A stretch of DNA of 64,000 nt, from contig JAYWGM010000061.1 of NCBI GenBank assembly GCA_043778225.1, positions 2,010 to 66,009 on the forward strand, given 5' to 3'. Under the pieces are notes generated by a model. That model worked only from the letters and a program-made list of their open reading frames with translations. It had not been told where the DNA came from and made no database searches. Below are positions 1 through 64,000 of the stretch, piece after piece. Positions within the stretch are counted from its first letter, which is position 1. The number at the start of each line of letters is the position of its first letter. The translations under genes were made by a program, and so were the position numbers. The DNA comes from Deinococcales bacterium (lineage in GTDB: Bacteria; Deinococcota; Deinococci; Deinococcales; JAAFIG01).

Positions 1-772
1 GTGCTGGTATCAGGTCATAGCGCATGGTTTGTGGCGTGGCATCAAACCAAACCTCGATCCGCCAAGTGGCTGGAATGTTTTGCAGGCGCGTGGTGGCAAA
101 TTCACGGACATTAAAGTCGGCTGGTGGCTGGAAAAGCACTTGGCTGACTTGAACAACTCCAATGCGGTCAACCCGAAATAAACGAATATCTTGGCGCGTC
201 AGGCAGTACGCCACCAAAAACCATGTGCCACCGTCTCGCACCAAACCCAAGGGTTGGACGGTGCGTTGACTCGAGAGTCGGCGCTGATTTTGGTACTGCA
301 TTTCGAGTTGGCGTTGTTCTTGAATAGCCCGACTGATTTCTGCCACTAAACCCGCCTCGACTGGTGCAATCCACGGGGTTTTCTCGAGTTGCAAAGCCGT
401 GCTTAACGCCTGCATTCGCGCCCAAATGGTGGTTGGCAGCACCCGCTCGAGTTTGGCTTCTACGCCGACTACCGCAGGAGCAAGCGCACTTAAACCAATG
501 TGCTGCAAGGCATTTAAGCCCAGTGCAATGGCAAAGGCTTCTTCGTTAGAAAACATAATTGGTGGCATTCGGTAACTGGGTTTAAGGCGGTAACTTGCGC
601 CGCGTCCTTTACTTGAACTAACCGGCACACCCAAATCCTGAAGCCGAGCAATATAACGCTGCACAGTGCGACTGCTGACCTCGAGCAAGTTAGCCAGTTC
701 ACCAGCCGAGACACGTTCTTTGGCTTGGAGAATCTCGAGAATGGTTAAAACACGCATTGAAGGGTCGTACAT
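1..772 (-). CDS. YafY-type HTH + WYL-domain transcriptional regulator, partial (C-terminus lies beyond window start)
   Basis: Absent from ORF track (no stop in window). Manual minus-strand translation from ATG (complement of 770-772): MYDPSMRVLTILEILQAKERVSAGELANLLEVSSRTVQRYIARLQDLGVPVSSSKGRGASYRL..., later ..VRDGGTWFLVAYCLTRQDIRLFRVDRI (WYL-like core). Divergent to MFS gene. Confidence 0.8.
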   Translation of the reverse strand, partial: MYDPSMRVLTILEILQAKERVSAGELANLLEVSSRTVQRYIARLQDLGVPVSSSKGRGASYRLKPSYRMPPIMFSNEEAFAIALGLNALQHIGLSALAPAVVGVEAKLERVLPTTIWARMQALSTALQLEKTPWIAPVEAGLVAEISRAIQEQRQLEMQYQNQRRLSSQRTVQPLGLVRDGGTWFLVAYCLTRQDIRLFRVDRIGVVQVSQVLFQPPADFNVREFATTRLQNIPATWRIEVWFDATPQTMRYDLIPA

Positions 773-821
773 AACCGCCATTATAAGACGACAAGACCTG
801 ACGGGTTATGAGTTTAGGCTG

Positions 822-850
822 TTTTTGTGAACGCCAAAGATTCACAAAAA
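822..850. promoter_or_regulatory. Perfect inverted repeat TTTTTGTGAA-N9-TTCACAAAAA abutting the MFS RBS; candidate operator or leader hairpin
   Basis: 10-bp arms read directly (822-831, 841-850), GGAG RBS starts at 851. Lies in the divergent WYL-regulator/MFS intergenic region. Confidence 0.5.
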
Positions 851-858
851 GGAGCAAC

Positions 859-2118
859 ATGAACAAGAATACTCGAGGATTCGGACTGATTTTAAGCACC
901 TTACTGATAGACGTAGCCGCAATGGGAATGTTAATTCCAGTGCTGCCAGAATTGCTACGTACTTATTTTGACGGCGATTATGGGCGGGCTGCTCAGTTTG
1001 TTGGTCTTTTTGCAGCCCTATCCGCCGGACTGAGTTTTATCTTTGCACCAGTCATGGGCGCACTGAGTGACCGCTTTGGGCGCAAGCCAGTGCTGCTGCT
1101 TGGATTGATTGGACCAGCCGTCAGTTATTTTGGCTTGGCAATGGCGGATAACTTGGCTTGGTACGTTGTTGGCTTGTGTGTCAGTGGAATCCTAGGCGCG
1201 ATTCTAAGCACGATCAATGCCTACATTGCCGACATCACCCCACCCGAGTCTCGAGCCGAGCGTTTTGGTATGGTCGGCGCAGCTTTTGGCTTGGGCTTTA
1301 TTGTTGGACCACTCGCAGGTGGCTTGTTGGGCGGGCTTGGTTTACAAGTGCCATTTTATGTGGCAGGTGGAATCACATTGCTGAACATGGTGCTGTGTGC
1401 TTTATTGTTACCAGAAAGCCTTGCACCCGATAAGCGCCGTGCTTTTGCATGGGCAAATGCCAACCCACTTGGCTCATTGCGTTTACTCAGCCGCTCAAAG
1501 CTGCTGCTTGCCTTGGCAGCCTGTTTATTTCTTTCGAGCCTAGCATTGCAAGGTATGTACAGCACCTTTGTGCTTTCGATGACTCTGCGATTTGATTGGA
1601 ATACCGTTGCTGTGGGCATTGTATTTACCGTGATAGGCGTTTGCACTGCGCTTTCACAAACCCTGCTGGTTGGTCCAGTTATCAAGCGTTTAGGCGAACG
1701 GCGCAGTATTTTGGTAGGTTTAAGCGTTAGTGCCTTAGCCTTTTTGGCATATGCCCTGATTCCCCAAGGCTGGATGGTCTATTTGGTGATTGTTCTTGCC
1801 AGTCTTGGCGCAGTGGATGAACCCGCCGCACAAGCCCTACTGACCTCGAGTGTCAAGGAAGATGAGCAAGGTGCAATACAAGGAGCGCTGACCAGTTTAC
1901 TGAGCTTAACCGCCGTAGCTGGACCTTTAATTGCCACCAATGTTTTTGCTTATTTTGTAGCCCCCAATGCCCCAATCTACTTCCCTGGTGCGCCGCTTGC
2001 TTCTGGTGCGGTGTTGATTGCACTGGCACTGCTGATTGCATGGCGCTTTGTGCGTCCGATTCGAGCCAGCGCTGATGGTGCGATTCAAAATGTGGCATTC
2101 CAAGGCGCAAGTGATTAA
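859..2118 (+). CDS. MFS drug:H+ antiporter-like efflux transporter (TetA/Bcr-like class)
   Basis: ORF 808..2118 trimmed to ATG 859 (AAGGAG upstream). Multi-TM hydrophobic profile. MFS motif A GALSDRFGRKPVLL. Confidence 0.85.
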   Translation: MNKNTRGFGLILSTLLIDVAAMGMLIPVLPELLRTYFDGDYGRAAQFVGLFAALSAGLSFIFAPVMGALSDRFGRKPVLLLGLIGPAVSYFGLAMADNLAWYVVGLCVSGILGAILSTINAYIADITPPESRAERFGMVGAAFGLGFIVGPLAGGLLGGLGLQVPFYVAGGITLLNMVLCALLLPESLAPDKRRAFAWANANPLGSLRLLSRSKLLLALAACLFLSSLALQGMYSTFVLSMTLRFDWNTVAVGIVFTVIGVCTALSQTLLVGPVIKRLGERRSILVGLSVSALAFLAYALIPQGWMVYLVIVLASLGAVDEPAAQALLTSSVKEDEQGAIQGALTSLLSLTAVAGPLIATNVFAYFVAPNAPIYFPGAPLASGAVLIALALLIAWRFVRPIRASADGAIQNVAFQGASD

Positions 2119-2135
2119 ACATGAACTCGAGATGG

Positions 2136-2741
2136 TTAGAACACTTTTGCCAGTCTCGAGGGATGTAAATTCTTGCCCAGACTGTAAAATTCACAAAAAC
2201 TCATGAGTAAAGGCTTCCATTTATCGGTGTCCACACCATGTCGTTTTTCAGTATTCAAAATGGAATCATCCATGTACACCCGAATAATACGAACTTCGAC
2301 AGCAGCAGCAAAATCGGTTTGAAAATCATGAATTTGCGATACTCGAGCCTCGAGTTGGATTGGGCATTCTAAGACCCGTGGTGGAGTAACCAGTTCCGCA
2401 GGAATTGGTGTTAAACCCGCTTGGATAAATTTATCTTCAATGATTTCAAATCCCATACTGGTTTTATAAGCTGGCATGATGCTCGAGCCTGTGGTGAGGG
2501 CAAGTTTATCCACATTTTCCACCAAATCCGCTGAAGGTAAATTAAGGACACATTCGCCTGTGCGGCGCAGATTCTCGAGGGTTTTTGAACTTCTGCCCAG
2601 CCCGAGCATACAAGACTGCCCCAGCCACCAAGCACTGGACATTGGAGCAAGATTGGCTGTGCCATCTTGGTTGATGGTGCTAATGAGAACAACGGGAGTA
2701 CCAAAGTACATGATTTTTGGTTCAACAATTTGCAGTGTCAT
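2136..2741 (-). CDS. Flavin reductase-like (FMN-binding split-barrel) protein
   Basis: 201 aa. N-terminal pattern GTPVVLISTINQDGTANLAPMSSAWW typical of the flavin reductase domain. ATG confirmed at 2741. Confidence 0.75.
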   Translation of the reverse strand: MTLQIVEPKIMYFGTPVVLISTINQDGTANLAPMSSAWWLGQSCMLGLGRSSKTLENLRRTGECVLNLPSADLVENVDKLALTTGSSIMPAYKTSMGFEIIEDKFIQAGLTPIPAELVTPPRVLECPIQLEARVSQIHDFQTDFAAAVEVRIIRVYMDDSILNTEKRHGVDTDKWKPLLMSFCEFYSLGKNLHPSRLAKVF

Positions 2742-2859
2742 GTAAAAAGTTTAGGGGTTTGTCTCGAGAATTACTCCCTGAATCTTGTTCAGTAATTACT
2801 TGCATTATTTTCTTGCTGTACCTCGAGAACTCGAGTCCAGCATGGTAATTAGAGTTATT

Positions 2860-3273
2860 TTACGATGGGTTTTGCTGCATAAATTCTTCAGAGTACGGAA
2901 TCACCTGAATTACATCGATCAAAATATCATTGGGGTCGGTGGTGATAAAATGCCGTTGTCCAAAGGCTTCGTTGCGTAACTCGAGCAGAATTGGCAAACC
3001 TGCTTCTTTGAAATTGTGGTAAATCGGGTCTACATCTTCAACTTCAAAGTTCATAATTAACCCACCCGAAATACTTTTTCGGTAGGCGGCTGGAATGGTT
3101 TCATGGTTTGCATCAAGCAGTGCCAGTTCAAAAGTTGGTTCGGTTTTGGTTTTCAGGCTGACATACCAGTCGGCTTCAAAGGTTGTTTCAAACGGGAAGT
3201 GTTTGAGGTAAAAATCCTTTGACGCTTCGATGTTTTGGGTGCAGATAACGGCATATAGGCTTTTGATGTTCAT
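2860..3273 (-). CDS. VOC / glyoxalase-bleomycin-resistance family protein
   Basis: ORF 2860..3387 trimmed to ATG 3273 ([22 protein letters not shown]..) with GGAGG upstream. About 137 aa, single VOC-like fold. Divergent to the TetR gene. Confidence 0.75.
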
Positions 3274-3283
3274 AAATCCTCCA

Positions 3284-3336
3284 ATTACATACAATCTGTA
3301 TGTAATAAAAATGTATAATACATACAGATTGTATGT
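3284..3336. promoter_or_regulatory. Two related palindromic operators (ACATACA-N3-TGTATGT core), probable TetR binding sites
   Basis: O1 ATTACATACAATCTGTATGTAAT at 3284-3306 (10-bp perfect arms). O2 ACATACAGATTGTATGT at 3320-3336. Both sit between the divergent VOC and TetR starts. Confidence 0.6.
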
Positions 3337-3349
3337 CAAGAGGTTGAAA

Positions 3350-3928
3350 ATGCCAAAAACCAAAAAAGAACGCTCCGAACAAACCATTAATGCGGTACTC
3401 GAGGTTGCCGAAAAACACTTCGCCGAATACGGTTACGCACAAGTTTCCACCGATGCACTGGTACAAGAAATCGGCTTAACTCGAGGTGCGCTGTACCATC
3501 ATTTTGGCAGTAAACAAGGTTTATTTGAAGCCGTGGTTGAGCGCATCCATCAAAAAGCTGCCACTGCAATTAGCCAAACTGCAACAGACGACTGGGAAGG
3601 CTTTGTCAGTGGTTGTCTGGCATGGCTCGAGGTGGCAACAGACCCAACCACCCAAAGAATTCTGTTGCTGGATGCACCCGCCGTGATTGGCTGGGGGCGG
3701 TGGCTTGAGCTAGACGCACAATATGGTTCTAAATTACTGCTCGAGGGCATAGAGCATTTAATAAGTACCAAAGTGATTGTGTTTCCATCTGCTCTTGCAC
3801 TGCTGCAATTATTGAACGGGGCAATGAACCAAACTGCTTTGTGGGTGGCTCAATCAAAAACCCCTAAACGAAGCAAAAAAGAGGCTCGAGAAGCACTGGT
3901 GTATCTGCTCAATCGGGTTCGTGGTTAG
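3350..3928 (+). CDS. TetR/AcrR family transcriptional regulator
   Basis: ORF 3230..3928 trimmed to ATG 3350. N-terminal [53 protein letters not shown] is the classic TetR_N signature. Confidence 0.9.
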
Positions 3929-4000
3929 ATTCTAACTCGAGTAGGCTGTAGGCTGGCTCGAGCAATCAAGCCGAATTTCCCGAGTAGACTGGAGAACCTT

Positions 4001-4471
4001 ATGAGTGAAGAATTTTTTTCGGCATTACGGCTTTCCACAGCACTTGGCAGCGCCATTGTTGCAGGGTTTTTTCTGGCATTCTCGAGTACGGTCATGGTCA
4101 CATTGGCGCAACTCGAGCCTCGAGCGGGAATTATTGCCATGCAAAGCATTAACCGTACCGTGCTGAACCCATTTTTTATGCTGAGTTTTTTTGGAACAGC
4201 CATTCTTGCAGTCATTTTAATTTGGCAAGCATCCTCGCGTTTGCCACAAGCCAACGCTATTTTTTGGATACTTGGTGCAGCCATTTATGTTCTGGGTTCG
4301 GTACTCGTTACGATACTATTTAATGTTCCACTCAATAACAGCTTGGAAGCTGTTCAAGCCACCGATGCCAACAGTTTCGAGATTTGGCAGAACTACCTTC
4401 GCAACTGGACATTTTGGAATCATGTTCGTACAGGTGCTTCGTTTGTGGCGGCTGTGCTGCTGCTGCCTTGA
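4001..4471 (+). CDS. DUF1772 (anthrone-oxygenase-like) membrane protein
   Basis: 156 aa, about 4 TM segments. C-terminal NVPLNN...W..Y...W..WNHVRT pattern as in DUF1772. Confidence 0.7.
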   Translation: MSEEFFSALRLSTALGSAIVAGFFLAFSSTVMVTLAQLEPRAGIIAMQSINRTVLNPFFMLSFFGTAILAVILIWQASSRLPQANAIFWILGAAIYVLGSVLVTILFNVPLNNSLEAVQATDANSFEIWQNYLRNWTFWNHVRTGASFVAAVLLLP

Positions 4472-4586
4472 TGGTTTAAGCCCTGAATAACCTCAAAATC
4501 GTTTTCTGAATGAATAAAACAGGTGGATTCCACCAGCTTGCAGGTCTAGGCGGAGGCTCAAGCCGTAGGCATTATTTTTACCAGTT

Positions 4587-4994
4587 CTAAACCAAAAATA
4601 ATTCAACACTGACCCGAAAATAAGCGGCTAGTCTTAGGGCTAGAGTTTTACTGACTTCTCGTTCACTACTCAGCACCCTCGAGAGTAACCCTTGGCTGAT
4701 ACTGAGCGCATTTGCCAAAGCAGTCTGGGTTAAGTTCTGCTCGAGCATCAATTCCTCAAGAACTTCGTTTGGTTGGGCGTTAATAGGGGCTTGCTGGTGG
4801 TTTTCCCAATCGCTGATGTACGAAAACAGCAAATCCACTAGACCACAAATTTTCGGGTCAGATAAGGTGTAACGTTCGGTCAAATCATCGGTAAGCTCGA
4901 GCAGTTGCTGGTACTCCGATTCGTTTTCTGGGCGTTTGATTTGGCTAGTCACAATAAACTGATTCCAAGCGCCAACCACCATTTGTGAACTCAT
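4587..4994 (-). CDS. XRE-type HTH protein, HigA-like antitoxin family (no adjacent toxin)
   Basis: ORF trimmed to ATG 4994 with AAGGAGG upstream. C-terminal HTH LTQTALANALSISQGLLSRVLSSEREVS. Confidence 0.65.
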   Translation of the reverse strand: MSSQMVVGAWNQFIVTSQIKRPENESEYQQLLELTDDLTERYTLSDPKICGLVDLLFSYISDWENHQQAPINAQPNEVLEELMLEQNLTQTALANALSISQGLLSRVLSSEREVSKTLALRLAAYFRVSVELFLV

Positions 4995-5061
4995 GTTGTT
5001 TTTCCTCCTTATGCCAAACGAACATAAATATGTCAATACGGCATAATTCTTTTTCCTGTGC

Positions 5062-5544
5062 TTATTGGGCTGTTCTCGAGTTCAGCAGTTCCTCGAGACG
5101 GTTCAGGGTTTGGTTCATGCCAAATTCCATGCCAGCTTGAATGTGTCCATCGCGGTGTTCTTGGCTCTTATAAAGCAAGTGGCTTTGCAATTGTGTTTTG
5201 CCGTTGTTCTCGGTAAAGGTGGTGGTGACAAGGTAATCCATATCAGGAAGTGGTTCGTACATTTCGCTGTAGACCAATGAAACTGGGCTTGTGATGTCTT
5301 TGTAGACCCCAGAGTGTCCGTGTTGTTTGCCATCTGGGGCTTGTAGCACATAGCGCCAAGCCCCTCCAACACGAAGATCGATTTCGCAAACTATCATGGT
5401 TGAACTGCGTAGCCCATACCAGTTCTTAACGTGTTCTGGAGTCGTCCAAACATTGAACACCAAGTCCCTCGGAGCGTTGAATTCTCGAGTCAGAATCGTT
5501 TCCAAACCAGACGGGAAAGTGAGCTTCAGGGCGTTGTTGTTCAT
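5062..5544 (-). CDS. SRPBCC / AHSA1-domain protein
   Basis: 160 aa. REFNAPRDLVFNVWTTPEHVKNWYG is typical of the Aha1/SRPBCC family. AAGGAG RBS. Confidence 0.8.
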   Translation of the reverse strand: MNNNALKLTFPSGLETILTREFNAPRDLVFNVWTTPEHVKNWYGLRSSTMIVCEIDLRVGGAWRYVLQAPDGKQHGHSGVYKDITSPVSLVYSEMYEPLPDMDYLVTTTFTENNGKTQLQSHLLYKSQEHRDGHIQAGMEFGMNQTLNRLEELLNSRTAQ

Positions 5545-5583
5545 GGATACTCCTTACTAAAACTAAACTCGAGATTGGTTGGA

Positions 5584-6480
5584 TTATTTACTGGCTGCAT
5601 CAAGGAACGGTATCACGGTAGCACTCAAGGCTGAGGACATAAAAATCTGATAATGACTCGTAGCTGGCAGAATAGCCAATTGAGCCTTTGACATTCCCGA
5701 ACCATCCCAACCAGCGTCTTTTTGACCGCCGCCAAGCAATTCAAAGAATTGTGCGGTGTGGGCAGTGCTAATCGAATCTGCATCTCCTGCAACAATCATG
5801 GTTGGTAATTTTAGTTTAGCCACTTCATCTGCCCAGTTGTAATCTTGTACCAGCAATTCACGTATTTTGTTGTGCAGCGTCACCCAGTTCTCTGGCTTTG
5901 GGGCAACACCAACGTACAATTGGTGCGGAGGACTGCCTTTCATTCCTTCAGCAGAGGCTGCGCCCATTTGGGCGTGTTGCGCTCGTAAATCGGCAAACCA
6001 GCCATCACGCTTAAAAGGTGTAGAAACCAGCACAAGTTTACGCACCAGACTTGGGTGCTGAATCGCGGTTCGCAATGCCACACCACCACCGAGCGAGTAG
6101 CCCATGACATCGGCATTGGATAAACCCAAGTGGCGTATGAGACCCGCAATATCATCTGCCATACGCTCATAAGAAAGTGGGCGGTTAATGTCGGCAGTTC
6201 GTCCATGGGCTTGTAAATCTACGGCGATCACTTGTCGTCCTTTGGCGAGTTGAGGCAACACTTCGCCAAACATTTCTATTGCCCCAAGTCCGCCGTGCAA
6301 CAGAATAACGGGTTGTCCTATGCCATGAATTTGATAGTAGAGGTTCAGTCCATTGACGGGTGCATAACCACTTTTGGTTGCGCTAGAATTGCCAGATTGA
6401 GCTTGCAGATTTGTTGCTAGTAAGGTCGTACCGAGAATGGCGGTGGCTGCGAAAATGTTCTTGATGCTTGGTGTTTGCAT
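5584..6480 (-). CDS. Secreted alpha/beta hydrolase
   Basis: 298 aa. Signal peptide (AILGTTLLATNLQAQS), oxyanion HGG (ILLHGGLG), nucleophile elbow GYSLGG. AAGGAG RBS. Confidence 0.85.
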   Translation of the reverse strand: MQTPSIKNIFAATAILGTTLLATNLQAQSGNSSATKSGYAPVNGLNLYYQIHGIGQPVILLHGGLGAIEMFGEVLPQLAKGRQVIAVDLQAHGRTADINRPLSYERMADDIAGLIRHLGLSNADVMGYSLGGGVALRTAIQHPSLVRKLVLVSTPFKRDGWFADLRAQHAQMGAASAEGMKGSPPHQLYVGVAPKPENWVTLHNKIRELLVQDYNWADEVAKLKLPTMIVAGDADSISTAHTAQFFELLGGGQKDAGWDGSGMSKAQLAILPATSHYQIFMSSALSATVIPFLDAASK

Positions 6481-6621
6481 GATAAAGCTCCTTTTTTGGC
6501 AAGCGATTACCTGCGGTCATGATTTTCATGTCCGAGCAGGATTCAAAGTGACTTGGTTTTATTGCTTCAGCTAATGTACGGTTATCTGTTCAAAGCAAAC
6601 CTCCGTTCTTGGTGAATAATT

Positions 6622-6727
6622 GCTGCAATGTTTAACCAGTAAAGGTTACGTCTCGAGATTGAGCGCAGTCTTAACTTATACTGCGGTTCAAGCTGCAATG
6701 TTTAACCAGTAAAGGTTACGTCTCGAG
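6622..6727. repeat. Perfect 36-bp direct repeat x2 (GCTGCAATGTTTAACCAGTAAAGGTTACGTCTCGAG) separated by a 34-bp spacer
   Basis: Copies at 6622-6657 and 6692-6727, read directly. Each contains a TAACC-N6-GGTTA stem-loop. Lies between the arsR stop and the hydrolase start. Confidence 0.9.
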
Positions 6728-6745
6728 TAACCTTGAGGTAATCAA

Positions 6746-7081
6746 TCAAATACTTTTTTGCAGGGTTTTTAAGTATTCGTCTAAGCGGTCAAAGCTCTCT
6801 GTCCAGTGTTGTTCAAATGGTTTTACCCAATCAAAAATGGGTTTTAGAGCTTCGGCGTTGAGGCTGTAAAGTCGTTGTTGTCCTACACTTTGGAGTGTCA
6901 CCAGTCCAACTTCTTTTAGCACTTGTAAATGTTTTGAAACTTGGGGTTGGCGAATTCCGAGGCGCTGGGCGATTTCATTGACAGAGTAATGCTGGCGGGT
7001 AGAAAGTAGCTCGAGGATGTTGCGTCGTTGCGTTTCAGCAATGGCATTAAAAGCATCGGCGGTGGTGGGTAAGCGTGCCAT
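6746..7081 (-). CDS. ArsR/SmtB family transcriptional regulator
   Basis: 111 aa. wHTH ETQRRNILELL..VNEIAQRLGIRQPQVSKHLQVLKEVGLV. Confidence 0.9.
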   Translation of the reverse strand: MARLPTTADAFNAIAETQRRNILELLSTRQHYSVNEIAQRLGIRQPQVSKHLQVLKEVGLVTLQSVGQQRLYSLNAEALKPIFDWVKPFEQHWTESFDRLDEYLKTLQKSI

Positions 7082-7137
7082 TTCTAAAAACAGTATATTC
7101 TTATATAAGAATATATGTCAAGTGCCAGTCAGTAAAA

Positions 7138-7569
7138 TCACAGAACCTCGAGAACTCGAGCCAGTGCCGCATTGATTGCCTCGAGTTCGGTTTTACCAAG
7201 TTTTTTGCCCAGCGTATTTGCCCATGCTGCTTGTGCAGTTTCGATTTGCTCGAGGGCAAGTAATCCTTTTTTGGTGAGGCACAGTAACTGAGCGCGTTTA
7301 TGTTCTGGGTTTTCTTCGTATTTGGCTAGTCCCTCGAGTACCAGAATATCGGCGGTGCGTTGCACACTTTGCCGTGCCAAACCCATGATTCGGGCAATTG
7401 TGGCTACGCTTAACGCCTGATTGTCTATGCAGCCCATGACTTGCCAACGGGCGCTGCTCTGCCCGACTGGTTTGGTTAAAGCGTTTCCAGCCTCGAGCAG
7501 TGCGCCGTTGAGCTTAAAGATGTTGAGGACAAGTTCGGTGAAGGCTGTACCTACTTTGGTGTGTGCCAT
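7138..7569 (-). CDS. MarR family transcriptional regulator
   Basis: The track ORF starts at TTG 7590. ATG 7569 (MAHTKVGTAFTELVLNIFKLNG..) is more likely. Has a MarR wHTH region (LSVATIARIMGLARQSVQRTADILVLEGL). Confidence 0.8.
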   Translation of the reverse strand: MAHTKVGTAFTELVLNIFKLNGALLEAGNALTKPVGQSSARWQVMGCIDNQALSVATIARIMGLARQSVQRTADILVLEGLAKYEENPEHKRAQLLCLTKKGLLALEQIETAQAAWANTLGKKLGKTELEAINAALARVLEVL

Positions 7570-7571
7570 AC

Positions 7572-7628
7572 TTGACAGTCTACTGTCCAATGTGGCAAAC
7601 TATCAACCTTTGACAGAAGCCTGTCAAA
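7572..7628. promoter_or_regulatory. Two TTGACAG-N4-CTGTCAA-type palindromes, probable MarR operators
   Basis: TTGACAGTCTACTGTCCA at 7572-7589 (one mismatch) and perfect TTTGACAGAAGCCTGTCAAA at 7609-7628. Both lie in the divergent MarR/VOC intergenic region. Confidence 0.55.
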
Positions 7629-7643
7629 ATCTTGGAGGTCAAC

Positions 7644-8345
7644 ATGGCAAACGAAAAAGTCGTCCCACTGTATCCAGCAGCAGATCTTAAAGTCACCCTC
7701 GAGTTTTACACCATGCTGGGTTTTACAGTTCTGTACGAACAACACGCACCTTATGCGTATGGTAGTGTGTCACTCGAGAATATTCAAATCGATTTTTTCG
7801 TCAATAAAGCCTTGGTAGCCAATCAAGAAACGGGGCATATGTGCTTGGTTGTTCTGACCAACATAGATGAGCTTCACGCGGCATTCTCGAGCCAGATTAA
7901 AAAAACTTTCGGTAAGCAAATACGCAGCGGTTTTCCGCGAGTGAGTGGCTTAAATGATGCGCGAAAAAATGACCGTCGGTTTAATTTACTTGACCCTTCT
8001 GGGAATCGCCTGACTTTTATTCAAGTCGGCGAAAGGCTTCCCAAAGCCGTAAAAAGTAACACGCCATTGGTCAAAGCCATGATGGGCGCAAAAGTATTCG
8101 CGTACTCTAAAGATGACCCTCAACTGGCTGCCCAGCACTTAGACAAAGCCCTTGGTAAAGCAAATTCCGAGTCGGCGGTCATTCAATTTCAGGCGTTTGT
8201 GCTTCGGGCAGATATTGCGGCTGCGCTGGATGACACGGCAACCCTCGAGAAGTACGTGAAGGCTGCTAAAAACTTGGTTCTCGAGGAACATCAAAAACTC
8301 GAGGTGCAAGAGGAATTGGGGCGTTTACTTGAACTCGAGATGTGA
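7644..8345 (+). CDS. VOC/glyoxalase-like N-terminal domain protein with a helical C-terminal extension
   Basis: The track ORF starts at TTG 7632. ATG 7644 follows GGAGG. N-terminus PLYPAADLKVTLEFYTMLGF is bleomycin-resistance/glyoxalase-like. The C-terminal ~100 aa are unassigned. Confidence 0.65.
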   Translation: MANEKVVPLYPAADLKVTLEFYTMLGFTVLYEQHAPYAYGSVSLENIQIDFFVNKALVANQETGHMCLVVLTNIDELHAAFSSQIKKTFGKQIRSGFPRVSGLNDARKNDRRFNLLDPSGNRLTFIQVGERLPKAVKSNTPLVKAMMGAKVFAYSKDDPQLAAQHLDKALGKANSESAVIQFQAFVLRADIAAALDDTATLEKYVKAAKNLVLEEHQKLEVQEELGRLLELEM

Positions 8346-8469
8346 TTTTGCAGTTTGGGTTTTCAGAAAATAGAATTGCACTCGAAACCCAGTTTTTCTA
8401 TTTTGTAAACTTTGCTATCACAGATTGTTAATTTCACATCACACAGAATATAAACATCTGTATTTTTAC

Positions 8470-8498
8470 TTGACATAATAAACAATTGCTTTTAAGAT
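8470..8498 (+). promoter_or_regulatory. Sigma70-like promoter for the UvrA-like gene (TTGACA-17-TAAGAT)
   Basis: TTGACA at 8470-8475, exact 17-nt spacer, TAAGAT at 8493-8498. The ~95-nt leader contains the hairpin ACCGCAG-N10-CTGCGGT. Confidence 0.5.
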
Positions 8499-8595
8499 GG
8501 TGGGCAGAAGTAGGCATTGGAGGCAAATACCTTTTTCAAACCGCAGGTTTTAATGGCTGCGGTGTACTCGGCTTGACGATTTTTTTAGGAGGCTC

Positions 8596-11364
8596 ATGAT
8601 GAAATCCATTTCCAAAAATAGCGGTATTCACGACCTTGTACACATGATTTCAGAACACATCCAAACCAATTGGAAAAGTATTCTCGAGCAGAACGCCGCT
8701 AAACTCGAGGATGCGTATGCCAGAGGTGGAGATATGGCGTATGGTACGTACTTGGGCTTGTTGTTTCGTAAGGTCAATCAACAACTCAAACAAGCTGGAT
8801 TTCATCTCGAGCCAGAATTGCCGGGTGACTTAAATATTTCCCGCGAATGGGGTGATGCCTCAGAACGCCATCAGCAGCGCATTATGTGGTCTTTGGTGAC
8901 TCGAGAGAATGAAGAACTTGGTGCAATTGCAATTACGGTTTTTCATGATCACACCATGTTTTTTCTGCCCGAAGCGCCTCAAGTGCTGGGACTCGAGTCA
9001 ACGGATGCAATAACCGAACTGAGTCAGTATTTCCCAGAATTTGCCAGTGCTAAACCATTTTTTGTTGAAGTTGAGGAGTACATGAAAATGCAGGAACTCG
9101 AGACTGAAATAACTCCAATCAACAGAGATTTTATTCGTATTCGCGGCGCTCGAGAAAACAACCTTAAAAATATTTCGATTGATATTCCTAAGAATCAAAT
9201 TACGGTCTTTACAGGTGTATCTGGCTCGGGTAAATCCAGTTTGGTATTCGATACCATCGCCGCCGAAGCCCAACGCCAACTGAACGAAACGTTCACTAAT
9301 TTTGTACAGGGTTTTCTGCCAAGTTATGGGCAACCCGATGTGGATTCAATCGAGAATCTAAATGCCCCGATTATCATTAACCAAAAACGGGTCGGTGGTG
9401 GCTCACGCTCGACCATGGGAACATACACCGATATTGCAGGGCTGCTGCGCTTGCTGTTTTCTCGAGCAGGTATGCCTTCGGCTGGGGCAGCTTTTGTCTA
9501 TTCGTTCAATACGCCACAAGGAATGTGTCTCGAGTGCGAGGGCATTGGCAAAACCGTACAACTTGATCTCGAGAAATTTCTTGATAAATCAAAATCTTTG
9601 AATGGTGGTGCGTTACTCCACCCAGAATTTAAGGTTGGTAAATGGATTTGGAAAATCTATACGCAATCTGGATTTTTTGATAACAATAAACCGCTTTCAG
9701 AATACACAACCAAAGAAATGGACATCTTGCTCTATGGTGCAGGACAACAAAAAATTGCTTTCACCGATTTTAATTTAACCTATGAAGGTTTAATTGAGCG
9801 CTTCACCCGTTCATACATCAAAAAAGACAGTGCCGCCATGTCTGAGCGTAACCGCACTATTTTCGAGCAATTTGTGAATACCCAAATCTGTCCAGTCTGT
9901 CATGGGGCAAGGCTGAACCAAGCGGCGCTCGAGTCTAAAATCAATGGGTTAAACATTAGCGATATGTCGAATCTCGAGGCAACAAAACTGATTCGAGTCC
10001 TCCAAGGTCTGACTGAGCCAGTCGCCTTAAAGATAGCGGCGAAACTGCTTGAACGACTCGAGCATCTGGTGGAGATTGGCTTGGGCTACCTAAGTTTAAG
10101 TCGTGAAACCGCCACGCTTTCGGGCGGCGAATCGCAGCGTATTAAAATGATTCGACACCTTGGCAACAGCCTGACCGATATGCTTTATATCCTTGATGAA
10201 CCTTCCGTTGGGCTTCATGCTCGAGATGTGGCGCGATTGACTGGTCTACTGTGCCAACTGCGTGACAAAGGCAATACGGTATTGGTGGTGGAACACGACC
10301 CAGATGTGATTCGGGTGGCTGACCATATTGTGGACATTGGACCAAAAGCTGGTTCGCATGGTGGGCAAGTGGTTTTTGAAGGCAGTGTGACCGAACTGCT
10401 CGAGTCGGATACTTTAACAGGGCGATTTTTGCAACAGAATTTACCCATGAAACTCGAGGTTCGTAAAGCCACGGGGTTTCTCGAGATTAAAAATGCTAAG
10501 GTCAACAACCTTAAAAACGTTTCGGTCGGCATTCCAACAGGGGTTTTTACGGTTGTGACAGGTGTGGCGGGAAGCGGCAAAAGTAGCCTGATTAACGATG
10601 TCTTTCTTGAGCAGTACCCAAATGCAATTGTCATAGACCAGTCCAAAGTCACGACTTCGGTGCGCTCTGCCCCAGCCACCTACACGGGCATCATGGATGA
10701 AATTCGCAGTGCCTTTGCCAAAGCCAACAAAGTCAGCCCATCGTTGTTTAGTTTTAATTCGGCAGGAAGCTGCCAGAATTGCAACGGGTTGGGCGTGGTC
10801 TATACCGACCTTGCTTTTATGGAAGGAATCACCTCGCACTGCGAAGTCTGCGATGGGAAACGCTTTAAGCCCGAAGTTCTCGAGTACACACTGCGCCATA
10901 AAACCATCAGCGATGTCCTCGAGTTGACCGTAGAAGATGCACTCGGGTATTTTACGGAAAAGAAAATTCGGGCGGTGGTACAAGCCATGTCCGATGTTGG
11001 CTTGGGGTACTTAAAGCTCGGGCAGCCACTGAGTACCGTGTCTGGTGGCGAAGGGCAACGCCTTAAACTGGCTACCGAACTGCACAAAGCTGGAACGGTT
11101 TACGTGATGGATGAACCAACCACGGGACTGCATTTGTCCGATATTGGGCAACTGATGAAAATTATAGATAAGCTGGTGGATGCGGGGAACACGGTTATTT
11201 TAATCGAGCATCACTTGGATGTGATTCGTCAAGCTGACTGGATTATTGACATTGGACCAGAAGGTGGGAGCAGTGGAGGAGAGGTGCTGTTTGAAGGGAC
11301 ACCACTTGGCTTGCTCGAGTCTAAACGCAGTATCACCGCCAAGTATTTAATGCCAAATTATTAA
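8596..11364 (+). CDS. UvrA paralog, short (class II / UvrA2-like) form with an extra ~175-aa N-terminal domain
   Basis: 922 aa, AGGAGG RBS. Two ABC modules: Walker A GVSGSGKSS and GVAGSGKSS, signatures LSGGESQR and VSGGEGQR, Walker B LYILDEPS and VYVMDEPT. Cys-pair Zn motifs CLECEG, CPVCHG, CQNCNG, CEVCDG. The UvrA homology starts near aa 178 (FIRIRGARENNLKNISIDIP). Confidence 0.85.
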   Translation: MMKSISKNSGIHDLVHMISEHIQTNWKSILEQNAAKLEDAYARGGDMAYGTYLGLLFRKVNQQLKQAGFHLEPELPGDLNISREWGDASERHQQRIMWSLVTRENEELGAIAITVFHDHTMFFLPEAPQVLGLESTDAITELSQYFPEFASAKPFFVEVEEYMKMQELETEITPINRDFIRIRGARENNLKNISIDIPKNQITVFTGVSGSGKSSLVFDTIAAEAQRQLNETFTNFVQGFLPSYGQPDVDSIENLNAPIIINQKRVGGGSRSTMGTYTDIAGLLRLLFSRAGMPSAGAAFVYSFNTPQGMCLECEGIGKTVQLDLEKFLDKSKSLNGGALLHPEFKVGKWIWKIYTQSGFFDNNKPLSEYTTKEMDILLYGAGQQKIAFTDFNLTYEGLIERFTRSYIKKDSAAMSERNRTIFEQFVNTQICPVCHGARLNQAALESKINGLNISDMSNLEATKLIRVLQGLTEPVALKIAAKLLERLEHLVEIGLGYLSLSRETATLSGGESQRIKMIRHLGNSLTDMLYILDEPSVGLHARDVARLTGLLCQLRDKGNTVLVVEHDPDVIRVADHIVDIGPKAGSHGGQVVFEGSVTELLESDTLTGRFLQQNLPMKLEVRKATGFLEIKNAKVNNLKNVSVGIPTGVFTVVTGVAGSGKSSLINDVFLEQYPNAIVIDQSKVTTSVRSAPATYTGIMDEIRSAFAKANKVSPSLFSFNSAGSCQNCNGLGVVYTDLAFMEGITSHCEVCDGKRFKPEVLEYTLRHKTISDVLELTVEDALGYFTEKKIRAVVQAMSDVGLGYLKLGQPLSTVSGGEGQRLKLATELHKAGTVYVMDEPTTGLHLSDIGQLMKIIDKLVDAGNTVILIEHHLDVIRQADWIIDIGPEGGSSGGEVLFEGTPLGLLESKRSITAKYLMPNY

Positions 11365-11495
11365 CCCTAATCTCAATGCCCCGATGCTCGAGCAGCCGAT
11401 GGCTTACGCCAATTGCCAGATGCGTTTGGCTCGAGTCCATCGGTATTGTTTGGTACACCACAAGATTTGTGCTGTGCTACGGTTTTTAGGATTTT

Positions 11496-12791
11496 ATGAT
11501 TGATATTTTACACCCAGACTTCACTTCCATTTGGCTCGAGTTGAAAAAGACTTTTGAGTCCAATCAAGTTGTGACGGGTGGTTTGACCTTAGCGATTATG
11601 GGCGGTGCGATTGCCTATCTGCGTTTTTTGCCACGGCAAATCTGGGATTATATCTGGGAACGGATTGTGGTTACGGTGCAAGTGGATTCCCGCGATGACG
11701 CTTTTGAATGGTTTCGGGCGTGGCTGACAACCCAGCCAGTCCGTTCAAGAATGCGCGATTTGGCGCTGGTGACGCAGCGCAGTGGCGAAGCAGGTTTTGC
11801 GGTGGATACTCGAGACAATGCGCCACGTGGGGTTTTTGCGCCCGTGGATGGAACATTTAAAGTGCAGTTTGAAAAGCGCACTTTTTGGTTTAGTGCTTCG
11901 CGGGAACGTCAAGCCAACAACAACGTGCTGATTGGTTTCCATGAGACTTTAACGGTGCGGACGCTGGTCACCAACCGCGATGCGCTTGAGCGCTTGGTTG
12001 GGGCAGCCTATAAAACTGTCCATAAGCCCGAAGAACCACGGGTCGAAATTCTTGCACCGCGCTGGGATGACTGGCGGGTGATGCAGCGTGTGCCACCTCG
12101 AGACCCAAAAAGTCTGGTTTATGCTGGTGGCTTATTTGAACGGGTTTGCGCCGATACCAAACGCTTTCTCGAATCCGAACAGTGGTACACCGACATGGGT
12201 ATTCCGTGGCGACGTGGCTATTTGTTGTACGGACCTCCGGGCAATGGCAAATCGAGCTTGATTACCGCTTTGGCTGGCGTGCTGGGCAAAAGCGTTTGTG
12301 TCCTTAACCTTGCCAGTGGCATTTTAACCGACGAATCTTTAACCAACCTTTTGACTGATGCCCCTGAGGGTAGTTTAATTCTGCTTGAGGACATCGATGC
12401 TATTTTTGTCGGGCGCAAAAAGGATGTCGAGACCAAGTTATCGTTTAATGGCTTACTCAATGCCTTGGATGGTGTGACCGCCCAACAAGGGCGGATGGTT
12501 TTTATGACCACCAATCACCTCGAGAAACTCGACCCCGCCTTGGTGCGTCCGGGACGTTGCGATGTCCATTTATTTGTTGGCAATGCCAATAGAATCCAAA
12601 TTGCCAAGATGCTCGAGCGATTTTACCCGAACATCCCAGATGCGGCTGCCCTCGCCCAACGCCTCCCTGAAGATGTGTTAAGCATGGCTCGAGTCCAAGA
12701 ATTTTTGGTGCGTCACCGCGATGATTTACAGGGCGCTCGAGCCGCTTGGCGTGAACTCGAGACAGTTGTGCTGAATCAGGTCAAGAGCTAA
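11496..12791 (+). CDS. BCS1-like AAA+ ATPase with N-terminal TM/BCS1_N-like region
   Basis: 431 aa. RGYLLYGPPGNGKSSLI (Walker A), LILLEDIDAIF (Walker B), LSFNGLLNALDGV and MVFMTTNHLEKLDPALVRPGRCD closely match the BCS1 subfamily signature. Hydrophobic segment near aa 27-45. Confidence 0.8.
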   Translation: MIDILHPDFTSIWLELKKTFESNQVVTGGLTLAIMGGAIAYLRFLPRQIWDYIWERIVVTVQVDSRDDAFEWFRAWLTTQPVRSRMRDLALVTQRSGEAGFAVDTRDNAPRGVFAPVDGTFKVQFEKRTFWFSASRERQANNNVLIGFHETLTVRTLVTNRDALERLVGAAYKTVHKPEEPRVEILAPRWDDWRVMQRVPPRDPKSLVYAGGLFERVCADTKRFLESEQWYTDMGIPWRRGYLLYGPPGNGKSSLITALAGVLGKSVCVLNLASGILTDESLTNLLTDAPEGSLILLEDIDAIFVGRKKDVETKLSFNGLLNALDGVTAQQGRMVFMTTNHLEKLDPALVRPGRCDVHLFVGNANRIQIAKMLERFYPNIPDAAALAQRLPEDVLSMARVQEFLVRHRDDLQGARAAWRELETVVLNQVKS

Positions 12792-12792
12792 A

Positions 12793-13587
12793 TTATAATT
12801 CCACGACTTCAAACTCGAGCTTGACCGCTTCAATCCCGCCAACCGCTTCAAAGGTCGGTAAGTTCTCGAGGGTGTCCTCGCCCAGACCTTTGTAGGTCGT
12901 AAATTTCATGGTCTCTAAATCGAGGGTACACAAATGCCCCGTCCACTTTGCACCCAAGTCCATAAAGATATTTTGCCCAATGCGGGTTGGCGCACAGACT
13001 GGGGTATGCCCATGAACACTCAGCAGCACCCCTTCTGGCAAGTTAAACGGACCGTCTTCGGGACGCGCCCAAACCATGCTGTCCTCGAGACTGCGATAGC
13101 CCTTGACTTGAATCGGCGCAGCGTGGACGCACAAAATATCGCCTTTTTCGCCGCCCAAGTGGCGATAGGTGTATTCGGTGCGGCTGGCATAGTTCATTAA
13201 CTCGGGCGGCAGACCCCAATTGCCAAAGGCATCGGCTTCGCCACCAGAATCCCAGCCACCGTACTCGAGAATGACCGTATCGCCACCGTTTTGAATCCAG
13301 TTTTGCATTGCAATTAAAGCATCGCCACGCCGTAATTCGGTCGGTTCGCGCTTAAAGCGCTCCAAGCAGTCGTCCACCTCGAGAACAATTGCTTCGTGGT
13401 TGCCACGCAACAAAATCATTCGCCCCTCGTCGGCGAGTTGAGACAGCAAACGAATCGTATCGCGGTTGCGATGCCCACGGTCAATTGCATCGCCCAAAAA
13501 AACAAAACTGGTATCGGCTGGCACGCGCTCGAGCAAACCCTCGAGCAAATCGGCACGACCGTGTAAATCCGCAATTGCCAGTTTCAA
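12793..13587 (-). CDS. PPP-family metallophosphoesterase (Ser/Thr phosphatase / ApaH / PrpE-like)
   Basis: 264 aa, TTG start with GAGG upstream. Motifs DLHG, GDAIDRG, GNHE, VHGH. Tail-to-tail with the BCS1-like gene (1-nt gap). Confidence 0.85.
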   Translation of the reverse strand: MKLAIADLHGRADLLEGLLERVPADTSFVFLGDAIDRGHRNRDTIRLLSQLADEGRMILLRGNHEAIVLEVDDCLERFKREPTELRRGDALIAMQNWIQNGGDTVILEYGGWDSGGEADAFGNWGLPPELMNYASRTEYTYRHLGGEKGDILCVHAAPIQVKGYRSLEDSMVWARPEDGPFNLPEGVLLSVHGHTPVCAPTRIGQNIFMDLGAKWTGHLCTLDLETMKFTTYKGLGEDTLENLPTFEAVGGIEAVKLEFEVVEL

Positions 13588-13722
13588 GCCCTTACCTCGT
13601 TCATGAGTTGTATCTTAACCTGCTACAATAGGACATTGCGCCGTAAAACCAGCACGATTGTGCAGTTTGTACCCAAATTCGTTGTGCAAGCCGATAGAAA
13701 ATCGGTTAGACTGCGAACCGCG

Positions 13723-14250
13723 ATGAAAATACGAGCCGCCACTAAAAACGACATCCCAGCCATCGCCCAAGTGCATTTTGAATGCTGGAGAGCCTTGTTC
13801 TCGAGCCTTGTGCCAGATTTTGCTTTTGATGCTTTGCAGCCACGTGGCGACCAGCGCTGGCAGCATTTTCTCGAGGGGGCAGAGTGGGGCGACGAGGTTG
13901 CCTATGTTGCCGAAGAAGACGGCGAGGTGGTCGGTTTCTCGGCGGGTGGTCCAGAATGGGGTGGTCATGCGACGATCGAAGCCGAAATGTACTCGTTGTA
14001 TGTCATGCCGCGTTACCAAGGGCAAGGCGTTGGCAAACAGCTTTTGTTGGCGGTTGCTAAAGGCTTGGTCAAACTCGGCTTAAATTCGATGCTGGTGCGC
14101 TTACGGAGTGGCAATCCAACCCCAAGGGTCTACATCGCCATGGGCGCAGAGGACATGGGCTTACACCAAGTCAGTGTTGGGGCTGCCAGTGTTGGCGAAG
14201 TGACTTATGGCTGGTCGGATTTGCGCCGTTTAAGTGAATTTGAGGGCTAA
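13723..14250 (+). CDS. GNAT family N-acetyltransferase
   Basis: ORF 13603 trimmed to ATG 13723 (MKIRAATKNDIPAIAQV..). Acetyl-CoA motif RYQGQGVGKQLL. Confidence 0.85.
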   Translation: MKIRAATKNDIPAIAQVHFECWRALFSSLVPDFAFDALQPRGDQRWQHFLEGAEWGDEVAYVAEEDGEVVGFSAGGPEWGGHATIEAEMYSLYVMPRYQGQGVGKQLLLAVAKGLVKLGLNSMLVRLRSGNPTPRVYIAMGAEDMGLHQVSVGAASVGEVTYGWSDLRRLSEFEG

Positions 14251-14297
14251 TTCAATCCTCGAGCCGCACTCATCTACAGTCTTTAGAATTACGGCTG

Positions 14298-15104
14298 ATG
14301 CGCTCATTTCTTTTGATGCTGGTTTTGTTCGGGGTCGTGGCGTGTGGCACAAACGATACCAAAAACGATGCCAACCAAATTACGGTCGTCAATACAGCTC
14401 TGACTTTAGCCTATAACCTCGAGCCATATAACGAAGAATTGCGGGTGACGGGCGGACAACGGGCATACACACTGCGAATTGCCAAAGGTAAATTGCCAGA
14501 TGGGATTCAACTCCAAGGCTCGAGGCTGGTTGGCACAGCCAAATTGGTCTTAAAAGCCAACGAGCAAAGAATTTTTGAATTTACGCTCGAGATTATTGAT
14601 TCACGCAATGCCAATAAATTCCAAGACCTCAAACTCGAGGTGCGGAGTTTACCCGCCCCAAGTCTTGAATGGAGCATACCGCCAACCCAAGTGCGCGACG
14701 AAGTGCGCTTGCCGTTTGTGCTCAAAATCCCTAAAAATGTACGTTCAATGCGCCTAGCCATTCCGCTTCCAACTGGCGCAACCTTAAAACGCCTTGAGCC
14801 AAGCGCTGGCAGACCCTTAATGCTCTCGAGGCTCGAGGGGACAGTCCTGCGAATAGATGTAGCGCTGTCTGAGGATATTCCCAGTGTTCGCCCTGCCACA
14901 ATCTTTTATTTGGTTTTGGCGTTGGCAAAACCCTTAAAGCTCGAAGGGAAAATTGGTTTTGAACTCAGGGCAAAAAATACGCTTTTGTCTAAGGCAGCCC
15001 TCGAGTTACCGAAACCCGCTACAACTACACCAACCACACCGACCACACCAACCACACCACCAGTCAGCCCTCCAGTCACGCCACCCGCTGGAGGCACACC
15101 ATGA
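14298..15104 (+). CDS. Lipoprotein with Ig-like region and Pro/Thr-rich tail
   Basis: Signal peptide plus lipobox LFGVVAC. Putative-Ig-like segment GGQRAYTLRIAKGKLPDGIQLQGSRLVGT. C-terminal TTTPTTPTTPTTPPVSPPVTPP. First gene of an ATGA-coupled trio. Confidence 0.65.
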   Translation: MRSFLLMLVLFGVVACGTNDTKNDANQITVVNTALTLAYNLEPYNEELRVTGGQRAYTLRIAKGKLPDGIQLQGSRLVGTAKLVLKANEQRIFEFTLEIIDSRNANKFQDLKLEVRSLPAPSLEWSIPPTQVRDEVRLPFVLKIPKNVRSMRLAIPLPTGATLKRLEPSAGRPLMLSRLEGTVLRIDVALSEDIPSVRPATIFYLVLALAKPLKLEGKIGFELRAKNTLLSKAALELPKPATTTPTTPTTPTTPPVSPPVTPPAGGTP

Positions 15105-15640
15105 AACGCTTTTACCTTTTTACCTTCTTGACCCGAAAAATGCACCTAACGGGCTGGGTCGCCTTTTTACCTTTTACCCTTTTCCCCCTCGCCCTCGCCC
15201 TCGCCACAACCTACCCAAAACTGACCCTAGAAACCCAACTCGAGCGAGCCGAAGTGATTACCCGTGCCATGATTAAAGAAGTCAAGCGCGAAGAGCGCAA
15301 CAAGCGCCCTTGGACAGTCTATTTGCTCGAGAATAAGCAATACTGGCGAGGCGAGGGTTTGCTGCCCAAAACCTTAGAAACGCCAAGTTTTGCGGTCTAT
15401 GGAAACGAAAAAATCAGGCTCGAGGGCGCACCCAATTTTAAGGTCGGTACAGAATGGATTTTCTTGTTGTACACCAAAAATTACGACAGCCCAATCGTTG
15501 GTTTTAACCAAGGCGCGTACCAACTCGAAGGCAATGCGGTGCTGGATGTTGGCGGTAAGGCAGTGCAACTCGAGGGGAAACCCGCCACTCGAGTCACCTT
15601 TATTGCTGCCGTCGAGAAAATCCTTGGGGTGGTCAAATGA
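15101..15640 (+). CDS. Secreted hypothetical protein
   Basis: ATGA overlap with the upstream gene. Hydrophobic N-terminus ending ALALA. Alternative in-frame ATG at 15140. No family recognised. Confidence 0.5.
   Translation: MKRFYLFTFLTRKMHLTGWVAFLPFTLFPLALALATTYPKLTLETQLERAEVITRAMIKEVKREERNKRPWTVYLLENKQYWRGEGLLPKTLETPSFAVYGNEKIRLEGAPNFKVGTEWIFLLYTKNYDSPIVGFNQGAYQLEGNAVLDVGGKAVQLEGKPATRVTFIAAVEKILGVVK
15108..15205. repeat. Degenerate TTTTYACC-type octamer arrays (two blocks), then CCCTCG x3
   Basis: GCTTTTACCTTTTTACCTTCTTGACC at 15108-15133 and GCCTTTTTACCTTTTACCCTTTTCCCCCTCGCCCTCGCCCTCGCC at 15161-15205. Confidence 0.7.
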
Positions 15641-16428
15641 AACGCCAACTTTCACCAAGAAAAGTGAAAGCCTTTCACCCTTTCACCCTTTTACCTTTTA
15701 CCCTTTTTACCCTAGCCCTGGCTGCTCCTTTTGCTTACACCGTGGTTAAAGACGGTGCTCCCGAGAGCTTTGAAAAATTAGTGCGTGAAGCCTTTACCAA
15801 ATGGCAAGCTGTTCCCAGCACGACCCTGAAAATAGATGCGCCCAAAGCTGGAACACCTGTTCAATTTAGGTGGGGTAGCACCGACCCCGAACTCAATCCA
15901 GACTTGGCAACCCGCACGATTCTCGAGACCACTGCCGATGGCAAAGAAAGTGCAGTGGTCAGCATTAACCCAGAAGCCACCGACCTCGAAAGTGCTTTGC
16001 TGCTCGAGACGGGTATTCGCCTCGGTTTACCGCTTGAGCCAAGTTGGGAAGGCAAACGCAGCTTAGGCGAGGCAGACATTACGCTGTTGCGTCAACAATA
16101 TGCCCCAAATGGCGACCTGACTGCTGATGGTAAGGTCAACATTGATGACTTTGAATTGTTTGCTCGAGAATACGGCAAAAGTCAGACGGCGGGTGGTATT
16201 AAAGGCGATTTTAACGGCGATGGCAAAGTCGATATTGCCGATTTTGAAATTCTCAAAGGTAATTATGATTTTGGTAAGCAACCGGGTTTAGAAGAACCCA
16301 AGCCAGCCGAGCCGACAACTCCAGCCCCAACAGAACCTAAACCAGCGCCAACCACACCAGCCCCGACGACAGAACCCAAGCCAGCCGAGCCGACGACTCC
16401 AGCACCAGCCACGCCTCCAGCAAAATAG
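15637..16428 (+). CDS. Secreted matrixin-like domain with degenerate zinc site, plus two dockerin-like Ca-binding repeats and a Pro/Thr-rich tail
   Basis: Signal peptide. FTKWQAV.. and ..LLLETGIRLGLPL aligns by eye to the HExxHxxGxxH block of peptidase M10, with all three His replaced. DLTADGKVNIDDFELF and DFNGDGKVDIADFEIL are dockerin/EF-hand-like. EPKPAEPTTPAP is repeated. Confidence 0.6.
   Translation: MKRQLSPRKVKAFHPFTLLPFTLFTLALAAPFAYTVVKDGAPESFEKLVREAFTKWQAVPSTTLKIDAPKAGTPVQFRWGSTDPELNPDLATRTILETTADGKESAVVSINPEATDLESALLLETGIRLGLPLEPSWEGKRSLGEADITLLRQQYAPNGDLTADGKVNIDDFELFAREYGKSQTAGGIKGDFNGDGKVDIADFEILKGNYDFGKQPGLEEPKPAEPTTPAPTEPKPAPTTPAPTTEPKPAEPTTPAPATPPAK
15667..15712. repeat. TTTYACC octamer array inside the signal-peptide coding region
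   Basis: AAGCCTTTCACCCTTTCACCCTTTTACCTTTTACCCTTTTTACCC, read directly. Confidence 0.7.
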
Positions 16429-16430
16429 AT

Positions 16431-16679
16431 TTACCGCCGCCGAGCCGCGTTGGATTCCATGGCTTGCATGGCTTGAACAGCTGTGGTGGCGGCTACCGAT
16501 TCAATCATTTCTACGCCACAAACCGCACTAAATAACCAGACTTGTGCGTCTTTATTGATAAACCAGTCTCGAGCCTTGGTTTCGGTCATCCAGTTGCCCA
16601 AATCGCAATTGTCTGGGACATCTACCAACGTGGATTTGATGTGTGGCGAATTCAAAAAAACCATAATTTGTTTAGGCAT
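16431..16679 (-). CDS. Hypothetical protein (82 aa)
   Basis: ATG confirmed. Fills the gap between convergent genes. No recognisable motif. Confidence 0.35.
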   Translation of the reverse strand: MPKQIMVFLNSPHIKSTLVDVPDNCDLGNWMTETKARDWFINKDAQVWLFSAVCGVEMIESVAATTAVQAMQAMESNAARRR

Positions 16680-16721
16680 TCTTGGAAACTACCACAAACA
16701 AAAATAGTAAACTGCATAACC

Positions 16722-17780
16722 ATGGAGATCCTCAATTTACTTGAACTCGAGGCGGCGGCAAAAACCAACCTCAAACCAATGGCATTTGATTATTACGTCA
16801 GTGGTGCAGAAGACGAAATTACCTTGCTCGAGAATCGTGAGGCATTTGGGCGTTTGAAGCTGCATTATCGGGTTTTGACTGGCGTAACTGAGCGCAACCT
16901 CGAGACCGAACTATTTGGGCAGAAAATTTCGATGCCCGTGATTATTGCGCCAACTGCTTTTCAGCGTATGGCGCACACCGATGGTGAATTGGCAACCGCC
17001 GGCGCAAGTCAGCAAGCCAAGACAATCATGACCTTATCCACGATTGCCAGCACCAGTCTCGAGGAAGTCCGAGCCAGCCAACCTAATTTACCGATGTGGT
17101 TTCAGATGTATTTGTATAAAGATAAAGCCATCAGTCTCGAGTTATTGCGCCGTGCCGAAGCCGCAGGAGTACAAGCCCTAGCCTTAACGGTAGACACACC
17201 TATTTTGGGGCGGCGTGAACGCGATATTCGCAACCAGTTCCAGTTGCCAGATGGTATCAGCCTTGGAAATCTGATGGGTGGCTTGCCCAAAGGGATGGGT
17301 TCTGGACTGAGCGCATATGTGCAGCATATGTTCAAAATGGATTTGAGTTTTGCAGACCTCGAGTGGCTACGAAATAACACCAAGCTGCCGATTCTGGTCA
17401 AAGGGATTTGCCACACCGACGATGCCACCAAGTCGCTCGAGCATGGCGCAGATGGTATTTGGGTCTCGAATCATGGTGGCAGACAACTCGATACTGCCCC
17501 CGCTACGATTAGTGTCCTGCCACGAATTGCCGAGGCGGTGGCTGGTCGTGTGCCAATTATTTTGGATGGCGGTGTGCGGCGCGGTACGGATGTGGTCAAA
17601 GCCTTGGCGCTTGGCGCAAATGCGGTGGCACTGGGCAGACCGATTTTGTGGTCGTTGGCAATTGGTGGCGAGGCAGCCGTAACCCAGACGCTCGAGTTAC
17701 TGCGGAACGAAATAGACTCAGCCCTTGGCTTATGTGGTTATAGCGACCTGAATGTTCCTCGAGCCTTGCTTGGGAATTAA
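16722..17780 (+). CDS. FMN-dependent alpha-hydroxy-acid oxidase/dehydrogenase (glycolate/L-lactate oxidase family)
   Basis: ORF 16542 trimmed to ATG 16722 (MEILNLLELEAAAK..). Family motifs VSNHGGRQLD and DGGVRRGTDV. Confidence 0.9.
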   Translation: MEILNLLELEAAAKTNLKPMAFDYYVSGAEDEITLLENREAFGRLKLHYRVLTGVTERNLETELFGQKISMPVIIAPTAFQRMAHTDGELATAGASQQAKTIMTLSTIASTSLEEVRASQPNLPMWFQMYLYKDKAISLELLRRAEAAGVQALALTVDTPILGRRERDIRNQFQLPDGISLGNLMGGLPKGMGSGLSAYVQHMFKMDLSFADLEWLRNNTKLPILVKGICHTDDATKSLEHGADGIWVSNHGGRQLDTAPATISVLPRIAEAVAGRVPIILDGGVRRGTDVVKALALGANAVALGRPILWSLAIGGEAAVTQTLELLRNEIDSALGLCGYSDLNVPRALLGN

Positions 17781-18058
17781 TTGCTGACCTGTACACCTTT
17801 CCAAAAGGCAATTCGCCCAGCAATCCGCTTGGCGGCTTCTTTTGGCGTTGGATAATACCAAGCTGCATCTGGGTTTGTTTTGCCGTCCACCACAACCGAA
17901 TGGTAACTGGCAGTGCCTTTCCACGGGCAAGTGGTTTGGGTACTCGAGGCACTTAAAAATAGGGGGTTGACACTTTCGGCAGGAAAATAATGGTTGTTTT
18001 CGACCACAACCGTATCCGAGGATTCTGCAATAACTGTTCCGTTCCAAATGGCTTTCAT
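17777..18058 (-). CDS. DUF427 domain protein
   Basis: 93 aa. ..VVVENNHYFP...CPWKGTASYHSV..G..NPDAAWYYP matches the DUF427 pattern. 4-nt convergent overlap with the preceding gene. Confidence 0.8.
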   Translation of the reverse strand: MKAIWNGTVIAESSDTVVVENNHYFPAESVNPLFLSASSTQTTCPWKGTASYHSVVVDGKTNPDAAWYYPTPKEAAKRIAGRIAFWKGVQVSN

Positions 18059-18102
18059 GGTTGTATTGTGCGCTTTCTTAGGTCAAAAAGCTGTGCTGTG
18101 GC

Positions 18103-18654
18103 TTACTCTGGTCGCAACCGCTCCCATTTGGTCTGTTCTCGAGCCTCCAAAGTCACGCCCAAGAGTTGCATCAGGGCGCTCAGGTCATCCCAGAAAAGCT
18201 GTGGCAACTCGAGCAGGGTTTGGCGGCTGAGCAACACGCTTTTGTCCTCGAGAAATGGCTGGTCATCGGTTTCTAAAACTGTAATTCGGTATTCGGACTC
18301 GAGTTTTTGAATCCCAATGGTGCTGTCGCGTTCGCCGAGCAACAAAATCGCCTCGTGCTGCCCACGCCAACGGTGATACAGATGGTTGCTTGTGCCAAGC
18401 GTGCTTGTGCCAAGTACCCTCGAAAAAAAACCAGTCCGCCCCGTGCTTACCCAGCTTGCCAGTTCGCTTAATGGCTCGAGTCCAAAACGAATCGGGTTGC
18501 TGCACGATAAATTTAAGGGGGCTTCTAAGCCAATCTCGAGTTCCAACGCGCCGGGCATTTCCCAAAGCTCGGTAAGTTTCCACAAGCGCTCTTCTCGAGT
18601 TAAAAGCCTAAGTTTGTACTCACTGGCTTGGCTTGGAATAAAATGCACAGGCAT
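18103..18654 (-). CDS. Hypothetical protein
   Basis: The track ORF starts at GTG 18678. The first ATG is at 18654. No motif recognised. Confidence 0.4.
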   Translation of the reverse strand: MPVHFIPSQASEYKLRLLTREERLWKLTELWEMPGALELEIGLEAPLNLSCSNPIRFGLEPLSELASWVSTGRTGFFSRVLGTSTLGTSNHLYHRWRGQHEAILLLGERDSTIGIQKLESEYRITVLETDDQPFLEDKSVLLSRQTLLELPQLFWDDLSALMQLLGVTLEAREQTKWERLRPE

Positions 18655-18704
18655 AGACCAATTATAAGGACAATTCACGGTGCTTTGGGGTGTTACCTTA
18701 GCCT

Positions 18705-19424
18705 ATGAAATCTGCTCCGCAAATTGGCGAAAATCCCGACAAGGGCAAAGATGTCCAAGCGATGTTTGATTCGATTGCCGGACGTTATGATTTACTCAAT
18801 CGGGTGCTGTCTATGGGCGTAGACAAGGGCTGGCGGGTGGCGGCGGCTAAATCTGTCCTCGAGAACAATCCTAAATCTATCCTCGATATTGCCACTGGCA
18901 CGGGCGACTTTGCCATCGCAATTCAAAAACTTGCCCCCAATGCCAAAGTGGTCGGCTCGGACTTTGCTAACAAAATGCTTGAGATTGCTCGTGTTAAAGC
19001 CAAAGCCTTAAACCTCGAGATTCCTTTTGAACAAGGCGACGCACTGAATCTGCCCTATGCCGACTCGAGTTTTGAAGCGGTTTCTTGTTCGTTTGGCTTT
19101 CGTAATTTTGCCGACTTTAAGCGCGGACTCGAGGAATTCCACCGTGTTTTGGCAGTCGGTGGGCGCTGTGTGATTCTTGAGTTTCCGCCACCGCCCGAGA
19201 ATTTGCTGGGGCAGTTTTATACCTTGTACTTTAGGCACGTGCTGCCCGTGGTTGGTGGCATCATTTCGGGTCGTCCGAAAGCCTATAAGTACCTGCCCGA
19301 AAGCGTGATTGCTTTTCCAAAGCCAGAAGTGTTGGCTAACCTGATGCGCCAAGTTGGTTTTGAAGCGCAGTACACTGTTTTAACGGCTGGACTGGCTGCG
19401 ATTCATGTTGGGGTTAAGAGATAG
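18705..19424 (+). CDS. ubiE: Demethylmenaquinone/ubiquinone C-methyltransferase
   Basis: 239 aa. Hallmark MFDSIAGRYDLLNRVLSMGVDKGWR and SAM motif ILDIATGTGD. Confidence 0.9.
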   Translation: MKSAPQIGENPDKGKDVQAMFDSIAGRYDLLNRVLSMGVDKGWRVAAAKSVLENNPKSILDIATGTGDFAIAIQKLAPNAKVVGSDFANKMLEIARVKAKALNLEIPFEQGDALNLPYADSSFEAVSCSFGFRNFADFKRGLEEFHRVLAVGGRCVILEFPPPPENLLGQFYTLYFRHVLPVVGGIISGRPKAYKYLPESVIAFPKPEVLANLMRQVGFEAQYTVLTAGLAAIHVGVKR

Positions 19425-19455
19425 GGTTAAAAGGTCAAAGGGTTAAAAGGTCGAG
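19424..19455. repeat. GGGTTAAAAGGTCAAAGGGTTAAAAGGTCGAG, member of the GGTNAAAA array family
   Basis: Read directly, immediately after the ubiE stop. Confidence 0.6.
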
Positions 19456-19520
19456 AATGAGGATGATAATCTATTCTTTTGACTTTTGCCTTTCGCCTGT
19501 TTTTCGACTAAACTCGAGTC

Positions 19521-19937
19521 ATGAGTCAGCCGACTAATCATATTGAAGTTTCTGTGGAGGTGGTTTTTTCTCCAGCACACTCGAGCCAAACGCGCTTGGT
19601 CTATGTTTATTTTATCACCATGCACAACCGTGGTTTACAAAGCGTTCAGTTGTTGCGTCGCCATTTTTTTATCCGCGATGGGCTGGGCTTTGAACAAGAA
19701 ATCGAAGGCGAAGGCGTGGTTGGCGAACAGCCACGGCTCGAGGTTGGGCAAACCTACCGCTATCACAGCGTTATTCCAATTCAGCATCCGCCGGGTTCAA
19801 TGCGTGGCGATTACACTTTTTTGGCAGCCGATGGCACACAATTTAAGGCTGAACTGCCAGAATTTATGCTTCATGAACCGCCAGGCTATATTCCTAGCCC
19901 TCGGCTCGAGCCAAGCGGCAAACGGGTTTTGAATTAG
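19521..19937 (+). CDS. apaG: ApaG domain protein
   Basis: 138 aa. ..YFITMHNRG..VQLLRRHFFIRDG..EGEGVVGEQP.L..G..Y.Y.S......GSMRGDY matches the ApaG fold signature. Confidence 0.85.
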   Translation: MSQPTNHIEVSVEVVFSPAHSSQTRLVYVYFITMHNRGLQSVQLLRRHFFIRDGLGFEQEIEGEGVVGEQPRLEVGQTYRYHSVIPIQHPPGSMRGDYTFLAADGTQFKAELPEFMLHEPPGYIPSPRLEPSGKRVLN

Positions 19938-20014
19938 ACCCGAGAAAATTCTTGGCGGTCCCACAAGCTGTGCAAAATGTTGCTCCAGACCTGAGGATAC
20001 CTTAGACTAAAACT

Positions 20015-20212
20015 ATGGTTATTCGCCCTGCTCAGGAAAGCGATTTTGTAGCCCTTGTGCCACTTTTGAAGGGCTTTGCCACGACTCGAGAGGTGGGATT
20101 ACTCGAGCGGTTTACAAAAGTTCGATTCTATACCCGCCTCGGTTTGCAAGGTGAACCCAACTCACAACCCGAATACCCATTTTACGAAATAGACTTTTTG
20201 GTCAAAGACTGA
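20015..20212 (+). pseudogene. Possible internally deleted GNAT remnant (65 aa)
   Basis: The N-terminus MVIRPAQESDFVALVPLL resembles GNAT strand 1 and the C-terminus FYTRLGLQ resembles the GNAT C-terminal motif. The acetyl-CoA core is missing. Confidence 0.3.
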
Positions 20213-20291
20213 TTTTTATGGGTACAGCCCACACAGCGCTCGAGCCTTGAGTCCTACTTGCTTAAATCCAAAAAAGCGCTACACTTTACCA

Positions 20292-20465
20292 ATGACTGTA
20301 CCTACGAAAAACAATTTACCTACTAAAAAGCAAAGCACTGTTGATTTTCTGCTTGAAATGGCTGACCGTATTGCCAAAGAAGCACCTTCTTCTGAACTCG
20401 AGAAATTACCTAGGGATGGTGGCGAAAATCTTGATCATTATTTGTATGGAGCGCCTAAAAAATGA
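20292..20465 (+). CDS. Putative antitoxin of the VapBC-like pair
   Basis: The track ORF starts at TTG 20247. ATG 20292 (MTVPTKNN..) is more likely. 4-nt ATGA overlap with the PIN gene. C-terminal ..NLDHYLYGAPKK. Confidence 0.55.
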   Translation: MTVPTKNNLPTKKQSTVDFLLEMADRIAKEAPSSELEKLPRDGGENLDHYLYGAPKK

Positions 20466-20872
20466 CTAGGACGGTGTTTATAGATGCTGCTTTTTTAGTA
20501 TCGTTGATTAATCCTCGAGACCAAAATTATCAAAAGGCTAGGGATGCTCTGCAAAGTGTACAACGAACGCAATTGGTGACAACTGATGCTGTTCTGACCG
20601 AAGTGCTTAATTATTATTCTGAGCGAGGCGATTACTTACGCAAAGAGGCACTGAATTTGGTCAAAGCCATTATGAATCGTGAGGATGTCAATTTTCTTTA
20701 TCATGGTAAATACTGGTTTTATCTTGGCTTAGAACGATTCGAGGATAGGGCAGACAAAGGATACAGCTTAACCGACTGTATCAGCATGGTGATTATGGAA
20801 AGCGATGGAATTCAAGAGGTTTTGACTTCGGATAAGCACTTTGTGCAAGCTGGTTTTACGATTTTGATGTGA
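20462..20872 (+). CDS. vapC: PIN-domain ribonuclease toxin
   Basis: 136 aa. Acidic residues in the PIN pattern (VFIDAAF.., ..TTDAVLTEV.., ..LTDCISMV..). Confidence 0.8.
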   Translation: MTRTVFIDAAFLVSLINPRDQNYQKARDALQSVQRTQLVTTDAVLTEVLNYYSERGDYLRKEALNLVKAIMNREDVNFLYHGKYWFYLGLERFEDRADKGYSLTDCISMVIMESDGIQEVLTSDKHFVQAGFTILM

Positions 20873-20898
20873 TTGATTCACCACAGCCTACCCTAGTT

Positions 20899-22179
20899 CT
20901 ATGGGTACAACCCACGCAAGGCTCGAGCCTCGAGAACCCGTGTACAAGCCACAATAAAGGTGGCGGTTCGCATCGTCACGTTTTTGTCTTGGGCAACATC
21001 CCAGATGCCTTTGAAGGCTTCGACCATGATTTTCTCGAGCCGCTTGTTGATTTCGTCTTCAGTCCAGAAAAAACTGCTAAAATCCTGCACCCATTCAAAG
21101 TACGAAACTGTCACGCCACCCGCGTTTGCCAGCACATCTGGCACAACCACAATGCCACGTTCGCGCAGGGCATCGTCGGCGGCTGGGGTGGTTGGTCCGT
21201 TTGCACCCTCGACCACAATTCGGGTTTTAATTTGTTGCACGTTGTCCAGAGTAATCTGCTTCTCGAGCGCGGCTGGAATCAAGAACTCGGTCTCGACACC
21301 CCAAAAATCGTTTTTAGCGATTACTTCGCACTTGGGGTAGGCGGTTACGTCTGGATTTTCTTTGATAAACTCGAGCAAGTCGTGTGGGTTAATCCCATCG
21401 CCGTTAAAAATCGTGCCGGACACATCTTGAATCGCCACAATTTTTGCGCCGTGGTCATGGAAAATTCTTGCGCTGGCATTGCCGACATTGCCAAAGCCTT
21501 GAATCGTGACTCGAGAACCCTGAATTTCTAAACCGATGCGCTTGGCAGCTTCGCGCCCAGTCACAAAAACGCCACGCCCTGTGGCATCGCGCCGCCCAAG
21601 GCTGCCGCCTAAAGCAATTGGCTTGCCAGTCACGACACCAGTGGCGGTGCGCCCTTGGTTCATGCTGTAGGTGTCCATCATCCATGCCATCGTTAATTCG
21701 TTGGTGTTGACATCTGGGGCGGGAATGTCTTTGTCTGGTCCGATGATAAAATTGATTTCCGAAGTATAACGCCGTGTCATTTTCTCGAGTTCACCGCGTG
21801 AAAGTTTGCGTGGGTCTACCCGAATGCCACCTTTCGCGCCACCATATGGCAAATTGACCGCCGCATTTTTAACCGTCATCCAAGCACTGAGTGCCATCAC
21901 TTCGGATAAGGTCACATCTTGGTGATAGCGCACCCCACCCTTGCCGGGTCCGCGGCTCGAGTTGTGCTGCACCCGATAACCTTCAAAATGAGCAATGCTG
22001 CCATCATCGAGTTGAATTGGTACATCCACAATTAAAATGCGCTTTGGGCGCTTGAGGGTTTCGACCCAGTAGGCAAGTTTACCCAAGTACGGCGTAACCC
22101 TATCAACTTGCTCGAGGTAAATTTCCCACGGTCCGAGGTTATCGTGATTTAAGTAAGAAGGAACTTCGTGTTGGTGCAT
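20899..22179 (-). CDS. gdh: Glutamate dehydrogenase (ELFV family), copy 1
   Basis: ORF 20899..22269 trimmed to ATG 22179 (AGGAGA RBS). The N-terminal 30 codons of the track ORF run through the octamer repeat array. Motifs [14 protein letters not shown] and [10 protein letters not shown]. Confidence 0.9.
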
Positions 22180-22195
22180 ATGGATTCTCCTGTGG

Positions 22196-22268
22196 AGGGT
22201 GAAAGGTGAAGGGTAAAAAGGTAAAAAGGGCAAAAGGTAAAAAGGGCAAAAGGTGAAAAGGTAAAACA
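22196..22268. repeat. Array of ~9 degenerate 7-8-nt units GGTRAAAA/GGGCAAAA (TTTTYACC on the gene strand) just upstream of the gdh RBS
   Basis: GAGGGTGAAAGGTGAAGGGTAAAAAGGTAAAAAGGGCAAAAGGTAAAAAGGGCAAAAGGTGAAAAGGTAAAAC, read directly. Confidence 0.85.
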
Positions 22269-22296
22269 ATTTTCTCTTTCCTCTTTCCTATGCTTT

Positions 22297-23574
22297 TTAC
22301 GGGTAAAGCCCTCTTAGATTGGTGCTTTCGTTGATTCGGCTGACCGCTAAAATAAAAGCGGCTTGGCGCAGATTGACATGGCGTTCGTTTTTGACGGCAT
22401 AGACACTATCTAAGGCGTGTTCGATGTGCTGCTCGAGGTTGCTGCGGATTTCGTCTTCAGTCCAATAGAGATTATTAAAATCCTGTACCCATTCGTAATA
22501 CGAAACCGTCACGCCACCCGAATTGGCTAGATAGTCTGGGATAATCACCCGTCCCTCGCGCTCGAGAATTGCGTCGGCGGCTCGAGTAATGGCATGGTTT
22601 GCCCCTTCGGCAATAATCTGGGCTTCGACTTTGCTGGCGTTGCCGGCGTGGATTGCTCCTTCGCGCACGGCTGGCACAAGAATATCTACGGGCAGGGTTA
22701 AAAGGCTTTCTTGGTCTATGCGTTTGGCGTTGGCAAAACCCAGCACCGAGCCATAAGCGTTTTTGTACTCGAGCAGGGCTGGAACATCAAAGCCGTCATG
22801 GGCATAAATCGCGCCGCTCGAGTCCGAAACTGCCACCACCCGCACACCGCGCTCAAACAGCCCAAGCGCCGCATAACGCCCGACCATACCAAAACCCTGA
22901 ACTGCGGCGCTGGCTTTCTCGAGTTGGATGTTTTCGCGCATCGCCACACCAAAAATACTATAAGCAATGCCACGTCCAGCCGCCTCGACCCGCCCGATGC
23001 TGCCACCCAGCGCCACCGGTTTACCGGTTACGACACCAGTCACGGTACTGCCTTTATTTTGGCTGTAGGTGTCCATTATCCATGCCATGATTTGTTCGTT
23101 TGTGCCAGTGTCTGGGGCTGGAATATCTTTGTCTGGTCCGATTAAATCCACCAATTCGGAAGTATAGCGCCGTGTTAAACGTTCGGTTTCTGACCTCGAG
23201 ATTGTTTTTGGGTCCACGTCTATGCCGCCCTTTGCACCACCAAAGGGCAAATTCATAACCGCGCATTTGATCGTCATGGCAGCCGCTAAACCACGGACTT
23301 CATCCAAGTTTAAGCCAGCCCGATAGCGCAGCCCACCTTTCGAGGGTCCTCGAGAAATACTGTGCTGAACTCGGTAGCCCGTAAAAAAACGAACTGAACC
23401 ATCGTCCATGCGAATCGGCACAGATACCGTGACCATACGCTTAGGGTGGCGCAGCGACTCGAGTGTTTGGCTAAAATAAATTTGGGAGCTTTGAACTTGC
23501 TCCAAAAAGGCGTGCCAGAGGTTTAAGTTCTCGGGTTCGGGTTCGTGTCGAGCTTGTGGCTCGGGTTGATTCAT
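22297..23574 (-). CDS. gdh: Glutamate dehydrogenase (ELFV family), copy 2 (paralog)
   Basis: ORF trimmed to ATG 23574 (GGAGG RBS). Motifs LPFGGAKGGIDVDP and AVQGFGMVGRY. Tandem with copy 1. Confidence 0.9.
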   Translation of the reverse strand: MNQPEPQARHEPEPENLNLWHAFLEQVQSSQIYFSQTLESLRHPKRMVTVSVPIRMDDGSVRFFTGYRVQHSISRGPSKGGLRYRAGLNLDEVRGLAAAMTIKCAVMNLPFGGAKGGIDVDPKTISRSETERLTRRYTSELVDLIGPDKDIPAPDTGTNEQIMAWIMDTYSQNKGSTVTGVVTGKPVALGGSIGRVEAAGRGIAYSIFGVAMRENIQLEKASAAVQGFGMVGRYAALGLFERGVRVVAVSDSSGAIYAHDGFDVPALLEYKNAYGSVLGFANAKRIDQESLLTLPVDILVPAVREGAIHAGNASKVEAQIIAEGANHAITRAADAILEREGRVIIPDYLANSGGVTVSYYEWVQDFNNLYWTEDEIRSNLEQHIEHALDSVYAVKNERHVNLRQAAFILAVSRINESTNLRGLYP

Positions 23575-23674
23575 GAGTCCTCCGCAAGTTCTCGAGGTGT
23601 CCTCGAGTGGCTGTATTTCGATGCTTGGATTATACACTCCTTGCAAACGTTTGTTTGGTTAATGCCAGATGAGA

Positions 23675-26353
23675 CTAGCCACTGCGTGGTGGTTTTAAGC
23701 GCCCCAGTAAATCCAAAGCTGCTACGGGCTTAGAAAAATAATAGCCTTGGGAACGATCAACTGCTAAGTCGCGCAATGCTAAAAACTGGGCTTTGGTTTC
23801 GACACCTTCGGCTACAACGCTCATCCCGACATGACGTGCCAACATGATGATTAGTTTAACCATGGACCAGCCCGAATCATTTGGCTCGAGGTGCGAAACA
23901 AAACTGCGGTCTATTTTTAAGGAATTAACGGGTAATTTTTGTAGATACGCCAGACTCGAGTAACCGGTGCCAAAATCGTCTATCGCAGTTTGAATCCCTT
24001 GGGCTTGCAAGCGCCGCAAACGCTCGACTGCTAAATCGGTGTCGTTCATTAAAGCACTTTCGGTAATCTCGAGTTCAAGCGCTTTAGGGTCAAATTGCGT
24101 TTCGCGCAGTACCCTAGAAACGGTGTCCGAAAAATCGGAGCGCATCAGTTGCTGCACATCGATATTGACTGCCAAAGCAACATTCAAACCATCGCGCCGC
24201 CATTCGGCAACCTCCATACAGGCTTTGCGTAGAATCCATTCGCCCATCGGAACAATCAGACCAGACTCGAGCGCCACGGGTAAAAAGCGTCCGGGCGCGA
24301 CTAAACCTTCTTGCGGGTGCTGCCAATACAAGAGCGCCTCGACCACAATCACCTGTTGGGCAGCATTGACTTGGGGCTGATAACGCACCACAAATTCGTT
24401 GCGCTCGAGGGCTTTGCGTAAAGAAACCTCTAAATCTAAGCGCTCCTTCGAGGCTTTATTGAGGGCTGGGTCAAAGCGCTTAAAAGCGCCCTTACCGCCA
24501 CGTTTAACGCTGTTCATGGCAGCATCGGCATTGCGTAACAAAAGGTTGGCACTCGTGCCATCGTCTGGGAAAATGGCTGCCCCAATGCTGGCGGACAAAA
24601 AGAGTTCGACCCCGCGCAAAGAAAGCGGATAGGACAAGGCTTTGAGCATTTCTTTTGCCAAGGCTTCGGCTTCGCTCAGTTGCTCAAGATGATGCACCAC
24701 CAGCGTAAATTCATCGCCGCCTGGACGAGCCAATAAATCGCGCGAGGGCAAAATCGTGCGCCAACGGTCGGTTACGGTGCGTAAGACTTCATCGCCAACT
24801 TCGTGTCCAAGGGTGTCGTTGATGCGCCGAAAACCATCGAGGTCGATTTGCAGTACCGCCAGTTTCCAACCGCGCTGTTGGGCAACTTTAAGGGCTTGCT
24901 CGAGGTGACGCTCGACCCCATAGCGGTTGGGTAAATTGGTCAGGCTATCGGTGCTGGCTTGGTCATCGAGGCGGTCAATCAAAGTGCTGCGTTCAATCAC
25001 CAGCGTGGCTAAACGTGCCACATTTTCAAAATGCTCGAGTTGCGAAGGCAAAGGCGCAACACTGCGCGAAAAATGCAGCTCGAGTGCGCCAATCACTGCA
25101 CCATCGGCTGAGTTAATCGGCACTGCCCAAGAACTTGCCACGCCACTCATCAGCATTGCCCTGTCCATATTGACCCAACGCGGGTCATCTTGGATGGCTT
25201 CGACCACAGCGGGGACAGCCTCGAGAATCGCATAAGAAGCCGTGCCATGCCCTAAGCCAATCGGCACGCCATCGAGTAACGAGCGCACCAAGGGTCGCCA
25301 ATTGGGGGCAACCAACAATGCCAAACGATCGCCTCGGCGCATAAAGACACCAGCGGTTGCACCAATAAAAATTCGCTCGAGTAAACCAGTCAGGGTTTGC
25401 AGGGTTTCGTTTAAGGGTGCGCCTCGCAACGCCAACTCGAGTACCCGATTGCGGTAGGCTTCCAAAAGCTCATTGCTTTTGCGCTCGGTAATATCGCGCC
25501 GCCACGAAACGCGGTTGGTGATTTGTCCACGCTCGTTGCGAATTGGCACAATCGAAAGCTGAATCCAAAGCGGCGTGTCGTCTTTGCGGTACTCGATGGT
25601 TTCAAATTCGACTGATTTGCCGATTCGTAAATCACTCTTGGCACGATGATAAACGTCGGTGTCGCCATATGTACCACGCAACAGACCAGCCGACTGCCCA
25701 ACCGCTTCCTCGCTAGAAAAGCCCATCAGACTGGTAAAAGCGGCATTGACAAAAATGATTTTTGAATCCTGTTCATTGCCATCGTCGGAATCGGCAACTT
25801 GGCTGATTAAAACACTCTCATCAGCATTGAGGACGGCTGATTCAAAAAGCTGTAAGCGCTGGTCAAATTCCGAGAGCGTGGCTTTATCGACGGCTCGAGC
25901 TTTGGTTTGTTTGCTTGATTGCTGGCGCAAAAAACCATTTTCTAAAGTCGAGGCAATCACCACCGCGAGGCGCTCGAGTTGTTCGACTTGGAGTGGCGAA
26001 AGCTGTACGGCTTGGCGGTACATCAGCATCAAAACACCCGCCACAGTCCCCGAAAGCATGACTGGCACAGCCGCAATCACCGAAACCGATTGTTGAATCG
26101 TGCGCTCTGACCAGTGGGGGTACTGTTGCACCAACAAAGGCTCACCGCTTGCCCAAACCCTTCCGGGGACATCAATACCATGCTCGAACGTACCAGCGAT
26201 TTCAAGCGCCAACCCTCGAGCAAAAACACGCTGCATCATCGAGCCAGCCACCACAAAAAGGGCTGTTCCATCGGTCACAAAAACGGAGGTACATAAATCA
26301 ATAATCGTTTGTAAAGCATCACGATCAGAAGAGAGCGGTGGCGAAACAGACAT
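23675..26353 (-). CDS. GAF-PAS-GAF-GGDEF-EAL cyclic-di-GMP signalling protein
   Basis: 892 aa. RPGGDEF (GGDEF), ELEITES and DDFGTGYSSL (EAL). PAS-like segment IIFVNAAFTSLMGFSSEEAVG. Confidence 0.9.
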   Translation of the reverse strand: MSVSPPLSSDRDALQTIIDLCTSVFVTDGTALFVVAGSMMQRVFARGLALEIAGTFEHGIDVPGRVWASGEPLLVQQYPHWSERTIQQSVSVIAAVPVMLSGTVAGVLMLMYRQAVQLSPLQVEQLERLAVVIASTLENGFLRQQSSKQTKARAVDKATLSEFDQRLQLFESAVLNADESVLISQVADSDDGNEQDSKIIFVNAAFTSLMGFSSEEAVGQSAGLLRGTYGDTDVYHRAKSDLRIGKSVEFETIEYRKDDTPLWIQLSIVPIRNERGQITNRVSWRRDITERKSNELLEAYRNRVLELALRGAPLNETLQTLTGLLERIFIGATAGVFMRRGDRLALLVAPNWRPLVRSLLDGVPIGLGHGTASYAILEAVPAVVEAIQDDPRWVNMDRAMLMSGVASSWAVPINSADGAVIGALELHFSRSVAPLPSQLEHFENVARLATLVIERSTLIDRLDDQASTDSLTNLPNRYGVERHLEQALKVAQQRGWKLAVLQIDLDGFRRINDTLGHEVGDEVLRTVTDRWRTILPSRDLLARPGGDEFTLVVHHLEQLSEAEALAKEMLKALSYPLSLRGVELFLSASIGAAIFPDDGTSANLLLRNADAAMNSVKRGGKGAFKRFDPALNKASKERLDLEVSLRKALERNEFVVRYQPQVNAAQQVIVVEALLYWQHPQEGLVAPGRFLPVALESGLIVPMGEWILRKACMEVAEWRRDGLNVALAVNIDVQQLMRSDFSDTVSRVLRETQFDPKALELEITESALMNDTDLAVERLRRLQAQGIQTAIDDFGTGYSSLAYLQKLPVNSLKIDRSFVSHLEPNDSGWSMVKLIIMLARHVGMSVVAEGVETKAQFLALRDLAVDRSQGYYFSKPVAALDLLGRLKPPRSG

Positions 26354-26492
26354 AAGTTCTATTATGCCTGAAAGTCTCGAGTCTTGTTGTGAAAAACCGA
26401 TTTCGTCTGTATTCTTGGCAAATAGTCTAAAATCGTAACCCTAAACCTTTGATTGGTCACACCAACGTTCCCATTAGCGTATACTTTTGTCC

Positions 26493-26840
26493 ATGGCTCG
26501 CATCAATCCAAATTTGCAAGAACAGCTACCGAATTCCTCTAAGGTTTTGCGAGCAGAGCCACAGTTATCTAATTCCTTATTGGGTGTTTGGAGTGCGGCT
26601 TCGGCACGCCAAGCCTGGACAAGCCTGAATGTACTGGCAGACCAACGGGTCAAAATTACAGCAGGCAACAAAGTCATGAGCGGTGTCATCGAGAGCCATG
26701 CCAGTGGCGAACTGCTTTTAACTTTATATGCTGGGGCTGGTGAAACCACGGTACAATTGGCTGGGACTTGGCAAATTCACGATTCAGAATTGCGCTTTGA
26801 GTTCAAAGCCACCGATATGGTTTTTATCCGCGTGCGTTAG
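26493..26840 (+). CDS. Hypothetical protein
   Basis: The track ORF starts at TTG 26487. ATG is at 26493. No motif recognised. Confidence 0.4.
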   Translation: MARINPNLQEQLPNSSKVLRAEPQLSNSLLGVWSAASARQAWTSLNVLADQRVKITAGNKVMSGVIESHASGELLLTLYAGAGETTVQLAGTWQIHDSELRFEFKATDMVFIRVR

Positions 26841-27063
26841 AATGACCGCCAAGACCTCGAGAACCTGATTGTGTTGCCCCACACAAGCCCATCACTCGAG
26901 AATTGACACTTGTATCGGGCTGTGGCTACAGATTTTCTCACCGCTTTTGATTCGCTTGGCAAGGGCTGCGGATTCAGGTATTGCCGAGTCCTGGAGTTCT
27001 ACCTACATAAATGTGAGCGCGGCACTGGCTGCACTCAAGACGGTTCTAAGCTAAACTGTTTTT

Positions 27064-28230
27064 ATGACCCAAGCCAGAATTACCCGCGTTAGGCTCGAGA
27101 ATTATAAAAGCATCAAGTTTTGTGATGTCAAACTCGAGCCTATAACTGTGCTGGTTGGACAGAACGGCAGTGGGAAAAGTAATTTTTTAGATGCCTTAGT
27201 GTTCACTCGAGATTTATTACTGCAAAATCTGGATTTTGCAATTCAGGAACGTGGTAACTTTTTTGAAATTGCTCGTAAAGAAGGTGTACAACAAGCCCCG
27301 AGTTTTTCGGTCTTACTTGAAGTTACAGTTGGTCAAGAGTGCCTTGCACTGTATTATCAAATTGCATTTGAAGAAAAACCAATCATCAAAGAGCAATACT
27401 TGAAGAATGAGCAGGGTGAATATTTATACAAAATTGCAGAGAATGATATTTTAATCAACTCGATTCATCTGATAGAGCATCTTTTCACCAGTCACCTTGG
27501 TATTTCGGTCAAAAGTGACTCAGATGTCAATGTCAAGGGCTTGGTGAATGTTTTTTTGCTTTTATTGCAATTTCTAAATCCTATACCAGAACATATGCGT
27601 CCACCCCAAAATCCTAATTTTTTTAACTGGTTCAAAGCTGATGGATCAAATATGGATTCGGTCTATCAAAAACTCGAGCAAGGGCAAGCTCAAAAGGTTA
27701 GAAAAATCAAGCACTACTTAGGTCTAGTCAACCCAGATATTATTGATATTGAAGTGAACAATGTCAGTAATTATCTGCTTGTGGATTTTCTGGGTAAATC
27801 ATCTCGCTTCAATAAAAGTGCCGCATCAGATGGAACGCTAAGTGCATGGGCATTGATAACTGCATTGTTTTATTGTGACGACTTAAAAAACTCAAAGCTA
27901 CTTGCCGATACAGGTTGTATTCTAATCCTCGAAGAACCCGAAGCGCATTTATACCCAACGGCATTAGAAATTCTCCTCATTCTGATACGCCAAGTTGTAC
28001 CAACTGTACAGATTTTATTGTCTACACACAGCCCAGTTTTACTCGAGAAAATTGAACTTGCTTCTGGTAAAGAAAAAATTTTGGTGGTAGAAACATTTAA
28101 TGGTGAAACAATCATTGATGAGATAGATACAGCCAGTCGTAATGTTGTTCACAAAAAACTATTTGACCTCGGCGAACTTTTAACCATGAATCAACTTGAA
28201 CCAAAAGCAATTGCTGGAAAAGCCCGATGA
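27064..28230 (+). CDS. ABC/OLD-type AAA ATPase (AAA_15/AAA_21-like), candidate defence ATPase
   Basis: 388 aa. N-terminus ITRVRLENYKSIKFCDVKLEPITVLVGQNGSGKSNFLDAL (Walker A). C-terminus ILILEEPEAHLYP (Walker B/D-loop) and LLSTHSP (H-loop). Confidence 0.8.
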   Translation: MTQARITRVRLENYKSIKFCDVKLEPITVLVGQNGSGKSNFLDALVFTRDLLLQNLDFAIQERGNFFEIARKEGVQQAPSFSVLLEVTVGQECLALYYQIAFEEKPIIKEQYLKNEQGEYLYKIAENDILINSIHLIEHLFTSHLGISVKSDSDVNVKGLVNVFLLLLQFLNPIPEHMRPPQNPNFFNWFKADGSNMDSVYQKLEQGQAQKVRKIKHYLGLVNPDIIDIEVNNVSNYLLVDFLGKSSRFNKSAASDGTLSAWALITALFYCDDLKNSKLLADTGCILILEEPEAHLYPTALEILLILIRQVVPTVQILLSTHSPVLLEKIELASGKEKILVVETFNGETIIDEIDTASRNVVHKKLFDLGELLTMNQLEPKAIAGKAR

Positions 28231-28835
28231 GTTTACTGATTCAACCAATTGTTGAAGGTCAGGGTGAAGTGCTTGCAACTCGAACCTTAATCACTCGAAT
28301 TGCTGCGACTTTTTGGAATCCTGACAGCTATGTTGAAGTGCTTCGCCCTATTTTAATTCATCGAACCAAAATTGATATTGCGTCAGAACTAGAAAATCGT
28401 ATTGAGTTAGCTCGACAAAAAATTCATGCCTCTGATTCAAATGGTGGTATTCTTGTTTTGTTTGATAGCGATGATGATTGCCCAGCAACTCTAGCGCCTA
28501 AATTGCTTGAGCGAGCTAAGAATGCCTGTATAGATGTGCCAATTAGTGTGGTTATGGCGCATCGAGAATATGAAACATGGTTTCTTGCTGCCGCTTCTTC
28601 TATTGAAGCACTCAAAAATGCTTTGCCACACCCTGACCCCGAAAGTAAACGTGGTGCAAAAGAATGGCTATCACGGCATATGACCGACAGTTACGAACCA
28701 ACAGATTACCAAACCTCATTTACTACACAATTTGATTTGCATCTGGCTCGAGAAAATGCGCCTTCGTTTGATAAGCTCTGCCGTGATTTAACCGCTATGC
28801 TAACCGAACTTTCTAATACCCCTCCGCCGCCGTGA
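28227..28835 (+). CDS. DUF4276-like protein (Toprim-like acidic motifs)
   Basis: 202 aa, ATGA overlap with the ATPase. IQPIVEGQGE near the N-terminus, LFDSDDDCP (DxD-like) and REYETWFLAA match my memory of the DUF4276 pattern. Confidence 0.65.
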   Translation: MSLLIQPIVEGQGEVLATRTLITRIAATFWNPDSYVEVLRPILIHRTKIDIASELENRIELARQKIHASDSNGGILVLFDSDDDCPATLAPKLLERAKNACIDVPISVVMAHREYETWFLAAASSIEALKNALPHPDPESKRGAKEWLSRHMTDSYEPTDYQTSFTTQFDLHLARENAPSFDKLCRDLTAMLTELSNTPPPP

Positions 28836-29502
28836 GACTCGAGACGAGTGCCAGCGCGGCGGTTTCCGCTCGTAAAATCCGTTTTCCCAGCGTCACACGA
28901 ACAATCCCTTTTTGCTCGAGCAGTGCAATTTCGTGGCTCGAGAATCCACCTTCAGGTCCAGAAATAATTGTAAAAGGCGCATCCCAACTTACGGCTTCTC
29001 GAGGCAGTAAGCTCGAGTGCGGGTGCGCCACAATGGCGGGGGAAGTTAGGCTCGAAAGTGGCATTGGCTCGAAAACGCTGGGGATTACATTGCGCTGGCA
29101 TTGCTTGGCGGCTTCGGTGGCAATGCGCCTCAGTCGCTCGAGTTTCTGTGTGCCAATTTCTTTGACTTCGCTGTGCTGAGTAATCAAAAGCTGGATGCTC
29201 GAGACTCCAAGCTCGGTGGCAGCGCGTACCACATCGGATAACTTATCGGCTTTTAACAAGGCAATGGCTAAAGTAATGCTTTGTGGTGGCTCGAGGCTGC
29301 TGGCGGTGGCTGGCTCGAGTTCAACTACAAATTGTAGTTCAGTAACCTCGAGAATAATGCCGATTGCCTCGAGTCCAGCCCCATTAAAAACCGTAATTGA
29401 ATCGCCAACTTTGGCTCGAAGCACCCGCAAATGTGCCGCCTCGAGACTGGATATTTGAATAATTGGCTCGAGATGTGCATGAAAGGTTCGGTGTGGGCGC
29501 AT
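28813..29502 (-). CDS. rsmE: 16S rRNA (uracil1498-N3)-methyltransferase
   Basis: 229 aa. C-terminal SPOUT motif IISGPEGGFSSHEIALL..G...V.LG.RILRAETA. The 3' end overlaps the DUF4276 gene by 23 nt. Confidence 0.85.
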   Translation of the reverse strand: MRPHRTFHAHLEPIIQISSLEAAHLRVLRAKVGDSITVFNGAGLEAIGIILEVTELQFVVELEPATASSLEPPQSITLAIALLKADKLSDVVRAATELGVSSIQLLITQHSEVKEIGTQKLERLRRIATEAAKQCQRNVIPSVFEPMPLSSLTSPAIVAHPHSSLLPREAVSWDAPFTIISGPEGGFSSHEIALLEQKGIVRVTLGKRILRAETAALALVSSLTAAEGY

Positions 29503-29556
29503 AGAAAAAGTTTAACCCCTCAAGTCATCTCGAGGGGTTTTGGCGCAGAATAAAGT

Positions 29557-30180
29557 TTAGAGTTTGATTTCGCCGCTTCCAGCACCAAATGTAATACCCA
29601 AGGTGCAACCGCTCAAGGCTGGGCTGGTGGCTACGGTGGCATCAACTTTGACGCTGTTTGGGGTTGGCGCAGTGCTGATGATGTTGATTGCAGTGGCGAG
29701 GTTTGGAATAGCAAACAATAAAGCTGCTGTATTTAAGCCACTAACCACACCAGCTGGTGTGATGTTAAAGGTAAAGGTTGGGATGGTTGCAGTCACCGAG
29801 CGAACCACAGGTGGTGTTGCGGTTGTCGAGTCGCTCACAACCACAGTCATGTTCGAGACAGTTACGGCAATGCTGGTTGCGTTGCCAAGTGCAAGGCAGC
29901 CAGCCGAGATTGAGGCGCTGGCGATAGCCAATTGAACATTGAAAGAAGATGGCGTAAATGGAATGGCGGTGGTCAAGTCAGCAAAGGTGGCACTGACGGT
30001 TGCGTTGCCTTGTCCTGCCACTTGTGGGCGAATGGACGCGCCAGTTGCCGAAAGTGGTGCGCTTAAAACTGCGCCGCTTAATCCCAGTGGATTGTCAACT
30101 TTGACGGGTGGAATCAGTCCACAACTTGCGAATACAGCACTTAATCCGAGGGCGGCACCTAGTAATACTACTTTTTTCAT
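29557..30180 (-). CDS. Lipoprotein, Ala/Thr/Ser/Val-rich
   Basis: Signal peptide plus lipobox VFASC. Low-complexity beta-rich sequence. No family recognised. Confidence 0.6.
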   Translation of the reverse strand: MKKVVLLGAALGLSAVFASCGLIPPVKVDNPLGLSGAVLSAPLSATGASIRPQVAGQGNATVSATFADLTTAIPFTPSSFNVQLAIASASISAGCLALGNATSIAVTVSNMTVVVSDSTTATPPVVRSVTATIPTFTFNITPAGVVSGLNTAALLFAIPNLATAINIISTAPTPNSVKVDATVATSPALSGCTLGITFGAGSGEIKL

Positions 30181-30323
30181 ATGTCCTCCATACCCTGATA
30201 CCTAGTCTTTCGACCAGCCCGCATCATGAGGTTTAATACAGTTTAGATTTTAACTCATTTTCCGTCACAGGAACGTCAAATCAAAAAAGTGCTTTGTGGT
30301 ACAACTCGAGTTAGAATAACAAA

Positions 30324-31967
30324 ATGGCAATTCGGGTCTTACCAGAGTCTTTACGGCGTGAAATTGCGGCGGGTGAAATTATTGCCCGACCAAGCGACGC
30401 GGTTAAAGAATTGCTCGAGAATGCCCTCGATGCTGGGGCAACCCGAATCGAAGTGCTGTTGCGCGGGGCTGGACTGGATTTAATTAGGGTATCAGATGAC
30501 GGGGCGGGGATTGCCGCCCAAGAAGTCGAATTGGCTTTAGAGCGCTTTGCAACCAGTAAACTCGAGACGATAGAAACCATTGCCACCCTCGGTTTTCGTG
30601 GTGAAGCCTTATGGAGCATGGCATTTGCCGCCGATGTGGTGCTGACCACTCGCCCAAAAAATCAGCTTGGTGGCTCGAGATTAACCGTGCTGGACGGTGA
30701 GCGCACTTTAACAAAAGTCACCAGTCCATCCGGTACAACTGTTGAAGTGCAAAAATTATTTGCCCGTTTTCCAGCCCGTAAAGCTGGCTTAGAAAGTGCT
30801 GCCCTCGAGACCCGACGTGTTATCAATCTGGTACAGCGTTATGTGCTGCATCACCCAAGTGTGGCATGGCGTGTGACTGTTGAAACAGATGTACGCCTTA
30901 ACCACACGCCCAGTAATTTCCGCGAGGCAGTCGCCACAGTTTACGGCGCAATGACCGCTAACCGTTTGCTCAGCCTTGACTTTGAGCAAAACGGTGTGCG
31001 GGTAACAGGGGTGATTACCCGCCCCGAACTTGCCCGACCGCGCACTGACCGAATGCACGTGGCAATCAACAACCGCCCAGTCGAACTCGAGACCAACATC
31101 GAAAATGCTGTGCTGCGGGCGTTGAGTAGCTTATTGCCCAAGAACCATGCTCCGAGTATGGTCTTAAATATCGTTGTGCCGCCCGAAACGGTTAATCAAA
31201 ACGCCCACCCCGGAAAATTGCGGGTGGCGTTGCTCGAGGCAAAACGAGTCGAAGCTGTGGTCGAAGCCGCGATTGCCCAAGTTCTGGTGGCTCAGCCACT
31301 TGCCCCCAGTGCGCCCGAGCCAAGAATTGTCCAAGCCCCACAAGCCATTCGGTCAGTCTTCCCAGAACTGCGTTTGATTGGCACATACCGCGATACCTAT
31401 TTGCTTGCCGAAAGTACCGACGGCGATTTATGGTTACTCGACCAACACGCCGCCCATGAACGAATTATCTTTGAAGAACTCGAAGATGGATTCGAGACTG
31501 CCCAAGCCCTCGAGTTACCTAAGCCTGAGTTATTGACCCTGCCGCCAGATGTTGAACTTGCACTCGAGACACGGCGCGAAGAACTGCAAACTTGGGGCTT
31601 TAGCTTCGAGAATTTTGGCGGTGGGTTGCACCGCATTGCCAGTATTCCAGCCGCCTTGATTGCGCTGCGCCTCGAGACGGTTGTGGATGTGCTATCTCGA
31701 GCCTTAAATGCTCCCGATGCCCGCCGTGATTTTTTGGCACGAATGGCGTGTTTACCGGCGATTAAAGCCGGACACAAACTTTTAGAAGCTGAGGCAATTG
31801 TGCTGCTAGAGACGCTACGGGCTTGCCGTGTGCCGTGGGCGTGTCCGCACGGCAGACCGACGGCGCTAAAATTAAGCGAACGGGATTTAGCGCATCAATT
31901 TGGACGGCGCAGCCCAAGGGATGTAGCCAGCAGCCCAAAAGAGGTTGCTCGAGAAGTAAAGGTTTGA
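30324..31967 (+). CDS. mutL: DNA mismatch repair protein MutL (endonuclease-type)
   Basis: 547 aa. GHKL motifs VKELLENALDAGA and DDGAGI. C-terminal endonuclease motif DQHAAHERIIFE. Confidence 0.95.
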   Translation: MAIRVLPESLRREIAAGEIIARPSDAVKELLENALDAGATRIEVLLRGAGLDLIRVSDDGAGIAAQEVELALERFATSKLETIETIATLGFRGEALWSMAFAADVVLTTRPKNQLGGSRLTVLDGERTLTKVTSPSGTTVEVQKLFARFPARKAGLESAALETRRVINLVQRYVLHHPSVAWRVTVETDVRLNHTPSNFREAVATVYGAMTANRLLSLDFEQNGVRVTGVITRPELARPRTDRMHVAINNRPVELETNIENAVLRALSSLLPKNHAPSMVLNIVVPPETVNQNAHPGKLRVALLEAKRVEAVVEAAIAQVLVAQPLAPSAPEPRIVQAPQAIRSVFPELRLIGTYRDTYLLAESTDGDLWLLDQHAAHERIIFEELEDGFETAQALELPKPELLTLPPDVELALETRREELQTWGFSFENFGGGLHRIASIPAALIALRLETVVDVLSRALNAPDARRDFLARMACLPAIKAGHKLLEAEAIVLLETLRACRVPWACPHGRPTALKLSERDLAHQFGRRSPRDVASSPKEVAREVKV

Positions 31968-32048
31968 CGTTAGCTCGAGACACGCCCAAGCAGCCAGAGC
32001 TTCAAGCTGGAGAATACAAAAGCACAGATAGTTCAGCCCCTCGTCTGA

Positions 32049-32154
32049 CTCGCCTTAGGCTCGTCACCTTCCCCCAAGTCGCTTTGCTGGGGAGGGTTGG
32101 GGTGCGAGCTTTTGACCTTGAAACCCCTCATGGAGGGGTCGAGCCTAAGGCGAG
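32049..32154. repeat. 106-bp element bounded by perfect 15-bp inverted repeats (CTCGCCTTAGGCTCG / CGAGCCTAAGGCGAG) with an internal hairpin
   Basis: Arms at 32049-32063 and 32140-32154. Inner hairpin ACCCCTC-ATG-GAGGGGT at 32123-32139. G/C-rich interior. Confidence 0.8.
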
Positions 32155-32280
32155 CGCCCAAAGCCCGAAGGTGCTGCTTCAGGGGCAAGAGAGGGGGAGT
32201 ACGTGAGAGATGACATTTTTTCGATTAGTCGCCTAGAAAATAGACACGAGTTGCAGATAGTGCCAACTCTAATTAGTATC

Positions 32281-32679
32281 TTAGGGTAAACGTGGTGGTG
32301 GATTGTTACCATAATCAGGATATTTTGTTGCAATAACACCCTTATCTGTTTCAAAGGATAACCAACACGCAGCAAACTTTGGAATTTTTACGGATAATTC
32401 AAAAGTGGTTTGGGCTTTTGGGTCGAGTGTCGTAGCTTTGACATAACTCGAGTCTTGGGCGACTAACACTTTACGATCTTTATCCTGAAAATATTCTGCT
32501 GTCACTTTAAGGTATTTAATCTGATTAGCACTGACATTTTGTACTGTGCCATATAACTTTGAATAACCAATCGTGTCGGGTACATCGCAGTTCCAGCGAA
32601 GAACCTCGAGAATGGGCGTAACTTGTTGCGCGGTAGCTGATGCTATTAAGACTGATCCAAGAATTAACCACTTTTTCAT
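32281..32679 (-). CDS. Small secreted protein (FxLYD-like beta-sandwich guess)
   Basis: 132 aa. Signal peptide MKKWLILGSVLIASATA. The family guess is weak. Confidence 0.5.
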   Translation of the reverse strand: MKKWLILGSVLIASATAQQVTPILEVLRWNCDVPDTIGYSKLYGTVQNVSANQIKYLKVTAEYFQDKDRKVLVAQDSSYVKATTLDPKAQTTFELSVKIPKFAACWLSFETDKGVIATKYPDYGNNPPPRLP

Positions 32680-32732
32680 AAACTCCTTCGCTGCTTTTTT
32701 GGATAAGATTAGGTTGGTAGTCTCCCATTTGC

Positions 32733-34703
32733 TTACTTTGTCAATGTCTCGAGAACAACCTTAACCACATTCTCCACATTAAATCCGAGTTCCTTAAATA
32801 CTACCGCATCTGGCGCACTTGCCCCGTACCTGTCGAGCGTCACCGTGCTGCCATCTAAGCCCACAAAGCGCTCCCAGCCGAGGCTCGAGCCAGCCTCAAT
32901 CGCCACCCTAGCGCGGATGCTGTTAGGCAGCACACTTTCTTTGTACTCGGCACTTTGGCTCGAGTAAATATCCCATGATAATAAACTGACGACTCGGGCT
33001 TTTTTGCCTTGCTCGAGCAGTGCCTTTTGCGCCTCGAGTGCCAAACTGACTTCGCTGCCAGTAGCGATGAGGATTACATCTGGTGTACCGTCTGAATCTG
33101 CAACAATGTAGCCACCTTTGGCGGCGTTGGCGTTAATCTCGAGAACGGGTAAATCTTGGCGGCTAAGAATAATCGCGGTTGGCTTATGTTGTTGCTCGAG
33201 GGCAATTTTCCATGCCACACTGGTTTCGTTGGCATCGGCTGGGCGAATCACGCTTAGGTTTGGTATGGCTCGTAAGGCTGCCAAATGCTCGATCGGTTGG
33301 TGCGTTGGTCCATCTGTGCCTACGCCAATGCTGTCGTGCGTAAAAACATAAATCACGGGTTGGTGCATCAGGGCTGCCATGCGGATGGCGTTTTTCATGT
33401 AATCCGAAAAGGTAAAGAATGTTGCTATAAACGGGCGCAGTCCAACCAGTGCCATCCCGTTTGCCATACCCGCCATGCCAAATTCGCGCACCCCAAAGTT
33501 GATGTTGCGGGCTGCTAAGTTATCCCTTGTCATGGCTGGTTCGCCTTTAATGACTGTCATGTTGCTGCTGCTCAGGTCGGCACTGCCACCAATCAGACGT
33601 GGCTCGAGTTTCACCAGCGCGTTAATACTGTCACCGCCAGCGTTGCGGGTGCGTACCATTTTGCCGACTTCGTACTTGGGCATCTGCTCGAGTGGGTAGT
33701 GCTGGGTTGGGTTTTGCATCATGCTCAGGAGTTCTTGGGCGAGTTCTGGGTAGGCTGCCATGTACGCGCCGTACTTGGCGTTGCCAGCTGCCTCGAGTGC
33801 CGCACCTTTTGCTCCAGCCTCGAGCCACGGCGCTGCGCCTTCTGGGTCTATAAAAAATGGCTCGAGGTTACTAAAACCATAGTGTTTCTTGGCAAAAATC
33901 ACGTCGTCCGCACTGGGGGCTTTGCCGTGAACATCTGCAAGTCCCGCTTTTGGCAGTCCGTAGCCAATCGTGGTTTTGACCTTGATTAAACTTGGGCGTG
34001 GGTCGGCTTGGGCGGCTCTAATCGCATTCTCGAGTCCAGTATAATCGGTGTCGCCGTCGGTAATCTCGAGAACGTGCCAGTTATAGGACATAAAACGCTG
34101 GGTAATATCCTCAGAAAATGCCCATTGGGTTGGACCATCTAACTGAATTTCGTTGTCGTCGTAAAGCATAATCAGCTTACCTAGCCCAAGATGCCCTGCC
34201 AGACTGGCGGTTTCGTGCGAAATCCCTTCTTGCAGGTCGCCGTCCGAGCAAATACCGTAGACAAAACCATCCACAATTTCGTGCTGGTCGCGGTTGTAAC
34301 GAGCCGCTAAATGCTGCAAACTCAATGCCATACCGACGGCATTGGCAAAGCCTTGCCCCAATGGACCGGTTGTGGTTTCGACTCCGACGGTGTGTCCAAC
34401 TTCGGGGTGTCCTGCCGTGGCACTGCCCCATTGCCTAAATTGCTTAATCTGCTCAAGCGGCAAGTCGTAACCCGTTAAATGCAGCGCTGCATATTGCAGC
34501 ATACTGCCATGACCAGCGCTTAAAACAAACCTATCTCGAGCTAACCAAGCTGGGTTTTTAGGGTTGTAGCGCATGATTTTTGTCCACAGCACATAGCCAA
34601 TCGCCGCCATGCCAAGTGGCGCACCGGGGTGTCCTTCCTTGGCTTTACAGATGGCATCGAGGGCGAGGGCGCGGAGGGTATTGACGGCAAGGGTGTCATT
34701 CAT
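32733..34703 (-). CDS. tkt: Transketolase
   Basis: 656 aa. N-terminus AVNTLRALALDAICKAKEGHPGAPLGMA. TPP motif CSDGDLQEGISHE. Confidence 0.95.
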   Translation of the reverse strand: MNDTLAVNTLRALALDAICKAKEGHPGAPLGMAAIGYVLWTKIMRYNPKNPAWLARDRFVLSAGHGSMLQYAALHLTGYDLPLEQIKQFRQWGSATAGHPEVGHTVGVETTTGPLGQGFANAVGMALSLQHLAARYNRDQHEIVDGFVYGICSDGDLQEGISHETASLAGHLGLGKLIMLYDDNEIQLDGPTQWAFSEDITQRFMSYNWHVLEITDGDTDYTGLENAIRAAQADPRPSLIKVKTTIGYGLPKAGLADVHGKAPSADDVIFAKKHYGFSNLEPFFIDPEGAAPWLEAGAKGAALEAAGNAKYGAYMAAYPELAQELLSMMQNPTQHYPLEQMPKYEVGKMVRTRNAGGDSINALVKLEPRLIGGSADLSSSNMTVIKGEPAMTRDNLAARNINFGVREFGMAGMANGMALVGLRPFIATFFTFSDYMKNAIRMAALMHQPVIYVFTHDSIGVGTDGPTHQPIEHLAALRAIPNLSVIRPADANETSVAWKIALEQQHKPTAIILSRQDLPVLEINANAAKGGYIVADSDGTPDVILIATGSEVSLALEAQKALLEQGKKARVVSLLSWDIYSSQSAEYKESVLPNSIRARVAIEAGSSLGWERFVGLDGSTVTLDRYGASAPDAVVFKELGFNVENVVKVVLETLTK

Positions 34704-34791
34704 CGCCCTTCATCATACAAATTTGGCTGGCTCGAGATATAAGAGTTGAATTTGGTCTAAAACAATTCCAAAAACAGGTAAGCTATCAAGC

Positions 34792-35034
34792 GTGAATAAG
34801 TACCAAATGCCGCCTCTAACCGCGATTCGTTTTGCCATGCTGGCGCTGCTGGCTGGTTTACTGGTGGCACTGGCGCTTGGTGTGGCTGTGCCGCGTCTGG
34901 TCATCGTGCTGTTGATTGTTGCCCAAGCAGGATTGCGTTTTTTTGTCAGCCGCCACGACCCCAAACTTCGTAACTCGAGCCTCTTTCAAATGCTGGTGTC
35001 AACCGTGCTTGGCTATCTCATTCTGACCAGTTAA
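34792..35034 (+). CDS. Small membrane protein (80 aa)
   Basis: GTG start (alternative ATG 34807). Two hydrophobic helices. Confidence 0.4.
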   Translation: MNKYQMPPLTAIRFAMLALLAGLLVALALGVAVPRLVIVLLIVAQAGLRFFVSRHDPKLRNSSLFQMLVSTVLGYLILTS

Positions 35035-35043
35035 ACTCTGACC

Positions 35044-35916
35044 ATGACTGAAGACTGGCTAAGTTCATTATCTCGAGCCTCGAGTGCAGTCTTGGCGCAA
35101 ATTGGGGCAGTGGTCGGACGCGCCCCATTGGAAATCATCAATGGGGCAATCAATAAAAAGGCTTTTGAATTGCACAGCAACCTCAAATACGGCTTATTAG
35201 AGCGACAAGTGCTGGATTTATATCTTGTGCCAAAGGCTGTGGCTACACTGGTTTTTGTTCATGGTGGCTATTGGGATGCGGGCAGCAAAGACGAATATCC
35301 TTTTGTTGCCGAAAGTCTGTGCCTAGCTGGTTTTAGTGTCGCGGTGGTCAATTATCGGCTTGCTCCAGATGGCGTTTTTCCACGGATGGTGCAGGATGTG
35401 GCTTTAAGCATTCAATGGTTGTTGCGTCAATTGCCAATTTACGGCATCACCTCGAGCAAATTAGGTTTACTTGGGCATTCGGCAGGAGCGCACATCATTG
35501 CGCTGTTGTGTGTCAATCCAATTTATCTCGAGCGGGTCGGGCTTAACCGCCAAGTAATTAGCGCCAGTGTTGGCATTTCAGGACCTTATGATTTTCTCGA
35601 GTGGCTCGAGACCGACCCTCGGGCGCAAAAAGCCATGGGCGCACGCGAACAGTGGCTCGAGACCCAACCAGCTTTGATTGCCGATGGCAAAAACCCACCA
35701 ATGTTGCTGCTGCATGGCGCGAAAGATACCCTGTGCAGTCCAGCCCACGCGCCGCGCCTTGCCCACGAGATTCGACAACGTGGCGGCGACGTGGACTGGA
35801 AAGCCTACGAAAATCTCGATCATTTTAGAATTATTGGGGCGTTTTCTAAGTTGCTGCGTTTTCTCGAGCCAAAGGTTTTAGATGATACAGTCGCGTTTTT
35901 TAAGTCGCATTTTTAG
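35044..35916 (+). CDS. Alpha/beta hydrolase (esterase/lipase-type)
   Basis: 290 aa. HGGYW oxyanion motif, GHSAGAH nucleophile elbow, LLLHGAKD. Confidence 0.85.
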   Translation: MTEDWLSSLSRASSAVLAQIGAVVGRAPLEIINGAINKKAFELHSNLKYGLLERQVLDLYLVPKAVATLVFVHGGYWDAGSKDEYPFVAESLCLAGFSVAVVNYRLAPDGVFPRMVQDVALSIQWLLRQLPIYGITSSKLGLLGHSAGAHIIALLCVNPIYLERVGLNRQVISASVGISGPYDFLEWLETDPRAQKAMGAREQWLETQPALIADGKNPPMLLLHGAKDTLCSPAHAPRLAHEIRQRGGDVDWKAYENLDHFRIIGAFSKLLRFLEPKVLDDTVAFFKSHF

Positions 35917-37748
35917 ACTTGTTCAAAGCGTTTAATTTTGCCACACGCAATATAGGATTTTCCATCTGGTGCGGTCATCACTTCATCCACCACATAAAGC
36001 ATTCCATCCTCGCGGATTGAGCGCGGAAAGCGCATATTCCAAGTCGGTTCAAAACCATCCGAGACGACTCGAGCGCGGAGTTTACTGCCTTCTTTGACGC
36101 ATTGAATCAGCACCGCATCGGTCGTGTCCGAAGTCACTTCGAGGTCGGCGGCGGTGGCTGGGGCGCTGCTGGCTTTACCTGTGCTGACTCGTTTGCTGCG
36201 TTGTGGGGCGCTGTAGGTGTCGGCTTCCCCTGCTCTGACAAGGCGGCTGATTGTGCCAATGGCTCGGTAAAAACTGCCATCGGAGGAAGTCTCGAGTTGC
36301 TCGACCACGTACTTGACTCCTTCGGCACGAATCGCCCGTGGAAACTGAACATTCATGCTTTGGTCGTAAGCTGAATTTAAGACTTTAATTTTTAGTTTGC
36401 CATTTTCGCGCACACATTGCACTTCGATACCCGTGCTGGCTTCGGCAACAACCGCTAAATTGCGTACTTCGTCAGTGGTTTCAATGCCGCGTCCAGCCAA
36501 GTCGGCACGGTTGCGGCTCAGTCCTTGGAAGGATTGGTCGCGCAGTTCTTTGCGGGTCTCGCTCGAGACATTTTTATTGCCAACTCGAGCCGCAAAATAC
36601 TCAAGTTGCTCGAGTTCTTCAGCAATTTCAAAGTTCTCGTGCAGTCCTTGCTGGCGAATCTGGTTCATCACGCCACGCAAGGTTTTTTCGGCTTCTGAGT
36701 ATTTGTTTTGGTCAGTTTGTTCTAAAGCGGTGTCTTTGGCTTTGGCAATTTTTAAGCGAGCCAATTCGACCCGAACCCCAGTCGGTGCGGCGGCGGCGGC
36801 AGCTTCGATTGTGCCAACTTCGACGGTCACCAGAATCTCACCACTGATGCTTTTAATTGCGTCATCTTCGATCGCATCGGCACGAAAACTGGCTTTACAA
36901 ATCTCGAGCAGACCAGCTTTGTTTAGCTCGGATAAATCGAGGGTCAAGCCCAACAATTTATCTTCACCATCAAAAATATCGCCCAAGACAAGGCTACCAA
37001 TGCCGTCTTTTTCCACAAGTTTGGCGGCGCTCAGTGTGCCGAGTAATTTTGTTGCGCCTTTCATCTCGAGGCTGACCACTAAATTCTGTGCCAAGACCGA
37101 TTTCATCGTCTCGAGTTCAATCTTAAAAACTTGGGCGGCATCTTCGGTATTTTGAATAAAGTAAAAATTGCCACTGGCGGCGCGAGCCATGCCAATCAGC
37201 AAGTCTTCTTCAAAGCCACTACCAAAGCCAAGGGTGGTGGTAATAATCCCTTCCTCGAGTTTTTGCATGGCGGTTTTGGTTAAAATTTTCATATCGGTGA
37301 TGCCTTCGTTGGCATGACCATCGGTCATCAGCAGCACACGGTTAATGGCTTGTGGGTCGTACTGACTTTTAACGTGCTTGCAGCCTTCGAGCCAGCCACC
37401 TGAAAGGTTGGTTGTGCCACCCGCCCGAATACTGCGAACTTTTTCTTGCAAGGCTTTTGGGTCGGTGGCGAGTTGCGGTGCAATAACAGTAGACACATGA
37501 TCGTCAAAGGCAACCACACTGATTGTATCGGTCGGCTCGAGCGCATCTATTACGGCTTGGGCAGCTTTGATTGCATGGCGTAATGCTCCGCCAGCCATCG
37601 AACCGCTGCGGTCTATAACCAGCGAGATATTCAGTCTGCGGCGTGGTTTGGCACTGGCTGGAATGCGAAAGCGCAGCAGCACATCGGTCGCGCCACTCGA
37701 GCCAAGCGGCAAGATACGCTGGGAAAAAGCAAAATCGGTTTCTATCAT
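35913..37748 (-). CDS. vWA-domain protein with an internally duplicated C-terminal domain
   Basis: 611 aa, AAGGAG RBS. MIDAS VIDRSGSM. Two ~65-aa C-terminal repeats (IEVQCVRENGKLKIKV..FPRAIRAEGVKYVV.. and VLIQCVKEGSKLRARV..FPRSIREDGMLYVV..). Confidence 0.8.
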   Translation of the reverse strand: MIETDFAFSQRILPLGSSGATDVLLRFRIPASAKPRRRLNISLVIDRSGSMAGGALRHAIKAAQAVIDALEPTDTISVVAFDDHVSTVIAPQLATDPKALQEKVRSIRAGGTTNLSGGWLEGCKHVKSQYDPQAINRVLLMTDGHANEGITDMKILTKTAMQKLEEGIITTTLGFGSGFEEDLLIGMARAASGNFYFIQNTEDAAQVFKIELETMKSVLAQNLVVSLEMKGATKLLGTLSAAKLVEKDGIGSLVLGDIFDGEDKLLGLTLDLSELNKAGLLEICKASFRADAIEDDAIKSISGEILVTVEVGTIEAAAAAAPTGVRVELARLKIAKAKDTALEQTDQNKYSEAEKTLRGVMNQIRQQGLHENFEIAEELEQLEYFAARVGNKNVSSETRKELRDQSFQGLSRNRADLAGRGIETTDEVRNLAVVAEASTGIEVQCVRENGKLKIKVLNSAYDQSMNVQFPRAIRAEGVKYVVEQLETSSDGSFYRAIGTISRLVRAGEADTYSAPQRSKRVSTGKASSAPATAADLEVTSDTTDAVLIQCVKEGSKLRARVVSDGFEPTWNMRFPRSIREDGMLYVVDEVMTAPDGKSYIACGKIKRFEQV

Positions 37749-37819
37749 GGTGTTCTCCTTGTTTGGTTTAGTGCAGTATAAGGTCTATCAAGAGTGGAAT
37801 TTGTGAATTAAGCAACGAC

Positions 37820-37848
37820 TTGCAAAATTTTTGTTCTGCTGGTATCAT
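37820..37848 (+). promoter_or_regulatory. Sigma70-like promoter TTGCAA-17-TATCAT
   Basis: TTGCAA at 37820-37825, 17-nt spacer, TATCAT at 37843-37848. Lies upstream of the 37913 operon. Confidence 0.5.
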
Positions 37849-37912
37849 AACACATCGCAAGAAAATGCTAGGCTGCGAAATCCGATACGCACCACTCGAG
37901 AAAGGAAGACCC

Positions 37913-38215
37913 ATGAAAATCATTCGACACGGCGATGTTCTGCTTACACCAATCACCCAACTGCCACGCCATGCCCAAGCCAAAACAGGTGTCACCCTCG
38001 CTCGCGGCGAAGTGACGGGGCATAGCCACCGCATTCTCGAGGCACACCAAGCCCAGATGTTTAGTGCTGGCACAGATAATTTCCTCGAGATTACCAGCCC
38101 CAAAGCCACCCTGGTTCACGAAGAACACCATGCGATTGTTCTCGAGCGCGGTTTGTACAAGGTCTGGATGCAGCGCGAATACCGCCCAGACGCAAATCGT
38201 TGGGTCGAGGATTAA
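37913..38215 (+). CDS. Small conserved hypothetical (HGD...GEVTGHSH family, cupin-like guess)
   Basis: ORF 37820 trimmed to ATG 37913 (AAAGGAAG RBS). MKIIRHGDVLLTPI...ARGEVTGHSHRI...HEEHHAIVLERGLY. I recall similar proteins in phage and bacterial genomes but cannot name the family. Confidence 0.55.
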   Translation: MKIIRHGDVLLTPITQLPRHAQAKTGVTLARGEVTGHSHRILEAHQAQMFSAGTDNFLEITSPKATLVHEEHHAIVLERGLYKVWMQREYRPDANRWVED

Positions 38216-38218
38216 ATC

Positions 38219-38974
38219 ATGTACGCCATCCTAAACCGAGGAGGAATGCGCCAATTTCGCAGCCCAAGCCCAAAACTCGAGACCACACAACCCATACCAG
38301 CCCTCGAAGCCCAAAAATTATTATTGGCTGGTCGTGGTTGGGAAAATATGCGTGTTTTGGGCGCACTCGACTTTGCTAACTCAAGCCTTGATTGGCTACC
38401 AGACGGCTTACACTGCGCCAGCTTGAACCTGTCTAACTGCCCAAATCTAAGCCAAATTCCAGACCGCCTCGAGACTCGTTTTTTGGATATTTCTGGCAAT
38501 CGGCAAATTACCCAGCTACCCGAAAGCACAGTTATTCACAGTGTCCTCGAGCTTGCTAAAAGTGGGCTGTGCGGTTTACCTACTAATCTGCGGGTGCGTT
38601 TACACTGGGACGGCGTACCGATAACCGAACGCATGGCATTTTACCCAGAAAGCATTTCGGGGCAAGACGTACTGCGCGAAGATAACCTCGAGACTCGGCG
38701 TGTTTTGCTTGAGCGTATTGGATACGACCGCTTGATGCTCGAAGTTGGCGGTTTAATCCTTGACCGCGACACCGATGCGGGCGGGCAGCGCAAACTGATT
38801 CGGATTCCTCTGGACGATGACGAAGACATCATGCTGGTGGCGGTTTTTTGTCCCAGCACGGCACACCAGTATGTTTTGCGTGTCCCACCTTTTATGCGTT
38901 TCTGCCACCAAGCGGTGGCATGGCTGGCTGGCTTTGAAAATGAGCGCGATTACCAAGTGATGGCAGAAGCCTAA
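38219..38974 (+). CDS. LRR-like N-terminal region + conserved C-terminal domain (..YVLRVPP....AVAWLAGF)
   Basis: 251 aa, 3 nt after the previous stop. Leu-rich repeats (LNLSNCPNLSQIPDRL, LDISGNRQITQLPES). The C-terminal domain resembles an uncharacterised DUF seen in actinobacteria (from memory only). Confidence 0.5.
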   Translation: MYAILNRGGMRQFRSPSPKLETTQPIPALEAQKLLLAGRGWENMRVLGALDFANSSLDWLPDGLHCASLNLSNCPNLSQIPDRLETRFLDISGNRQITQLPESTVIHSVLELAKSGLCGLPTNLRVRLHWDGVPITERMAFYPESISGQDVLREDNLETRRVLLERIGYDRLMLEVGGLILDRDTDAGGQRKLIRIPLDDDEDIMLVAVFCPSTAHQYVLRVPPFMRFCHQAVAWLAGFENERDYQVMAEA

Positions 38975-39059
38975 ATGATACCAAATTAAGGTAAAGAATT
39001 GCTTTTTGATTCTTTACCCGACCAACGGGAGTATTAACGATACCGAATTTAACGCGAGA

Positions 39060-39079
39060 ACGGCAGTTTGCCGTTTTTT
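39060..39079 (+). terminator. Rho-independent terminator
   Basis: ACGGCA-GTT-TGCCGT followed by a T-run (39074-39079), 85 nt after the 38974 stop. Confidence 0.65.
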
Positions 39080-39249
39080 GCGACCCAAGCCCGTAAGGTG
39101 CTGTTTTCAGGGTCAAGATTGGCAAACGAGAGTGATTAAGTTAATTCGGTATGAGTGATGTGCAAAAATAAGAGCAGCGATGAGAAAGCCCAAGACTGGT
39201 GCCTCAAGCTCGTAGCCCATAGCCCCATAAATTTGTTACGCTAACCCTA

Positions 39250-40251
39250 ATGCTCGAGATACCTCCTTTGTACACCTTGCCTTTGGCGTTTTTTACGGCT
39301 CGAGCAGGCGACACCCGAAAAGTCAGCCGCGACAGTTTAGACCAGTTAATTGCCCAGCAAGTGCAGTTTGTGGCAGTTCAGAATTTAGACTGGTCAACGG
39401 TGCGGCGCAGTCTTTTTTTTGCCTATCAGCATTTTCAATATGTTTACCCAAGCACAGTGCAAAATTTATCGCAGCGCCTTTTGGTCAAGCCACAACATAA
39501 GTATGGCGGTCAGCAATTGCTCGATTTTAAGTTGACAGTCGAGCCAATTGTGCTTGCAACCAAAGTTCAGCACGATGGTTTTGGCAACACCATGCTGCAT
39601 CTCGAGGTGGCGCACATCAGTCATTGGACCAGTTTTGAAGTGATGTTTTGTGTTGAAAATACAGCCCAGCCAAGCAACCCAAAAATCTTGAGCCAGCAAC
39701 TTAGGCAATTTTTCGCCAGTACCCATCTGACCCAAGCCAACCCTCAGATACTCGAGGTGGCTCGAGATTTACAGCGCCAGTCGAGCAGTCCACTTCATTT
39801 TGCCCAAAGGGTTTGTGATTGGGTCTACCAAGCCATGAAGTACAAAAATGGAATCACCAATGTTCAGACCACGGCTGCCCAAGCGCTCGAACTTGGGGCT
39901 GGGCTTTGCCAAGATTACAGCCATATCATGTTGGCGATTTGTAAAGCTGGCGGGTTATCAGCCCGCTATGTTTCTGGGCATATGCTCGGTGAGGGCGGCT
40001 CTCATGCGTGGGTCGAGGTGCTGCTCGAAAACCAAATTGGTCAATTGGAAGCCATCGGTTTTGACCCAACCAATGCCCGAAGACCCAATTTGGGCTATAC
40101 CGTGGTCGCCATTGGGCGTGATTACAACGATGTGCCACCGACTTCTGGGCGGTTTATTGGAGACTCGGCTGGGGTGCTGCATTTTGAGAAATTTGCCGGT
40201 TTACTTGAGCTTGAATTGTTTGATGGGCAGATTATCCGTCCAAGGGTTTAG
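39250..40251 (+). CDS. Transglutaminase-like cysteine protease family protein (Bact_transglu_N + core)
   Basis: 333 aa. Catalytic triad context GLCQDYSH, GSHAWVEV, GFDPTN. Confidence 0.85.
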   Translation: MLEIPPLYTLPLAFFTARAGDTRKVSRDSLDQLIAQQVQFVAVQNLDWSTVRRSLFFAYQHFQYVYPSTVQNLSQRLLVKPQHKYGGQQLLDFKLTVEPIVLATKVQHDGFGNTMLHLEVAHISHWTSFEVMFCVENTAQPSNPKILSQQLRQFFASTHLTQANPQILEVARDLQRQSSSPLHFAQRVCDWVYQAMKYKNGITNVQTTAAQALELGAGLCQDYSHIMLAICKAGGLSARYVSGHMLGEGGSHAWVEVLLENQIGQLEAIGFDPTNARRPNLGYTVVAIGRDYNDVPPTSGRFIGDSAGVLHFEKFAGLLELELFDGQIIRPRV

Positions 40252-41248
40252 CACAGCAAAAATTATAAAACTGGTTTACAATAGTGGCGTGACCCAACCT
40301 AGCAGCGCCATCCCCGGATTTCGTACTCGTTTGCTTTTAGGAACGGGGCAGACCAGCATTGTTTACTTAGCCGACGATAAAGACGGACGCGAAGTTGCCT
40401 TAAAAGTTCCCAGACCAGAAATTCGCAATGACCCAATTTTGGGCAAGGTTTTTTATAACGAAGTGGTGATGCTTAAAACCCTCGACCACCCCAATGTGGT
40501 GCGTTACTTCACTGGTGTGCCGTCGGGTGGTCATGCCCATTTGGCAGTCCAGTATTTCCCAGAAGGCGAACTGAACTCAACTCAGATGAGTCTCGAGACG
40601 ATTTTGGCGATTCTTTTGGATATCGCCAGTGCGCTCGAGTATTGCCACTCTAAAAAAGTGGTGCATCAAGATGTCAAGCCCAACAACATTTACACCGCCA
40701 ATGGTCGTGGGTTTTTAGCCGATTTTGGGGCTGCCTCGAGTGATAAAAACCCCACACCACCCGCCGGAAGCCCTTTTTATATGGCACCAGAGGTTTTTCG
40801 TGGCGAACACGGCACGCCAAAATCTGATGTCTATAGTTTTTCGGTGATGGCGTATGAACTGCTTGCTAAGCGCCGTCCGATTCTGGGCGAAAGCGTCGAA
40901 GAACTCCAGATTGCCCACATGACCAAAATCCCGATACCAATCAAAAACATGAGTGCAACTGTGCCGCGTTCTCTAGCCAAACTGATAGACCGTGGTTTAT
41001 CCAAAGAAGTCGGTTTTCGTCCGATCATGCGCGATTATCGGGTCGTCTTAAACGATATTCTGAGTGGTGACACCGTAACTGAAAACGATACCAGTACCCA
41101 AGAACAAACCATCGAGATGCCACCGCTACCAGGCTCAACCGAACCAAGCATGGTCTTTGGACGTGCGCCAAAAACAGCGCCAAAAGCAGCCTCGGAAAAA
41201 GCACCTACCAAGCAAGGGATTATCGGTAAACTTTTTGGGCGCAAATAG
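40223..41248 (+). CDS. Ser/Thr protein kinase (Hanks-type)
   Basis: Track ORF 39848..41248 is an over-extension. Plausible starts are ATG 40223 or GTG 40289. Motifs VALKV, HQDVKPNN, DFG, APE. Disordered C-terminal tail. Confidence 0.8.
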   Translation: MGRLSVQGFSTAKIIKLVYNSGVTQPSSAIPGFRTRLLLGTGQTSIVYLADDKDGREVALKVPRPEIRNDPILGKVFYNEVVMLKTLDHPNVVRYFTGVPSGGHAHLAVQYFPEGELNSTQMSLETILAILLDIASALEYCHSKKVVHQDVKPNNIYTANGRGFLADFGAASSDKNPTPPAGSPFYMAPEVFRGEHGTPKSDVYSFSVMAYELLAKRRPILGESVEELQIAHMTKIPIPIKNMSATVPRSLAKLIDRGLSKEVGFRPIMRDYRVVLNDILSGDTVTENDTSTQEQTIEMPPLPGSTEPSMVFGRAPKTAPKAASEKAPTKQGIIGKLFGRK

Positions 41249-41280
41249 GCGCTAATTTGTGGCTTCTCGAGTCGCAAAGC

Positions 41281-41994
41281 CTAAAGCGCCAAATAGGCTT
41301 TTTTGACCCGCTCATCCTCGAGCAGTTCTGCGCCCGTTCCCTCGAGGGTCACAACTCCGTTCTCGAGAACATACGCTCGATTGGCAAGCCGCAAACTTTG
41401 GCGCACATTTTGTTCGACCAACAAAACCGAGACTCCGCGTTTTGAAACCGCCTCGAGTGCCGCAAAAACAATTTGCGTCAGCTTGGGCGATAACCCAAGG
41501 CTTGGCTCATCCACCAACATTAAACGCGGTAACGCCATCAAAGCCCGTGCTACGGCTAACATTTGCTGCTCTCCACCCGATAATGTCCCTGCCAGTTGGG
41601 TTTTACGTTCCTCGAGCCTTGGGAAAAGTGTGTACATCTGGCGGCGGGTTTTTTCTCGAGCCACCCAAGCATCGGATTTTGCTGAAGCCCCCAATTCAAG
41701 GTTATCTGCCACGCTCATCAGTGGAAATAACTGCCGACCTTCTGGCACATGAGCCAGTCCAGCCCGAACAATTTCGGCACTCGAGGCATTGGTGATGCTA
41801 TTTCCAAATAACTGAATTGTGCCTTCGGTGGCACGAATCAGGCTTGAGATGGTTCGCAGCATGGTGGTTTTCCCTGCCCCATTGCTGCCAACCACAGTCA
41901 CAAATTCGCCATCCTCGACCCTTAAAGAAACACCCCACAAAACCTGTACCTTGCCATAAGCGGCTTCTAAATTTTCGACTTCTAAGGCATTCAT
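41281..41994 (-). CDS. livF: Branched-chain amino acid ABC transporter ATP-binding protein
   Basis: 237 aa. GSNGAGKTT, LSGGEQQML, LMLVDEPSLGL. Confidence 0.85.
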   Translation of the reverse strand: MNALEVENLEAAYGKVQVLWGVSLRVEDGEFVTVVGSNGAGKTTMLRTISSLIRATEGTIQLFGNSITNASSAEIVRAGLAHVPEGRQLFPLMSVADNLELGASAKSDAWVAREKTRRQMYTLFPRLEERKTQLAGTLSGGEQQMLAVARALMALPRLMLVDEPSLGLSPKLTQIVFAALEAVSKRGVSVLLVEQNVRQSLRLANRAYVLENGVVTLEGTGAELLEDERVKKAYLAL

Positions 41995-42722
41995 TTTTTT
42001 TCCTCAAGACCCAAATACGCCTCGATGACTGCTTGGTTTTGTGTCACTTCGAGGTATGTGCCACTTGCCAAGACCTCGCCATGATCCATCACCATCACAC
42101 GGTCTGCCAATTGACGAACCACGTGCATCAGATGCTCGATAAACAAAACACTGATACCAGAAGCGCGAATCACTTGAATCACTTCAACTGCCTCGAGTGC
42201 CTCGCTCGGGCGCAAACCCGCCATAACCTCATCGAGTAACAGCACTTTGGGGTTGGTGGCTAAGGCTCGCGCCATCTCGAGCCGTTTATCCTCGAGCAGG
42301 CTTAAATTATGGGCAGCGACATCGCGTTTGGGCATTAATCCAGTTAATAAAAGCACCTCTTCGGCACGAGCCAGCGCCGCTTTCATTGGTAAATCGGCAG
42401 CAAACAATGCACCGACTGCCACATTCTCCAATACCGTCATCTCTGGAAAAGGCTGAGCAATCTGAAAAGCCCTGCCTAAACCCAGTTTGGCTCGAGTTTC
42501 TGGGCTGGCTTTGGTGATGTCGGTCTGCTCGAGCATTAACGAACCAGAATCAGGCGCATAAACCCCAGAAAGTAAATTTAAAAAAGTGGTTTTGCCTGCC
42601 CCATTTGGACCAATCACGCCAAGAATCTCGCCTCTTTGCAATTCGAGCGAAAGGTTGTTGACCGCCATCAGTCCACCAAAGCGTTTGGATAAAGCTGTGG
42701 CTTGCAAGATTACTTTTTCCAT
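41991..42722 (-). CDS. livG: Branched-chain amino acid ABC transporter ATP-binding protein
   Basis: 243 aa. GPNGAGKTT, LLLDEVMAGL. 4-nt overlap with livF. Confidence 0.85.
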   Translation of the reverse strand: MEKVILQATALSKRFGGLMAVNNLSLELQRGEILGVIGPNGAGKTTFLNLLSGVYAPDSGSLMLEQTDITKASPETRAKLGLGRAFQIAQPFPEMTVLENVAVGALFAADLPMKAALARAEEVLLLTGLMPKRDVAAHNLSLLEDKRLEMARALATNPKVLLLDEVMAGLRPSEALEAVEVIQVIRASGISVLFIEHLMHVVRQLADRVMVMDHGEVLASGTYLEVTQNQAVIEAYLGLEEKK

Positions 42723-43606
42723 AAACTCAGCAATCCCTTGGGTAAAAATAAAATCGAAAGCACCAGAATAACGCCGTAACCAATTAAGTAGCCTTGAGGG
42801 ATAACCAAGCGCAACAGTTCCTCGAGAATTCGCAACACCACGGCTGCCAAAATAGGACCCGCCGTGCTGTACAAGCCACCAAAAATTGGCATCACGAGTG
42901 CAGTCACGCTGACCGAGGCACTAAAGGCTTCGGGCGGCGTGATGTAAAACGTTTTTCCAGCCGCATATGCGCCGACCAAACCAACAAAAAAACTCGAGAT
43001 GACAAACGACTGCAATTTGACTTTGGTGGCATTGACCCCCAGCACTCGAGCCACCAACTCCCCCTGACGAATGGCGGTGGCGGCAAAACCCAGCTTAGAG
43101 CGTTTGGAAAGTTCAGAAATCACGACCAACGCAAGCAGCATGGCTAAACCCAAAAAGTATAAAGTCAAAAAACCGCCACCAAATAAGGCTGGCACAAGTA
43201 AACCCTGTGAACCACCCGTAAATGGTAACTGATTGATGATTGTTTTTAAGACTTCGGCAAAACTAAGTGTGGCAATCGCAAAGTACATCCCGTGTAAGCG
43301 CAGCGTTACGACACCGAGCAATAAACTGGCGAGGCTCGAGAACACCCCAGCCGCCAGAAACGCAATTGGTTGGGGGACACCAGCATTGGCAAGCAGCGCA
43401 AAGGTGTATGCGCCTAAGCCAAAGAAAGCCGCATGAGCTAAAGAAAGTTGACCTGTTCGAGCCAGAAAATCCCATGATAAGGCAAGGACAGCGCTCGAGA
43501 GGACAAAAAGCGAGATTTGTTGAATAAAGGCGGTGCGGTCGCCTAGGGGTAGGAATGGGAAGGCAAAGGCGAAGAGCAAGGCAGCTAGTGGAAGAGGCTT
43601 TAGCAT
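42710..43606 (-). CDS. livM: Branched-chain amino acid ABC transporter permease
   Basis: 298 aa polytopic membrane protein in the liv operon context. Confidence 0.8.
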   Translation of the reverse strand: MLKPLPLAALLFAFAFPFLPLGDRTAFIQQISLFVLSSAVLALSWDFLARTGQLSLAHAAFFGLGAYTFALLANAGVPQPIAFLAAGVFSSLASLLLGVVTLRLHGMYFAIATLSFAEVLKTIINQLPFTGGSQGLLVPALFGGGFLTLYFLGLAMLLALVVISELSKRSKLGFAATAIRQGELVARVLGVNATKVKLQSFVISSFFVGLVGAYAAGKTFYITPPEAFSASVSVTALVMPIFGGLYSTAGPILAAVVLRILEELLRLVIPQGYLIGYGVILVLSILFLPKGLLSLWKK

Positions 43607-43610
43607 CGCC

Positions 43611-44468
43611 TCACGCCCCCCGCCAACTGCGCCAAATCAGCGTCGAAAAAATCAGCGCAAAGAAAACCGCTTCAGCCCAGCCGCCACCATCAGGTGCATA
43701 GGTTTGGACATAAGCCTCAGTCAGCCCCAAAATTACGGCGGCTGGAATCACGCCGCGCAAATTGCCCAGCCCCGCCATCACAATCACCGCAAAGGCTTTA
43801 AGCGTATAAATTAAACCCACATAAGGACTGGCATAGAGCAGCACACTAACCATCACCCCAGCCATACCCGCCAGCGCACTCGAGATTCCAAAAGCAATCA
43901 GGTAGAGCCTATCTACCTCGAGTCCAATCAGCACTGCGCCAATTCGATTTTGAGCAATCGCTTGCATTGCTTTGCCTGTGCGGGTCTTTGAAAGCATGGT
44001 GTAGAGCGCCAGCATAATCAGGGCAGCCAACAAAAAAGATGCGCCACGGGCATAACCGATGCTCAAGCCAAAAAATTGCAAGCTCGAGCCTTGGTACTCG
44101 AGATTTAAGGTGCGCGGAGTGCTGCCATAGATTTGCAGCGCAAGGTTGGTCAGGATAATCCCAATTCCAAAAGTCAGCAGCATTTGATTGAGTTCTGGGG
44201 CTTTCAGGACATGGCGTAAAGTCGTGCGGTAAACAAAAGCGCCAAAGGCAAACATGATGGCTGTGACCATAAAAAAACCAAGAATCGGGTCTATGCCAAG
44301 GGCTGTCAAGAGTGCATAACTCAGAAACGTACCAACCATTAAAAACTCGCCGTGGGCAAAATTAACGATTCCGACCACACCAACAGCCAAAGCCAAGCCC
44401 GTTGCTACCAAAGCATAGATACCACTTTGCAATAAGCCATTCAAAAATGTTTGAACCAATAATTCCAC
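43611..44468 (-). CDS. livH: Branched-chain amino acid ABC transporter permease
   Basis: 285 aa, GTG start. N-terminus LLVQTFLNGLLQSGIYALVATGLAL is typical of LivH. Confidence 0.8.
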   Translation of the reverse strand: MELLVQTFLNGLLQSGIYALVATGLALAVGVVGIVNFAHGEFLMVGTFLSYALLTALGIDPILGFFMVTAIMFAFGAFVYRTTLRHVLKAPELNQMLLTFGIGIILTNLALQIYGSTPRTLNLEYQGSSLQFFGLSIGYARGASFLLAALIMLALYTMLSKTRTGKAMQAIAQNRIGAVLIGLEVDRLYLIAFGISSALAGMAGVMVSVLLYASPYVGLIYTLKAFAVIVMAGLGNLRGVIPAAVILGLTEAYVQTYAPDGGGWAEAVFFALIFSTLIWRSWRGA

Positions 44469-44579
44469 TTTTTCTTCCTCGAGTTAATACGGGTTGTGAA
44501 ACGAATGTTTCTATTGTCCTAACAAATCTTTGTTTGGTTTGTGTCTAAAGCTACAAAGTTTACCAATTGAGCCAATGGC

Positions 44580-46055
44580 TTACCAATCACGTTGGCGGTA
44601 CGAAACGGCTTCTGCCAAATGTGACTCGAGAATAAACTCCGCGTTTTGTAAGTCGGCAATCGTCCGCGCCACCCGCAATACACGGTCGTAGCCACGACCA
44701 GACAAACCCATTTGCTTGGCAGCCGCCCGAATAAAATTTTCTGGGGCGGTTTCTAAATGGGCGTGTTTGCGTAGCTTTGCGCCCTGCAAAAAAGCATTGG
44801 CGGTGGCTTGACGGCGCTGCATTTGTTCTCGAGCCGCCCAAACTCGAGAACGGATAATGGCGGTGCTTTCGGATTCTGGCGATTTGGTCAGTTCGTCTGG
44901 GGAAAGTTTTTGGACATTGACCACCAAATCTATGCGGTCTAAAAGTGGTCCAGAAATTTTTGCCAAATAACGGCGTTGGGCTGGGTCGGAAGCATCGCGC
45001 CAATCACCGCTTGGGCTAGGATTCATGGCGGCAATCAGTTGAAAAGCGGCTGGAAAAGTAACACTGGCTCTGGCTCGAGAAATCGTGATTTCGCGGTCTT
45101 CAAGTGGTTGGCGCAGGGCTTCTAAGGCATCGCGGGAGAACTCTGGGAATTCATCCAAAAACAGTATCCCATGATGCGCCAAGCTGACTTCGCCGGGGCG
45201 TGGAATCGTCCCGCCGCCAATCAGACCAGCATCGGAAATCGAATGGTGTGGTGAACGAAAAGGCGCGGTTCGCAACAATCCTTTGGGCATTCGACCAGCC
45301 GCTGAGTGAATCCGTGTGACCTCGAGCGCTTCGGTATTGGAAAGCACCGGACACAAGCCAATCGCACGGCGGGCAATCATCGTTTTACCACTGCCGGGCG
45401 GTCCAATCAGCAATAAATTATGGTGTCCAGCCACCGCAATCTCGAGGGCGCGACGGGCTTGGGCTTGGGCTTTGATGTCCGCCATATCGAGTAAACTGTT
45501 CATATCTGGCACAAGCACTTCGGCAGCGCTTGGCAAAAGGGTCTGGCGACCCGAGAAATGCTGGACTGCCTCGAGCAAACTGCTGGGCGCAAAAACTTCT
45601 ATGCCCTCGAGAACTGCCGCTTCACCAGCGTTGGCGGGGGGCAGCATCACACGGCTGCGTTTTTGTTGCAGCGCTGCTAAGGCAATGTTAATTGCACTCG
45701 AGACAGGGCGTACCGTACCATCCAACGCCAATTCGCCAGCAATCAGGTACTGGCTTAGCACCTCGAGCGGTAAATGCCCTTGGGCAGCCAGCAGCGCCAG
45801 CGCTATCGGCAGGTCAAAACTCGAGCCTTCTTTACGCACATCGGCAGGCGCTAAATTAACTGTAATCCGCGAGGCGGGAAACTGAAACCCACTGTTTTTA
45901 ATGGCAGCCCGTACACGGTCGCGGCTTTCTTGAACAGCCGCATCGGGTAAACCCACCACCGTAAAATTGGGCAGCCCGTGTGCCACATCCACTTCGATTT
46001 CGATGGGAATGGCATTCACGCCAATCACGGCGGCACTAAAGGCTTTGGCTAACAA
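44580..46055 (-). CDS. comM: Mg-chelatase-like / competence protein ComM (YifB family)
   Basis: 491 aa, TTG start. [19 protein letters not shown]-terminal ..[20 protein letters not shown]. Confidence 0.9.
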
Positions 46056-46092
46056 AAGAACCTCGACATGAGGTGGCTAGTCTAACTTAAAT

Positions 46093-47625
46093 CTACTTGG
46101 CTTTGGCGTTGATTGTTTTGACGGGCTTACTGCTCGAGCTTGGTATCTGGCTGGCATTCTTGGCATTGATTTCGGCTGCCCGTACCGCCACTTGTTTTTC
46201 GACTCGTTGGAGCATAATCCACTGCTGGAATGCACCAATAAAGCCACCGATTACGCCATACATCGTCACACCGCTCGGGAAAGAGAGGTAAATAAAGGCG
46301 AAAACAAATTGAATAATTAGCATTTGCCGAAACATTTCTGGGGTTTTACGGGTGCTGAGCCATGTTGCCAGCACACTCGAAGCGAGGTACAGGACTGGCA
46401 AAATATAAAATGGGTCAGGCAAACCAAGGTCGGGTAGCCACAAGAAACCTTGGTCAAATTCATAGTTACTAAAAATTTTCCATAAAACCAAGAAGACGGG
46501 CATCTGGGCAAAAGCTGGCAGACAGCCCGCCACAGGGTTAATCCCGTTCTGCGAATAGATTTTCATGGTTTCTTCTTGCAGCTTTTGTGGGTCTTCTTTG
46601 TACTTTTCTTTGAGTTCAACTAAAAATGGTTGTAAGGCTTGCATCTCGGCGCTCGAGCGGTACTGCGTCATCAGCAAAGGTGTGATGAGAAGCCGAATAA
46701 TCACGGTTAAAATAATAATCGCTAAGCCCCAATTGCCGACCAGATTATTGACGGCTTCAAATACGCCAATCAAAAAGAGCGATAACTGCCCGAAAATATT
46801 AGGCTGAAACAAACCCGGCAAGGTATCGTGCTTTTCTTGATGCAAACGAACAAGTTCGTTGAAACCACCATAGACTGCAAATTTACTGACGGTGTTACCA
46901 GCCAAGGTTAGGGCAATGCTCGAGATTTCAAGTTTTTCGGCTGCGCCATTGTTGAAGCGCTCGATTTGCCGTGTGCCAACTTTAGCGGGGACTGGTTGCT
47001 CTGGGCGCACCACAATTGCCTGACCATTTGGGTTAATCAAACTGGTGCAGCACTGCAAACTGGCGTAAACAGCCTGTTTGACCTCACCAGCCACAATTGG
47101 CTGGGTTGTCCCAGTCTCGAGGGCTTTGACAGCTGCACGGGTATCGCCACCCAAACCAAAAAACTCAAGCTGATAATTGGCTACGCCACTGACTTTGGTC
47201 TCGAGTTGCAGGGTTAAGCGCCTCGAGTTGATGATATATTTCTTTTCAATGCTGGCATTGCCTTGGGTGTACTTAAAGACAGCCGTTAAAAATGCCCCAC
47301 CATCGGCTGTTTTCTCTAGGTTGGTGACTGGCTTCTCGGTTTTGAACACGCCAACTAAAGGAATTAAGCCCGCTTTCACGCCAACTGGTAAAAGATTTGG
47401 CTTACCTGCGTAGTTGCTGTTGTAATCCGTTCCTTTAACAATTTTTTCGTACCAGCCAACAATTTCGCCTTGGTCATTAAAAGCAATATCCGATAAATTT
47501 CCAACCGCGACGGTCTCGAGTGTCCCGTCTTTGTTGACATCCACCGATTTCCAAGCAGCTTGTAGTGCAAATGCTGGCGTGGCAAATAGCAAAGCAGCCA
47601 ACGCCGCAAAAAATAATTTCCTCAT
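46093..47625 (-). CDS. yidC: Membrane protein insertase YidC
   Basis: 510 aa. Signal-anchor, large periplasmic domain, conserved C-terminal core (..GCLPAFAQMPVFLVLW.., ..FLWLPDLG..). Confidence 0.9.
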   Translation of the reverse strand: MRKLFFAALAALLFATPAFALQAAWKSVDVNKDGTLETVAVGNLSDIAFNDQGEIVGWYEKIVKGTDYNSNYAGKPNLLPVGVKAGLIPLVGVFKTEKPVTNLEKTADGGAFLTAVFKYTQGNASIEKKYIINSRRLTLQLETKVSGVANYQLEFFGLGGDTRAAVKALETGTTQPIVAGEVKQAVYASLQCCTSLINPNGQAIVVRPEQPVPAKVGTRQIERFNNGAAEKLEISSIALTLAGNTVSKFAVYGGFNELVRLHQEKHDTLPGLFQPNIFGQLSLFLIGVFEAVNNLVGNWGLAIIILTVIIRLLITPLLMTQYRSSAEMQALQPFLVELKEKYKEDPQKLQEETMKIYSQNGINPVAGCLPAFAQMPVFLVLWKIFSNYEFDQGFLWLPDLGLPDPFYILPVLYLASSVLATWLSTRKTPEMFRQMLIIQFVFAFIYLSFPSGVTMYGVIGGFIGAFQQWIMLQRVEKQVAVRAAEINAKNASQIPSSSSKPVKTINAKAK

Positions 47626-47683
47626 CTAAGCTCCTTACGCACCCACAAACCAAGAAGTTCCCAAACTCGAGTTTGTGTTTATT

Positions 47684-47944
47684 TCATTCTGGGACATGGT
47701 CTATGCCGCCCGGGTGAAACGGCTGACATTTTAGAATTCTTTTGACCGCTAAGAAAGTACCTTTGACCGCACCGTGTCGCTCTACCGCCACCAACGCATA
47801 TTGCGAGCAGCTTGGATAAAATCGGCAACTCGGCGCACCTTTTAAGGGCGATAAAAACTTTTGATAACCCGTGATGCTCGCCAACATGGCTCGAGCCGCC
47901 AAACTGTGGCGCTTGCTGTCGCGGTTCTTAAAAGGGTCAGTCAT
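47684..47944 (-). CDS. yidD: Membrane protein insertion efficiency factor YidD
   Basis: [46 protein letters not shown]. The track ORF extends through the repeat array to 48007. ATG 47944 is preferred and ATG 47887 is also possible. Confidence 0.8.
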
Positions 47945-47950
47945 AGGGGG

Positions 47951-47981
47951 AAAGGTGAAAAGGTTTTCACTTTTCACCTTT
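47951..47981. repeat. Perfect 11-bp stem hairpin built from the GGTGAAAA/TTTTCACC repeat family, between rnpA and yidD
   Basis: AAAGGTGAAAA (47951-61), loop GGTTTTCAC, TTTTCACCTTT (47971-81). More TTCACCTTT-type units run to ~48005. Confidence 0.8.
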
Positions 47982-48003
47982 TCACCTTTCTGCCTTTTAA
48001 CCT

Positions 48004-48399
48004 TCACTTTAACCCTGCCTTTCGCATTGCGGCGTATAAGGCTTTGACGATTTCTGGATAGCGGGCTTTGGCGGCTTCTGGATTGGCAATAATCATCGCC
48101 TCGAGTGGCGGTAAATCCATGCGCCGCAGCGCTTCGCGGATACGGCGGCGGATTCGATTACGAAAAACCGCATTGCCCACTTTTTTGGAGACCACAATCC
48201 CAACAAACAGCCCCTTTTTACTTGGAATCCATTTGAGGCTAAGGCAATGGGCGCGACCGGGTTTACCTTTATTGCGAACACGGCGAAAACGCCAGTCTTT
48301 GGTCAATCCCTCGAGCTTGGTGGGCTTAAAAGGCGCACGAGTGCTACTATTGCCACCAACGACACGAGCCTCGAGCAAGGTCTCTCGAGGCTCAGTCAT
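48004..48399 (-). CDS. rnpA: Ribonuclease P protein component
   Basis: 131 aa. ..[21 protein letters not shown].. is the RnpA RNR motif. 9 nt downstream of rpmH. Confidence 0.9.
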
Positions 48400-48408
48400 G
48401 ACAAATCC

Positions 48409-48561
48409 TTACTTGAAACGTGGTGATTGAACAGCGATGGTCGAACGACCCTTCGCACGACGGCGTGACAAAACACTGCGACCAGTGGATGTAGACATAC
48501 GAGCGCGAAAACCGTGGGTCTTAGCGCGTTTACGACGATTTGGTTGCCAAGTACGTTTCAT
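48409..48561 (-). CDS. rpmH: 50S ribosomal protein L34
   Basis: Too short for the ORF track. Manual translation: [50 protein letters not shown] (50 aa). Confidence 0.9.
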
Positions 48562-48604
48562 AATGAACCCCTAATAAACCTCGAACTCTCGAGGCAGCCT
48601 CGAG

Positions 48605-48633
48605 ACAATAGCAAATAAAGTAGTATGGCGCAA
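48605..48633 (-). promoter_or_regulatory. Candidate rpmH promoter TTGCGC-17-TATTGT (minus strand)
   Basis: Read on the reverse complement. The leader contains the hairpin CTCGAGG-CTG-CCTCGAG. Confidence 0.4.
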
Positions 48634-48637
48634 GGGT

Positions 48638-49291
48638 CTAGCCACGCAGGAAACCACCCAAGTCGCCGTCCTCGAGGGCTGGTAAATCCTCCAAAGCCGG
48701 CAGACCAAACTCGAGCAAGAATTTTTCGGTGGTGGCATAGAGCATTGGTCTACCAATCACGTCTTTGCGCCCAACGACTTTAACCAATTCGCGTTCTTGC
48801 AATGTTTCTAAAGTGCTGGAAGCCCCAGCCCCGCGCATCAGTTCAACTTCGCCACGAGTGATGGGTTGCTTGTATGCCACAATCGCCAAAGTCTCGAGCG
48901 CGGCATTGGATAGGGTTGGCAAGGGCGGCGGCGATAAAAGTGGCTCGAGGGCTGGTACAACATCTCGCGCCACAATTAAACGATACCCACCCGCCACAGC
49001 TTCAATGTCAAAACCAAGCGCACTTTCACGAAAACGCTTTTTGAGCATTTCAATCAGTCGGTGCGCCGATTCGGTTGGTAAGCCCAACAAATGCCCGATT
49101 TCTTTGGGTTTGAGCGGTCGTCCAACGGCTAAAAGTGCTGCCGAAAGTACCTCGAGCAAACGAAATTCGACAGGTAAAGCCGATGGGATGTCTGGCGAGT
49201 TCGTATCTGAGTCCTCGAGCAGCAAGTTCGTGTCTAAGTTCTCGAGCAGCAAGTTCGTATCTGAATCCTCGGGTGTGGTGATGTCTGACAT
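48638..49291 (-). CDS. scpB: Segregation and condensation protein B
   Basis: Track ORF 48638..49543 trimmed to ATG 49291 ([11 protein letters not shown]..). ScpB core ..[15 protein letters not shown]..., ..[26 protein letters not shown]... N-terminal 9-aa tandem repeat. Confidence 0.85.
49198..49278. repeat. 27-bp tandem repeat x~3 inside the scpB 5' region
   Basis: Units at 49198-49224, 49225-49251 (3 mismatches) and 49252-49278 (degenerating). They encode DSDTNLLLE / NLDTNLLLE. Confidence 0.85.
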
Positions 49292-49310
49292 TCTTTGATT
49301 ATAATACCCC

Positions 49311-49832
49311 ATGAAAAAATGGTTTTTAGGGCTGCTTTTGTGCTTGAGTGGTTTTTCCAGTGCTGCACCTCGAGACATATGGCTGGATTTAACCGCGCCA
49401 AGTTTTACCTTGACCTCGAATAACGGAAAAACTGTGCGGCTTGAGGACTTTCGTGGTAAACCAGTGGTCTTAAATTTCTGGGCTTCATGGTGTGGACCAT
49501 GCCGTGGCGAATTTCCGGGTTTACATACGGTTTGGCAGCGCAATCAAGCCCAAGTCGAGTTTTTGGCGGTGGCTATTTCTGAGGCTCGAGAAACCAGCCT
49601 GAAATTTATGCGCGATAATAAATACACTTTTACGGTGCTGACCGACCCTGAATCTGGTGGCAACACCGAACCAACCAAAGACGTAGCGAATCGTTATGGT
49701 ATCGAAGCCATTCCGACCACCTATTTTATAGATGCCAATGGCGTTGTGCGCCGCACCGTTTTGGGTAGCATGAACACTTTGGATTTTCGTGATTTCTTGC
49801 GTGAAATTGGGGTCAATGACCTTGGTCGTTGA
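49311..49832 (+). CDS. TlpA/ResA-like periplasmic thiol:disulfide oxidoreductase
   Basis: 173 aa. Signal peptide. [13 protein letters not shown]. Confidence 0.85.
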
Positions 49833-49897
49833 ACCTTTTGAATTTGGCTTGCGTAAGTTAGTCAACTCGAGCCAAATTCGAGACCTTTGGAGGATGT

Positions 49898-50287
49898 ATG
49901 AAAAAATGGATGCTGGGCTTGGCTGGTCTTTTGGCTGTTTCGGTGGCGCTTGCCCAGTCCGACACAATGGTGAAGTCCAGTAACTATCTGGCGTATAGCA
50001 AGGAAGCCTTTGACAAAGCCAGTTCTCAAAAACGAGTTTTATTTTTTGCCGCCAGTTGGTGTCCAAGCTGTCGGGCTGCCGACAAGAATTTTAATGAGAA
50101 CCTCAAGAAAATCCCCGAGAACACAATTATTTTTAAGACCGATTACGATACCGAAACCACCCTGAAAACCAAATACAAAATTACCCGCCAACACAGCTTT
50201 GTCTTTGTGGATGCAAAAGGTGTTGCCTTAAAATCATGGGCTGGCGGCGGTATCGAAGAATTGTTGGTCAACACCACGACCAAGTAA
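49898..50287 (+). CDS. Secreted thioredoxin-fold protein
   Basis: 129 aa, GGAGGA RBS. Signal peptide. FFAASWCPSCRA. Confidence 0.8.
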   Translation: MKKWMLGLAGLLAVSVALAQSDTMVKSSNYLAYSKEAFDKASSQKRVLFFAASWCPSCRAADKNFNENLKKIPENTIIFKTDYDTETTLKTKYKITRQHSFVFVDAKGVALKSWAGGGIEELLVNTTTK

Positions 50288-50345
50288 ATTCACCCAGCCA
50301 AGGAGCGGGTGGCTCGAGTCACCCGCCTTTTTTTATTGGAGTCTG

Positions 50346-51092
50346 ATGCTCACCACGACATTCTTTGCATTTTTATCTGGGATTTTGACCGTCGCTTCGC
50401 CTTGTGTACTACCAGTTTTGCCGTTTTTGCTGTCGGGTTCAATTGGTGGAAAATCGCGCCCTTACGGCATCATTGCTGGGTTTATTGCTTCGTTTACCAT
50501 TTTTACGCTTTTCCTCTCGAGCATTGTTCAAGTGCTAGGCGTTTCGCCAGATGCCCTGCGCTTGGTCAGCATTGGTTTGCTATTGATTTTTGGGCTGGTG
50601 CTGTGTGTCCCGCAATTGCACACCATCTACGAGCGTTACTCGAGTCAAGCGATGGGTGGGTTAAGTAGCCTTGGACAAGGTAAAAATAATGGTTTTGGCG
50701 GTGGTATTATGGTTGGGGCGACCCTTGGTTTACTCTGGACTCCATGTGTTGGTCCGATTATGGCGAGCGTGATTACTTTAGCGCTGTCCAATGCAGTCAC
50801 GGCTCAGGCTTTTATTGTCACTTTGGGCTTTTCGATAGGCACAGCTATTCCAATGCTGGCGGTGATGCTTGGTGGTCGCAAATTATTAACTCGATTTAGT
50901 GGACTGATGAATAACTTAGGCAAAGTACAACAAGTTTTTGGCGTGGTGTTGGTAATTTTTGCAATCGGTACAGCCTTTAACTTAGACCGAGCCTTTCAGA
51001 CATGGGTGCTGGATACTTTTCCAGCTTACTCGGATTTTTTGGTCAGTTTAGAAGGCGCAGCCCCAGAAAAAGGTGTTCTCGAGCCAAAATAG
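50346..51092 (+). CDS. ccdA: Cytochrome c biogenesis / thiol-reductant transfer membrane protein CcdA (DsbD-like)
   Basis: 248 aa polytopic. Conserved Cys in ASPCVLPV and WTPCVGP. Confidence 0.85.
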   Translation: MLTTTFFAFLSGILTVASPCVLPVLPFLLSGSIGGKSRPYGIIAGFIASFTIFTLFLSSIVQVLGVSPDALRLVSIGLLLIFGLVLCVPQLHTIYERYSSQAMGGLSSLGQGKNNGFGGGIMVGATLGLLWTPCVGPIMASVITLALSNAVTAQAFIVTLGFSIGTAIPMLAVMLGGRKLLTRFSGLMNNLGKVQQVFGVVLVIFAIGTAFNLDRAFQTWVLDTFPAYSDFLVSLEGAAPEKGVLEPK

Positions 51093-54000
51093 ATAAACAC
51101 CTGCTCAAGTTGCTGCAAGCGCAAAGGTAAATCAAGTTGCTGCGCTAACCCAAAGGCTTGCTCGAGGCATTTTAGGGCGGCTTTTGGTTTTTTCTGGGTG
51201 TGTAAAACTTCGGCTTGAGCAGCCAAAATTTCGAGTTGCCACCTTGAATTATCAGGTTCAAGCAACTTGAGTTCGCAGATGCGTTGCTCAGCTAGGGCGC
51301 TGTGGTTGCCTAAACACAATGCCCGTAGCTCGAGCCAATGGGGTGTCCAGCGTGTCCAGCCGTGCAGGGCTTCATTTTTACGAATTTCGGCTGCCAACAG
51401 GGCATTTTCTAAGGCACTACCGCCATTGCCAAGCTGCATCCAGATGGCGCTTTCCAAACTGGCAATCGCGGCTTTGAACTGCATGGCATCAAAAGGCATG
51501 ACTTGCAGCACTGCTTTTTTGGCGTGTGTCAGGGCTTCTAGGGCGGCGCTGTGGTTGTGCTGCAAAAAAAATAAATTGGCTCGAGTCCACCAACTGCGGG
51601 TGTAGGGGGCGGGTCGAGACTGGGCGTGTTCATGAAACACGGTTGGTGTGTTTTGCTCGAGCGCTTTTTCGAGGTCGCCAAGTTCGGCATAGGCTTGCGA
51701 TAGCGCCTGAGCCGCAAAACGCTGTCCAGAACCCCAGCCAATACTCGAGAGGGTGCTAAAAGCATTTTCAGCTTCCTGAATCGCACGGCGCGGTTGCCCA
51801 AGGTAAACACTGGCAATGCCACTGACTGCCCAGCCGTGAGCGAGTGATGCCCTGCCGCCAACTTGCTCAGAAATCGGACGCACTTCTTGGGCAATACTCA
51901 GCACTGCTTGCCAATCTCCAAGGTTTTGAGCCGCAAACAACGCCCCCATCAGGGCTTCTTGCAATAACTCGAGTTGCTGGTTCTGGGTGGCTTCTTTGGC
52001 GGCGGCTCGAGCGCTTTGTCCTGCCGCCAGCCAATCGCCACGTGCGCCCTCCAAATGGTGCTGCGTCAAAAGCGTATCCAAGCGCAAAGCAGTATGGTTT
52101 TGCGTCAGCTTGGCGGCGGCTTGATAGGCTTGGTTGGCGAGGTCAAAATTTGTACCCGCCCGCAACAAGGCTCGAGCCAATAAATTGTGCAGCGCTCCCT
52201 CGAGCCACGACCACTGCCGCCGTTTGGCAAAGCCGATTCCTTCTTCTAGCGCACTGTACAACCCTTCAAAGCGTGATTGTTGGGTTAAAAGCGTCGCAAA
52301 GGTATCAAAAAAAGCAATCAACTGGGCTTCTTGGAGTTGTACCACATCAGATATTGCCCGCAACGCCAAAAGTGCATTCTGATGATGCTCGAGGGCTTCG
52401 GTGTAGGCATAGACCTCAACGGCTTGTGCGCCAGCTTTGGCACTCCAGTGCAGTACCGCCTCTGGCTTGGCTGCGCCAATCGCATGAAAAGCCAGTACCG
52501 CCGCATTGACTTTGTTGTTCTCGAGGGCGCTCAGGGTACGCTGATGTAACCACCTGCGGGTCACAAGTGGCATATTGAGACGCAGGGTTTCTAAAACCAA
52601 GTCGTGGCTAAAGCGCATATCGAGCATTAAGCCACTTTGCTGCAATTCGTCTATTGGCTCGAGTAATTCTAATTCGCGCACTTCCAAAATCTGGGCTGCC
52701 AAAACCAAACCAAATTCGCCTTCGGTAATGGCTGCCACCCGTGCCACATCTCGAGCCGGTTTAGAAAGTCGCTCAAGGCGGGCTTCTATCAATTGGGTCA
52801 GTTGCTTATTTTCAAAAATTCCAGCCCGTAAACTTTCTAAGGCATAAAGTGGGTTGCCACCGGTGCGTTTATGGAGCAGCCCAGCTTGGGTGGTGTCTAA
52901 ATTCATGGCACGCAATAAGCTCTCGAGGTCGGTTTCTTCTAAGCGTGGCAATTGAATTTGCAGCAAACGCTGTGCGCCAATCAAAGCGGCAATGCGGCTT
53001 TCTGTTTCGGGGTTTAACTCGGCGCTTCGGGCAGTTGCGACCATCGCTTGCTGACTTTGCTCGAGCAAAAAAAACACAAACTCGAGGCTTGAAGGGTCTA
53101 AAAATTGCCAGTCATCGAGGACCAACAATGCCGACTGACTCGAGATGGCTTCAAAACAATGTAAAAGTGCAGCAAACAAGCGCTGCTTATTTTGAGTTGG
53201 GACTTGGCGAGCCTCAATTTCGGGCAGCAAAATATGCAGTTCGGTCTTGACCCAAGCGGCTAACTCGAGTTGGCTAATTTTATGCGCTCGTAAAAAACGT
53301 GTCACCGCCGCAAAAGGCACGCCTTGGTCGCCCGGACGACCCTCAAACCAAACCGAACGACCACAGGCTCGAGCAAATTCTTTGAGCAATCTGGTTTTGC
53401 CAACGCCCGGTTCACCGCGCAACAAAACCCTTTGTCCAGAGCGCCACGCCTGCTCGAGCCAACGCCATTCTTGGACTCGAGCCACAAACGGCTCGGCAAC
53501 GGCTGCGACCACATCGGTTTGACTTTGGATTTGTTCGGCGAGAAGCATTGTTTCACGGCTTGGGGTCAGCCCTATTTCGTGCTTGAGTTTAGATTCTAAA
53601 ACTCGGTAAATCTCGAAGGCAGCCGTGCGATTGCCTTGGTCAAGCAAGACCTGCATCAGCCCACGGTGCGCCGCTTCGTTCAAAGCATCGAAATTGGCAC
53701 GGCGGCGGGCTGTTTCCAAAGCCGCGACTTCTAAACCTTGATGCTGTTGCTGGGCTAAAAGGCGCGAAAGCAGCACATCAAAATCGGCTCGGGTTTGCGC
53801 TCGGTTTTGCTCAAGCCAGAGGTCAAATTCGGGTGCATCGGGCAATTGTAAATCGCTCAGAAAATCGTTGCGGTATAACCGACTTGCAGCCTCAAGCTCA
53901 GCATCTTTGGGGTTGCGAATTTCTTGGACATCGCAATAACTTGGCAACAACTGAATTTTAGAGCGGGTGGTCTCGAGTACATCGGCTGATTCGCCCAGCA

Positions 54001-54217
54001 CATCGCGCAAATGTGCCAAAACGGTGCGTAAACTCTGTTGACTCGAGATCGTATCGGCTTGGGACCAAAGCATGGCTGCTAAGCGCTCGCGTGAATGCCA
54101 ACCAGACTCGAGGCTTAGAAATGCCAGCAATGCCAAGGCGTGCTTACGGCGTATCTCGATTGGCTTGCCCAAGACCAAGACCTCGGCTGTCCCTAAAAAA
54201 AATAACTCGAGTTGCAC
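51026..54217 (-). CDS. Large SARP/AfsR-like regulator (wHTH-BTAD + P-loop NTPase + TPR-like repeats)
   Basis: 1063 aa, GTG start. The N-terminus ..LGKPIEIRRKHALALLAFLSLE.. and ..AHRGLMQVLLDQGNRTAAFEIYRVLESKLKHEIGLTPS.. form a BTAD. Walker A GEPGVGKTRL. Long helical-repeat C-terminus. Confidence 0.85.
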   Translation of the reverse strand: MQLELFFLGTAEVLVLGKPIEIRRKHALALLAFLSLESGWHSRERLAAMLWSQADTISSQQSLRTVLAHLRDVLGESADVLETTRSKIQLLPSYCDVQEIRNPKDAELEAASRLYRNDFLSDLQLPDAPEFDLWLEQNRAQTRADFDVLLSRLLAQQQHQGLEVAALETARRRANFDALNEAAHRGLMQVLLDQGNRTAAFEIYRVLESKLKHEIGLTPSRETMLLAEQIQSQTDVVAAVAEPFVARVQEWRWLEQAWRSGQRVLLRGEPGVGKTRLLKEFARACGRSVWFEGRPGDQGVPFAAVTRFLRAHKISQLELAAWVKTELHILLPEIEARQVPTQNKQRLFAALLHCFEAISSQSALLVLDDWQFLDPSSLEFVFFLLEQSQQAMVATARSAELNPETESRIAALIGAQRLLQIQLPRLEETDLESLLRAMNLDTTQAGLLHKRTGGNPLYALESLRAGIFENKQLTQLIEARLERLSKPARDVARVAAITEGEFGLVLAAQILEVRELELLEPIDELQQSGLMLDMRFSHDLVLETLRLNMPLVTRRWLHQRTLSALENNKVNAAVLAFHAIGAAKPEAVLHWSAKAGAQAVEVYAYTEALEHHQNALLALRAISDVVQLQEAQLIAFFDTFATLLTQQSRFEGLYSALEEGIGFAKRRQWSWLEGALHNLLARALLRAGTNFDLANQAYQAAAKLTQNHTALRLDTLLTQHHLEGARGDWLAAGQSARAAAKEATQNQQLELLQEALMGALFAAQNLGDWQAVLSIAQEVRPISEQVGGRASLAHGWAVSGIASVYLGQPRRAIQEAENAFSTLSSIGWGSGQRFAAQALSQAYAELGDLEKALEQNTPTVFHEHAQSRPAPYTRSWWTRANLFFLQHNHSAALEALTHAKKAVLQVMPFDAMQFKAAIASLESAIWMQLGNGGSALENALLAAEIRKNEALHGWTRWTPHWLELRALCLGNHSALAEQRICELKLLEPDNSRWQLEILAAQAEVLHTQKKPKAALKCLEQAFGLAQQLDLPLRLQQLEQVFIYFGSRTPFSGAAPSKLTKKSE

Positions 54218-54538
54218 CCAAACAGTCTACCAAGTCTGGCAATTTATGGGTGTCTACTTTTTTGATAGGTGGTGTTTCTAGGCTTTGTGCTATTTAGAAC
54301 AAAGCTAAAAAAGCTGTTTTGTACGAATAAAGCCAATTTATACCAACCAGACCAGAAGTTATTCTTAACAAACCAAGTGCCAAAAGTTGGTCACTTGCTC
54401 GAGTCAGCACAAAGCGCACAGACTATTTACGGGCAAAATTGCTATTGTAAGCGCTTGCAGTGTGCTAATCTGCGCCCGTCGCCAAAATCAGACTGAGTGC
54501 CTTACGCGCCGTGACTTTGGCTAAACCTTGGAGAAATC

Positions 54539-57013
54539 ATGCAATCCATTGCCACCATTGTCGTCAGTCCAACCCTACCCGCCAACCTTAAAGCCTTAGA
54601 AAGTATCTCGAGCAACCTCTGGTGGACATGGAATCCAGAAGCCCAAGCGCTGTTTATGGCGGTCAATCCAACGGTTTGGGAAAGCACCAACCACAACGCG
54701 GTGCGGGTCTTACAAGAAGCCTCACAGTCGGACTTTGATCGGGTCAGCCAGAACGAAAACTTTGTGGCAGATTTAGAACGGACGTTCCAGCGTTTTCAGC
54801 GTTATATCAGTTCTGACAGCACTTGGTTTAAGCAGCATCACCCCGATTTTCAGGGCATGATTGGTTATTTTTGCATGGAGTACGGGCTGCATGAATCCCT
54901 ACAAATTTACTCGGGTGGCTTGGGTGTGCTGGCTGGCGACCACTGCAAAAGCGCTTCGGATTTGGGGCTGCCATTTGTAGCGGTTGGGTTGCTGTTCCGC
55001 GATGGCTATTTTCATCAGCAACTCGATGCCACGGGCTGGCAGGGCGAGCGCTATGAAATCATCAATCCAAATAAACAGCCTTTGACCTTGGCTCGAGACG
55101 AAAACGGCGAAACTATTAAAATCAAAGTCGAAGTCTCGAGTCGTCTTGTTACCGTCCAGGCGTGGCGTTTAGACATCGGGCGTATCAGCTTGTATTTACT
55201 CGATACCGATTTACCCGAAAACCCCGAAGCTGATAAAGCCATTACCAAGCGCTTATATGGCAAGGGCGAAGAGTTGCGGGTGGCTCAAGAATTGGTACTG
55301 GGGGTGGGCGGCTTACGGCTGATGCGTGTCCTCAAAATGCCAATCACGGTCTACCACATGAACGAAGGACACGCTGCCTTTTTGGGTCTCGAGCGGCTGC
55401 GTGAATACCGCGAGGCTGGACTCGAATGGAGTGCTGCCATCGAATTGGTTGCCTCGAGTGGGATTTTTACCACCCATACGCCAGTACCGGCGGGCAACGA
55501 CTCGTTTGGAATGCCCCTGATTGACCGCAAACTGAGTTACTGGGCAAAAGCCTTAAATGTGGCTAAAGAAGATTTGTATGCCCTTGCGACGCAACAACAA
55601 AAATGGGGTTCGACCTTTTCGATGACCGTGCTGGCACTGCGTTTAAGCCGCTATGCCAACGGTGTTTCGGAACTTCACGGACAAATTTCTAGGGGGATGT
55701 GGAGCTTTTTATGGGATGGCGCAGATGCCCCAGAAATTCCAATTAAGCACGTCACCAACGGGATTCATACCCGAACATTTTTAGCCCATGAACTGGCAGA
55801 ACTCTACGATGCGGCTTTTCCTAAATACTGGGATAGCCAACTCGAGAACCCGCAAGTCTGGCAACTCGAGAAAATCGAAGACAATAAGCTCTGGGAAGCC
55901 CGTTTAAGCCTTAAAAAGAAACTGGTTGAGTTCACCCGCAGCCGACTGCGCCGCGCCAACGAACGCAACAACACGGCTGGCAGTACCCATGTGTTGGATG
56001 AAACTGCCTTAACAATCGGCTTTGCACGCCGCTTTGCGACCTATAAACGGGCTACCTTGCTGTTCCGCGACCTCAACCGCCTTAAACGGATTGTCAACAA
56101 CCCCGAGCGCCCGGTGCAATTTATTTTTGCTGGTAAAGCCCACCCTGCCGATAACCCCGGCAAGGAATTTATCCAACAACTCTGGCGCTACTCTCAAGAC
56201 CCAGAGTTAATCGGAAAAATTGTTTTTCTCGAGGACTACGACATGAACGTGGCGCGGCACTTGGTTCAAGGCTCAGACATCTGGCTCAACAACCCGCGCC
56301 GCCCACTCGAGGCATCTGGCACAAGCGGCGAAAAAGCCAGCTTAAATGGTTGCCTCAACTTTAGTATTTTGGATGGCTGGTGGCGCGAGGCATACGACGG
56401 CACAAACGGCTGGGCAATCGGCGACGAACGCGAATTTGCCGAAGACGACGAAAGCCTACGCATCCAAGATGACCGCGACTGCCAAAGCCTTTACGACATT
56501 CTCGAGTACGAAATTGCACCGCTTTATTACGGCGAAAAACACGCTTGGCTGGAACGTGTCCGCAATGGCATCCGCACGGTTGCCCCAAAATTCTCGATGC
56601 AGCGCCAAGTGATTGATTATGTCCAAGAACTCTATACCCCAGCCGCCACTCGAGCCACTGCTCTGACGATAGACCAAGCCACCGACATTGCCACATGGAA
56701 AGCCACCCAACGGGCGGGTTGGCAAGAGGTTCGGCTCAGTGCGCTGCTTGAAGAAAATAACCATGTTCGCGCTCGAGTCTGGCTGGGTAAACTTTTGCCA
56801 GCCGATATTCAAATTCAGGCGGTGGTCTCGAGAAATGGAGTCTTTCAACGCACACCGCTAACCCTCGAGAAAACCCACGAAGACGGCTGGCTCGAGTATA
56901 CAGGCAGTGTCACCATGCCCGAAGCTGGCGAATGGCAACTTGGGGTTCGGGCTGTGCCATACCGCGAGGATTTAAGCAACCCACTCGAGGTCGGCTTACT
57001 GCGCTGGGCATAG
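54539..57013 (+). CDS. glgP: Alpha-glucan phosphorylase (GT35)
   Basis: 824 aa. PLP-lysine region EASGTSGEKASLNG. N-terminal alpha-glucan-phosphorylase-specific domain. Confidence 0.9.
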   Translation: MQSIATIVVSPTLPANLKALESISSNLWWTWNPEAQALFMAVNPTVWESTNHNAVRVLQEASQSDFDRVSQNENFVADLERTFQRFQRYISSDSTWFKQHHPDFQGMIGYFCMEYGLHESLQIYSGGLGVLAGDHCKSASDLGLPFVAVGLLFRDGYFHQQLDATGWQGERYEIINPNKQPLTLARDENGETIKIKVEVSSRLVTVQAWRLDIGRISLYLLDTDLPENPEADKAITKRLYGKGEELRVAQELVLGVGGLRLMRVLKMPITVYHMNEGHAAFLGLERLREYREAGLEWSAAIELVASSGIFTTHTPVPAGNDSFGMPLIDRKLSYWAKALNVAKEDLYALATQQQKWGSTFSMTVLALRLSRYANGVSELHGQISRGMWSFLWDGADAPEIPIKHVTNGIHTRTFLAHELAELYDAAFPKYWDSQLENPQVWQLEKIEDNKLWEARLSLKKKLVEFTRSRLRRANERNNTAGSTHVLDETALTIGFARRFATYKRATLLFRDLNRLKRIVNNPERPVQFIFAGKAHPADNPGKEFIQQLWRYSQDPELIGKIVFLEDYDMNVARHLVQGSDIWLNNPRRPLEASGTSGEKASLNGCLNFSILDGWWREAYDGTNGWAIGDEREFAEDDESLRIQDDRDCQSLYDILEYEIAPLYYGEKHAWLERVRNGIRTVAPKFSMQRQVIDYVQELYTPAATRATALTIDQATDIATWKATQRAGWQEVRLSALLEENNHVRARVWLGKLLPADIQIQAVVSRNGVFQRTPLTLEKTHEDGWLEYTGSVTMPEAGEWQLGVRAVPYREDLSNPLEVGLLRWA

Positions 57014-57018
57014 AAAGA

Positions 57019-57732
57019 TTATTTTTTACTGAAAATCGGGTGGTTTTTGAATTGGTCAAAGACCACCCAGCCAATTAGTGCGCCAAGACTCAAAATGGTC
57101 ACTGCCAGCACCAAGGTTTTTAAGCGTTCAAAGTCGCTGCCAAAGTATGCCACCACAAAAACCAAAGGCGTGACCCCACCAATTGTTCCTAAGATAAACG
57201 GCACAAACTTCATTCGCAATAAACCAGCCACAAAACTGACTCCATCTGAAGGTACTAGCGGTGATAAACGCAATGCCAGAATTGCCCAAGCCCCATAACG
57301 AGCCACGTTCTTAGCGATAATCTCGCGGATTTGGGGCGTGACCAGCTTATCTTGTAGGGTATCTCCAAAGACTCGAGCAATGCCGTAACCAAGTACAGCT
57401 GCCAGCACTGCGCCACCCCAACCAAGAAGGCTGCCCCAAATTGGACCATACGCCAACACCGCAACAATCAAGACCAGAATCATTGGAATGGCACTGATGA
57501 TTGTTTGAATAATCATCAGTACAATAATCAGCACAGGACCCCACCAGCCAAAGCCAGCCACCCACGTTTGAATCCGTCCGCGGTCGTTGCTGACCAAAAT
57601 CTGATAGCCAGTCGCCACCAATGCCCGTACCTCGGGGAAGATAAAATACACCAAGGCTAAACAGCCCAGACCAGCAAGATACACATAGGCGAGGAATGGA
57701 ATCTTAAACTTGGTTGGTTTCTCGAGAATCAC
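57019..57732 (-). CDS. TVP38/DedA (SNARE-associated) family membrane protein
   Basis: Track ORF 57019..58029 over-extends into the Uma2 gene. GTG 57732 is my best guess for the start (uncertain). Core ..RLSPLVPSDGVSFVAGL.. Confidence 0.7.
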   Translation of the reverse strand: MILEKPTKFKIPFLAYVYLAGLGCLALVYFIFPEVRALVATGYQILVSNDRGRIQTWVAGFGWWGPVLIIVLMIIQTIISAIPMILVLIVAVLAYGPIWGSLLGWGGAVLAAVLGYGIARVFGDTLQDKLVTPQIREIIAKNVARYGAWAILALRLSPLVPSDGVSFVAGLLRMKFVPFILGTIGGVTPLVFVVAYFGSDFERLKTLVLAVTILSLGALIGWVVFDQFKNHPIFSKK

Positions 57733-57820
57733 ACTGCACTGTACCTGTTTAAATATCAAACAACCGTGAGCCAAAATAGATTTTAGGTTTTGATTGCTTA
57801 TTTTTGAGTACAATAGCTCA

Positions 57821-58372
57821 ATGACCCTGCTTGCCGAAAAAACCATGACCATAGAACAGTACCTCGAGTTTGAAAAAACATCTGAGTTACGCCACGAGTT
57901 TATGGATGGACAAATCTTGGCAATGGCTGGAAGCAGCTTAAAACACAACGAAATTATTTTTAGAATCCGAAGTGCATTAACGAAGGCTGCCCAAGAAAAA
58001 CACTGCCTAATTGCTACCGAATCCCTCAAAGTAAAAACGCAGCTTGGGCGTTATCGTTATCCAGATGTGGTGGTCAGTTGCGAAATCAGTTTGGATGAAT
58101 ACTTTATCGAGAATCCCTGTTTTATTGCCGAAGTCCAATCCGACAGCACCGCCGAGACTGACAATGGCGCAAAACTCGAGGAGTACACCAAAATACCCAG
58201 CTTGCAGCGCTACGCAATTATTTCGCAAAAAACTCGTCAGGTTGTGGTCTATAAACGCACTGGCGAGACATGGACATTTGAGGTTTTGCTCGAGAATGGC
58301 GAAATCGAAATCGGGTGTCTCGAGACAACCCTAAGCCTAGACCAAATTTATGCTGATGTAACCCTAGGCTAA
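57821..58372 (+). CDS. Uma2 family (putative restriction-endonuclease-like) protein
   Basis: MTIEQYLEFE....HEFMDGQILAMAGSSLKHNEI..., ..YPDVVV.., ..EVQSDST is the Uma2/DUF820 pattern. Start at ATG 57821 or 57845. Confidence 0.8.
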   Translation: MTLLAEKTMTIEQYLEFEKTSELRHEFMDGQILAMAGSSLKHNEIIFRIRSALTKAAQEKHCLIATESLKVKTQLGRYRYPDVVVSCEISLDEYFIENPCFIAEVQSDSTAETDNGAKLEEYTKIPSLQRYAIISQKTRQVVVYKRTGETWTFEVLLENGEIEIGCLETTLSLDQIYADVTLG

Positions 58373-58702
58373 GCGCTTGGCATCTGCCCAAAGCCCTTCA
58401 AGATCGTAAAAATCTCGGGTTTCTGGGGTCATGAGGTGGACAATAATCGCCCCAAAATTGAGCAGCACCCAACGTGGGCTAGGACCTTCGATGCTGACTG
58501 CCCGAATGCCAGCATCGCGCATTTTGTCGAGCGCACTGCGTTCAAGGGCTTGAAGCTGCGGTTGGCTGGTGGCAGAAGCAATCACAAAATAATCCAAGGT
58601 CGTGCTGACTTCGGTTAAGTCCATTGCCACAATGTCGGTGGCTTTTTTGTCCTCGAGTGCTTCTTTAATAATTTGGATTTGTTCTAAAAAGTCTGGGGTC
58701 AT
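58364..58702 (-). CDS. rsfS: Ribosome silencing factor RsfS
   Basis: 112 aa. KKATDIVAMDL....DYFVIASATS..Q..A......W.L.....IIVHLM....R.FYDLE.LW. Confidence 0.9.
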   Translation of the reverse strand: MTPDFLEQIQIIKEALEDKKATDIVAMDLTEVSTTLDYFVIASATSQPQLQALERSALDKMRDAGIRAVSIEGPSPRWVLLNFGAIIVHLMTPETRDFYDLEGLWADAKRLA

Positions 58703-58747
58703 TAATGTCGCTAGTCTACTCGGTCAAATGAGCAACGTCTACGGATA

Positions 58748-60073
58748 TTAAGGAAGACGCAATTGGCGACTGGCTTCAACGGCTAACGCCCCAAATTTTC
58801 GCGCCGCATCTTTACCAAGCACAATCGAAACTGTGCCAGCCCCATCTGGGTAACGGTATGGAGTGCTGACACTTGCGCCTAAGACTCGGGCATAAAATTC
58901 GGCACTCTCGAGGTCGCCCCAAGCTCGGCGGACAATTCGGGTCGGTTCGCTGCTGACCACCTCGGATGGAATGACTTCTGGTGTACCCCAGCCGTTGCGT
59001 TCAAAATAGCGTGCCAAGGCTCGCCCAAGACCGGGTACACCACTTTGATTGACAATGGTTGGCGTGGTGGCTGGGGCTGTCTCGAGGTTTAAGGCAACAG
59101 GATTCAAAATCCCTTGGATCAAGGCTTGGACTTTGGGTAGGTCGGCAATCAAGTATGAACCATAGCGAGCGTCTTCGAGGGTTGGCAAGGTATGGAAATG
59201 CGGTGTTAAATTTCTCGAGTGTCCAAGCATACTTTGGGCAAACTCGAGGTTGGCGTTGGTAATCACATCGTTTTGTAAAGCTGAGATAAGGGTTGGAATC
59301 AGGTTTAAGGCGGCTGGACTTTTGACTTTTTGCAGCAACTTGCCAATCACTTCTTTGCCCCTGTCCATACGGGCATAATCTGAGCCGACACCGTAGCGAA
59401 AACGCAAGTAGCCTACTGCTTTTGCGCCACTTAAACGATTATTTCCGGCTGGAATATCAATGTATAAACCGGCGGCTCGGTCAGTGTATTTCATCGGCTC
59501 TGGCAAAAAAACGTCCACTCCGCCTAAGGCATCTATCACTTTAGCCACCAATTCAACATTAAAAACCACGGTGTAATCCACAGTTACACCCAACAATTGC
59601 TCGACCGATTCCTTAAAGGCTTTTGAACCACCATCACGAAAAGGTTGCTCGGCAGCAGCGTCTTTGTAGTCGGTGATTCCAGCCGCCGCCACGGCTTCTT
59701 TGCCACCAGACGGAAAACTGCTGTTCATTTTGTGCGCCCCAAAACGGTCTTCTATATAGGTATCTCGAGGAATCGAAATCACATCCACCCGTCCGGGTTG
59801 AATCCGCACAAACATCATCGTGTCGGTTCGCCCATAACGCTCGATGCCTTCGCAGGGTTCGGCTTCTAAACCAATTGGTCCATAGCCCGGTTTGCAGTAT
59901 TCGATGTCGCGCCCAGCCACGGCGATATTGACCACGGGAGTCATGCCGTTGGCAGCAATTAAATTGGGTTGGGCAACGCTTTTTTGCTTTGGTTTGGTTT
60001 CGACAATATAAAACGACAAACCACTGAGAAGTGCCAAAACCAAACCGCCCATTTGAAAAGCTCTACGCCACAT
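58748..60073 (-). CDS. LytR-CpsA-Psr (LCP) family protein with C-terminal LytR_C-like domain
   Basis: 441 aa. N-terminal TM. ..GRTDTMMFVRI......ISIPRDTY.. Confidence 0.85.
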   Translation of the reverse strand: MWRRAFQMGGLVLALLSGLSFYIVETKPKQKSVAQPNLIAANGMTPVVNIAVAGRDIEYCKPGYGPIGLEAEPCEGIERYGRTDTMMFVRIQPGRVDVISIPRDTYIEDRFGAHKMNSSFPSGGKEAVAAAGITDYKDAAAEQPFRDGGSKAFKESVEQLLGVTVDYTVVFNVELVAKVIDALGGVDVFLPEPMKYTDRAAGLYIDIPAGNNRLSGAKAVGYLRFRYGVGSDYARMDRGKEVIGKLLQKVKSPAALNLIPTLISALQNDVITNANLEFAQSMLGHSRNLTPHFHTLPTLEDARYGSYLIADLPKVQALIQGILNPVALNLETAPATTPTIVNQSGVPGLGRALARYFERNGWGTPEVIPSEVVSSEPTRIVRRAWGDLESAEFYARVLGASVSTPYRYPDGAGTVSIVLGKDAARKFGALAVEASRQLRLP

Positions 60074-60126
60074 ATCCCACAGATTATGACACTACAAATA
60101 AGATAACCATGAGACTTTTACTGTCT

Positions 60127-60528
60127 TCAAGCCAATAAGTCTTGCTGCCCCAAAGCCCTCAGCACCCGCATTGCATCCTTGGCTCGAGCATATGGCACAA
60201 AAATATGGTCATGGTAAAATGCAGCCACGACATTACAAGAAATTCCAGCTTGTGTCAGCGCTGTGGAAAATGCAGCCGTTAAACCCACCGCCTCGAGACT
60301 TGAATAAACGGTTAAGCTAATCCAAGCAAATTCAGCACCAAAATCCAGTAAAAGTTCTTCTGCTCGAGATTTCTCCAGAATCAAAGTCACGCCTTCGGCT
60401 TCGTGAAACATTCCCAAAATACCATTTGGAAGGCTCGAGCCAAGTGGTACGGTCGTAAAAACATAGGCGTTTGGATTGAGTACGGGCTGCATGGTTTGCA
60501 GCAAAATCTCGAGCTTGGTTTCGGACAT
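60127..60528 (-). CDS. ACT-domain protein (ACT_7-like)
   Basis: ORF trimmed to ATG 60528 (MSETKLEILLQTMQPVLNPNAYVFTTV..). ..WISLTVYSSLEAVGLTAAFSTALTQAGISCNVVAAFYHDHIFVP. Confidence 0.7.
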   Translation of the reverse strand: MSETKLEILLQTMQPVLNPNAYVFTTVPLGSSLPNGILGMFHEAEGVTLILEKSRAEELLLDFGAEFAWISLTVYSSLEAVGLTAAFSTALTQAGISCNVVAAFYHDHIFVPYARAKDAMRVLRALGQQDLLA

Positions 60529-60550
60529 TCTAAAATGATACTTTTTAGGG

Positions 60551-61045
60551 ATGCTACTTTGCACCTTCACCGAAGCCCTCCAATTACCTTCTAATCAAGT
60601 TGGACTCGAGCCAAAAAATTTAATCGGTCAAGCTGGTTTTGTGATTGCGGCTCGAGCCGAAGAACAATTTTATATCCTCAATAACCTGCCCGAAAATCTG
60701 CGTGAAACTTTTAAGCCGATTAACCCACGGCGTTTAGACGAAGATTTACTCGAACAATTGTGCAAACGCGCCGAGAAGCGCATTCTTGAAGCCACTTTGC
60801 TTGAAGATTTTATCAGTCAGGTCTATACAGCTTTTGAGAACAGCCATTTCTCGAGTGGCTTGATTTTACGCCGCCCATCACAAAAACATACCGAAACCGC
60901 CAAGACCAAACGCGAAGTTTTATTGGCACTGAAACGACTTTGGGTGCGAGATTGGCAATTTGAGGCAGTGCTAAAGCGCTTGGACAGCACTGGTAAAATT
61001 GGTTTGGAGGCTCAAGCCGCCTATTTGTTGCAATCTAAATTTTAA
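60551..61045 (+). CDS. Hypothetical, weak resemblance to the N-terminal PEP/pyruvate-binding (PPDK_N) region
   Basis: 164 aa. ..VGLEPKNLIGQAGFVIAAR.. and ..VLLALKRLWVRDWQFEAVLKR.. recall PpsA N-terminal motifs but are degenerate. Start uncertain. Confidence 0.35.
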   Translation: MLLCTFTEALQLPSNQVGLEPKNLIGQAGFVIAARAEEQFYILNNLPENLRETFKPINPRRLDEDLLEQLCKRAEKRILEATLLEDFISQVYTAFENSHFSSGLILRRPSQKHTETAKTKREVLLALKRLWVRDWQFEAVLKRLDSTGKIGLEAQAAYLLQSKF

Positions 61046-62550
61046 CGCTTACCTCTCGAGCCAATCAGTAAAAACCCAGCCAGCGATAAGCCCAATAAAA
61101 TCATCGCTAAGGCACTGGCTTCGCCCATTTGGTTTGGGCGGCTCAAGCGTTGGTAAATCATGGTTGTCAGGGTTGCCCATTCGGGTCTACTGAGCATTAG
61201 GCTAGCGGCAAATTCGCCAATCACCACCGCAAAGCCAAGCGCCACACCACTTCGCAGGGCGTGTTCGGTTAAAGGCAAAATAATGTACCGAAACTGCTGC
61301 CATGTGTTTGCGCCGTCTAAACTGGTAGCCTCGAGTAAACTTGGTTCGATTCGGCGCAAGGCACTGAGCATCGCTCGAGTGATTAAAGGATAGGCACTCA
61401 AGGCATAAACCGCTATCAGCAACGGCAGACTAGCCACCAGCCTTGGGTAAGCCACAATAAAAGCAACTCCCAAAACGGTACTCGAGACTGACAAAGGCAA
61501 TAAAGAAAGCGTATCCAAAATGCGGTTTTGACTGCGCCAAACACCAAGTGCATAACTGACCCCAAGTGGTACAGCCACCAGCAATGCCAGAACAGCAAAA
61601 CGCAGGTTATTCCACAGGGCTGCGCCAAGGTTGCTCGAGAAAATACGGCTTGAAGTTTCAAAAAGGTTCTGGTAATGAATCAAGGTGAAACCATCGGCAT
61701 TCAAGACACTTTTAAGGGCAACCGCCAATAAAGGCATCAGGGTCAACAGCCCTAAAAAACCAACCACAAGCCACAAGCCTACTCGAGTCCAACCTGTGGC
61801 AGTGGGTCTGAATGAATCAAATTCCTGAGCTTGGCTGCTGCGTCGCTCAAAACCCGTGACCAGCCATGCGGCGCTCAAGGTGAACAGCAATTGCAGCAGC
61901 GCTAACCCCGACGCATTCTCGAGTTCTAGCCTTTGCACACTTTGGTACATCTCGACCTCGAGCGTCGCAAAGCCAGACCCACCCAATAAAAGCGGAATCC
62001 CAAAACTGGCAAAAGTGTACAAAAAAGCCAACCCAGCCCCAATCAAAGCACTGGGTAAAGCCGTTGGCAGAGTCACAAAACGCCAAACTTGCCAAGCATT
62101 TGCGCCTTCAAGCCTTGCAACCCACTCGAGTTCAAGGCTTTGCGTGGCTAAACTGTTGATTACCAGCCGAATTGCCAAGCCAAGGTTATAAAAAATGTTT
62201 GCCAGCAGCACCAACCAGAGTGTTCCCTCGAGCTTATAAATCCAGCCTCGAGCGCCAAATAAGCTCAAGAATCCAAGGGCTGCGACCAAGATCGGTACGA
62301 CAAAAGGAACACCCAACAATGCCTCGAGCCATGCTTTGCCACGAAATGTATAGCGCCCTAACAGACTGCCAAAAACCAATGCCAAAAGTAAAATAATGCC
62401 ACTCGAGAGCAGTGCTTGGGTTAAAGTGACGATCAGTCGCTCGAGCATAAAAACGTTCAATGCCAGATTGACCCCGCGAACCAAAAGCACCAGCATAGGG
62501 TACAGCACACAAGCCAGTAAAAATAAAAGAAGCGGTGCGGCAAACAGCAT
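61042..62550 (-). CDS. ABC transporter permease with two fused MetI-like domains (iron(III)/thiamine-type)
   Basis: About 502 aa, polytopic. Two EAA-like loops (..ARLEGANAWQVWRFVTLP.. and ..ATSLDGANTWQQFRYIILP..). ATG 62550 (track ORF starts at GTG 62553). Confidence 0.8.
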   Translation of the reverse strand: MLFAAPLLLFLLACVLYPMLVLLVRGVNLALNVFMLERLIVTLTQALLSSGIILLLALVFGSLLGRYTFRGKAWLEALLGVPFVVPILVAALGFLSLFGARGWIYKLEGTLWLVLLANIFYNLGLAIRLVINSLATQSLELEWVARLEGANAWQVWRFVTLPTALPSALIGAGLAFLYTFASFGIPLLLGGSGFATLEVEMYQSVQRLELENASGLALLQLLFTLSAAWLVTGFERRSSQAQEFDSFRPTATGWTRVGLWLVVGFLGLLTLMPLLAVALKSVLNADGFTLIHYQNLFETSSRIFSSNLGAALWNNLRFAVLALLVAVPLGVSYALGVWRSQNRILDTLSLLPLSVSSTVLGVAFIVAYPRLVASLPLLIAVYALSAYPLITRAMLSALRRIEPSLLEATSLDGANTWQQFRYIILPLTEHALRSGVALGFAVVIGEFAASLMLSRPEWATLTTMIYQRLSRPNQMGEASALAMILLGLSLAGFLLIGSRGKR

Positions 62551-62626
62551 CACAGTTTATATTGGCACGAAAATACCTCGAAATACGATAAACCGCTTAC
62601 GCCAGAACTAGGATAAACTGTAGAGC

Positions 62627-64000
62627 GTGAATGTGGTTCTGGTTGGTTTGCTCTGGTTTGCCATGATGCTTGGCTATCTGCTGGATTCATTTACAACTCG
62701 AAGTTTGGTGCTGGGCGTGGCGAATCTATGTGGTGTCTTATTTTTTTGGCAATTGCAGGCTTATGTGCCAAAAAATTGGCGACTGCTGCTGATCGGTCTT
62801 GCCATTGGCGTGGTTTTTGTTGGAATGGGACAAGTTGCCTTATCGTTTGCTTTGCCAGCCTTTGAAGAACCTTTAACCATTATTGGATTGATTTTTTTGT
62901 TGTTAGCCACGATTACACTGCCGTATTTTCTCGAGCGCAACGCTGTTTTTAAGCGCGGTTTGGCAAACCGTTTTGTGGTCTGGAGTCTGTTGTTTAGTTT
63001 TCTAATCAGTCTTGTGACCCAAATTTTTATCCGTCCAGTTTTGATTGAACTGTTGTACCAAACAATCACGGTTTTTATGGCGAGTCTGTTTTTTTTGCAA
63101 GGCTTGTCTGCTCCCGATACGGCTGCTGGGCGGGTTGTCCAAACGATTGCTCGAGCCTTTACAGTGGTCAGCCTTGCACAATTGTTGTTTAACTGGCTTG
63201 TACCACTGATGGGCTGGGAAGCCGCCCAAAATGTCCAGCGTTCTTTTTGGATACTTGGTGTTTCGTTGTTGGCATTTTATCCACGCCAAGAAAGCCAGTC
63301 AAACGCCTTGCCGTGGTTACGTTGGTTTGATAACGCTGGTGTCTTTAGTAAAATCATGACCTTAATTGTGGCGATTCTTGTGCCGTACACCATCAGTATG
63401 CTGATTTATCTGGCGCAGATTGTTGAGGCAGCAATCCTCAGCACCCGAGGCTTGGTGGCAGAAAATGTCTACCTCGAGGCAAAAGCCAATATCTTAAATG
63501 GGATTTACACGGCTGTTTCACTGCTTATTCCATTGATTATTTTAACCGTTTTTATTGTTTCCAATAGCCTGAGCGCCCGCAGCAAGCGCTTGGCACGGAT
63601 TGCCGAAGAACTGGCAAAAGGCGAATTGACCGCCCAATTACAACATGAAGCTCGAGATGAAATCGGTCAGGTGGCAACTGCTTTTGCCGCAATGATGACC
63701 TACCAACGAGCCATGGCAGCCACGGCAACCCAAATTTCAAACGGTGATTTGCGCCAAAATACAGCCGCCCTATCAGATAAAGATACCCTCGGCACAGCTT
63801 TTTCTGGGATGGCACAGAATTTACAAAAACTGCTCGAGTCCTTACAATATAATGCCCAAGAAGTGAGTCGTGCTTCGAGTCAAATCCAAAATAGTGCGCT
63901 TGAACTGAGCCGTTCTGCCAGTAGCCAAAGTGCCAGTGTCCACCAGACCACCAGCACCGTGCAACAAGTTCACAGCAGTGCCGAGCAGATTGCCGAACAC
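62627..64000 (+). CDS. Membrane sensor with HAMP domain and start of an MCP signalling domain, partial (runs off window end)
   Basis: Absent from ORF track. Open frame from GTG 62627 (stop TAG at 62621-62623) to 64000, 458 codons. Multi-TM N-terminus, then HAMP-like RLARIAEELAKGELTAQLQHEARDEIGQVATAFAAMM, then Ser/Gln/Ala-rich coiled coil typical of methyl-accepting proteins. Confidence 0.7.
   Translation, partial: MNVVLVGLLWFAMMLGYLLDSFTTRSLVLGVANLCGVLFFWQLQAYVPKNWRLLLIGLAIGVVFVGMGQVALSFALPAFEEPLTIIGLIFLLLATITLPYFLERNAVFKRGLANRFVVWSLLFSFLISLVTQIFIRPVLIELLYQTITVFMASLFFLQGLSAPDTAAGRVVQTIARAFTVVSLAQLLFNWLVPLMGWEAAQNVQRSFWILGVSLLAFYPRQESQSNALPWLRWFDNAGVFSKIMTLIVAILVPYTISMLIYLAQIVEAAILSTRGLVAENVYLEAKANILNGIYTAVSLLIPLIILTVFIVSNSLSARSKRLARIAEELAKGELTAQLQHEARDEIGQVATAFAAMMTYQRAMAATATQISNGDLRQNTAALSDKDTLGTAFSGMAQNLQKLLESLQYNAQEVSRASSQIQNSALELSRSASSQSASVHQTTSTVQQVHSSAEQIAEH

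Follow-up and report, generated by a model that had tools for sequence, protein, structure and literature searches.

The palindromic hexamer CTCGAG occurs 405 times in the window, by which we refer to the whole stretch of 64,000 bases analysed here (GC 49.3%), and on comparative grounds it appears to be a word of the HIP type whose sequence and phylum are both new, resembling HIP1 of the cyanobacteria. The initial annotation had likened the word to HIP1, taken the hexamer alone as its unit and noted sites in genes of either strand as well as between genes; every test that we ran supported this view. Its author knew of no described CTCGAG equivalent; likewise, none of the papers returned by our literature search described such an equivalent or a HIP outside the cyanobacteria.

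1..64000, no strand: palindromic hexamer CTCGAG, 405 copies (exact count and all-hexamer statistics)

Abundance and placement of CTCGAG in the window

The hand count of about 405 sites, estimated at roughly 25 times the expectation, agrees with the exact count: base composition predicts 15.2 sites, resulting in an observed/expected ratio (O/E) of 26.7 and a z of about 100. The sites have a mean spacing of 157 bp (6.3 per kb) and number 8-17 per 2 kb throughout the window. Markov models of order 1, 2 and 3 predict 8.4, 27.6 and 124 sites, respectively, and among all 4,096 hexamers CTCGAG ranks first at orders 0-3 and is the single outlier. The hexamers following in frequency are overlaps of CTCGAG (GCTCGA with 142 copies, TCGAGC with 134, and others), while the commonest unrelated hexamer, CAAAAA, has 89 copies.

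A fourth-order model predicts 354.6 sites (O/E 1.14). A ratio near 1 at the fourth or fifth order had been named beforehand as evidence against the word, and formally such a value was obtained. The argument is invalid, however: CTCGAG itself supplies almost all copies of its sub-words (CTCGA, 469 copies; TCGAG, 462; TCGA, 611), which makes such a test circular. With these three counts kept fixed, the first C and the last G around TCGA form the 2x2 table 405/64/57/85, from which an odds ratio of about 9.4 results (hypergeometric z about 11).

The 18 one-off variants of CTCGAG occur at ordinary frequency, as had been noticed by eye, with 2-27 copies apiece and a sum of 251 against about 274 expected. 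TTCGAG/CTCGAA and CTTGAG/CTCAAG each sum to 49 with about 31 expected for each pair, and thus show no depletion. The Glu-Leu palindrome GAGCTC has 0 copies in the window, and most other 6-bp palindromes are avoided in the CTCGAG-rich lineage. The pressure is specific to the exact hexamer CTCGAG. The bases flanking it are nearly uniform and the sites do not extend into a longer palindrome. A slight tendency towards GGCTCGAGCC suspected earlier could not be substantiated: its 7 copies are close to the 6.4 expected from independent flank preferences (51 x 51 / 405), so that CTCGAG is not the core of a genuine longer motif. With 3 copies versus about 14 expected, CCTCGAGG is avoided.

Within ORFs 359 sites were detected (6.4 per kb), distributed over the three frames as 231/64/64, so that 64% of the coding sites fall in the frame CTC-GAG and 128 in the other two frames. 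A further 46 sites are spread across 8.2 kb of intergenic DNA (5.6 per kb); all positions listed as intergenic in the initial annotation are indeed intergenic, with CTCGAG within 0-5 nt. It is the DNA as such that is under pressure, whatever the frame and also between genes. The intergenic contexts in the window are unrelated to each other, with the exception of one local duplicate, and show no association with terminators. Two pairs of intergenic sites are closely spaced:

2822..2835, no strand: close intergenic CTCGAG pair (2822 and 2830), flanks unrelated
48588..48604, no strand: second close intergenic CTCGAG pair (48588 and 48599)

The spacing had been described as Poisson-like, which is roughly correct, but the sites are spread significantly more evenly: the variance/mean of the counts per bin is 0.79, 0.60, 0.49 and 0.36 for bins of 0.5, 1, 2 and 4 kb (P 0.035-0.005), and the spacing CV is 0.90. 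Gaps divisible by three are in excess (189/116/99 by remainder) because of the coding frame. Two regions with few or no sites are the following:

5569..6651, no strand: longest CTCGAG-free gap, 1,084 bp between sites
27064..28835, plus strand: HEC-01 A+B candidate defence gene pair, 6 CTCGAG in 1.8 kb

The gap spans an alpha/beta-hydrolase gene (5584-6480) whose product contains 2.7% Glu and no Leu-Glu. CTCGAG-poor genes are generally Glu-poor and encode mainly membrane proteins, and their composition is not foreign. The HEC-01 A+B pair has a low GC content (38-43%) and a lowered CTCGAG density, yet still an about 14-fold excess, which is consistent with an accumulation of sites with residence time.

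Distribution among relatives and effect on proteins

Nine independent lineage groups of MAGs labelled Deinococcales or Deinococcota, which come from different samples, studies and assemblers, carry CTCGAG at 4.4-8 sites per kb. Their GC content is 45-63%, their transketolases are 54-100% identical and their O/E is 16-28; pooled, they contain 1,337 sites in 211 kb where about 55 are expected (24x). The DNA of the window itself originates from an uncultured glacier-stream bacterium. A phage-like contig of 110 kb shows the same signature within the 9.7 kb read. CTCGAG shows no enrichment in D. radiodurans MP1 (O/E 0.47), in T. thermophilus pTT27 or in 48 unrelated control loci, and a relative with 64% transketolase identity has none. 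The trait is lineage-wide and old, in a deep uncultured lineage labelled Deinococcales/Deinococcota.

The conservation and gain of sites and their impact on the protein were tested on the orthologues of transketolase, hence on one gene family only; there is no synteny on which intergenic sites could be compared.

32733..34703, minus strand: transketolase gene, 15 CTCGAG sites (Pfam)

Eight CTCGAG sites are identical across 7 genomes, and the third codon positions are just 53-66% identical between most genome pairs. In 6 of 11 conserved Leu-Glu columns, each of the 7 genomes carries the identical hexamer, compared to 24 of 328 columns for other dipeptides of similar degeneracy. The core Leu-Glu columns are common to relatives down to 55-72% protein identity. 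The gene in the window encodes 13 Leu-Glu and its counterparts in the clade 12-13, versus a mean of 1.7 in 46 outgroups, which bear unrelated residues at these positions. Over 11 genomes 38 columns are used by CTCGAG, with parallel gains at shared tolerant positions, among them gains that require 3-5 substitutions. The alignment shows that sites have been preserved through very long divergence and that new ones arise in parallel at the same positions.

The effect on the proteins of the window is considerable, as 347 Leu-Glu pairs were observed versus 141 expected (2.5x), 67% of them being spelled CTCGAG. The proportion of eligible peptides written with the hexamer amounts to 66%, 54% and 39% in the three frames. 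CTCGAG is near saturation of the tolerated positions, with which the under-dispersed counts agree, and overrides the protein sequence at tolerant positions.

Two trivial origins were considered and rejected. If Leu-Glu-rich proteins simply used CTC and GAG as preferred codons, the majority of the coding sites would fall in the frame CTC-GAG, as observed, and high-GC viral contigs and Thermus do reach 1-5 CTCGAG per kb in this way; in Thermus, CTCGAG and GAGCTC both occur at about 1 per kb. However, outside CTCGAG the two codons are minor ones (CTC, 9% of the Leu codons; GAG, 25% of the Glu codons), GAGCTC is absent, the 128 off-frame and 46 intergenic sites are left unexplained, and the Leu-Glu excess is itself derived, since it is missing from the outgroup orthologues. 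We therefore regard an origin from codon or dipeptide usage as extremely improbable. The same applies to a dispersed repeat of the REP or MITE type with a CTCGAG core and to an artefact stemming from adapters, linkers, vectors or faulty assembly, for which nothing speaks except the sheer number of sites. The density is equal in independent samples, studies and assemblies, the flanks share nothing, and conserved proteins contain sites in frame that are kept between species, which supports the earlier view that the excess is not an artefact.

Possible recogniser and maintenance of the word

CTCGAG is the recognition site of XhoI and PaeR7I, and its core TCGA is recognised by gamma-class N6-adenine methyltransferases with a TaqI-like specificity domain. 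Genes for a DNA methyltransferase, Vsr or a restriction nuclease were not detected in the scaffold of 71 kb and about 220 kb of other trait-positive DNA, in line with the earlier statement that the window encodes no DNA methyltransferase. Searches seeded with M.TaqI and with a TaqI-family profile retrieved no enzyme on the trait-positive DNA, which covers a few per cent of any genome, and no m5C methyltransferase motif was identified in the trait-positive DNA examined. The 64-kb window lacks competence genes, a ComEA-like HHH_3 gene is present in L183, and natural transformation is established for cultured Deinococcus and Thermus. One repair gene of the window is relevant here:

30324..31967, plus strand: MutL gene, 11 CTCGAG sites (Pfam)

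According to its translation, which contains the motifs DQHAAHERIIFE and CPHGRP, this MutL belongs to the endonuclease type, which stands for a MutH-independent mismatch repair. Since MutL is of this type, a methyl-directed repair ratchet of the Dam/MutH style is unlikely in that form.

With moderate confidence we consider CTCGAG a HIP-type word that is recognised by a protein, probably serves as a methylated tag of self DNA and is held close to saturation by selection, by biased conversion or by both. The palindrome would be recognised by a DNA protein of the lineage that is specific for this sequence and presumably dimeric; by analogy to HIP1 and from the XhoI-type sequence of the word, this would most likely be a CTCGAG-specific DNA methyltransferase, either orphan or part of an R-M system. 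The methylated word may then tag self DNA and favour the uptake, recombination or repair of conspecific DNA, as suggested by HIP1. Alleles bearing it would win via purifying or positive selection and/or via methylation-biased mismatch correction and gene conversion, and the spread would continue until the tolerated positions are saturated, after which the sites would be kept. Besides the negative searches for an enzyme and the type of MutL, two observations do not fit easily: the one-off variants are neither depleted nor enriched, whereas the substrates of a simple very-short-patch sink should become rarer, and 6.3 sites per kb are more than repair or uptake would need under any of the spacings proposed for them.

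Three further explanations have to be weighed against this methylated tag. The word might be an unmethylated uptake or recombination signal which is bound by a competence receptor or a recombination enzyme and spreads by molecular drive like USS and DUS. An uptake or recombination signal had also been considered in the initial annotation. Such a drive would account for the spread without any benefit for the host; the conservation of the trait throughout the lineage, the natural competence of cultured Deinococcota and the recent arguments for a role of HIP1 in transformation also speak for it. Nevertheless, known uptake sequences are longer, non-palindromic and sparser, a 6-mer expected by chance about once in 4 kb discriminates foreign DNA poorly, the effect of HIP1 needs methylation and the window is devoid of competence genes, so we regard this signal as unlikely. 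About equally unlikely appears a functionless by-product, in which a biased repair or mutation process (a VSP-like nuclease or methylation-biased gene conversion) makes CTCGAG from near-cognate words. Conversion bias is able to mimic selection including apparent conservation, coding and non-coding DNA are under the same pressure, genes of atypical composition carry fewer sites as slow amelioration predicts, and Elhai put forward such a ratchet for HIP1. On the other hand, the variants are not depleted, many gains require 3-5 substitutions plus an amino-acid change, the density stays at 4.4-8 per kb over a GC range of 45-63% and very deep divergence, and a Vsr-like gene was not found in the trait-positive DNA searched.

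Even less probable are binding sites of an abundant protein that associates with the nucleoid or organises the chromosome, with selection for an even coverage. The spread more even than Poisson (variance/mean 0.36-0.79), the palindrome fitting a dimeric binder and the constant density across lineages are in agreement with such sites, and a structural role has been argued for HIP1 by Xu et al. However, saturation of the tolerated positions also explains the under-dispersion, the phage-like contig shares the signature although a chromosome-specific role predicts otherwise, and no candidate protein was found among the genes examined.

As an extension of the methylated self tag, we tentatively suggest, as a possibility of rather low probability, a second independent origin of HIPs in which a methylated palindromic 'self' word acts as a genome-wide drive element. 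In polyploid, recombination-proficient and naturally transformable bacteria, alleles with the methylated site would win during heteroduplex repair, uptake or recombination, and CTCGAG would thereby spread to saturation, overriding even the protein sequence. If true, cyanobacteria and this Deinococcota lineage would have arrived at one solution by means of two different words, and a comparison of the genes that co-occur with the trait in both phyla might reveal what HIPs do.

Comparison with known systems

Chi and KOPS are also over-represented short words and act in recombination or segregation, but they are asymmetric and strand-oriented with replication, whereas the palindromic CTCGAG cannot carry orientation. 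The identical recognition sequence of XhoI and PaeR7I leads to the opposite expectation, as the site of an active restriction enzyme is usually avoided in the genomes encoding it; CTCGAG has been driven to saturation, and no such system was located in the DNA searched. Dcm/Vsr acting on CCWGG in E. coli represents a methyltransferase-linked repair bias that raises its own site, as proposed for CTCGAG in the initial annotation. The effect in E. coli is small (well under 2-fold) and depletes neighbour words derived from T:G, in contrast to the 27-fold excess of CTCGAG and its undepleted neighbours, and neither Vsr nor an m5C methyltransferase was found in the DNA searched.

Like USS of Pasteurellaceae and DUS of Neisseriaceae, CTCGAG is genome-wide, lineage-specific, located inside genes and shapes peptides. 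These sequences are thought to spread by molecular drive in transformation, and the host phylum of CTCGAG includes competent genera. However, USS and DUS have non-palindromic cores of 9-12 nt and occur about once per kb, DUS often as inverted pairs in terminators, while CTCGAG is a palindrome of just 6 nt, found 6.3 times per kb without extended motif or terminator association.

The closest counterparts are the cyanobacterial HIPs, which include HIP1 (GCGATCGC) and the alternates GGCGCC, GCsGC, GGGATCCC, rCCGGy, TCGATCGA and CAGGCCTG. The over-representation and conservation of HIP1 and its link to methyltransferases have been described (PMC4390886, PMC5861425). [quoted passage not shown] CTCGAG differs from the HIPs in its length and GC content (6 nt and 67%, compared to mostly 8 nt and at least 75%), in its density (5,500-8,000 versus about 300-2,700 per Mb; 3-6x that of HIP1) and in visibly rewriting proteins (Leu-Glu 2.5x). 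In addition, its one-off variants are not enriched, whereas those of HIP1 (HIP1*) are enriched and conserved, and its hosts are MAGs labelled Deinococcota instead of cyanobacteria. HIPs are distributed quasi-periodically at 10-90 kb; for CTCGAG, the 64-kb window shows local under-dispersion. With regard to the methyltransferase expected for HIPs (Elhai 2015), none was found for CTCGAG in about 290 kb, which represent a small part of the genomes; with regard to conservation (Xu et al. 2018), CTCGAG is conserved above the synonymous background in transketolase. It shares with HIP1 the short palindromic form, the over-representation by tens-of-fold in coding and non-coding DNA, the motif-free flanks, the conservation at orthologous positions and the identity with a type II R-M recognition sequence, and as in the HIP class it is a single dominant word, dispersed, lineage-wide and absent from outgroups.

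Abundance and context of CTCGAG in the window

An exact count returned 405 copies of the palindromic hexamer CTCGAG in the window at 49.3% GC, the same figure as the approximate hand count of the initial annotation. The expected number is 15.2 according to base composition and 8.4, 27.6 and 124 under Markov models of order 1, 2 and 3, respectively. Under all four models CTCGAG is the most extreme of the 4,096 hexamers and the only outlier, the runner-up hexamers being overlaps of CTCGAG itself and the best unrelated hexamer reaching 89 copies. An observed/expected (O/E) ratio near 1 at fourth or fifth order, named beforehand as evidence against a favoured word, is formally obtained at order 4 (354.6 expected, O/E 1.14), but this test is circular because the sub-words (CTCGA 469, TCGAG 462 and TCGA 611 copies in the window) derive almost wholly from CTCGAG. 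When conditioning on these three counts, the C preceding TCGA and the G following it still turn out to be strongly coupled (405/64/57/85; odds ratio about 9.4, hypergeometric z about 11).

Variants with one base changed occur in the window at the ordinary frequency already noticed by eye (251 versus about 274 expected). The spacing of the sites, previously described as Poisson-like, is indeed close to random, yet significantly more even (variance/mean 0.36-0.79 by bin size, P 0.005-0.035). The flanking bases are almost uniform and longer palindromes are not centred on the sites in the window; CCTCGAGG, a palindrome of 8 bp, is avoided at the sites, with 3 copies where the flank frequencies predict about 14. 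The suspected slight tendency towards GGCTCGAGCC comes down to independent flank preferences, which predict about as many as the 7 copies found, so that this longer motif was ruled out. Given the uniform flanks and the lack of a longer motif or palindrome, the repeat unit is the bare hexamer, as had been proposed. Palindromic extension of the sites by at least 1 bp was found to be slightly disfavoured (17.5% versus 25% expected). An AvaI-type CYCGRG motif was ruled out by the counts of CCCGGG (1), CTCGGG (16) and CCCGAG (12), and a sequence artefact or repeat family by the independent relatives, the orthologous conservation and the unrelated flanks.

A gene map built simply from ORFs (87% coding, no RNA genes detected in the window) places 359 sites in genes and 46 in 8.2 kb of intergenic DNA, consistent with the occurrence in both reported earlier. 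The density is almost equal (6.4 per kb coding, 5.6 per kb intergenic) and all three reading frames are used.

Reading frames of the sites in genes
CTC-GAG (Leu-Glu): 231 sites
xCT-CGA-Gxx: 64 sites
xxC-TCG-AGx: 64 sites

The similar densities and the use of all frames indicate that the pressure acts on the DNA. Codon usage or proteins rich in Leu-Glu were ruled out as the cause by the frames, the intergenic sites, the Leu-Glu-poor outgroups and the minor role of both codons outside the word, where CTC accounts for only 9% of the Leu codons and GAG for 25% of the Glu codons. A relic of a high-GC ancestor with CTC and GAG as major codons would explain neither the intergenic sites nor those in the other two frames. 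It was ruled out since GAGCTC, the reciprocal Glu-Leu palindrome, would be equally expected but has 0 copies in the window; in Thermus it is about as common as CTCGAG.

The CTCGAG spelling is used for 67% of all Leu-Glu pairs in the window; by peptide class, the share written with the word is 66% for Leu-Glu, 54% for [SPTA]-Arg-[VADEG] and 39% for X-Ser-[Ser/Arg], and the genome is close to saturation at the synonymous level. Site density increases with Glu content and GC3. Site-poor genes are Glu-poor, mostly encode membrane proteins and have a normal GC content, which rules out foreign DNA as the explanation of site-free genes. Compositionally atypical genes carry 4.7 versus 6.6 sites per kb, still far above chance.

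The avoidance of other palindromes was surveyed in the window, in six species-level relatives (L001-L006) and in the more distant loci L183, L184 and L186-L190. In the window 29 of the 64 palindromic hexamers are absent, with about 15 copies expected of each, and several tetramers are rare (GGCC 0 versus 236 expected, GATC 31 versus 250, CCGG 47, CTAG 58). GTCGAC, GGCGCC, CTGCAG, GAGCTC and further hexamers have counts near zero throughout the lineages sampled, the CTCGAG-negative one among them. All lineages avoid 6-bp palindromes, whereas avoidance of GGCC and GATC is lineage-specific. CTCGAG is the sole strongly favoured palindrome in genomes otherwise hostile to palindromes.

The dipeptide Trp-Pro is always encoded by TGG CCN. 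Because TGGCC never occurs in the window, Trp-Pro is not encodable anywhere in it, and the transketolases of the GGCC-avoiding clade contain 0 Trp-Pro versus an outgroup mean of 0.78. Restriction-type avoidance would, as far as these sequences suggest, exclude a dipeptide from the proteome.

Spread in the lineage and rewriting of proteins

The window belongs to a 71 kb metagenome scaffold (ENA ERZ28574018, BUSI22-1 scaffold_150). Other assemblies of the population match the window at 100% identity and provided no SNPs. Judging from the sample names only, the source metagenomes presumably come from glacier-fed streams and glaciers.

A search with the transketolase (32733-34703, minus strand) retrieved six species-level relatives with 85-95% identity, all of them MAGs labelled Deinococcales or Deinococcota by the submitters. 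CTCGAG is the top hexamer in each of the six (4.4-6.6 per kb, O/E 21-30), whereas 48 unrelated loci from the same search have an O/E of 0-3.9. The gene order around the transketolase gene is entirely different in every relative; thus, the loci sample unlinked parts of the genome, which supports a genome-wide trait.

The number of Leu-Glu dipeptides per transketolase served as a protein-level proxy for the trait. It forms a graded series, with 7-15 in sequences as far away as about 64% identity and 2-5 in less similar ones, and the DNA of the loci confirmed the proxy.

More distant loci: transketolase identity, GC content, CTCGAG per kb and O/E
L183 (5.09 Mb contig ctg355695_41x_l of ERZ26165376, apparently a long-read assembly): 72%; GC 62%; 5.5; O/E 16
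L184 (1.12 Mb contig Ga0484955_0000005, JGI 3300045107): 71%; GC 63%; 8.0; O/E 24
L190: 71%; GC 56%; 5.9; O/E 20
L186 / L187: 54%; GC 54-56%; 7.4 / 6.9; O/E 29 / 24
L188 / L189 (few Leu-Glu): 64%; GC 48.5%; 0; O/E 0

Nine lineage groups together contain 1,337 CTCGAG in 211 kb versus about 55 expected, and GAGCTC has 0-1 copies in each trait-positive locus. The trait is not shared by D. radiodurans MP1 (O/E 0.47) or T. thermophilus pTT27 (O/E 2.7, GAGCTC equally common). Its lineage-wide spread at 45-63% GC and 4.4-8 sites per kb indicates that it is old, independent of GC content and of rather constant density. A MutL-seeded metagenome scan recovered two distant relatives among the matches listed.

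The CTCGAG-negative loci L188/L189 (GCA_965191025.1, CBCZNU010000029.1) have 0 CTCGAG in 22 kb. L188 avoids TCGA (O/E 0.25) and GATC (0.04), a TaqI-type avoidance and the opposite of the trait. Since TCGA as a whole is avoided, the zero count was dismissed as evidence for an XhoI-type enzyme.

Eight CTCGAG sites are identical in all seven orthologous transketolase genes of the clade, most pairs of which share only 53-66% third-codon identity. The identical hexamer is kept in 6 of 11 conserved Leu-Glu columns versus 24 of 328 other conserved dipeptides of similar degeneracy, and of 44 conserved Leu codons without a following Glu only 3 are identical. The clade enzymes contain 12-13 Leu-Glu and 46 outgroup enzymes a mean of 1.7 (range 0-4), with unrelated outgroup residues at the site positions (e.g. 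ST, DK, RK, HL, ID). Leu-Glu is likewise the most over-represented dipeptide in the window (347 versus 141 expected). The sites were thus installed by way of amino-acid replacements.

Five to eight Leu-Glu columns form a core common down to 55-72% protein identity, and 53 trait-positive transketolases use 43 different columns. The same columns were gained independently in separate lineages, sometimes via 3-5 substitutions. Site retention and turnover coexist, and the picture is that of a persistent pressure which fills each position the protein tolerates.

Gene order differs in all seven clade genomes, even at 91-95% transketolase DNA identity (L001, L002, L004). This may reflect either very fast rearrangement, within-clade recombination or transfer of the transketolase gene, or chimeric MAG contigs.

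Other elements of the window and viral contigs

Further features of the window
6630-6657 and 6700-6727, intergenic: 28-nt direct repeat GTTTAACCAGTAAAGGTTACGTCTCGAG, two copies 70 bp apart
8596-12791, plus strand: 922-aa protein with DUF6022 and UvrA-like/ABC ATPase domains (PADLOC mad3 of MADS, 232 bits)
20899-23646, minus strand: two tandem paralogous glutamate/Leu/Phe/Val dehydrogenase genes (ELFV_dehydrog)
27064-28835, plus strand: candidate defence gene pair (PADLOC HEC-01A, AAA_15/AAA_21 ATPase; HEC-01B, DUF4276)
57821-58372, plus strand: Uma2-family (DUF820) putative endonuclease (PADLOC candidate PDC-S03)

The HEC-01 pair is probably a more recent acquisition because of its low GC content (38-43%) and reduced CTCGAG density. 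MADS is a methylation-associated defence system; the mad3-like gene is followed by a gene encoding a BCS1-like AAA ATPase, and no methyltransferase adjoins it. The Uma2/DUF820 family is expanded in cyanobacteria. Its expansion as a common trait was ruled out, since the 221 kb of clade DNA contain a single copy. The GTTTAACCAGTAAAGGTTACGTCTCGAG repeats adjoin two MarR-type regulator genes, and TAACCTT after the second copy forms an inverted repeat with AAGGTTA, so the region may represent an operator. The same ELFV_dehydrog tandem pair was observed near the transketolase gene in the distant relative L184.

A viral scan for dense CTCGAG triplets (L061-L180) mostly matched high-GC contigs. Many of these have 3-5 CTCGAG per kb because CTC, GAG and GAC are dominant codons; as GAGCTC and CTCGAC are equally common, they were rejected as trait carriers. 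Screens for the trait by k-mers should hence compare CTCGAG with GAGCTC. Only the phage-like L165 (positions 1-9722 of the 110 kb IMG/VR contig 3300018422_000001; ORFans and one HTH protein; GC 64%) shows the true signature, with 57 CTCGAG in 9.7 kb as top hexamer and 0 GAGCTC, the same as in high-GC trait-positive bacteria. L165 may derive from a virus or provirus with this lineage as candidate host.

Candidate mechanism and comparison with HIP

A force specific for the exact hexamer acts on the DNA of this lineage; it is very long-lived, overrides mild protein constraints and nearly saturates the genome. That CTCGAG is palindromic and, as the XhoI/PaeR7I site, a classic target of type II enzymes points to a dimeric sequence-specific protein as recogniser, most plausibly a methyltransferase. 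The predicted enzyme would be either a gamma-class N6A methyltransferase with a TaqI-like specificity domain or an m4C/m5C enzyme. With some reservation we favour the reading of CTCGAG as a methylated self-DNA word which would be kept by selection and/or methylation-biased conversion. It is modelled on the highly iterated palindromes (HIP) of cyanobacteria: all genomes with HIP encode the matching methyltransferase (PMC4390886) and selection conserves the HIP1 sites (PMC5861425). Natural transformation is >100-fold higher with methylated HIP1 (bioRxiv 10.1101/2024.09.10.611283), and HIP1 was hence proposed to be an uptake or recombination signal (bioRxiv 10.64898/2026.06.24.733823).

Neither the 71 kb scaffold, in agreement with what had been stated for the window, nor roughly 220 kb of trait-positive DNA from elsewhere encodes a methyltransferase, and methyltransferase motif scans of all clade loci returned nothing. 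A search of 5.8 billion proteins with M.TaqI (query verified against PDB 1AQJ) matched close TaqI orthologues only. A TaqI-family profile run on 50% representatives and screened for the clade Leu-Glu signature yielded P0335, a protein rejected as the clade methyltransferase since it lies on a Planctomycete-like prophage contig whose 21.5 kb contain 2 CTCGAG. Viral TaqI-family loci contained no CTCGAG.

CTCGAG might instead be recognised as an unmethylated uptake signal, which seems unlikely to us. We are equally sceptical of a functionless repair bias that generates CTCGAG. That the sites are architectural binding sites appears more improbable still. The models in general are limited by two findings. 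The one-off variants are neither depleted nor enriched, so a simple very-short-patch sink does not fit, and the MutL (30324-31967, plus strand) is of the endonuclease type with the motifs DQHA(X)2E(X)4E and CPHGRP, which makes a Dam/MutH-style methyl-directed ratchet unlikely in that form.

Digestion of lineage DNA with XhoI would serve as a single-tube readout of methylation, the prediction being either fragments of about 160 bp or full resistance. The word also provides a simple k-mer marker for binning the lineage in cold freshwater and glacier metagenomes, and by skewing codon and dipeptide statistics it may mislead methods for gene calling, codon adaptation and the detection of horizontal gene transfer.

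HIP1 has been known for more than 30 years and its function is only starting to be worked out. The HIP cases found in the literature are all cyanobacterial, hence lineage history and function are inseparable there. A word peculiar to an unrelated phylum represents an independent replicate of the phenomenon. The machinery would best be sought among gene families whose presence follows the trait in both phyla, with methyltransferases, nucleases and competence or recombination proteins as the obvious choices. The word is moreover denser and a classic restriction site, and a housekeeping enzyme has gained about ten Leu-Glu dipeptides through it.

A literature search, with incomplete coverage of subscription papers, revealed no description of a hyper-abundant CTCGAG or of HIP outside cyanobacteria, which bears out the initial annotation in knowing of no CTCGAG equivalent. 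Its HIP1-like reading also holds, as the fold-excess, dispersion, lineage-wide distribution and orthologous conservation of CTCGAG all fit the HIP class. Unlike HIP1, it is a different word in another phylum, reaches 5,500-8,000 copies per Mb compared with about 300-2,700 per Mb, lacks enriched one-off variants and visibly rewrites proteins.

Follow-up and report, generated by a model that had tools for sequence, protein, structure and literature searches.

A genome-wide pressure for the duplex word CTCGAG, blind to reading frame, almost certainly operates in the uncultured deinococcal lineage to which the window (the whole 64-kb stretch of DNA analysed; 1..64000, unstranded) belongs, with codons recoded, amino acids replaced and sites kept between species. 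The window holds 405 copies, on average 157 bp apart and spread over coding as well as non-coding DNA. As spacers and genes carry the word at like density and all three codon phases are used, the pressure bears on the DNA and not on the peptides. In our preferred reading, CTCGAG is a Deinococcota counterpart of HIP1 or of the uptake sequences; at about one copy per 160 bp, it is to our knowledge the densest such word known.

Abundance, form and spacing of CTCGAG

The observed count exceeds expectation 45- to 75-fold: 100 dinucleotide-preserving shuffles of the window gave 8.9 +/- 3.2 copies (maximum 19), and 5.4 were predicted by a second-order Markov model fitted to the window with its sites masked. 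The bases flanking the sites are nearly random, which makes the bare hexamer the unit; accordingly, the commonest 8-mers in the window are simply CTCGAG with varied flanks. A repeat element, such as a REP or a miniature transposable element, was rejected, nothing being conserved beyond the six bases. CTCGAG, at 67% GC, reads the same on both strands; strand skew, the mark of strand-oriented words such as Chi, KOPS and architecture-imparting sequences, is thus impossible for it. Neither does it resemble a site under restriction avoidance, where the palindromic target is depleted: CTCGAG is the opposite of depleted, and it is at least 23 other 6-bp palindromes that are wholly absent from the window. 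GAGCTC and HIP1 (GCGATCGC) occur zero times, and no structured RNAs or tRNAs were found in the window.

At least one site lies in 55 of the 59 called genes, and 52 sites lie outside them. The short intergenic spacers (31, totaling 1.9 kb) contain 16 sites, or 8.3 per kb, as against 6.4 per kb in coding sequence, where sites touch about 4.5% of the codons. The hydrolase gene at 5584-6480 has none and a low-GC AAA_21/DUF4276 pair has few; these genes are likely recent acquisitions. Counts per kb are under-dispersed (variance/mean 0.6 in the window and 0.4-0.8 in most loci of the lineage) and pairs closer than about 100 bp are depleted; beyond this short-range depletion, pair distances show no periodicity up to 1.2 kb. 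The hexamers one transition away (CTTGAG/CTCAAG, TTCGAG/CTCGAA and CCCGAG/CTCGGG) are not depleted but stand at 2.0-2.6 times expectation. Deviations among the one-off variants fall mostly at the outermost positions, and neither cytosine of the word shows a depletion or a hot spot; this spectrum is compatible with N6-adenine or N4-cytosine methylation and equally with its absence, neither supporting nor excluding it.

These patterns bear on a neutral origin, in which very-short-patch-like or other sequence-directed mismatch correction would make CTCGAG from near-cognate hexamers, leaving the word as a functionless by-product and the protein changes as collateral. In E. coli, very-short-patch repair shifts the frequency of a methyltransferase target at the Dcm sites (CCWGG), with a modest effect and depletion of the deamination product CTWGG; set against that footprint, CTCGAG is enriched by more than an order of magnitude and its transition neighbors are enriched instead of depleted. 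The indifference of the pressure to frame and coding status agrees with such a process, the site-poor genes of likely recent arrival fit a slow accumulation during residence, and a repair process was Elhai's proposal for how HIP words arose (PMC4390886). However, correction feeding on the transition neighbors should deplete them, an unconditional per-site bias predicts Poisson or over-dispersed counts rather than the even spacing seen, and the density of the word is steady, at about 5-6.6 per kb, across a GC range of 43-60%. We therefore regard neutral biased repair as rather unlikely.

Imprint on codons and proteins

The initial annotation had proposed that CTCGAG is written into proteins in all three codon phases, and the counts bear this out: within the 59 genes, 229 sites read CTC-GAG (Leu-Glu), 63 xCT-CGA-Gxx (x-Arg-x) and 61 xxC-TCG-AGx (x-Ser-Ser/Arg). 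The resulting split of about 65:18:17 is reproduced in 10 lineage loci that represent different species. Shuffling synonymous codons yields 31.5, 5.1 and 4.1 sites, respectively, leaving the two minor phases 12-15 times above that expectation. Leu-Glu is likewise as conspicuous as had been claimed; it occurs 344 times in the window against 143.7 expected, a ratio of 2.4 that is the highest of all dipeptides, and 229 of these 344 pairs are spelled CTCGAG, against 31.5 under the shuffle, so that codon choice is biased as well. Glu-Leu shows no enrichment (0.86 times expectation). Sites account for 54% of CTC, 50% of GAG, 34% of CGA and 28% of TCG codons in the window. The description of CGA and TCG as otherwise uncommon was overstated, as away from full and one-off sites they still make up about 10% of Arg (n = 102) and about 12% of Ser codons (n = 135).

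The bias extends to amino acid composition. Leu-Glu stands at 2.3-2.7 times expectation in five lineage loci as opposed to 0.57-1.26 in 41 unrelated genome pieces, and the dipeptides of the other phases are also raised relative to unrelated loci ([STPA]-Arg-[VADEG], 1.21 versus 0.84; Ser-[Ser/Arg], 1.35 versus 0.96). All three are thus higher in the lineage than in genomes lacking the word.

An effect at the level of proteins or codon usage would generate CTCGAG through selection for Leu-Glu, or through a preference for CTC and GAG of the kind seen in high-GC genomes. A precedent exists, among the matches listed, in GC-rich viral contigs whose preference for CTC and GAG codons is enough to rank CTCGAG first or nearly first of all hexamers. 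Outside Leu-Glu pairs in the window, however, CTC makes up just 9% of the codons for Leu, and GAG 24% of those for Glu. Furthermore, the absence of GAGCTC, the flat Glu-Leu frequency, the enrichment of the two minor phases over the synonymous shuffle and spacers as dense in sites as the genes all speak against it. We accordingly rejected both peptide-level selection and a codon-usage artefact, which can scarcely be credited as explanations. The viral contigs with three clustered sites, which are GC-rich among the matches listed, with CTCGAG exceeding the next hexamer by a factor of just 1.5-2 and GAGCTC comparably frequent, were rejected as instances of the same phenomenon and attributed to codon usage.

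The following features illustrate how sites enter genes:

8596..11364, + strand: UvrA-paralog gene (class-II UvrA/DrrC-like), with NCBIfam UvrA matches
7632..8345, + strand: gene with a Leu-Glu-rich C-terminus, 7 sites
7886..7891, unstranded: third-phase site xxC-TCG-AGx in gene 7632-8345, AFSSQ (gca TTC TCG AGC cag)
32733..34703, - strand: transketolase gene, 15 sites (12 Leu-Glu, 1 x-Arg-x, 2 x-Ser-Ser), used for ortholog comparison
20899..22269, - strand: glutamate dehydrogenase gene, 9 sites, used for the third ortholog comparison

The Leu-Glu-rich C-terminus LVLEEHQKLEVQEELGRLLELEM of gene 7632-8345 is real, and so is its third-phase example, previously placed at 7887, whose site starts at 7886. 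In the same gene, a Leu-Glu-Leu-Glu stretch is spelled CTTGAA-CTCGAG, whereby GAGCTC is avoided.

The UvrA-like gene, which has an N-terminal DUF6022 domain as do its closest homologs, carries 20 sites, 16 of them in the Leu-Glu phase, four in the x-Arg-x phase and none in the third. The seven Leu-Glu peptides quoted for it earlier, along with VTREN, GAREN and FSRAG, are all correct. Its sites (unstranded) and the corresponding states in orthologs are:

8683..8688: ILEQ, CTC-GAG, in the DUF6022 part; L058 ortholog CTCACT (Leu-Thr)
8704..8709: KLED, CTC-GAG; L058 CTCGAA, a synonymous variant
8806..8811: HLEP, CTC-GAG; L058 CTCAGT (Leu-Ser)
8900..8905: VTREN, xCT-CGA-Gxx; L055 CCCGAG
8992..8997: GLES, CTC-GAG; L058 TTTGAG (Phe-Glu)
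9097..9102: ELET, CTC-GAG; kept in L055 and L058
9149..9154: GAREN, xCT-CGA-Gxx; Ala-Arg-Glu in 88/89 outgroups, hence synonymous recoding only
9461..9466: FSRAG, xCT-CGA-Gxx; outgroups mostly Ser-Arg-Val, likewise word-compatible
9529..9534: CLEC, CTC-GAG; Pro-Glu (Cys-Pro-Glu-Cys) in 77/89 outgroups, hence a Pro to Leu replacement; site kept in L055, L058 and L056
9568..9573: DLEK, CTC-GAG; outgroups Leu-Asp (40), Leu-Glu (31)
9928..9933: ALES, CTC-GAG; outgroups Leu-Asn, Leu-Ala, Leu-Asp
9973..9978: NLEA, CTC-GAG; Leu-Glu ancestral (72/89 outgroups), hence recoding only
10057..10062: RLEH, CTC-GAG; outgroups mostly Leu-Gln
10220..10225: HARDV, xCT-CGA-Gxx; Ala-Arg-Asp in 86/89 outgroups, hence recoding only
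10399..10404: LLES, CTC-GAG; outgroups Lys-x
10453..10458: KLEV, CTC-GAG; outgroups Gln-Lys or Gln-Gln
10480..10485: FLEI, CTC-GAG; outgroups mostly Met-Thr
10879..10884: VLEY, CTC-GAG; outgroups Leu-Ala (43), Leu-Glu (29)
10918..10923: VLEL, CTC-GAG; outgroups mostly Leu-Asp
11314..11319: LLES, CTC-GAG; outgroups Lys-Asn and similar, other lineage members Leu-Gly or Leu-Leu, hence a gain specific to the window's lineage

Two routes by which coding sequence takes up the word are apparent. First, an existing Leu-Glu, x-Arg-[Val/Ala/Asp/Glu/Gly] or x-Ser-[Ser/Arg] is switched synonymously to CTC-GAG, xCT-CGA-G or xxC-TCG-AG; the three x-Arg-x sites of the UvrA-like gene that could be aligned to outgroups needed no amino acid change. 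Second, amino acids at weakly constrained positions are replaced, most often to give Leu-Glu. The UvrA-like core has 13 Leu-Glu pairs, and the counts among 120 homologs are bimodal, peaking chiefly at 2-3 and again at 9-14; the outgroup plurality peptide matches that of the window at only 3 of 14 sites, and identity to outgroups is 55% inside sites versus 77% outside. In transketolase, lineage members have 12-13 Leu-Glu pairs as opposed to 0-4 in 46 outgroup orthologs of similar Leu and Glu content, the plurality peptide matches at 1 of 15 sites and identity is 22% inside versus 51% outside. Glutamate dehydrogenase shows a milder effect (4 of 9 sites; 37% versus 43%). Over the three proteins, about three quarters of the sites examined carry amino acids unlike the outgroup plurality. 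Such replacements occur in all three phases, as in Asn/Asp-Arg-Asp to Ala-Arg-Asp and Phe-Glu-Glu to Tyr-Ser-Ser, and the sites sit at weakly conserved positions of the proteins. The claim that the pressure shapes amino acid sequence is thereby upheld, both by Leu-Glu counts exceeding those of orthologs without the word and by non-synonymous changes that created sites, of which the Cys-Pro-Glu-Cys to Cys-Leu-Glu-Cys change at 9529 is an example.

Retention in the lineage and kinship with known words

The nearest relatives of the window are metagenome-assembled genomes of Deinococcales and Deinococcota, and one locus of the lineage (L179) carries a Deinococcus-type RecJ C-terminal domain. In 11 other lineage loci, with GC contents from 43% to 60%, CTCGAG occurs at 4.4-6.6 per kb; an assembly artefact was rejected, as the same property appears in at least 11 independent public assemblies. 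Loci of named Deinococcus, on the other hand, have zero copies in 22.8 and 9.9 kb. Since gene order around the transketolase and UvrA-like genes is not common to the lineage members, DNA-level alignment was confined to single genes. In two such genes, 109 of 144 sites (76%) are kept in lineage orthologs, compared to 24-42% of background hexamers, and synonymous codon identity is 0.74-0.93 inside sites versus 0.55-0.65 outside. Once made, sites thus persist between species, an outcome expected alike under selection and under a strong ongoing drive, which this conservation cannot separate.

The even distribution (variance/mean 0.4-0.8 in most loci), the occurrence in nearly every gene and the retention of positions between species would also suit binding sites of an abundant chromosomal protein, with selection on even coverage for nucleoid organization or for the loading of replication or repair factors. 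Yet the spacing lacks periodicity beyond the short-range depletion, a candidate protein was not found, and the word has a restriction-modification-type form and is avoided in the sister Deinococcus loci. These last two features point instead to recognition by restriction-modification-type enzymes, and we consider the chromosomal-protein reading quite improbable.

The closest likeness is to HIP1 and the alternate highly iterated palindromes of cyanobacteria. As in these, a short, fairly GC-rich palindrome is over-represented tens of times, well past the 15-fold or more that marks the class, in every reading frame as well as in non-coding DNA; the genome otherwise avoids palindromes, as do HIP1 hosts. 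Likewise, HIP1 sites are kept between genomes beyond codon conservation (PMC5861425), here seen in the two genes tested, and one-base deviations from HIP words are concentrated at the outermost positions (PMC4390886). On the other hand, the class is delimited by a cyanobacterial host and a word related to GCGATCGC or of at least 75% GC, whereas CTCGAG belongs to Deinococcota, is 67% GC and is unrelated to HIP1 in sequence; it is also 6 bp and not 8 bp long and lacks periodicity. At about 6 per kb it is 3-6 times denser than HIP words with their 1-2 per kb (PMC4390886), on account of which the analogy may be incomplete.

The second likeness is to the uptake sequences USS of Pasteurellaceae and DUS of Neisseriaceae. 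The peptides that uptake sequences encode are about doubled in frequency; the sequences themselves occupy residues of low conservation and are lacking in genes without homologs (PMC2817400). CTCGAG, too, lies in coding regions with its encoded peptides about doubled, falls on weakly conserved residues and is seldom present in genes of apparently recent acquisition. Its spacing is more even than random, as has been noted for uptake sequences (Karlin et al., as cited in PMC1939737). This footprint raises the prospect of a classical uptake signal, bound directly by the competence machinery without methylation and accumulated through uptake bias and recombination. Cultured Deinococcus and Thermus are naturally transformable, which also counts for it. 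However, uptake sequences described so far are 9-12 nt long, asymmetric and selective in their extended flanks, and occur at about 1 per kb. CTCGAG, by contrast, is a palindromic hexamer with nearly random flanks at 6 per kb, and a hexamer would discriminate poorly per site. Moreover, their role in uptake was established experimentally, whereas CTCGAG is known here from sequence alone. Such a signal therefore appears unlikely.

A possible mark for DNA exchange

We return to the HIP1-type reading. HIP-type words co-occur with cognate methyltransferases (PMC4390886), and methylation of CTCGAG is documented in other prokaryotes (PMC8112702; bioRxiv 10.64898/2026.06.24.734251). Unlike the HIP cases, each with its cognate enzyme, neither the window nor about 165 kb of lineage loci yielded a DNA methyltransferase, Vsr or restriction gene: the only methyltransferases that NCBIfam and Pfam models recognized among the 59 window genes act on RNA or small molecules, the Pfam domain lists of five lineage loci included no gene of these three kinds, and when all lineage DNA was scanned for motifs ([DNST]PP[YFW], PCQxFS and that of Vsr), just two TPPF matches turned up, both put down to chance. 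The link to methylation is hence one of analogy. By that analogy, CTCGAG might be a HIP1-type mark, the target of a lineage-conserved CTCGAG-specific DNA methyltransferase; DNA bearing the (methylated) word would be favored in exchange, recombination or repair; and new sites would spread by selection or drive, with returns that diminish once a neighbor lies within about 100 bp. We offer this mechanism as plausible though short of probable. As a joint account, the DNA-level pressure together with such a methylation and exchange mechanism has about an even chance of being right. We tentatively posit, as something possible rather than probable, that the lineage has independently evolved a watermark of the HIP/USS type, in which CTCGAG, probably methylated, would label its own DNA for exchange, recombination or repair about once every 160 bp.

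A search of the literature, of incomplete coverage and hence no proof of novelty, found no account of the abundance of CTCGAG. The abundance of HIP1 itself has been unexplained for three decades, with selection versus neutral drive still under debate. CTCGAG, an independent instance from another phylum that differs in sequence, is several times denser and is very clearly imprinted on proteins, provides a second system for the methylation and transformation hypotheses. The same density over relatives of 43-60% GC, next to word-free sister Deinococcus loci, amounts to a natural comparative design. On the practical side, no protein of the lineage escapes the compositional bias due to the word (Leu-Glu at about 2.5 times expectation), and codon usage is distorted as well, with half of the CTC and GAG codons in sites; studies of codon adaptation, dN/dS or phylogenetic signal may be led astray by this. 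The word is also a simple marker for binning the lineage's metagenomic contigs. If the watermark reading is true, cyanobacteria and Proteobacteria (Pasteurellaceae and Neisseriaceae) would for the first time be joined by another group with such a system, under a pressure strong enough to exact an amino acid cost at about three quarters of the sites examined, even in transketolase, for a word that the genomes of sister Deinococcus avoid.

Abundance of CTCGAG in the window and its lineage

The palindromic hexamer CTCGAG occurs 405 times in the 64 kb of the window, as against 8.9 ± 3.2 (maximum 19) in 100 dinucleotide-preserving shuffles and an expectation of 5.4 under a second-order Markov model built with the sites masked. 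The bases flanking it are approximately random and, therefore, the unit is the bare hexamer with no longer repeat around it. The DNA in question is ordinary chromosome. The 59 genes called in it, which cover 86% of the window, mostly have a clear family assignment and include an MFS transporter, a TetR protein, a UvrA paralog, a BCS1-like AAA ATPase, two glutamate dehydrogenases, a GGDEF-EAL protein, MutL, a transketolase, a branched-chain amino-acid ABC transporter, YifB, YidC, RnpA, ScpB and an alpha-glucan phosphorylase, among others. Nearly every gene contains the word, with the membrane-protein genes having a lower than average density. The genes singled out here are:

5584-6480, alpha/beta hydrolase gene; no site in its 897 bp (Poisson P ~0.003)
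8596-11364, plus strand, UvrA-like gene (a UvrA paralog)
20899-22269, minus strand, glutamate dehydrogenase; 9 sites
22297-23646, minus strand, its tandem paralog; 11 sites
27064-28835 and 28813-29502, the other outliers: an AAA_21 and DUF4276 gene pair with few sites and low GC (0.38-0.43), and an RsmE-like RNA methyltransferase gene with 13 sites in 690 bp (18.8 per kb)
32733-34703, minus strand, transketolase

The low-GC AAA_21 and DUF4276 pair is possibly a defence-type module of recent acquisition. The UvrA paralog carries a DUF6022 domain fused at its N-terminus (8596-9100), which is a separate upstream gene (6427-7035) in the Deinococcus locus L183; 745-aa forms of the paralog without DUF6022 also occur in the lineage.

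The nearest relatives of the transketolase (85-95% identity) come from six metagenome-assembled genomes of uncultured 'Deinococcales/Deinococcota bacterium', whose loci all show 4.4-6.6 CTCGAG per kb, while 48 loci from other phyla have 0-1.3 per kb. The UvrA-like protein led to additional loci of this lineage, with a density of 4.6-6.3 per kb and a GC of 43-51%; two relatives with a GC of 56-60%, one on a 5.08-Mb contig, show 5.0-5.9 per kb. In the sister Deinococcus group the word is avoided: at a GC of 63-66%, it is absent from 22.8 kb of Deinococcus sp. HMF7604 (GCA_020166395.1, GC 66%), where base composition predicts ~8 copies, and from 9.9 kb of the Deinococcus sp. assembly GCA_028287665.1 (L183), where it predicts ~3. 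Thus, the hyperabundance is a trait of a single lineage, independent of base composition and avoided next door. Gene order around the transketolase and the UvrA-like gene is not common to the lineage members, and DNA-level alignments of their loci to the window cover essentially the query genes only, despite the 85-95% protein identity. Five unrelated loci of Pyrinomonadaceae (Acidobacteriota; GC 57-62%) contain 55-131 CGCGCG/GCGCGC per 22 kb, which may reflect runs of alternating CG or an over-represented word of another kind.

Codon phases and the encoded peptides

The sites within called genes fall into all three phases, as the initial annotation had proposed, with 229 as CTC|GAG (Leu-Glu), 63 as xCT|CGA|Gxx (x-Arg-x) and 61 as xxC|TCG|AGx (x-Ser-Ser/Arg), and a comparable split of ~60:20:20 is seen in ten loci of different species. 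The peptides it had read from the UvrA-like gene are all correct, the 20 sites there comprising 16 Leu-Glu and 4 x-Arg-x, as are the Leu-Glu-rich C-terminus that it quoted and its example of the third phase, the site of which lies at 7886. A further 52 sites lie outside called genes; since some of these belong to reading frames that were not called or to genes cut off by the window ends, we restricted the count to spacers of at most 200 bp (1,936 bp in total), which hold 16 sites where 0.5 are expected at random, that is 8.3 per kb versus 6.4 per kb in genes.

When synonymous codons are shuffled within each gene, so that both the proteins and the codon usage are retained, 31.5, 5.1 and 4.1 sites remain in the three phases, respectively, indicating a strong bias of codon choice at compatible peptides. 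Shuffling codon order leaves just 12.5, 3.3 and 2.4 and, hence, the compatible peptides are themselves enriched. Leu-Glu has the highest observed-to-expected ratio of all dipeptides in the window (344 versus 143.7), while Glu-Leu stands at 0.86. CTCGAG encodes 229 of the 344 Leu-Glu pairs; outside of Leu-Glu, CTC accounts for just 9% of the Leu codons and GAG for 24% of the Glu codons. Five lineage loci have Leu-Glu ratios of 2.34-2.71, as against 0.57-1.26 (mean 0.97) for 41 genome pieces of unrelated bacteria, and the corresponding ratios are 1.21 versus 0.84 for [STPA]-Arg-[VADEG] and 1.35 versus 0.96 for Ser-[Ser/Arg]; rank tests on these ratios are descriptive only, as the lineage loci are mutually related. 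Together with the comparisons of orthologs, these shuffles and dipeptide controls bear out the earlier suggestion that both codon choice and amino-acid sequence are biased. A peptide-level or codon-usage explanation of the word was rejected.

Sites in orthologs and their arrangement

In seven lineage sequences the transketolase contains 12-13 Leu-Glu; in 46 orthologs of other phyla, which have a similar Leu and Glu content, the number is 0-4. At the 15 sites of the window's gene the outgroup residues are mostly different (Ser-Thr, Ile-Glu, Asp-Lys, Arg-Lys, Ile-Asp), and the other two phases also show replacements, from Asn/Asp-Arg-Asp to Ala-Arg-Asp and from Phe-Glu-Glu to Tyr-Ser-Ser. The window peptide matches the outgroup plurality at only one of the 15, and identity to the outgroups is 22% within sites as opposed to 51% elsewhere. 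The core of the UvrA-like protein has 13 Leu-Glu, with 120 homologs distributed bimodally around peaks of 2-3 and 9-14, and shows replacements of Cys-Pro-Glu-Cys by Cys-Leu-Glu-Cys at 9529, and of Met-Thr (10480) and Lys-Asn (11314) by Leu-Glu; its three alignable x-Arg-x sites fall on conserved Ala-Arg-Glu, Ser-Arg-Val/Ala and Ala-Arg-Asp, where synonymous changes sufficed. The effect is milder in the glutamate dehydrogenase at 20899-22269, where 7 Leu-Glu compare with a mean of 4.1 and four of the nine sites lie on an ancestral Leu-Glu. Over the three proteins pooled, the outgroup plurality is the same as the window peptide at ~8 of 38 sites, implying an amino-acid difference at roughly three quarters. 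Among lineage members, roughly half of the variable site columns, as counted from the site tables, vary via amino-acid replacement, e.g., Gln-Glu (CAAGAA) in six species and Leu-Glu (CTCGAG) in the window. The pressure on the DNA is thus blind to reading frame, and coding sequences accommodate it by both codon recoding and amino-acid replacement.

Sites are kept in 109 of 144 window-lineage ortholog comparisons, versus 24-42% of background hexamers in the same alignments (two genes), and synonymous codon identity is 0.74-0.93 within sites versus 0.55-0.65 elsewhere. They are spread more evenly than random, the variance of the counts per kb being 0.6 of their mean for the window and 0.4-0.8 of it for most loci. 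Pairs of sites 1-20 bp apart reach only 0.33 of the expected number, and those up to 100 bp apart ~0.87; no longer-range periodicity was found in the pair distances. The smallest start-to-start distance in the window is 7: the tandem CTCGAGCTCGAG, which would create GAGCTC, is absent, as is GAGCTC itself, and the Leu-Glu-Leu-Glu at 8322-8339 is spelled CTTGAA-CTCGAG. Single-transition variants of the word occur at 2.0-2.6 times expectation at all three position pairs, and single-transversion variants at 1.85 times at the outer positions and 0.7-1.2 times at the inner ones, a tolerance of outermost changes resembling that of HIP1 (PMC4390886). Neutral biased repair might also multiply such a word; however, this spectrum lacks the depletion of one-off variants that correction of the very-short-patch type would leave, and we regard neutral biased repair as unlikely.

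Parallels and the source of the pressure

The window wholly lacks at least 23 other 6-bp palindromes, each expected 6-56 times, such as TGGCCA (56 expected), AAGCTT (38 expected), GCGCGC, TGCGCA, GGCGCC, TTCGAA, CTGCAG, GCATGC and GGTACC, and most are near zero in the other lineage loci too. GATC occurs just ~30 times in the 64-kb window, and AGCGCT is enriched about twofold.

CTCGAG is a typical restriction-modification target, and other prokaryotes are known to methylate it (PMC8112702; bioRxiv 10.64898/2026.06.24.734251). Among known systems, HIP1 comes closest. Its enrichment and conservation extend to every frame and to non-coding DNA (PMC5861425), cognate methyltransferases always accompany it (PMC4390886), and it has been reported to increase transformation, an effect that depends on methylation (bioRxiv 10.64898/2026.06.24.733823). 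CTCGAG leaves on the proteome the footprint that has been described for uptake sequences (PMC2817400). We consider an uptake signal independent of methylation to be quite improbable, and service of the sites as binding points for a chromosomal protein more improbable still. A hyperabundant, all-frame DNA word reshaping peptides is a principle already known, and we found no description of CTCGAG hyperabundance in this lineage in the searchable literature. CTCGAG differs from HIP1 and USS/DUS in phylum, word, length (6 bp) and density (~6 per kb versus 1-2 per kb), and we do not class it as a HIP1 family member because its host and word are not those of that family.

What drives the pressure we infer from the restriction-modification character of the word, the avoidance of other palindromes, its avoidance in Deinococcus and the parallels with HIP1 and uptake sequences. 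No DNA methyltransferase was found within the ~230 kb of lineage DNA that was readable. We favor, if only tentatively, a model in which CTCGAG would be methylated as a mark of the lineage's own DNA. Exchange or repair of DNA might spread such a mark and maintain it, a new site gaining less when it arises close to an existing one.

Follow-up and report, generated by a model that had tools for sequence, protein, structure and literature searches.

A Deinococcales cassette of overlapping genes predicted to encode a zinc-less matrixin-like protein with a dockerin, an NTR/TIMP-like barrel and a cohesin-like lipoprotein

Described systems and the layout of the locus

Listeria monocytogenes secretes a metzincin, Mtz, that interacts with a TIMP-like lipoprotein, Tim, and the authors of that work found no other bacterial TIMP-like case in the literature (Boichis et al. 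2021, PMC8235301). It is also established that the serralysin AprA is paired with an adjacently encoded small secreted beta-barrel of the I38 type, AprI/APRin, whose N-terminal residues enter the cleft of the enzyme (PMC8235301). Metallopeptidase pseudoenzymes, such as the inactive ADAMs, have lost their zinc ligands and kept the fold for protein-protein interaction (PMC11266112). The examples brought up by a term search of that review are from other families (e.g., the M12 ADAMs), and a term search of its main text gave no passage on a bacterial M10-type pseudoenzyme.

We analyzed a locus that resembles each of these systems in part, within a 64-kb stretch of DNA from a Deinococcales bacterium (hereafter, the window). 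The three genes and the second of their junctions are:

14298..15104, + strand: gene 1, predicted lipoprotein (268 aa); in order, signal peptide/lipobox, He_PIG Ig-like domain, cohesin-like domain, Pro/Thr-rich tail
15101..15640, + strand: gene 2, secreted NTR/TIMP-like beta-barrel (179 aa), predicted with AlphaFold2 and Foldseek
15626..15640, + strand: gene 2/gene 3 junction, a GGGGTGG ribosome-binding site followed by an ATGA overlap
15637..16428, + strand: gene 3, secreted pseudo-matrixin with a dockerin and a low-complexity tail (263 aa)

The first-pass annotation had joined these genes by ATGA start/stop overlaps, and both overlaps were located (15101-15104 for genes 1/2 and 15637-15640 for genes 2/3). 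A Shine-Dalgarno-like GGAGG (15090-15094) lies inside gene 1, 6 nt 5' of the gene 2 ATG, and the GGGGTGG (15626-15632) lies inside gene 2, 4 nt 5' of the gene 3 ATG. Gene order and the two 4-nt overlaps were kept in related loci wherever the junction was present (L001-L017, L020 and L021), at identities of 26-88%, and the gene 2/3 overlap was common to all related loci. In the related loci covering the region, the gene immediately 5' of gene 2 was gene 1, with one exception, L018, in which genes 2 and 3 were present and gene 1 was absent within 5 kb upstream. The dockerin of gene 3 would therefore not be strictly dependent on an adjacent gene 1. Based on the overlaps and the internal ribosome-binding sites, the cassette is a predicted translationally coupled operon.

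By analogy, the Mtz-Tim pair is the closest precedent for the cassette. According to its published description, it shares with the window genes the adjacency of co-transcribed bacterial genes, one of them of metzincin type, a TIMP-like predicted fold without TIMP sequence similarity, and one component lipid-anchored at the envelope. The Listeria metzincin is active, however, and cleaves Tim, whereas gene 3 has no zinc ligands. The enzyme gene comes first in Listeria and Tim is itself the lipoprotein; in the window the TIMP-like gene precedes the matrixin-type gene, its product is unlipidated and a third gene would provide the anchor. Mtz-Tim also has neither a dockerin nor a cohesin.

The animal MMP-TIMP system (M10A, I35) likewise combines a matrixin-type domain with an NTR/TIMP barrel that has a strictly conserved free N-terminus. 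TIMPs use Cys1 to chelate the catalytic zinc and have three disulfides that brace the N-domain, whereas gene 2 encodes no Cys and has Thr at position 1. The window genes are also bacterial, predicted to be translationally coupled and without a zinc site, and the matrixin-like domain of gene 3 (~125 aa) lacks the S-loop of the MMPs and its structural zinc/calcium sites. The serralysin-inhibitor pairs are similar in that a bacterial metzincin gene lies beside a gene for a small secreted beta-barrel, but the barrel of the I38 inhibitors is of another, eight-stranded kind and the serralysin is active and exported by a type I system. Gene 3 resembles the inactive ADAMs in its ligand loss. Lastly, the non-cellulosomal cohesin-dockerin pairs, represented by the cohesin of Archaeoglobus fulgidus (PDB 2XDH), share with the window a single cohesin-like module and a dockerin on a protein other than a glycosidase. 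The window organism showed no sign of a cellulosome, and 2XDH alone in the PDB was related to the gene 1 domain. In contrast to 2XDH-type pairs, the cohesin-like module of gene 1 is far below the Pfam threshold and follows a He_PIG domain on a lipoprotein, and the gene 3 dockerin has a long low-complexity tail behind it.

The matrixin-like domain and dockerin of gene 3

The features assigned within gene 3 are:

15724..16107, + strand: zinc-less matrixin-like domain, residues 30-157, from HHalign against MMPs
16003..16035, + strand: degenerate zinc motif LETGIRLGLPL, residues 123-133, compared with HExxHxxGxxH
16111..16257, + strand: type I dockerin, residues 159-207 (Pfam PF00404)
16282..16425, + strand: Pro/Thr/Lys/Glu-rich tail, residues 216-263, predicted disordered (pLDDT ~50)

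Gene 3 had been aligned by eye to the M10 catalytic domain, with all three zinc-binding histidines lost. The loss was confirmed: the ligands are changed from His to Leu, His to Ile and His to Leu, with the Glu and the Gly/Leu residues kept, and HExxH was found in none of 61 gene 3 relatives. The mature N-domain contains neither His nor Cys. Intact metal ligands elsewhere had been raised as a possibility and none were found, as no His occurs in the mature part of any of the three proteins and the sole Cys is that of the gene 1 lipobox. All the sequence strings quoted in the first-pass annotation were present in the ORFs.

A search for gene 3 homologs produced 36, of which 23 were aligned; L121, L122, E124, G126, R128, L129, G130 and L133 were invariant in all 23. 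E124, G126 and G130 were invariant across both the window clade and a Trueperaceae clade, and E124 and D89 in 32 of 32 aligned relatives. In the HHalign register, the invariant D89, T92, R93 and L121-G130 fall on the edge strand and the active-site helix, and selection therefore appears to have been concentrated on the former cleft. Relatives in the Trueperaceae clade keep His1, the Glu and an M-x-P turn (LLHETGxxxGL...GVMNP), the turn being 7-14 residues past G[LVI] in most of them. The window clade has no Met in the loop matching the Met-turn and keeps only the Glu and the Gly/Leu residues.

The gene 3 family profile was widened with the Trueperaceae relatives before comparison with MMPs. 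HHalign of the widened family against six human MMP catalytic domains gave a probability of 92.7% (P 4e-7) over 128 columns, with the active-site helix, Met-turn and C-terminal helix in register. The observed score of 45.7 compared with scores of at most 19.8 in 100 column shuffles, whose probabilities were at most 2.6%, and cross-controls of the family against TIMP and cohesin gave 0.1%. Against single-sequence templates the family gave 25.5% for MMP-3, 20.7% for snapalysin (M7) and 0.1% for astacin; against the intact metagenomic matrixins described below it gave only 6.9%, in register. The window clade alone gave 21% against the MMPs. Since this last value was not significant, the link of gene 3 to matrixins is a transitive one, via the Trueperaceae relatives. 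Pfam Peptidase_M10 (PF00413) produced sub-threshold matches in 9 of 32 gene 3 family members, in the correct region, the best at 21.0 bits versus a gathering score of 24, and no match in the window protein or its clade. Together, these profile comparisons showed the gene 3 family to be homologous to matrixins over the whole catalytic domain. The M10 assignment thus held for the widened family but not for the window protein by itself, which sequence tools did not link to M10.

The predicted secondary structure of the N-domain was beta-alpha-beta-beta-beta-alpha-alpha, an order of elements that fits the zincin fold. The AlphaFold model of gene 3 had low confidence (pLDDT 62), and its Foldseek matches to MMP-13/3/2/1/10, at E 0.3-1.6, were not significant.

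The two dockerin-type repeats read earlier by eye were supported by Pfam, a profile search of the PDB and Foldseek. PF00404 scored 31.5 bits on gene 3 versus a gathering score of 22.9 and matched 29 of 32 family members; the profile search matched PDB dockerins with E 2.9e-7; and Foldseek matched the region, modeled at pLDDT 79-87, to X-dockerin structures with probability 0.97-0.99. The repeats also comprise two 12-residue calcium loops with a helix after each. Loop 1 is DLTADGKVNIDD (residues 160-171, 16114-16149), followed by helix 169-178, and loop 2 is DFNGDGKVDIAD (residues 191-202, 16207-16242), followed by helix 200-209. At loop 1 position 3 the window protein has Thr, and many relatives have Asn. 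These matches confirmed that gene 3 carries a type I dockerin, for which cohesin binding is predicted. The tail after the dockerin is acidic instead in the Trueperaceae relatives.

The predicted gene 2 barrel and gene 1 lipoprotein

Gene 2 had been described as secreted and unassigned. Its secretion was supported by a signal peptide (residues 1-35) with a predicted mature start at T36-T37-Y38 (A|TTY), and A35, T36 and T37 were invariant among the aligned homologs. The label "unassigned" was superseded by structure prediction. Foldseek of the AlphaFold2 model (pLDDT 78.9) against the PDB returned the NTR domain of PCOLCE, the NtA domain of agrin and TIMP-1/2/3, all at probability 1.00, with E values from 7.5e-4 to 1e-2. 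TM-scores were modest (0.33-0.60); NTR/TIMP structures dominated the matches, with OB-fold proteins (PheRS B, SSB-like) lower down the list. Based on the model, gene 2 is predicted to form an OB-type five-stranded barrel with terminal helices, of the NTR/TIMP type. Pfam assigned gene 2 to no family (PF00965 and PF01759 included), sequence-level searches of the PDB found no TIMP/NTR match, and HHalign against four TIMP N-domains gave a weak match (15.6%, P 0.0017) in which residues 11-52 aligned to residues 11-52, in register. Having no Cys, gene 2 has neither the Cys1 nor the disulfides of TIMPs, and presents Thr-Thr-Tyr at its mature N-terminus.

Distant homologs of gene 2 were identified in soil metagenomes (loci L023-L031), with an HHalign probability of 99.4% (E 4e-21) and alignment from mature residue 1. 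Each was followed, in the same order and with the same 4-nt overlap, by an intact matrixin with the zinc motif HELGHVLGLAHSD (consensus HELGHVLGL[AD]HS[DN]). These matrixins pass Pfam M10, at 29-36 bits versus a gathering score of 24. With gene 2 as the anchor, the earlier question of whether HExxH is retained elsewhere was thus answered in the affirmative. This sister module is like the window in its homologous small protein, gene order, overlap and matrixin-type downstream gene. It differs in that HELGHVLGLxHS[DN], a Met-turn and DDxxGAxAIY are all retained in the enzyme 3' of the small protein, whereas gene 3 is zinc-less, and in that the enzyme ends in a Cys, a transmembrane segment and an Arg-rich tail (MYXO-CTERM type), whereas gene 3 has a dockerin. 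As homologs of gene 2 are coupled to intact matrixins, the pairing of the small protein with a matrixin-type protein is likely ancestral.

The features assigned within gene 1 are:

14298..14345, + strand: signal peptide and lipobox (LFGVVA-C16), read from the sequence
14382..14636, + strand: He_PIG (putative Ig) domain, residues 29-113 (Pfam PF05345)
14700..15002, + strand: cohesin-like domain, approximately residues 135-235, from a domain profile against the PDB
15006..15101, + strand: Pro/Thr-rich tail, the last codons of which hold the GGAGG of gene 2 (15090-15094)

Gene 1, which has 14 close homologs, had been described as a lipoprotein with an Ig-like segment and a PT-rich tail, and all three elements could be placed. 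The lipobox V-V-A-C16 follows a hydrophobic stretch and fits [LVI][ASTVI][GAS]C, and Cys16 is at least 90% conserved in the family alignment; the product is a predicted bacterial lipoprotein (SPase II substrate). The He_PIG match on gene 1 was weak, at 19 bits below the gathering score of 24; PF05345 matched 15 of 16 family members, with a best E of 1.2e-10. The tail contains a 9-nt repeat at 15022-15059 (TRF).

The second domain of gene 1 had one significant match in the PDB, the cohesin 2xdh_A (E 3.4e-4), in which profile positions 22-122 aligned to chain residues 17-119 (~100 residues). The whole-protein profile gave E 0.01 for the same chain. Pfam Cohesin (PF00963), with E allowed to reach 10, matched none of the 16 relatives of gene 1, and HHalign against three clostridial type I cohesins was negative (0.3%). 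Based on the one PDB match, we refer to the domain as cohesin-like.

A possible non-catalytic envelope complex

We lean modestly towards a model in which the products of the three genes form a stoichiometric complex at the cell envelope, without catalytic activity and derived from a bacterial matrixin and an inhibitor-like partner; binding within it is inferred. The matrixin (M10-type metzincin) domain of gene 3 would have lost its zinc ligands, kept its cleft-forming helix and edge strand, and continue into a calcium-binding type I dockerin with a disordered tail behind it. The N-terminus of gene 2 (Thr-Thr-Tyr), generated by signal peptidase, would occupy the vestigial cleft of gene 3 much as a TIMP does that of an MMP. 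The membrane-anchored gene 1 lipoprotein would capture the dockerin via its cohesin-like module, so that the gene 2/gene 3 pair would be tethered to the envelope. The overlaps and internal ribosome-binding sites may couple translation of the three genes, and the three parts would thus be made in matched amounts. The first-pass annotation had left the partner of gene 3 as gene 1 or gene 2; both are probably partners, for different modules, gene 1 of the dockerin because of its cohesin-like module and gene 2 of the matrixin-like domain because it has the predicted fold of TIMP, the classical matrixin ligand. The role of such a complex would be in adhesion, scaffolding or ligand capture and not in proteolysis.

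Two other explanations concern gene 3 itself. That its N-domain has an origin other than the metzincins, with ExxG..LGL as a convergent helix motif, would fit the HHalign value for the window clade alone, the non-significant Foldseek matches to MMPs and the silence of Pfam on the window protein. We consider it very improbable given the full-length HHalign match with clean shuffle and cross-family controls, the nine independent sub-threshold Pfam M10 matches, and the position of gene 3 in the place of the intact matrixins, 3' of gene 2 homologs. That gene 3 is still an enzyme, with a non-canonical site around Glu124 and Asp89, draws on the invariance of those two residues, yet seems scarcely credible for a mature domain with no His or Cys in a family in which HExxH was never found. 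No zincin (clan MA) is known to work without metal ligands.

The remaining explanations accept the gene 3 assignment and dispute the complex. Metzincins are inhibited by TIMP-fold proteins, and gene 2 might be a working inhibitor of other active metzincins (the cell's own, competitors' or predators'), with gene 3 as a surface holder or decoy tethered via its dockerin and a role in protease defence or regulation. The homologs of gene 2 include the proteins paired with intact matrixins, for which inhibition or latency would be the natural role, and in Listeria an active Mtz acts on Tim (PMC8235301). On the other hand, an intact metzincin motif was found in no ORF of the 64-kb window and gene 2 lacks the zinc-chelating Cys1 group of TIMPs, and we regard this role as quite unlikely. 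Alternatively, the genes may be co-expressed with shared regulation and export and form no single complex, the dockerin binding a cohesin encoded elsewhere or just calcium, and gene 2 being a generic OB-fold protein that has a ligand of its own. The locus with genes 2 and 3 and no gene 1, the cohesin assignment from a single PDB match, the limitation of the TIMP sequence signal in gene 2 to a weak HHalign match, and the PheRS B and SSB-like OB-folds in its Foldseek list all favor this explanation. It is nevertheless unlikely in our view, as the 4-nt overlaps at both junctions were kept family-wide and in the sister module, which is difficult to account for unless the parts are needed in matched amounts, a matrixin-type gene was always 3' of gene 2 homologs, and conservation in gene 3 was focused on the former cleft.

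A further and more tentative reading, to which we give somewhat less than an even chance, is that the cassette descends from an ancient bacterial two-gene module of a TIMP-fold protein translationally coupled to a matrixin, which either arose independently of the animal MMP-TIMP system or gave rise to it. The free N-terminal Thr of the barrel would plug the active site in that module. The enzyme would have died stepwise in Deinococcales, with His1, Glu and the Met-turn left in Trueperaceae and just the Glu left in the window clade, and the lock-and-key interface would have been kept solely for high-affinity heterodimerisation. Re-anchoring would have followed a swap of the C-terminal sorting signal for a dockerin and the recruitment of a cohesin-like lipoprotein.

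TIMP-type inhibitors are usually regarded as having arisen in animals. With gene 2 comes an uncharacterised bacterial family with a predicted NTR/TIMP fold that is always coupled to a matrixin-type gene, and that may bear on the origin of the MMP-TIMP partnership. As its partners are intact enzymes in soil metagenomes and zinc-less proteins across Deinococcales, the family offers a natural series in which to follow how the interface of an enzyme and its inhibitor may outlive catalysis. The pseudo-matrixin/TIMP-like and dockerin/cohesin-like pairs are also compact, possibly orthogonal, binding modules from non-cellulolytic bacteria. Three families of "hypothetical protein" can now be named, and if the ancient-module reading is true, they would document a protease-inhibitor pair fossilised into a structural complex of the cell surface.

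Organization and conservation of the cassette

The first-pass annotation had described three ORFs linked by ATGA overlaps, and both overlaps were seen in the sequence. All of the strings it had quoted (LETGIRLGLPL, the two loops and the Pro-rich tails) were likewise found.

Features of the cassette and its tandem repeats (window coordinates)
14298-15104, + strand: gene 1 ORF, 268 aa
15090-15094: Shine-Dalgarno-like GGAGG inside gene 1, 6 nt ahead of the gene 2 ATG
15101: ATGA start/stop overlap, gene 1/gene 2 junction
15101-15640, + strand: gene 2 ORF, 179 aa
15110-15126 and 15165-15187: tandem 8-nt repeats, signal-peptide-coding part of gene 2
15626-15632: Shine-Dalgarno-like GGGGTGG inside gene 2, 4 nt ahead of the gene 3 ATG
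15637: ATGA start/stop overlap, gene 2/gene 3 junction
15637-16428, + strand: gene 3 ORF, 263 aa
15671-15713: tandem 8-nt repeats, signal-peptide-coding part of gene 3

Homologs numbered 36 for gene 3 (50-100% identity), 20 for gene 2 and 14 for gene 1. Scanning a single genome from each species identified 14 cassette loci, all from uncultured Deinococcales or Deinococcota MAGs. The order 1-2-3 was kept in all 14, also in a 5-Mb Deinococcales chromosome, with the count including a locus (L011) that starts within gene 2 and in which gene 1 is not visible. The 4-nt overlap was retained at both junctions in every locus containing the junction, and the three genes read as a translationally coupled operon. 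As the neighboring genes vary from locus to locus, the cassette is self-contained; a promoter and terminator scan returned nothing informative. None of the three proteins has a His in its mature part, and the only Cys among them is Cys16 in the gene 1 lipobox.

In a low-GC relative (L018:4471-5978), genes 2 and 3 had the usual 4-nt overlap, gene 1 was absent from the 11-kb locus and the upstream genes were on the opposite strand. Directly ahead of gene 1 in a Trueperaceae locus, and in the same orientation, lies a gene for a 292-aa protein with weak matches to leucine-rich repeats (L016:3487-4365).

The octamer units of genes 2 and 3 were TTTTACCY and CCTTTTAC, in up to 5.4 copies. Similar tracts occupied the corresponding position in orthologs, with gene 2 showing CCTTTTGC and gene 3 showing GGCGAAAG (complement orientation); the N-termini of these orthologs differed widely in length. 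Since 8 nt is not a whole number of codons, gaining or losing copies would shift the frame, and the tracts may represent phase variation. The commonest hexamer of the window was the palindrome CTCGAG: dinucleotide shuffles predict 8.9 ± 3.2 copies and 1-64000 has 405, most of them read in frame as Leu-Glu. Related Deinococcales loci (L001-L015) carry it at 3.6-8 per kb and the more distant loci (L016-L021) at 0-1.9 per kb. It appears to be a palindrome that is highly iterated throughout the lineage.

The N-domain, dockerin and tail of gene 3

Searches of the window gene 3 N-domain against Pfam, NCBIfam and PDB sequences matched only dockerin and no peptidase family. We searched a profile built from the N-domain only (A3) against 1.84 billion representative proteins and found 29 proteins, most of 240-335 aa, whose named members were from Trueperaceae or Truepera. 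Most of them shared the gene 3 arrangement of signal peptide, N-domain, dockerin and low-complexity tail. The link to matrixins emerged only once the Trueperaceae relatives had joined the family. The string LETGIRLGLPL spans gene 3 residues 123-133; the Trueperaceae clade reads LLHETGxxxG[LVI], followed 7-14 residues on by M-x-P; of the three His it has only the first, alongside the Glu and an element resembling the Met-turn. D89, E124, G126 and G130 were invariant across this clade and the window clade, and HExxH was present in 0 of 61 relatives.

HHalign of the combined family with six human MMP catalytic domains gave 92.7% (P 4.3e-7, 128 columns), in a register that placed HExGxxLGL on HExGHxLGL, gvMnP on alMyP and L..dD...L on LsqDDIxGIQ. 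The score was 45.7, compared with 11.9 ± 2.1 (maximum 19.8) for 100 column shuffles, and the control with reversed sequence gave 0.1%, as did each cross-control of the family with TIMPs and with cohesins. The Trueperaceae clade alone gave 92.1%; the value for the window clade alone was 21%, in the helix A region only, and is insufficient by itself. All templates (MMP, TIMP, cohesin, astacin and snapalysin) were used only after Pfam had confirmed their families, with each of the six MMPs matching Peptidase_M10 at 209-227 bits. In addition, Pfam Peptidase_M10 produced sub-threshold matches in 9 of the 32 gene 3 members (best 21.0 bits, profile positions 111-157).

The AlphaFold2 model of gene 3 was weak (mean pLDDT 62). 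Its order of elements, beta-alpha-beta-beta-beta-alpha-alpha, is as expected of a minimal zincin without the S-loop. Foldseek with the full-length model returned MMP-13, -3, -2, -1 and -10 at non-significant values (E 0.3-1.6), and only the dockerin was significant; we consider the MMP matches suggestive and do not take them as proof. We conclude that the N-domain most probably derives from an M10/M7-type metzincin and that it is predicted to be unable to bind zinc in the canonical way. Since the domain fails the defining features of M10 membership, we term it matrixin-like rather than a matrixin.

Assignment to snapalysin (M7) was considered for the HETG string and rejected, as Pfam favored M10 (9 matches versus 1); HHalign with single templates (MMP-3 25.5%, snapalysin 20.7%, astacin 0.1%) does not separate M7 from M10. 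Three larger proteins, P0079 (2196 aa), P0092 (2213 aa) and P0098 (836 aa), each matched A3 positions ~41-111 between 4 and 12 times and lacked the ExxG..G motif. These proteins may contain repeats of a beta-element akin to part of the N-domain, or the matches may be compositional.

The gene 3 dockerin scored 31.5 bits with Pfam Dockerin_1 (gathering score 22.9), a profile matched by 29 of 32 family members, and the family profile found solved dockerins (E 2.9e-7). It has two loops of the pattern D-x-[TN]-x-D-G-K-V-[ND]-I-x-D. Residues 160-210 of the AlphaFold2 model had a pLDDT of 79-87, with a helix after each calcium loop, and the Foldseek probability against X-dockerin structures was 0.97-0.99. 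The tails of genes 1 and 3 (15006-15101 and 16282-16425) co-vary in composition between clades, being Pro/Thr-rich in the window clade and Asp/Glu-rich in a Trueperaceae locus (L016:4491-6945). The C-terminal tail of the gene 2 relative in L019 was likewise Pro/Thr-rich.

Gene 2 and a sister module with an intact matrixin

Alignments of gene 2 indicated a signal peptide ending in Ala, followed by invariant T36 and T37 and by Tyr38, which is Phe in one relative (L012). The AlphaFold2 model (pLDDT 78.9, pTM 0.69) consisted of a beta-barrel with a helix at either end, the N-terminal one short. Its Foldseek matches in the PDB were mostly of the NTR/TIMP fold (PCOLCE NTR, E 7.5e-4; agrin NtA, TIMP-1, TIMP-2 and N-TIMP-3), with a probability of 1.00 and TM up to 0.60. 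HHalign with four TIMP N-domains was weak but in register (15.6%, P 0.0017, residues 11-52 on 11-52), with cross-controls at 0.1%, and gene 2 has neither Cys1 nor the TIMP disulfides. As the gene 2 profile matched no PDB sequence and HHalign of the gene-2-like family from metagenome loci with TIMPs gave no match, the relationship to TIMPs is at the level of the fold only. A phage origin of gene 2 was unsupported, Foldseek against viral structures having returned no significant match.

The gene-2-like family was obtained by scanning metagenome contigs with the gene 2 alignment, which identified distant gene-2-like genes in loci L022-L031. HHalign of gene 2 with this family gave 99.4% (E 3.8e-21, 139 columns), in an alignment that begins with the first mature residue, a Thr in both families. 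Whether relatives elsewhere keep HExxH had been raised in the first-pass annotation, and they do: in L023, L025, L026, L029, L030 and L031 the gene-2-like gene overlaps the next gene by 4 nt (ATGA in L023 and L026, the two checked), and that gene encodes HELGHVLGL[AD]HS[DN]. Where the locus extended far enough, a TLM Met-turn and DDxxGAxAIY were also present. L024 has the same overlap, and its contig stops short of the zinc motif. Three of these sister matrixins were scanned and scored 29.1, 36.2 and 30.1 bits with Pfam Peptidase_M10 (gathering score 24), and the family gave 96.8% with human MMPs in HHalign.

The complete sister matrixins end in a Cys, a hydrophobic stretch and an Arg-rich tail of the MYXO-CTERM type (PMC11980579), and NCBIfam gave a weak match to a myxosortase-dependent metalloprotease family. 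The C-termini in L023, L026, L029 and L030 read GANSCA..., a hydrophobic stretch and RRxRRxN, resembling MYXO-CTERM sorting signals. The sister matrixins start directly after the signal peptide, and a separate prodomain was not seen in the translated sequences; latency may be provided in trans by the small gene-2-like protein encoded upstream.

HHalign of the gene 3 family with the sister matrixins was weak (6.9%) and in register, and we accordingly claim the same position, module and superfamily, and not direct orthology. Across these loci, a gene-2-type protein and a matrixin-type gene form a conserved, 4-nt-overlapping and apparently translationally coupled pair; some lineages have kept the enzyme intact, and in Deinococcales it appears to be dead. 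Gene 2 is ancestrally paired with a matrixin-type gene.

Gene 1 and the proposed complex

Gene 1 has the lipobox VVAC16, with Cys16 conserved in at least 90%, and He_PIG matched 15 of 16 gene 1 relatives (best E 1.2e-10). The profile of its second domain (A8), which included the Trueperaceae versions, had a single significant PDB match, 2xdh_A (deposited as COHESIN; E 3.4e-4, ~100 residues), which we take to be a non-cellulosomal Archaeoglobus fulgidus cohesin. Pfam Cohesin did not match the domain, and HHalign with three clostridial cohesins was negative; because of this latter comparison, we assign the domain only tentatively as cohesin-like.

The nearest described system to the cassette is Listeria Mtz-Tim, an active secreted metzincin and a TIMP-like lipoprotein cleaved by it; the study describing the pair (PMC8235301) found no further TIMP-like protein of bacteria in the literature. 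Non-cellulosomal cohesin-dockerin pairs and metallopeptidase pseudoenzymes are already known. Our literature search did not find a fusion of a zinc-less matrixin-like domain with a dockerin, the coupling of such a domain with a TIMP-fold protein plus a cohesin-like lipoprotein, or the wider gene-2-like and matrixin module.

In TIMP-MMP complexes the N-terminal amine of the TIMP touches the catalytic Glu, the sole catalytic residue retained in gene 3. The conserved residues of gene 3 are concentrated on a predicted edge strand (D89, T92 and R93) and on the active-site helix (L121-G130). We lean, if only slightly, toward a model in which the three proteins form a complex, and we propose that the N-terminus of gene 2 would sit in the vestigial cleft of gene 3, whose dockerin would bind the lipoprotein encoded by gene 1 through its cohesin-like module. 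The main rivals to this model are that there is no complex, that the arrangement is an inhibitor holder, that gene 3 has residual catalysis, and that its N-domain has no metzincin ancestry. If the complex does form, its candidate roles would be adhesion, scaffolding, or the capture of a ligand or protease.
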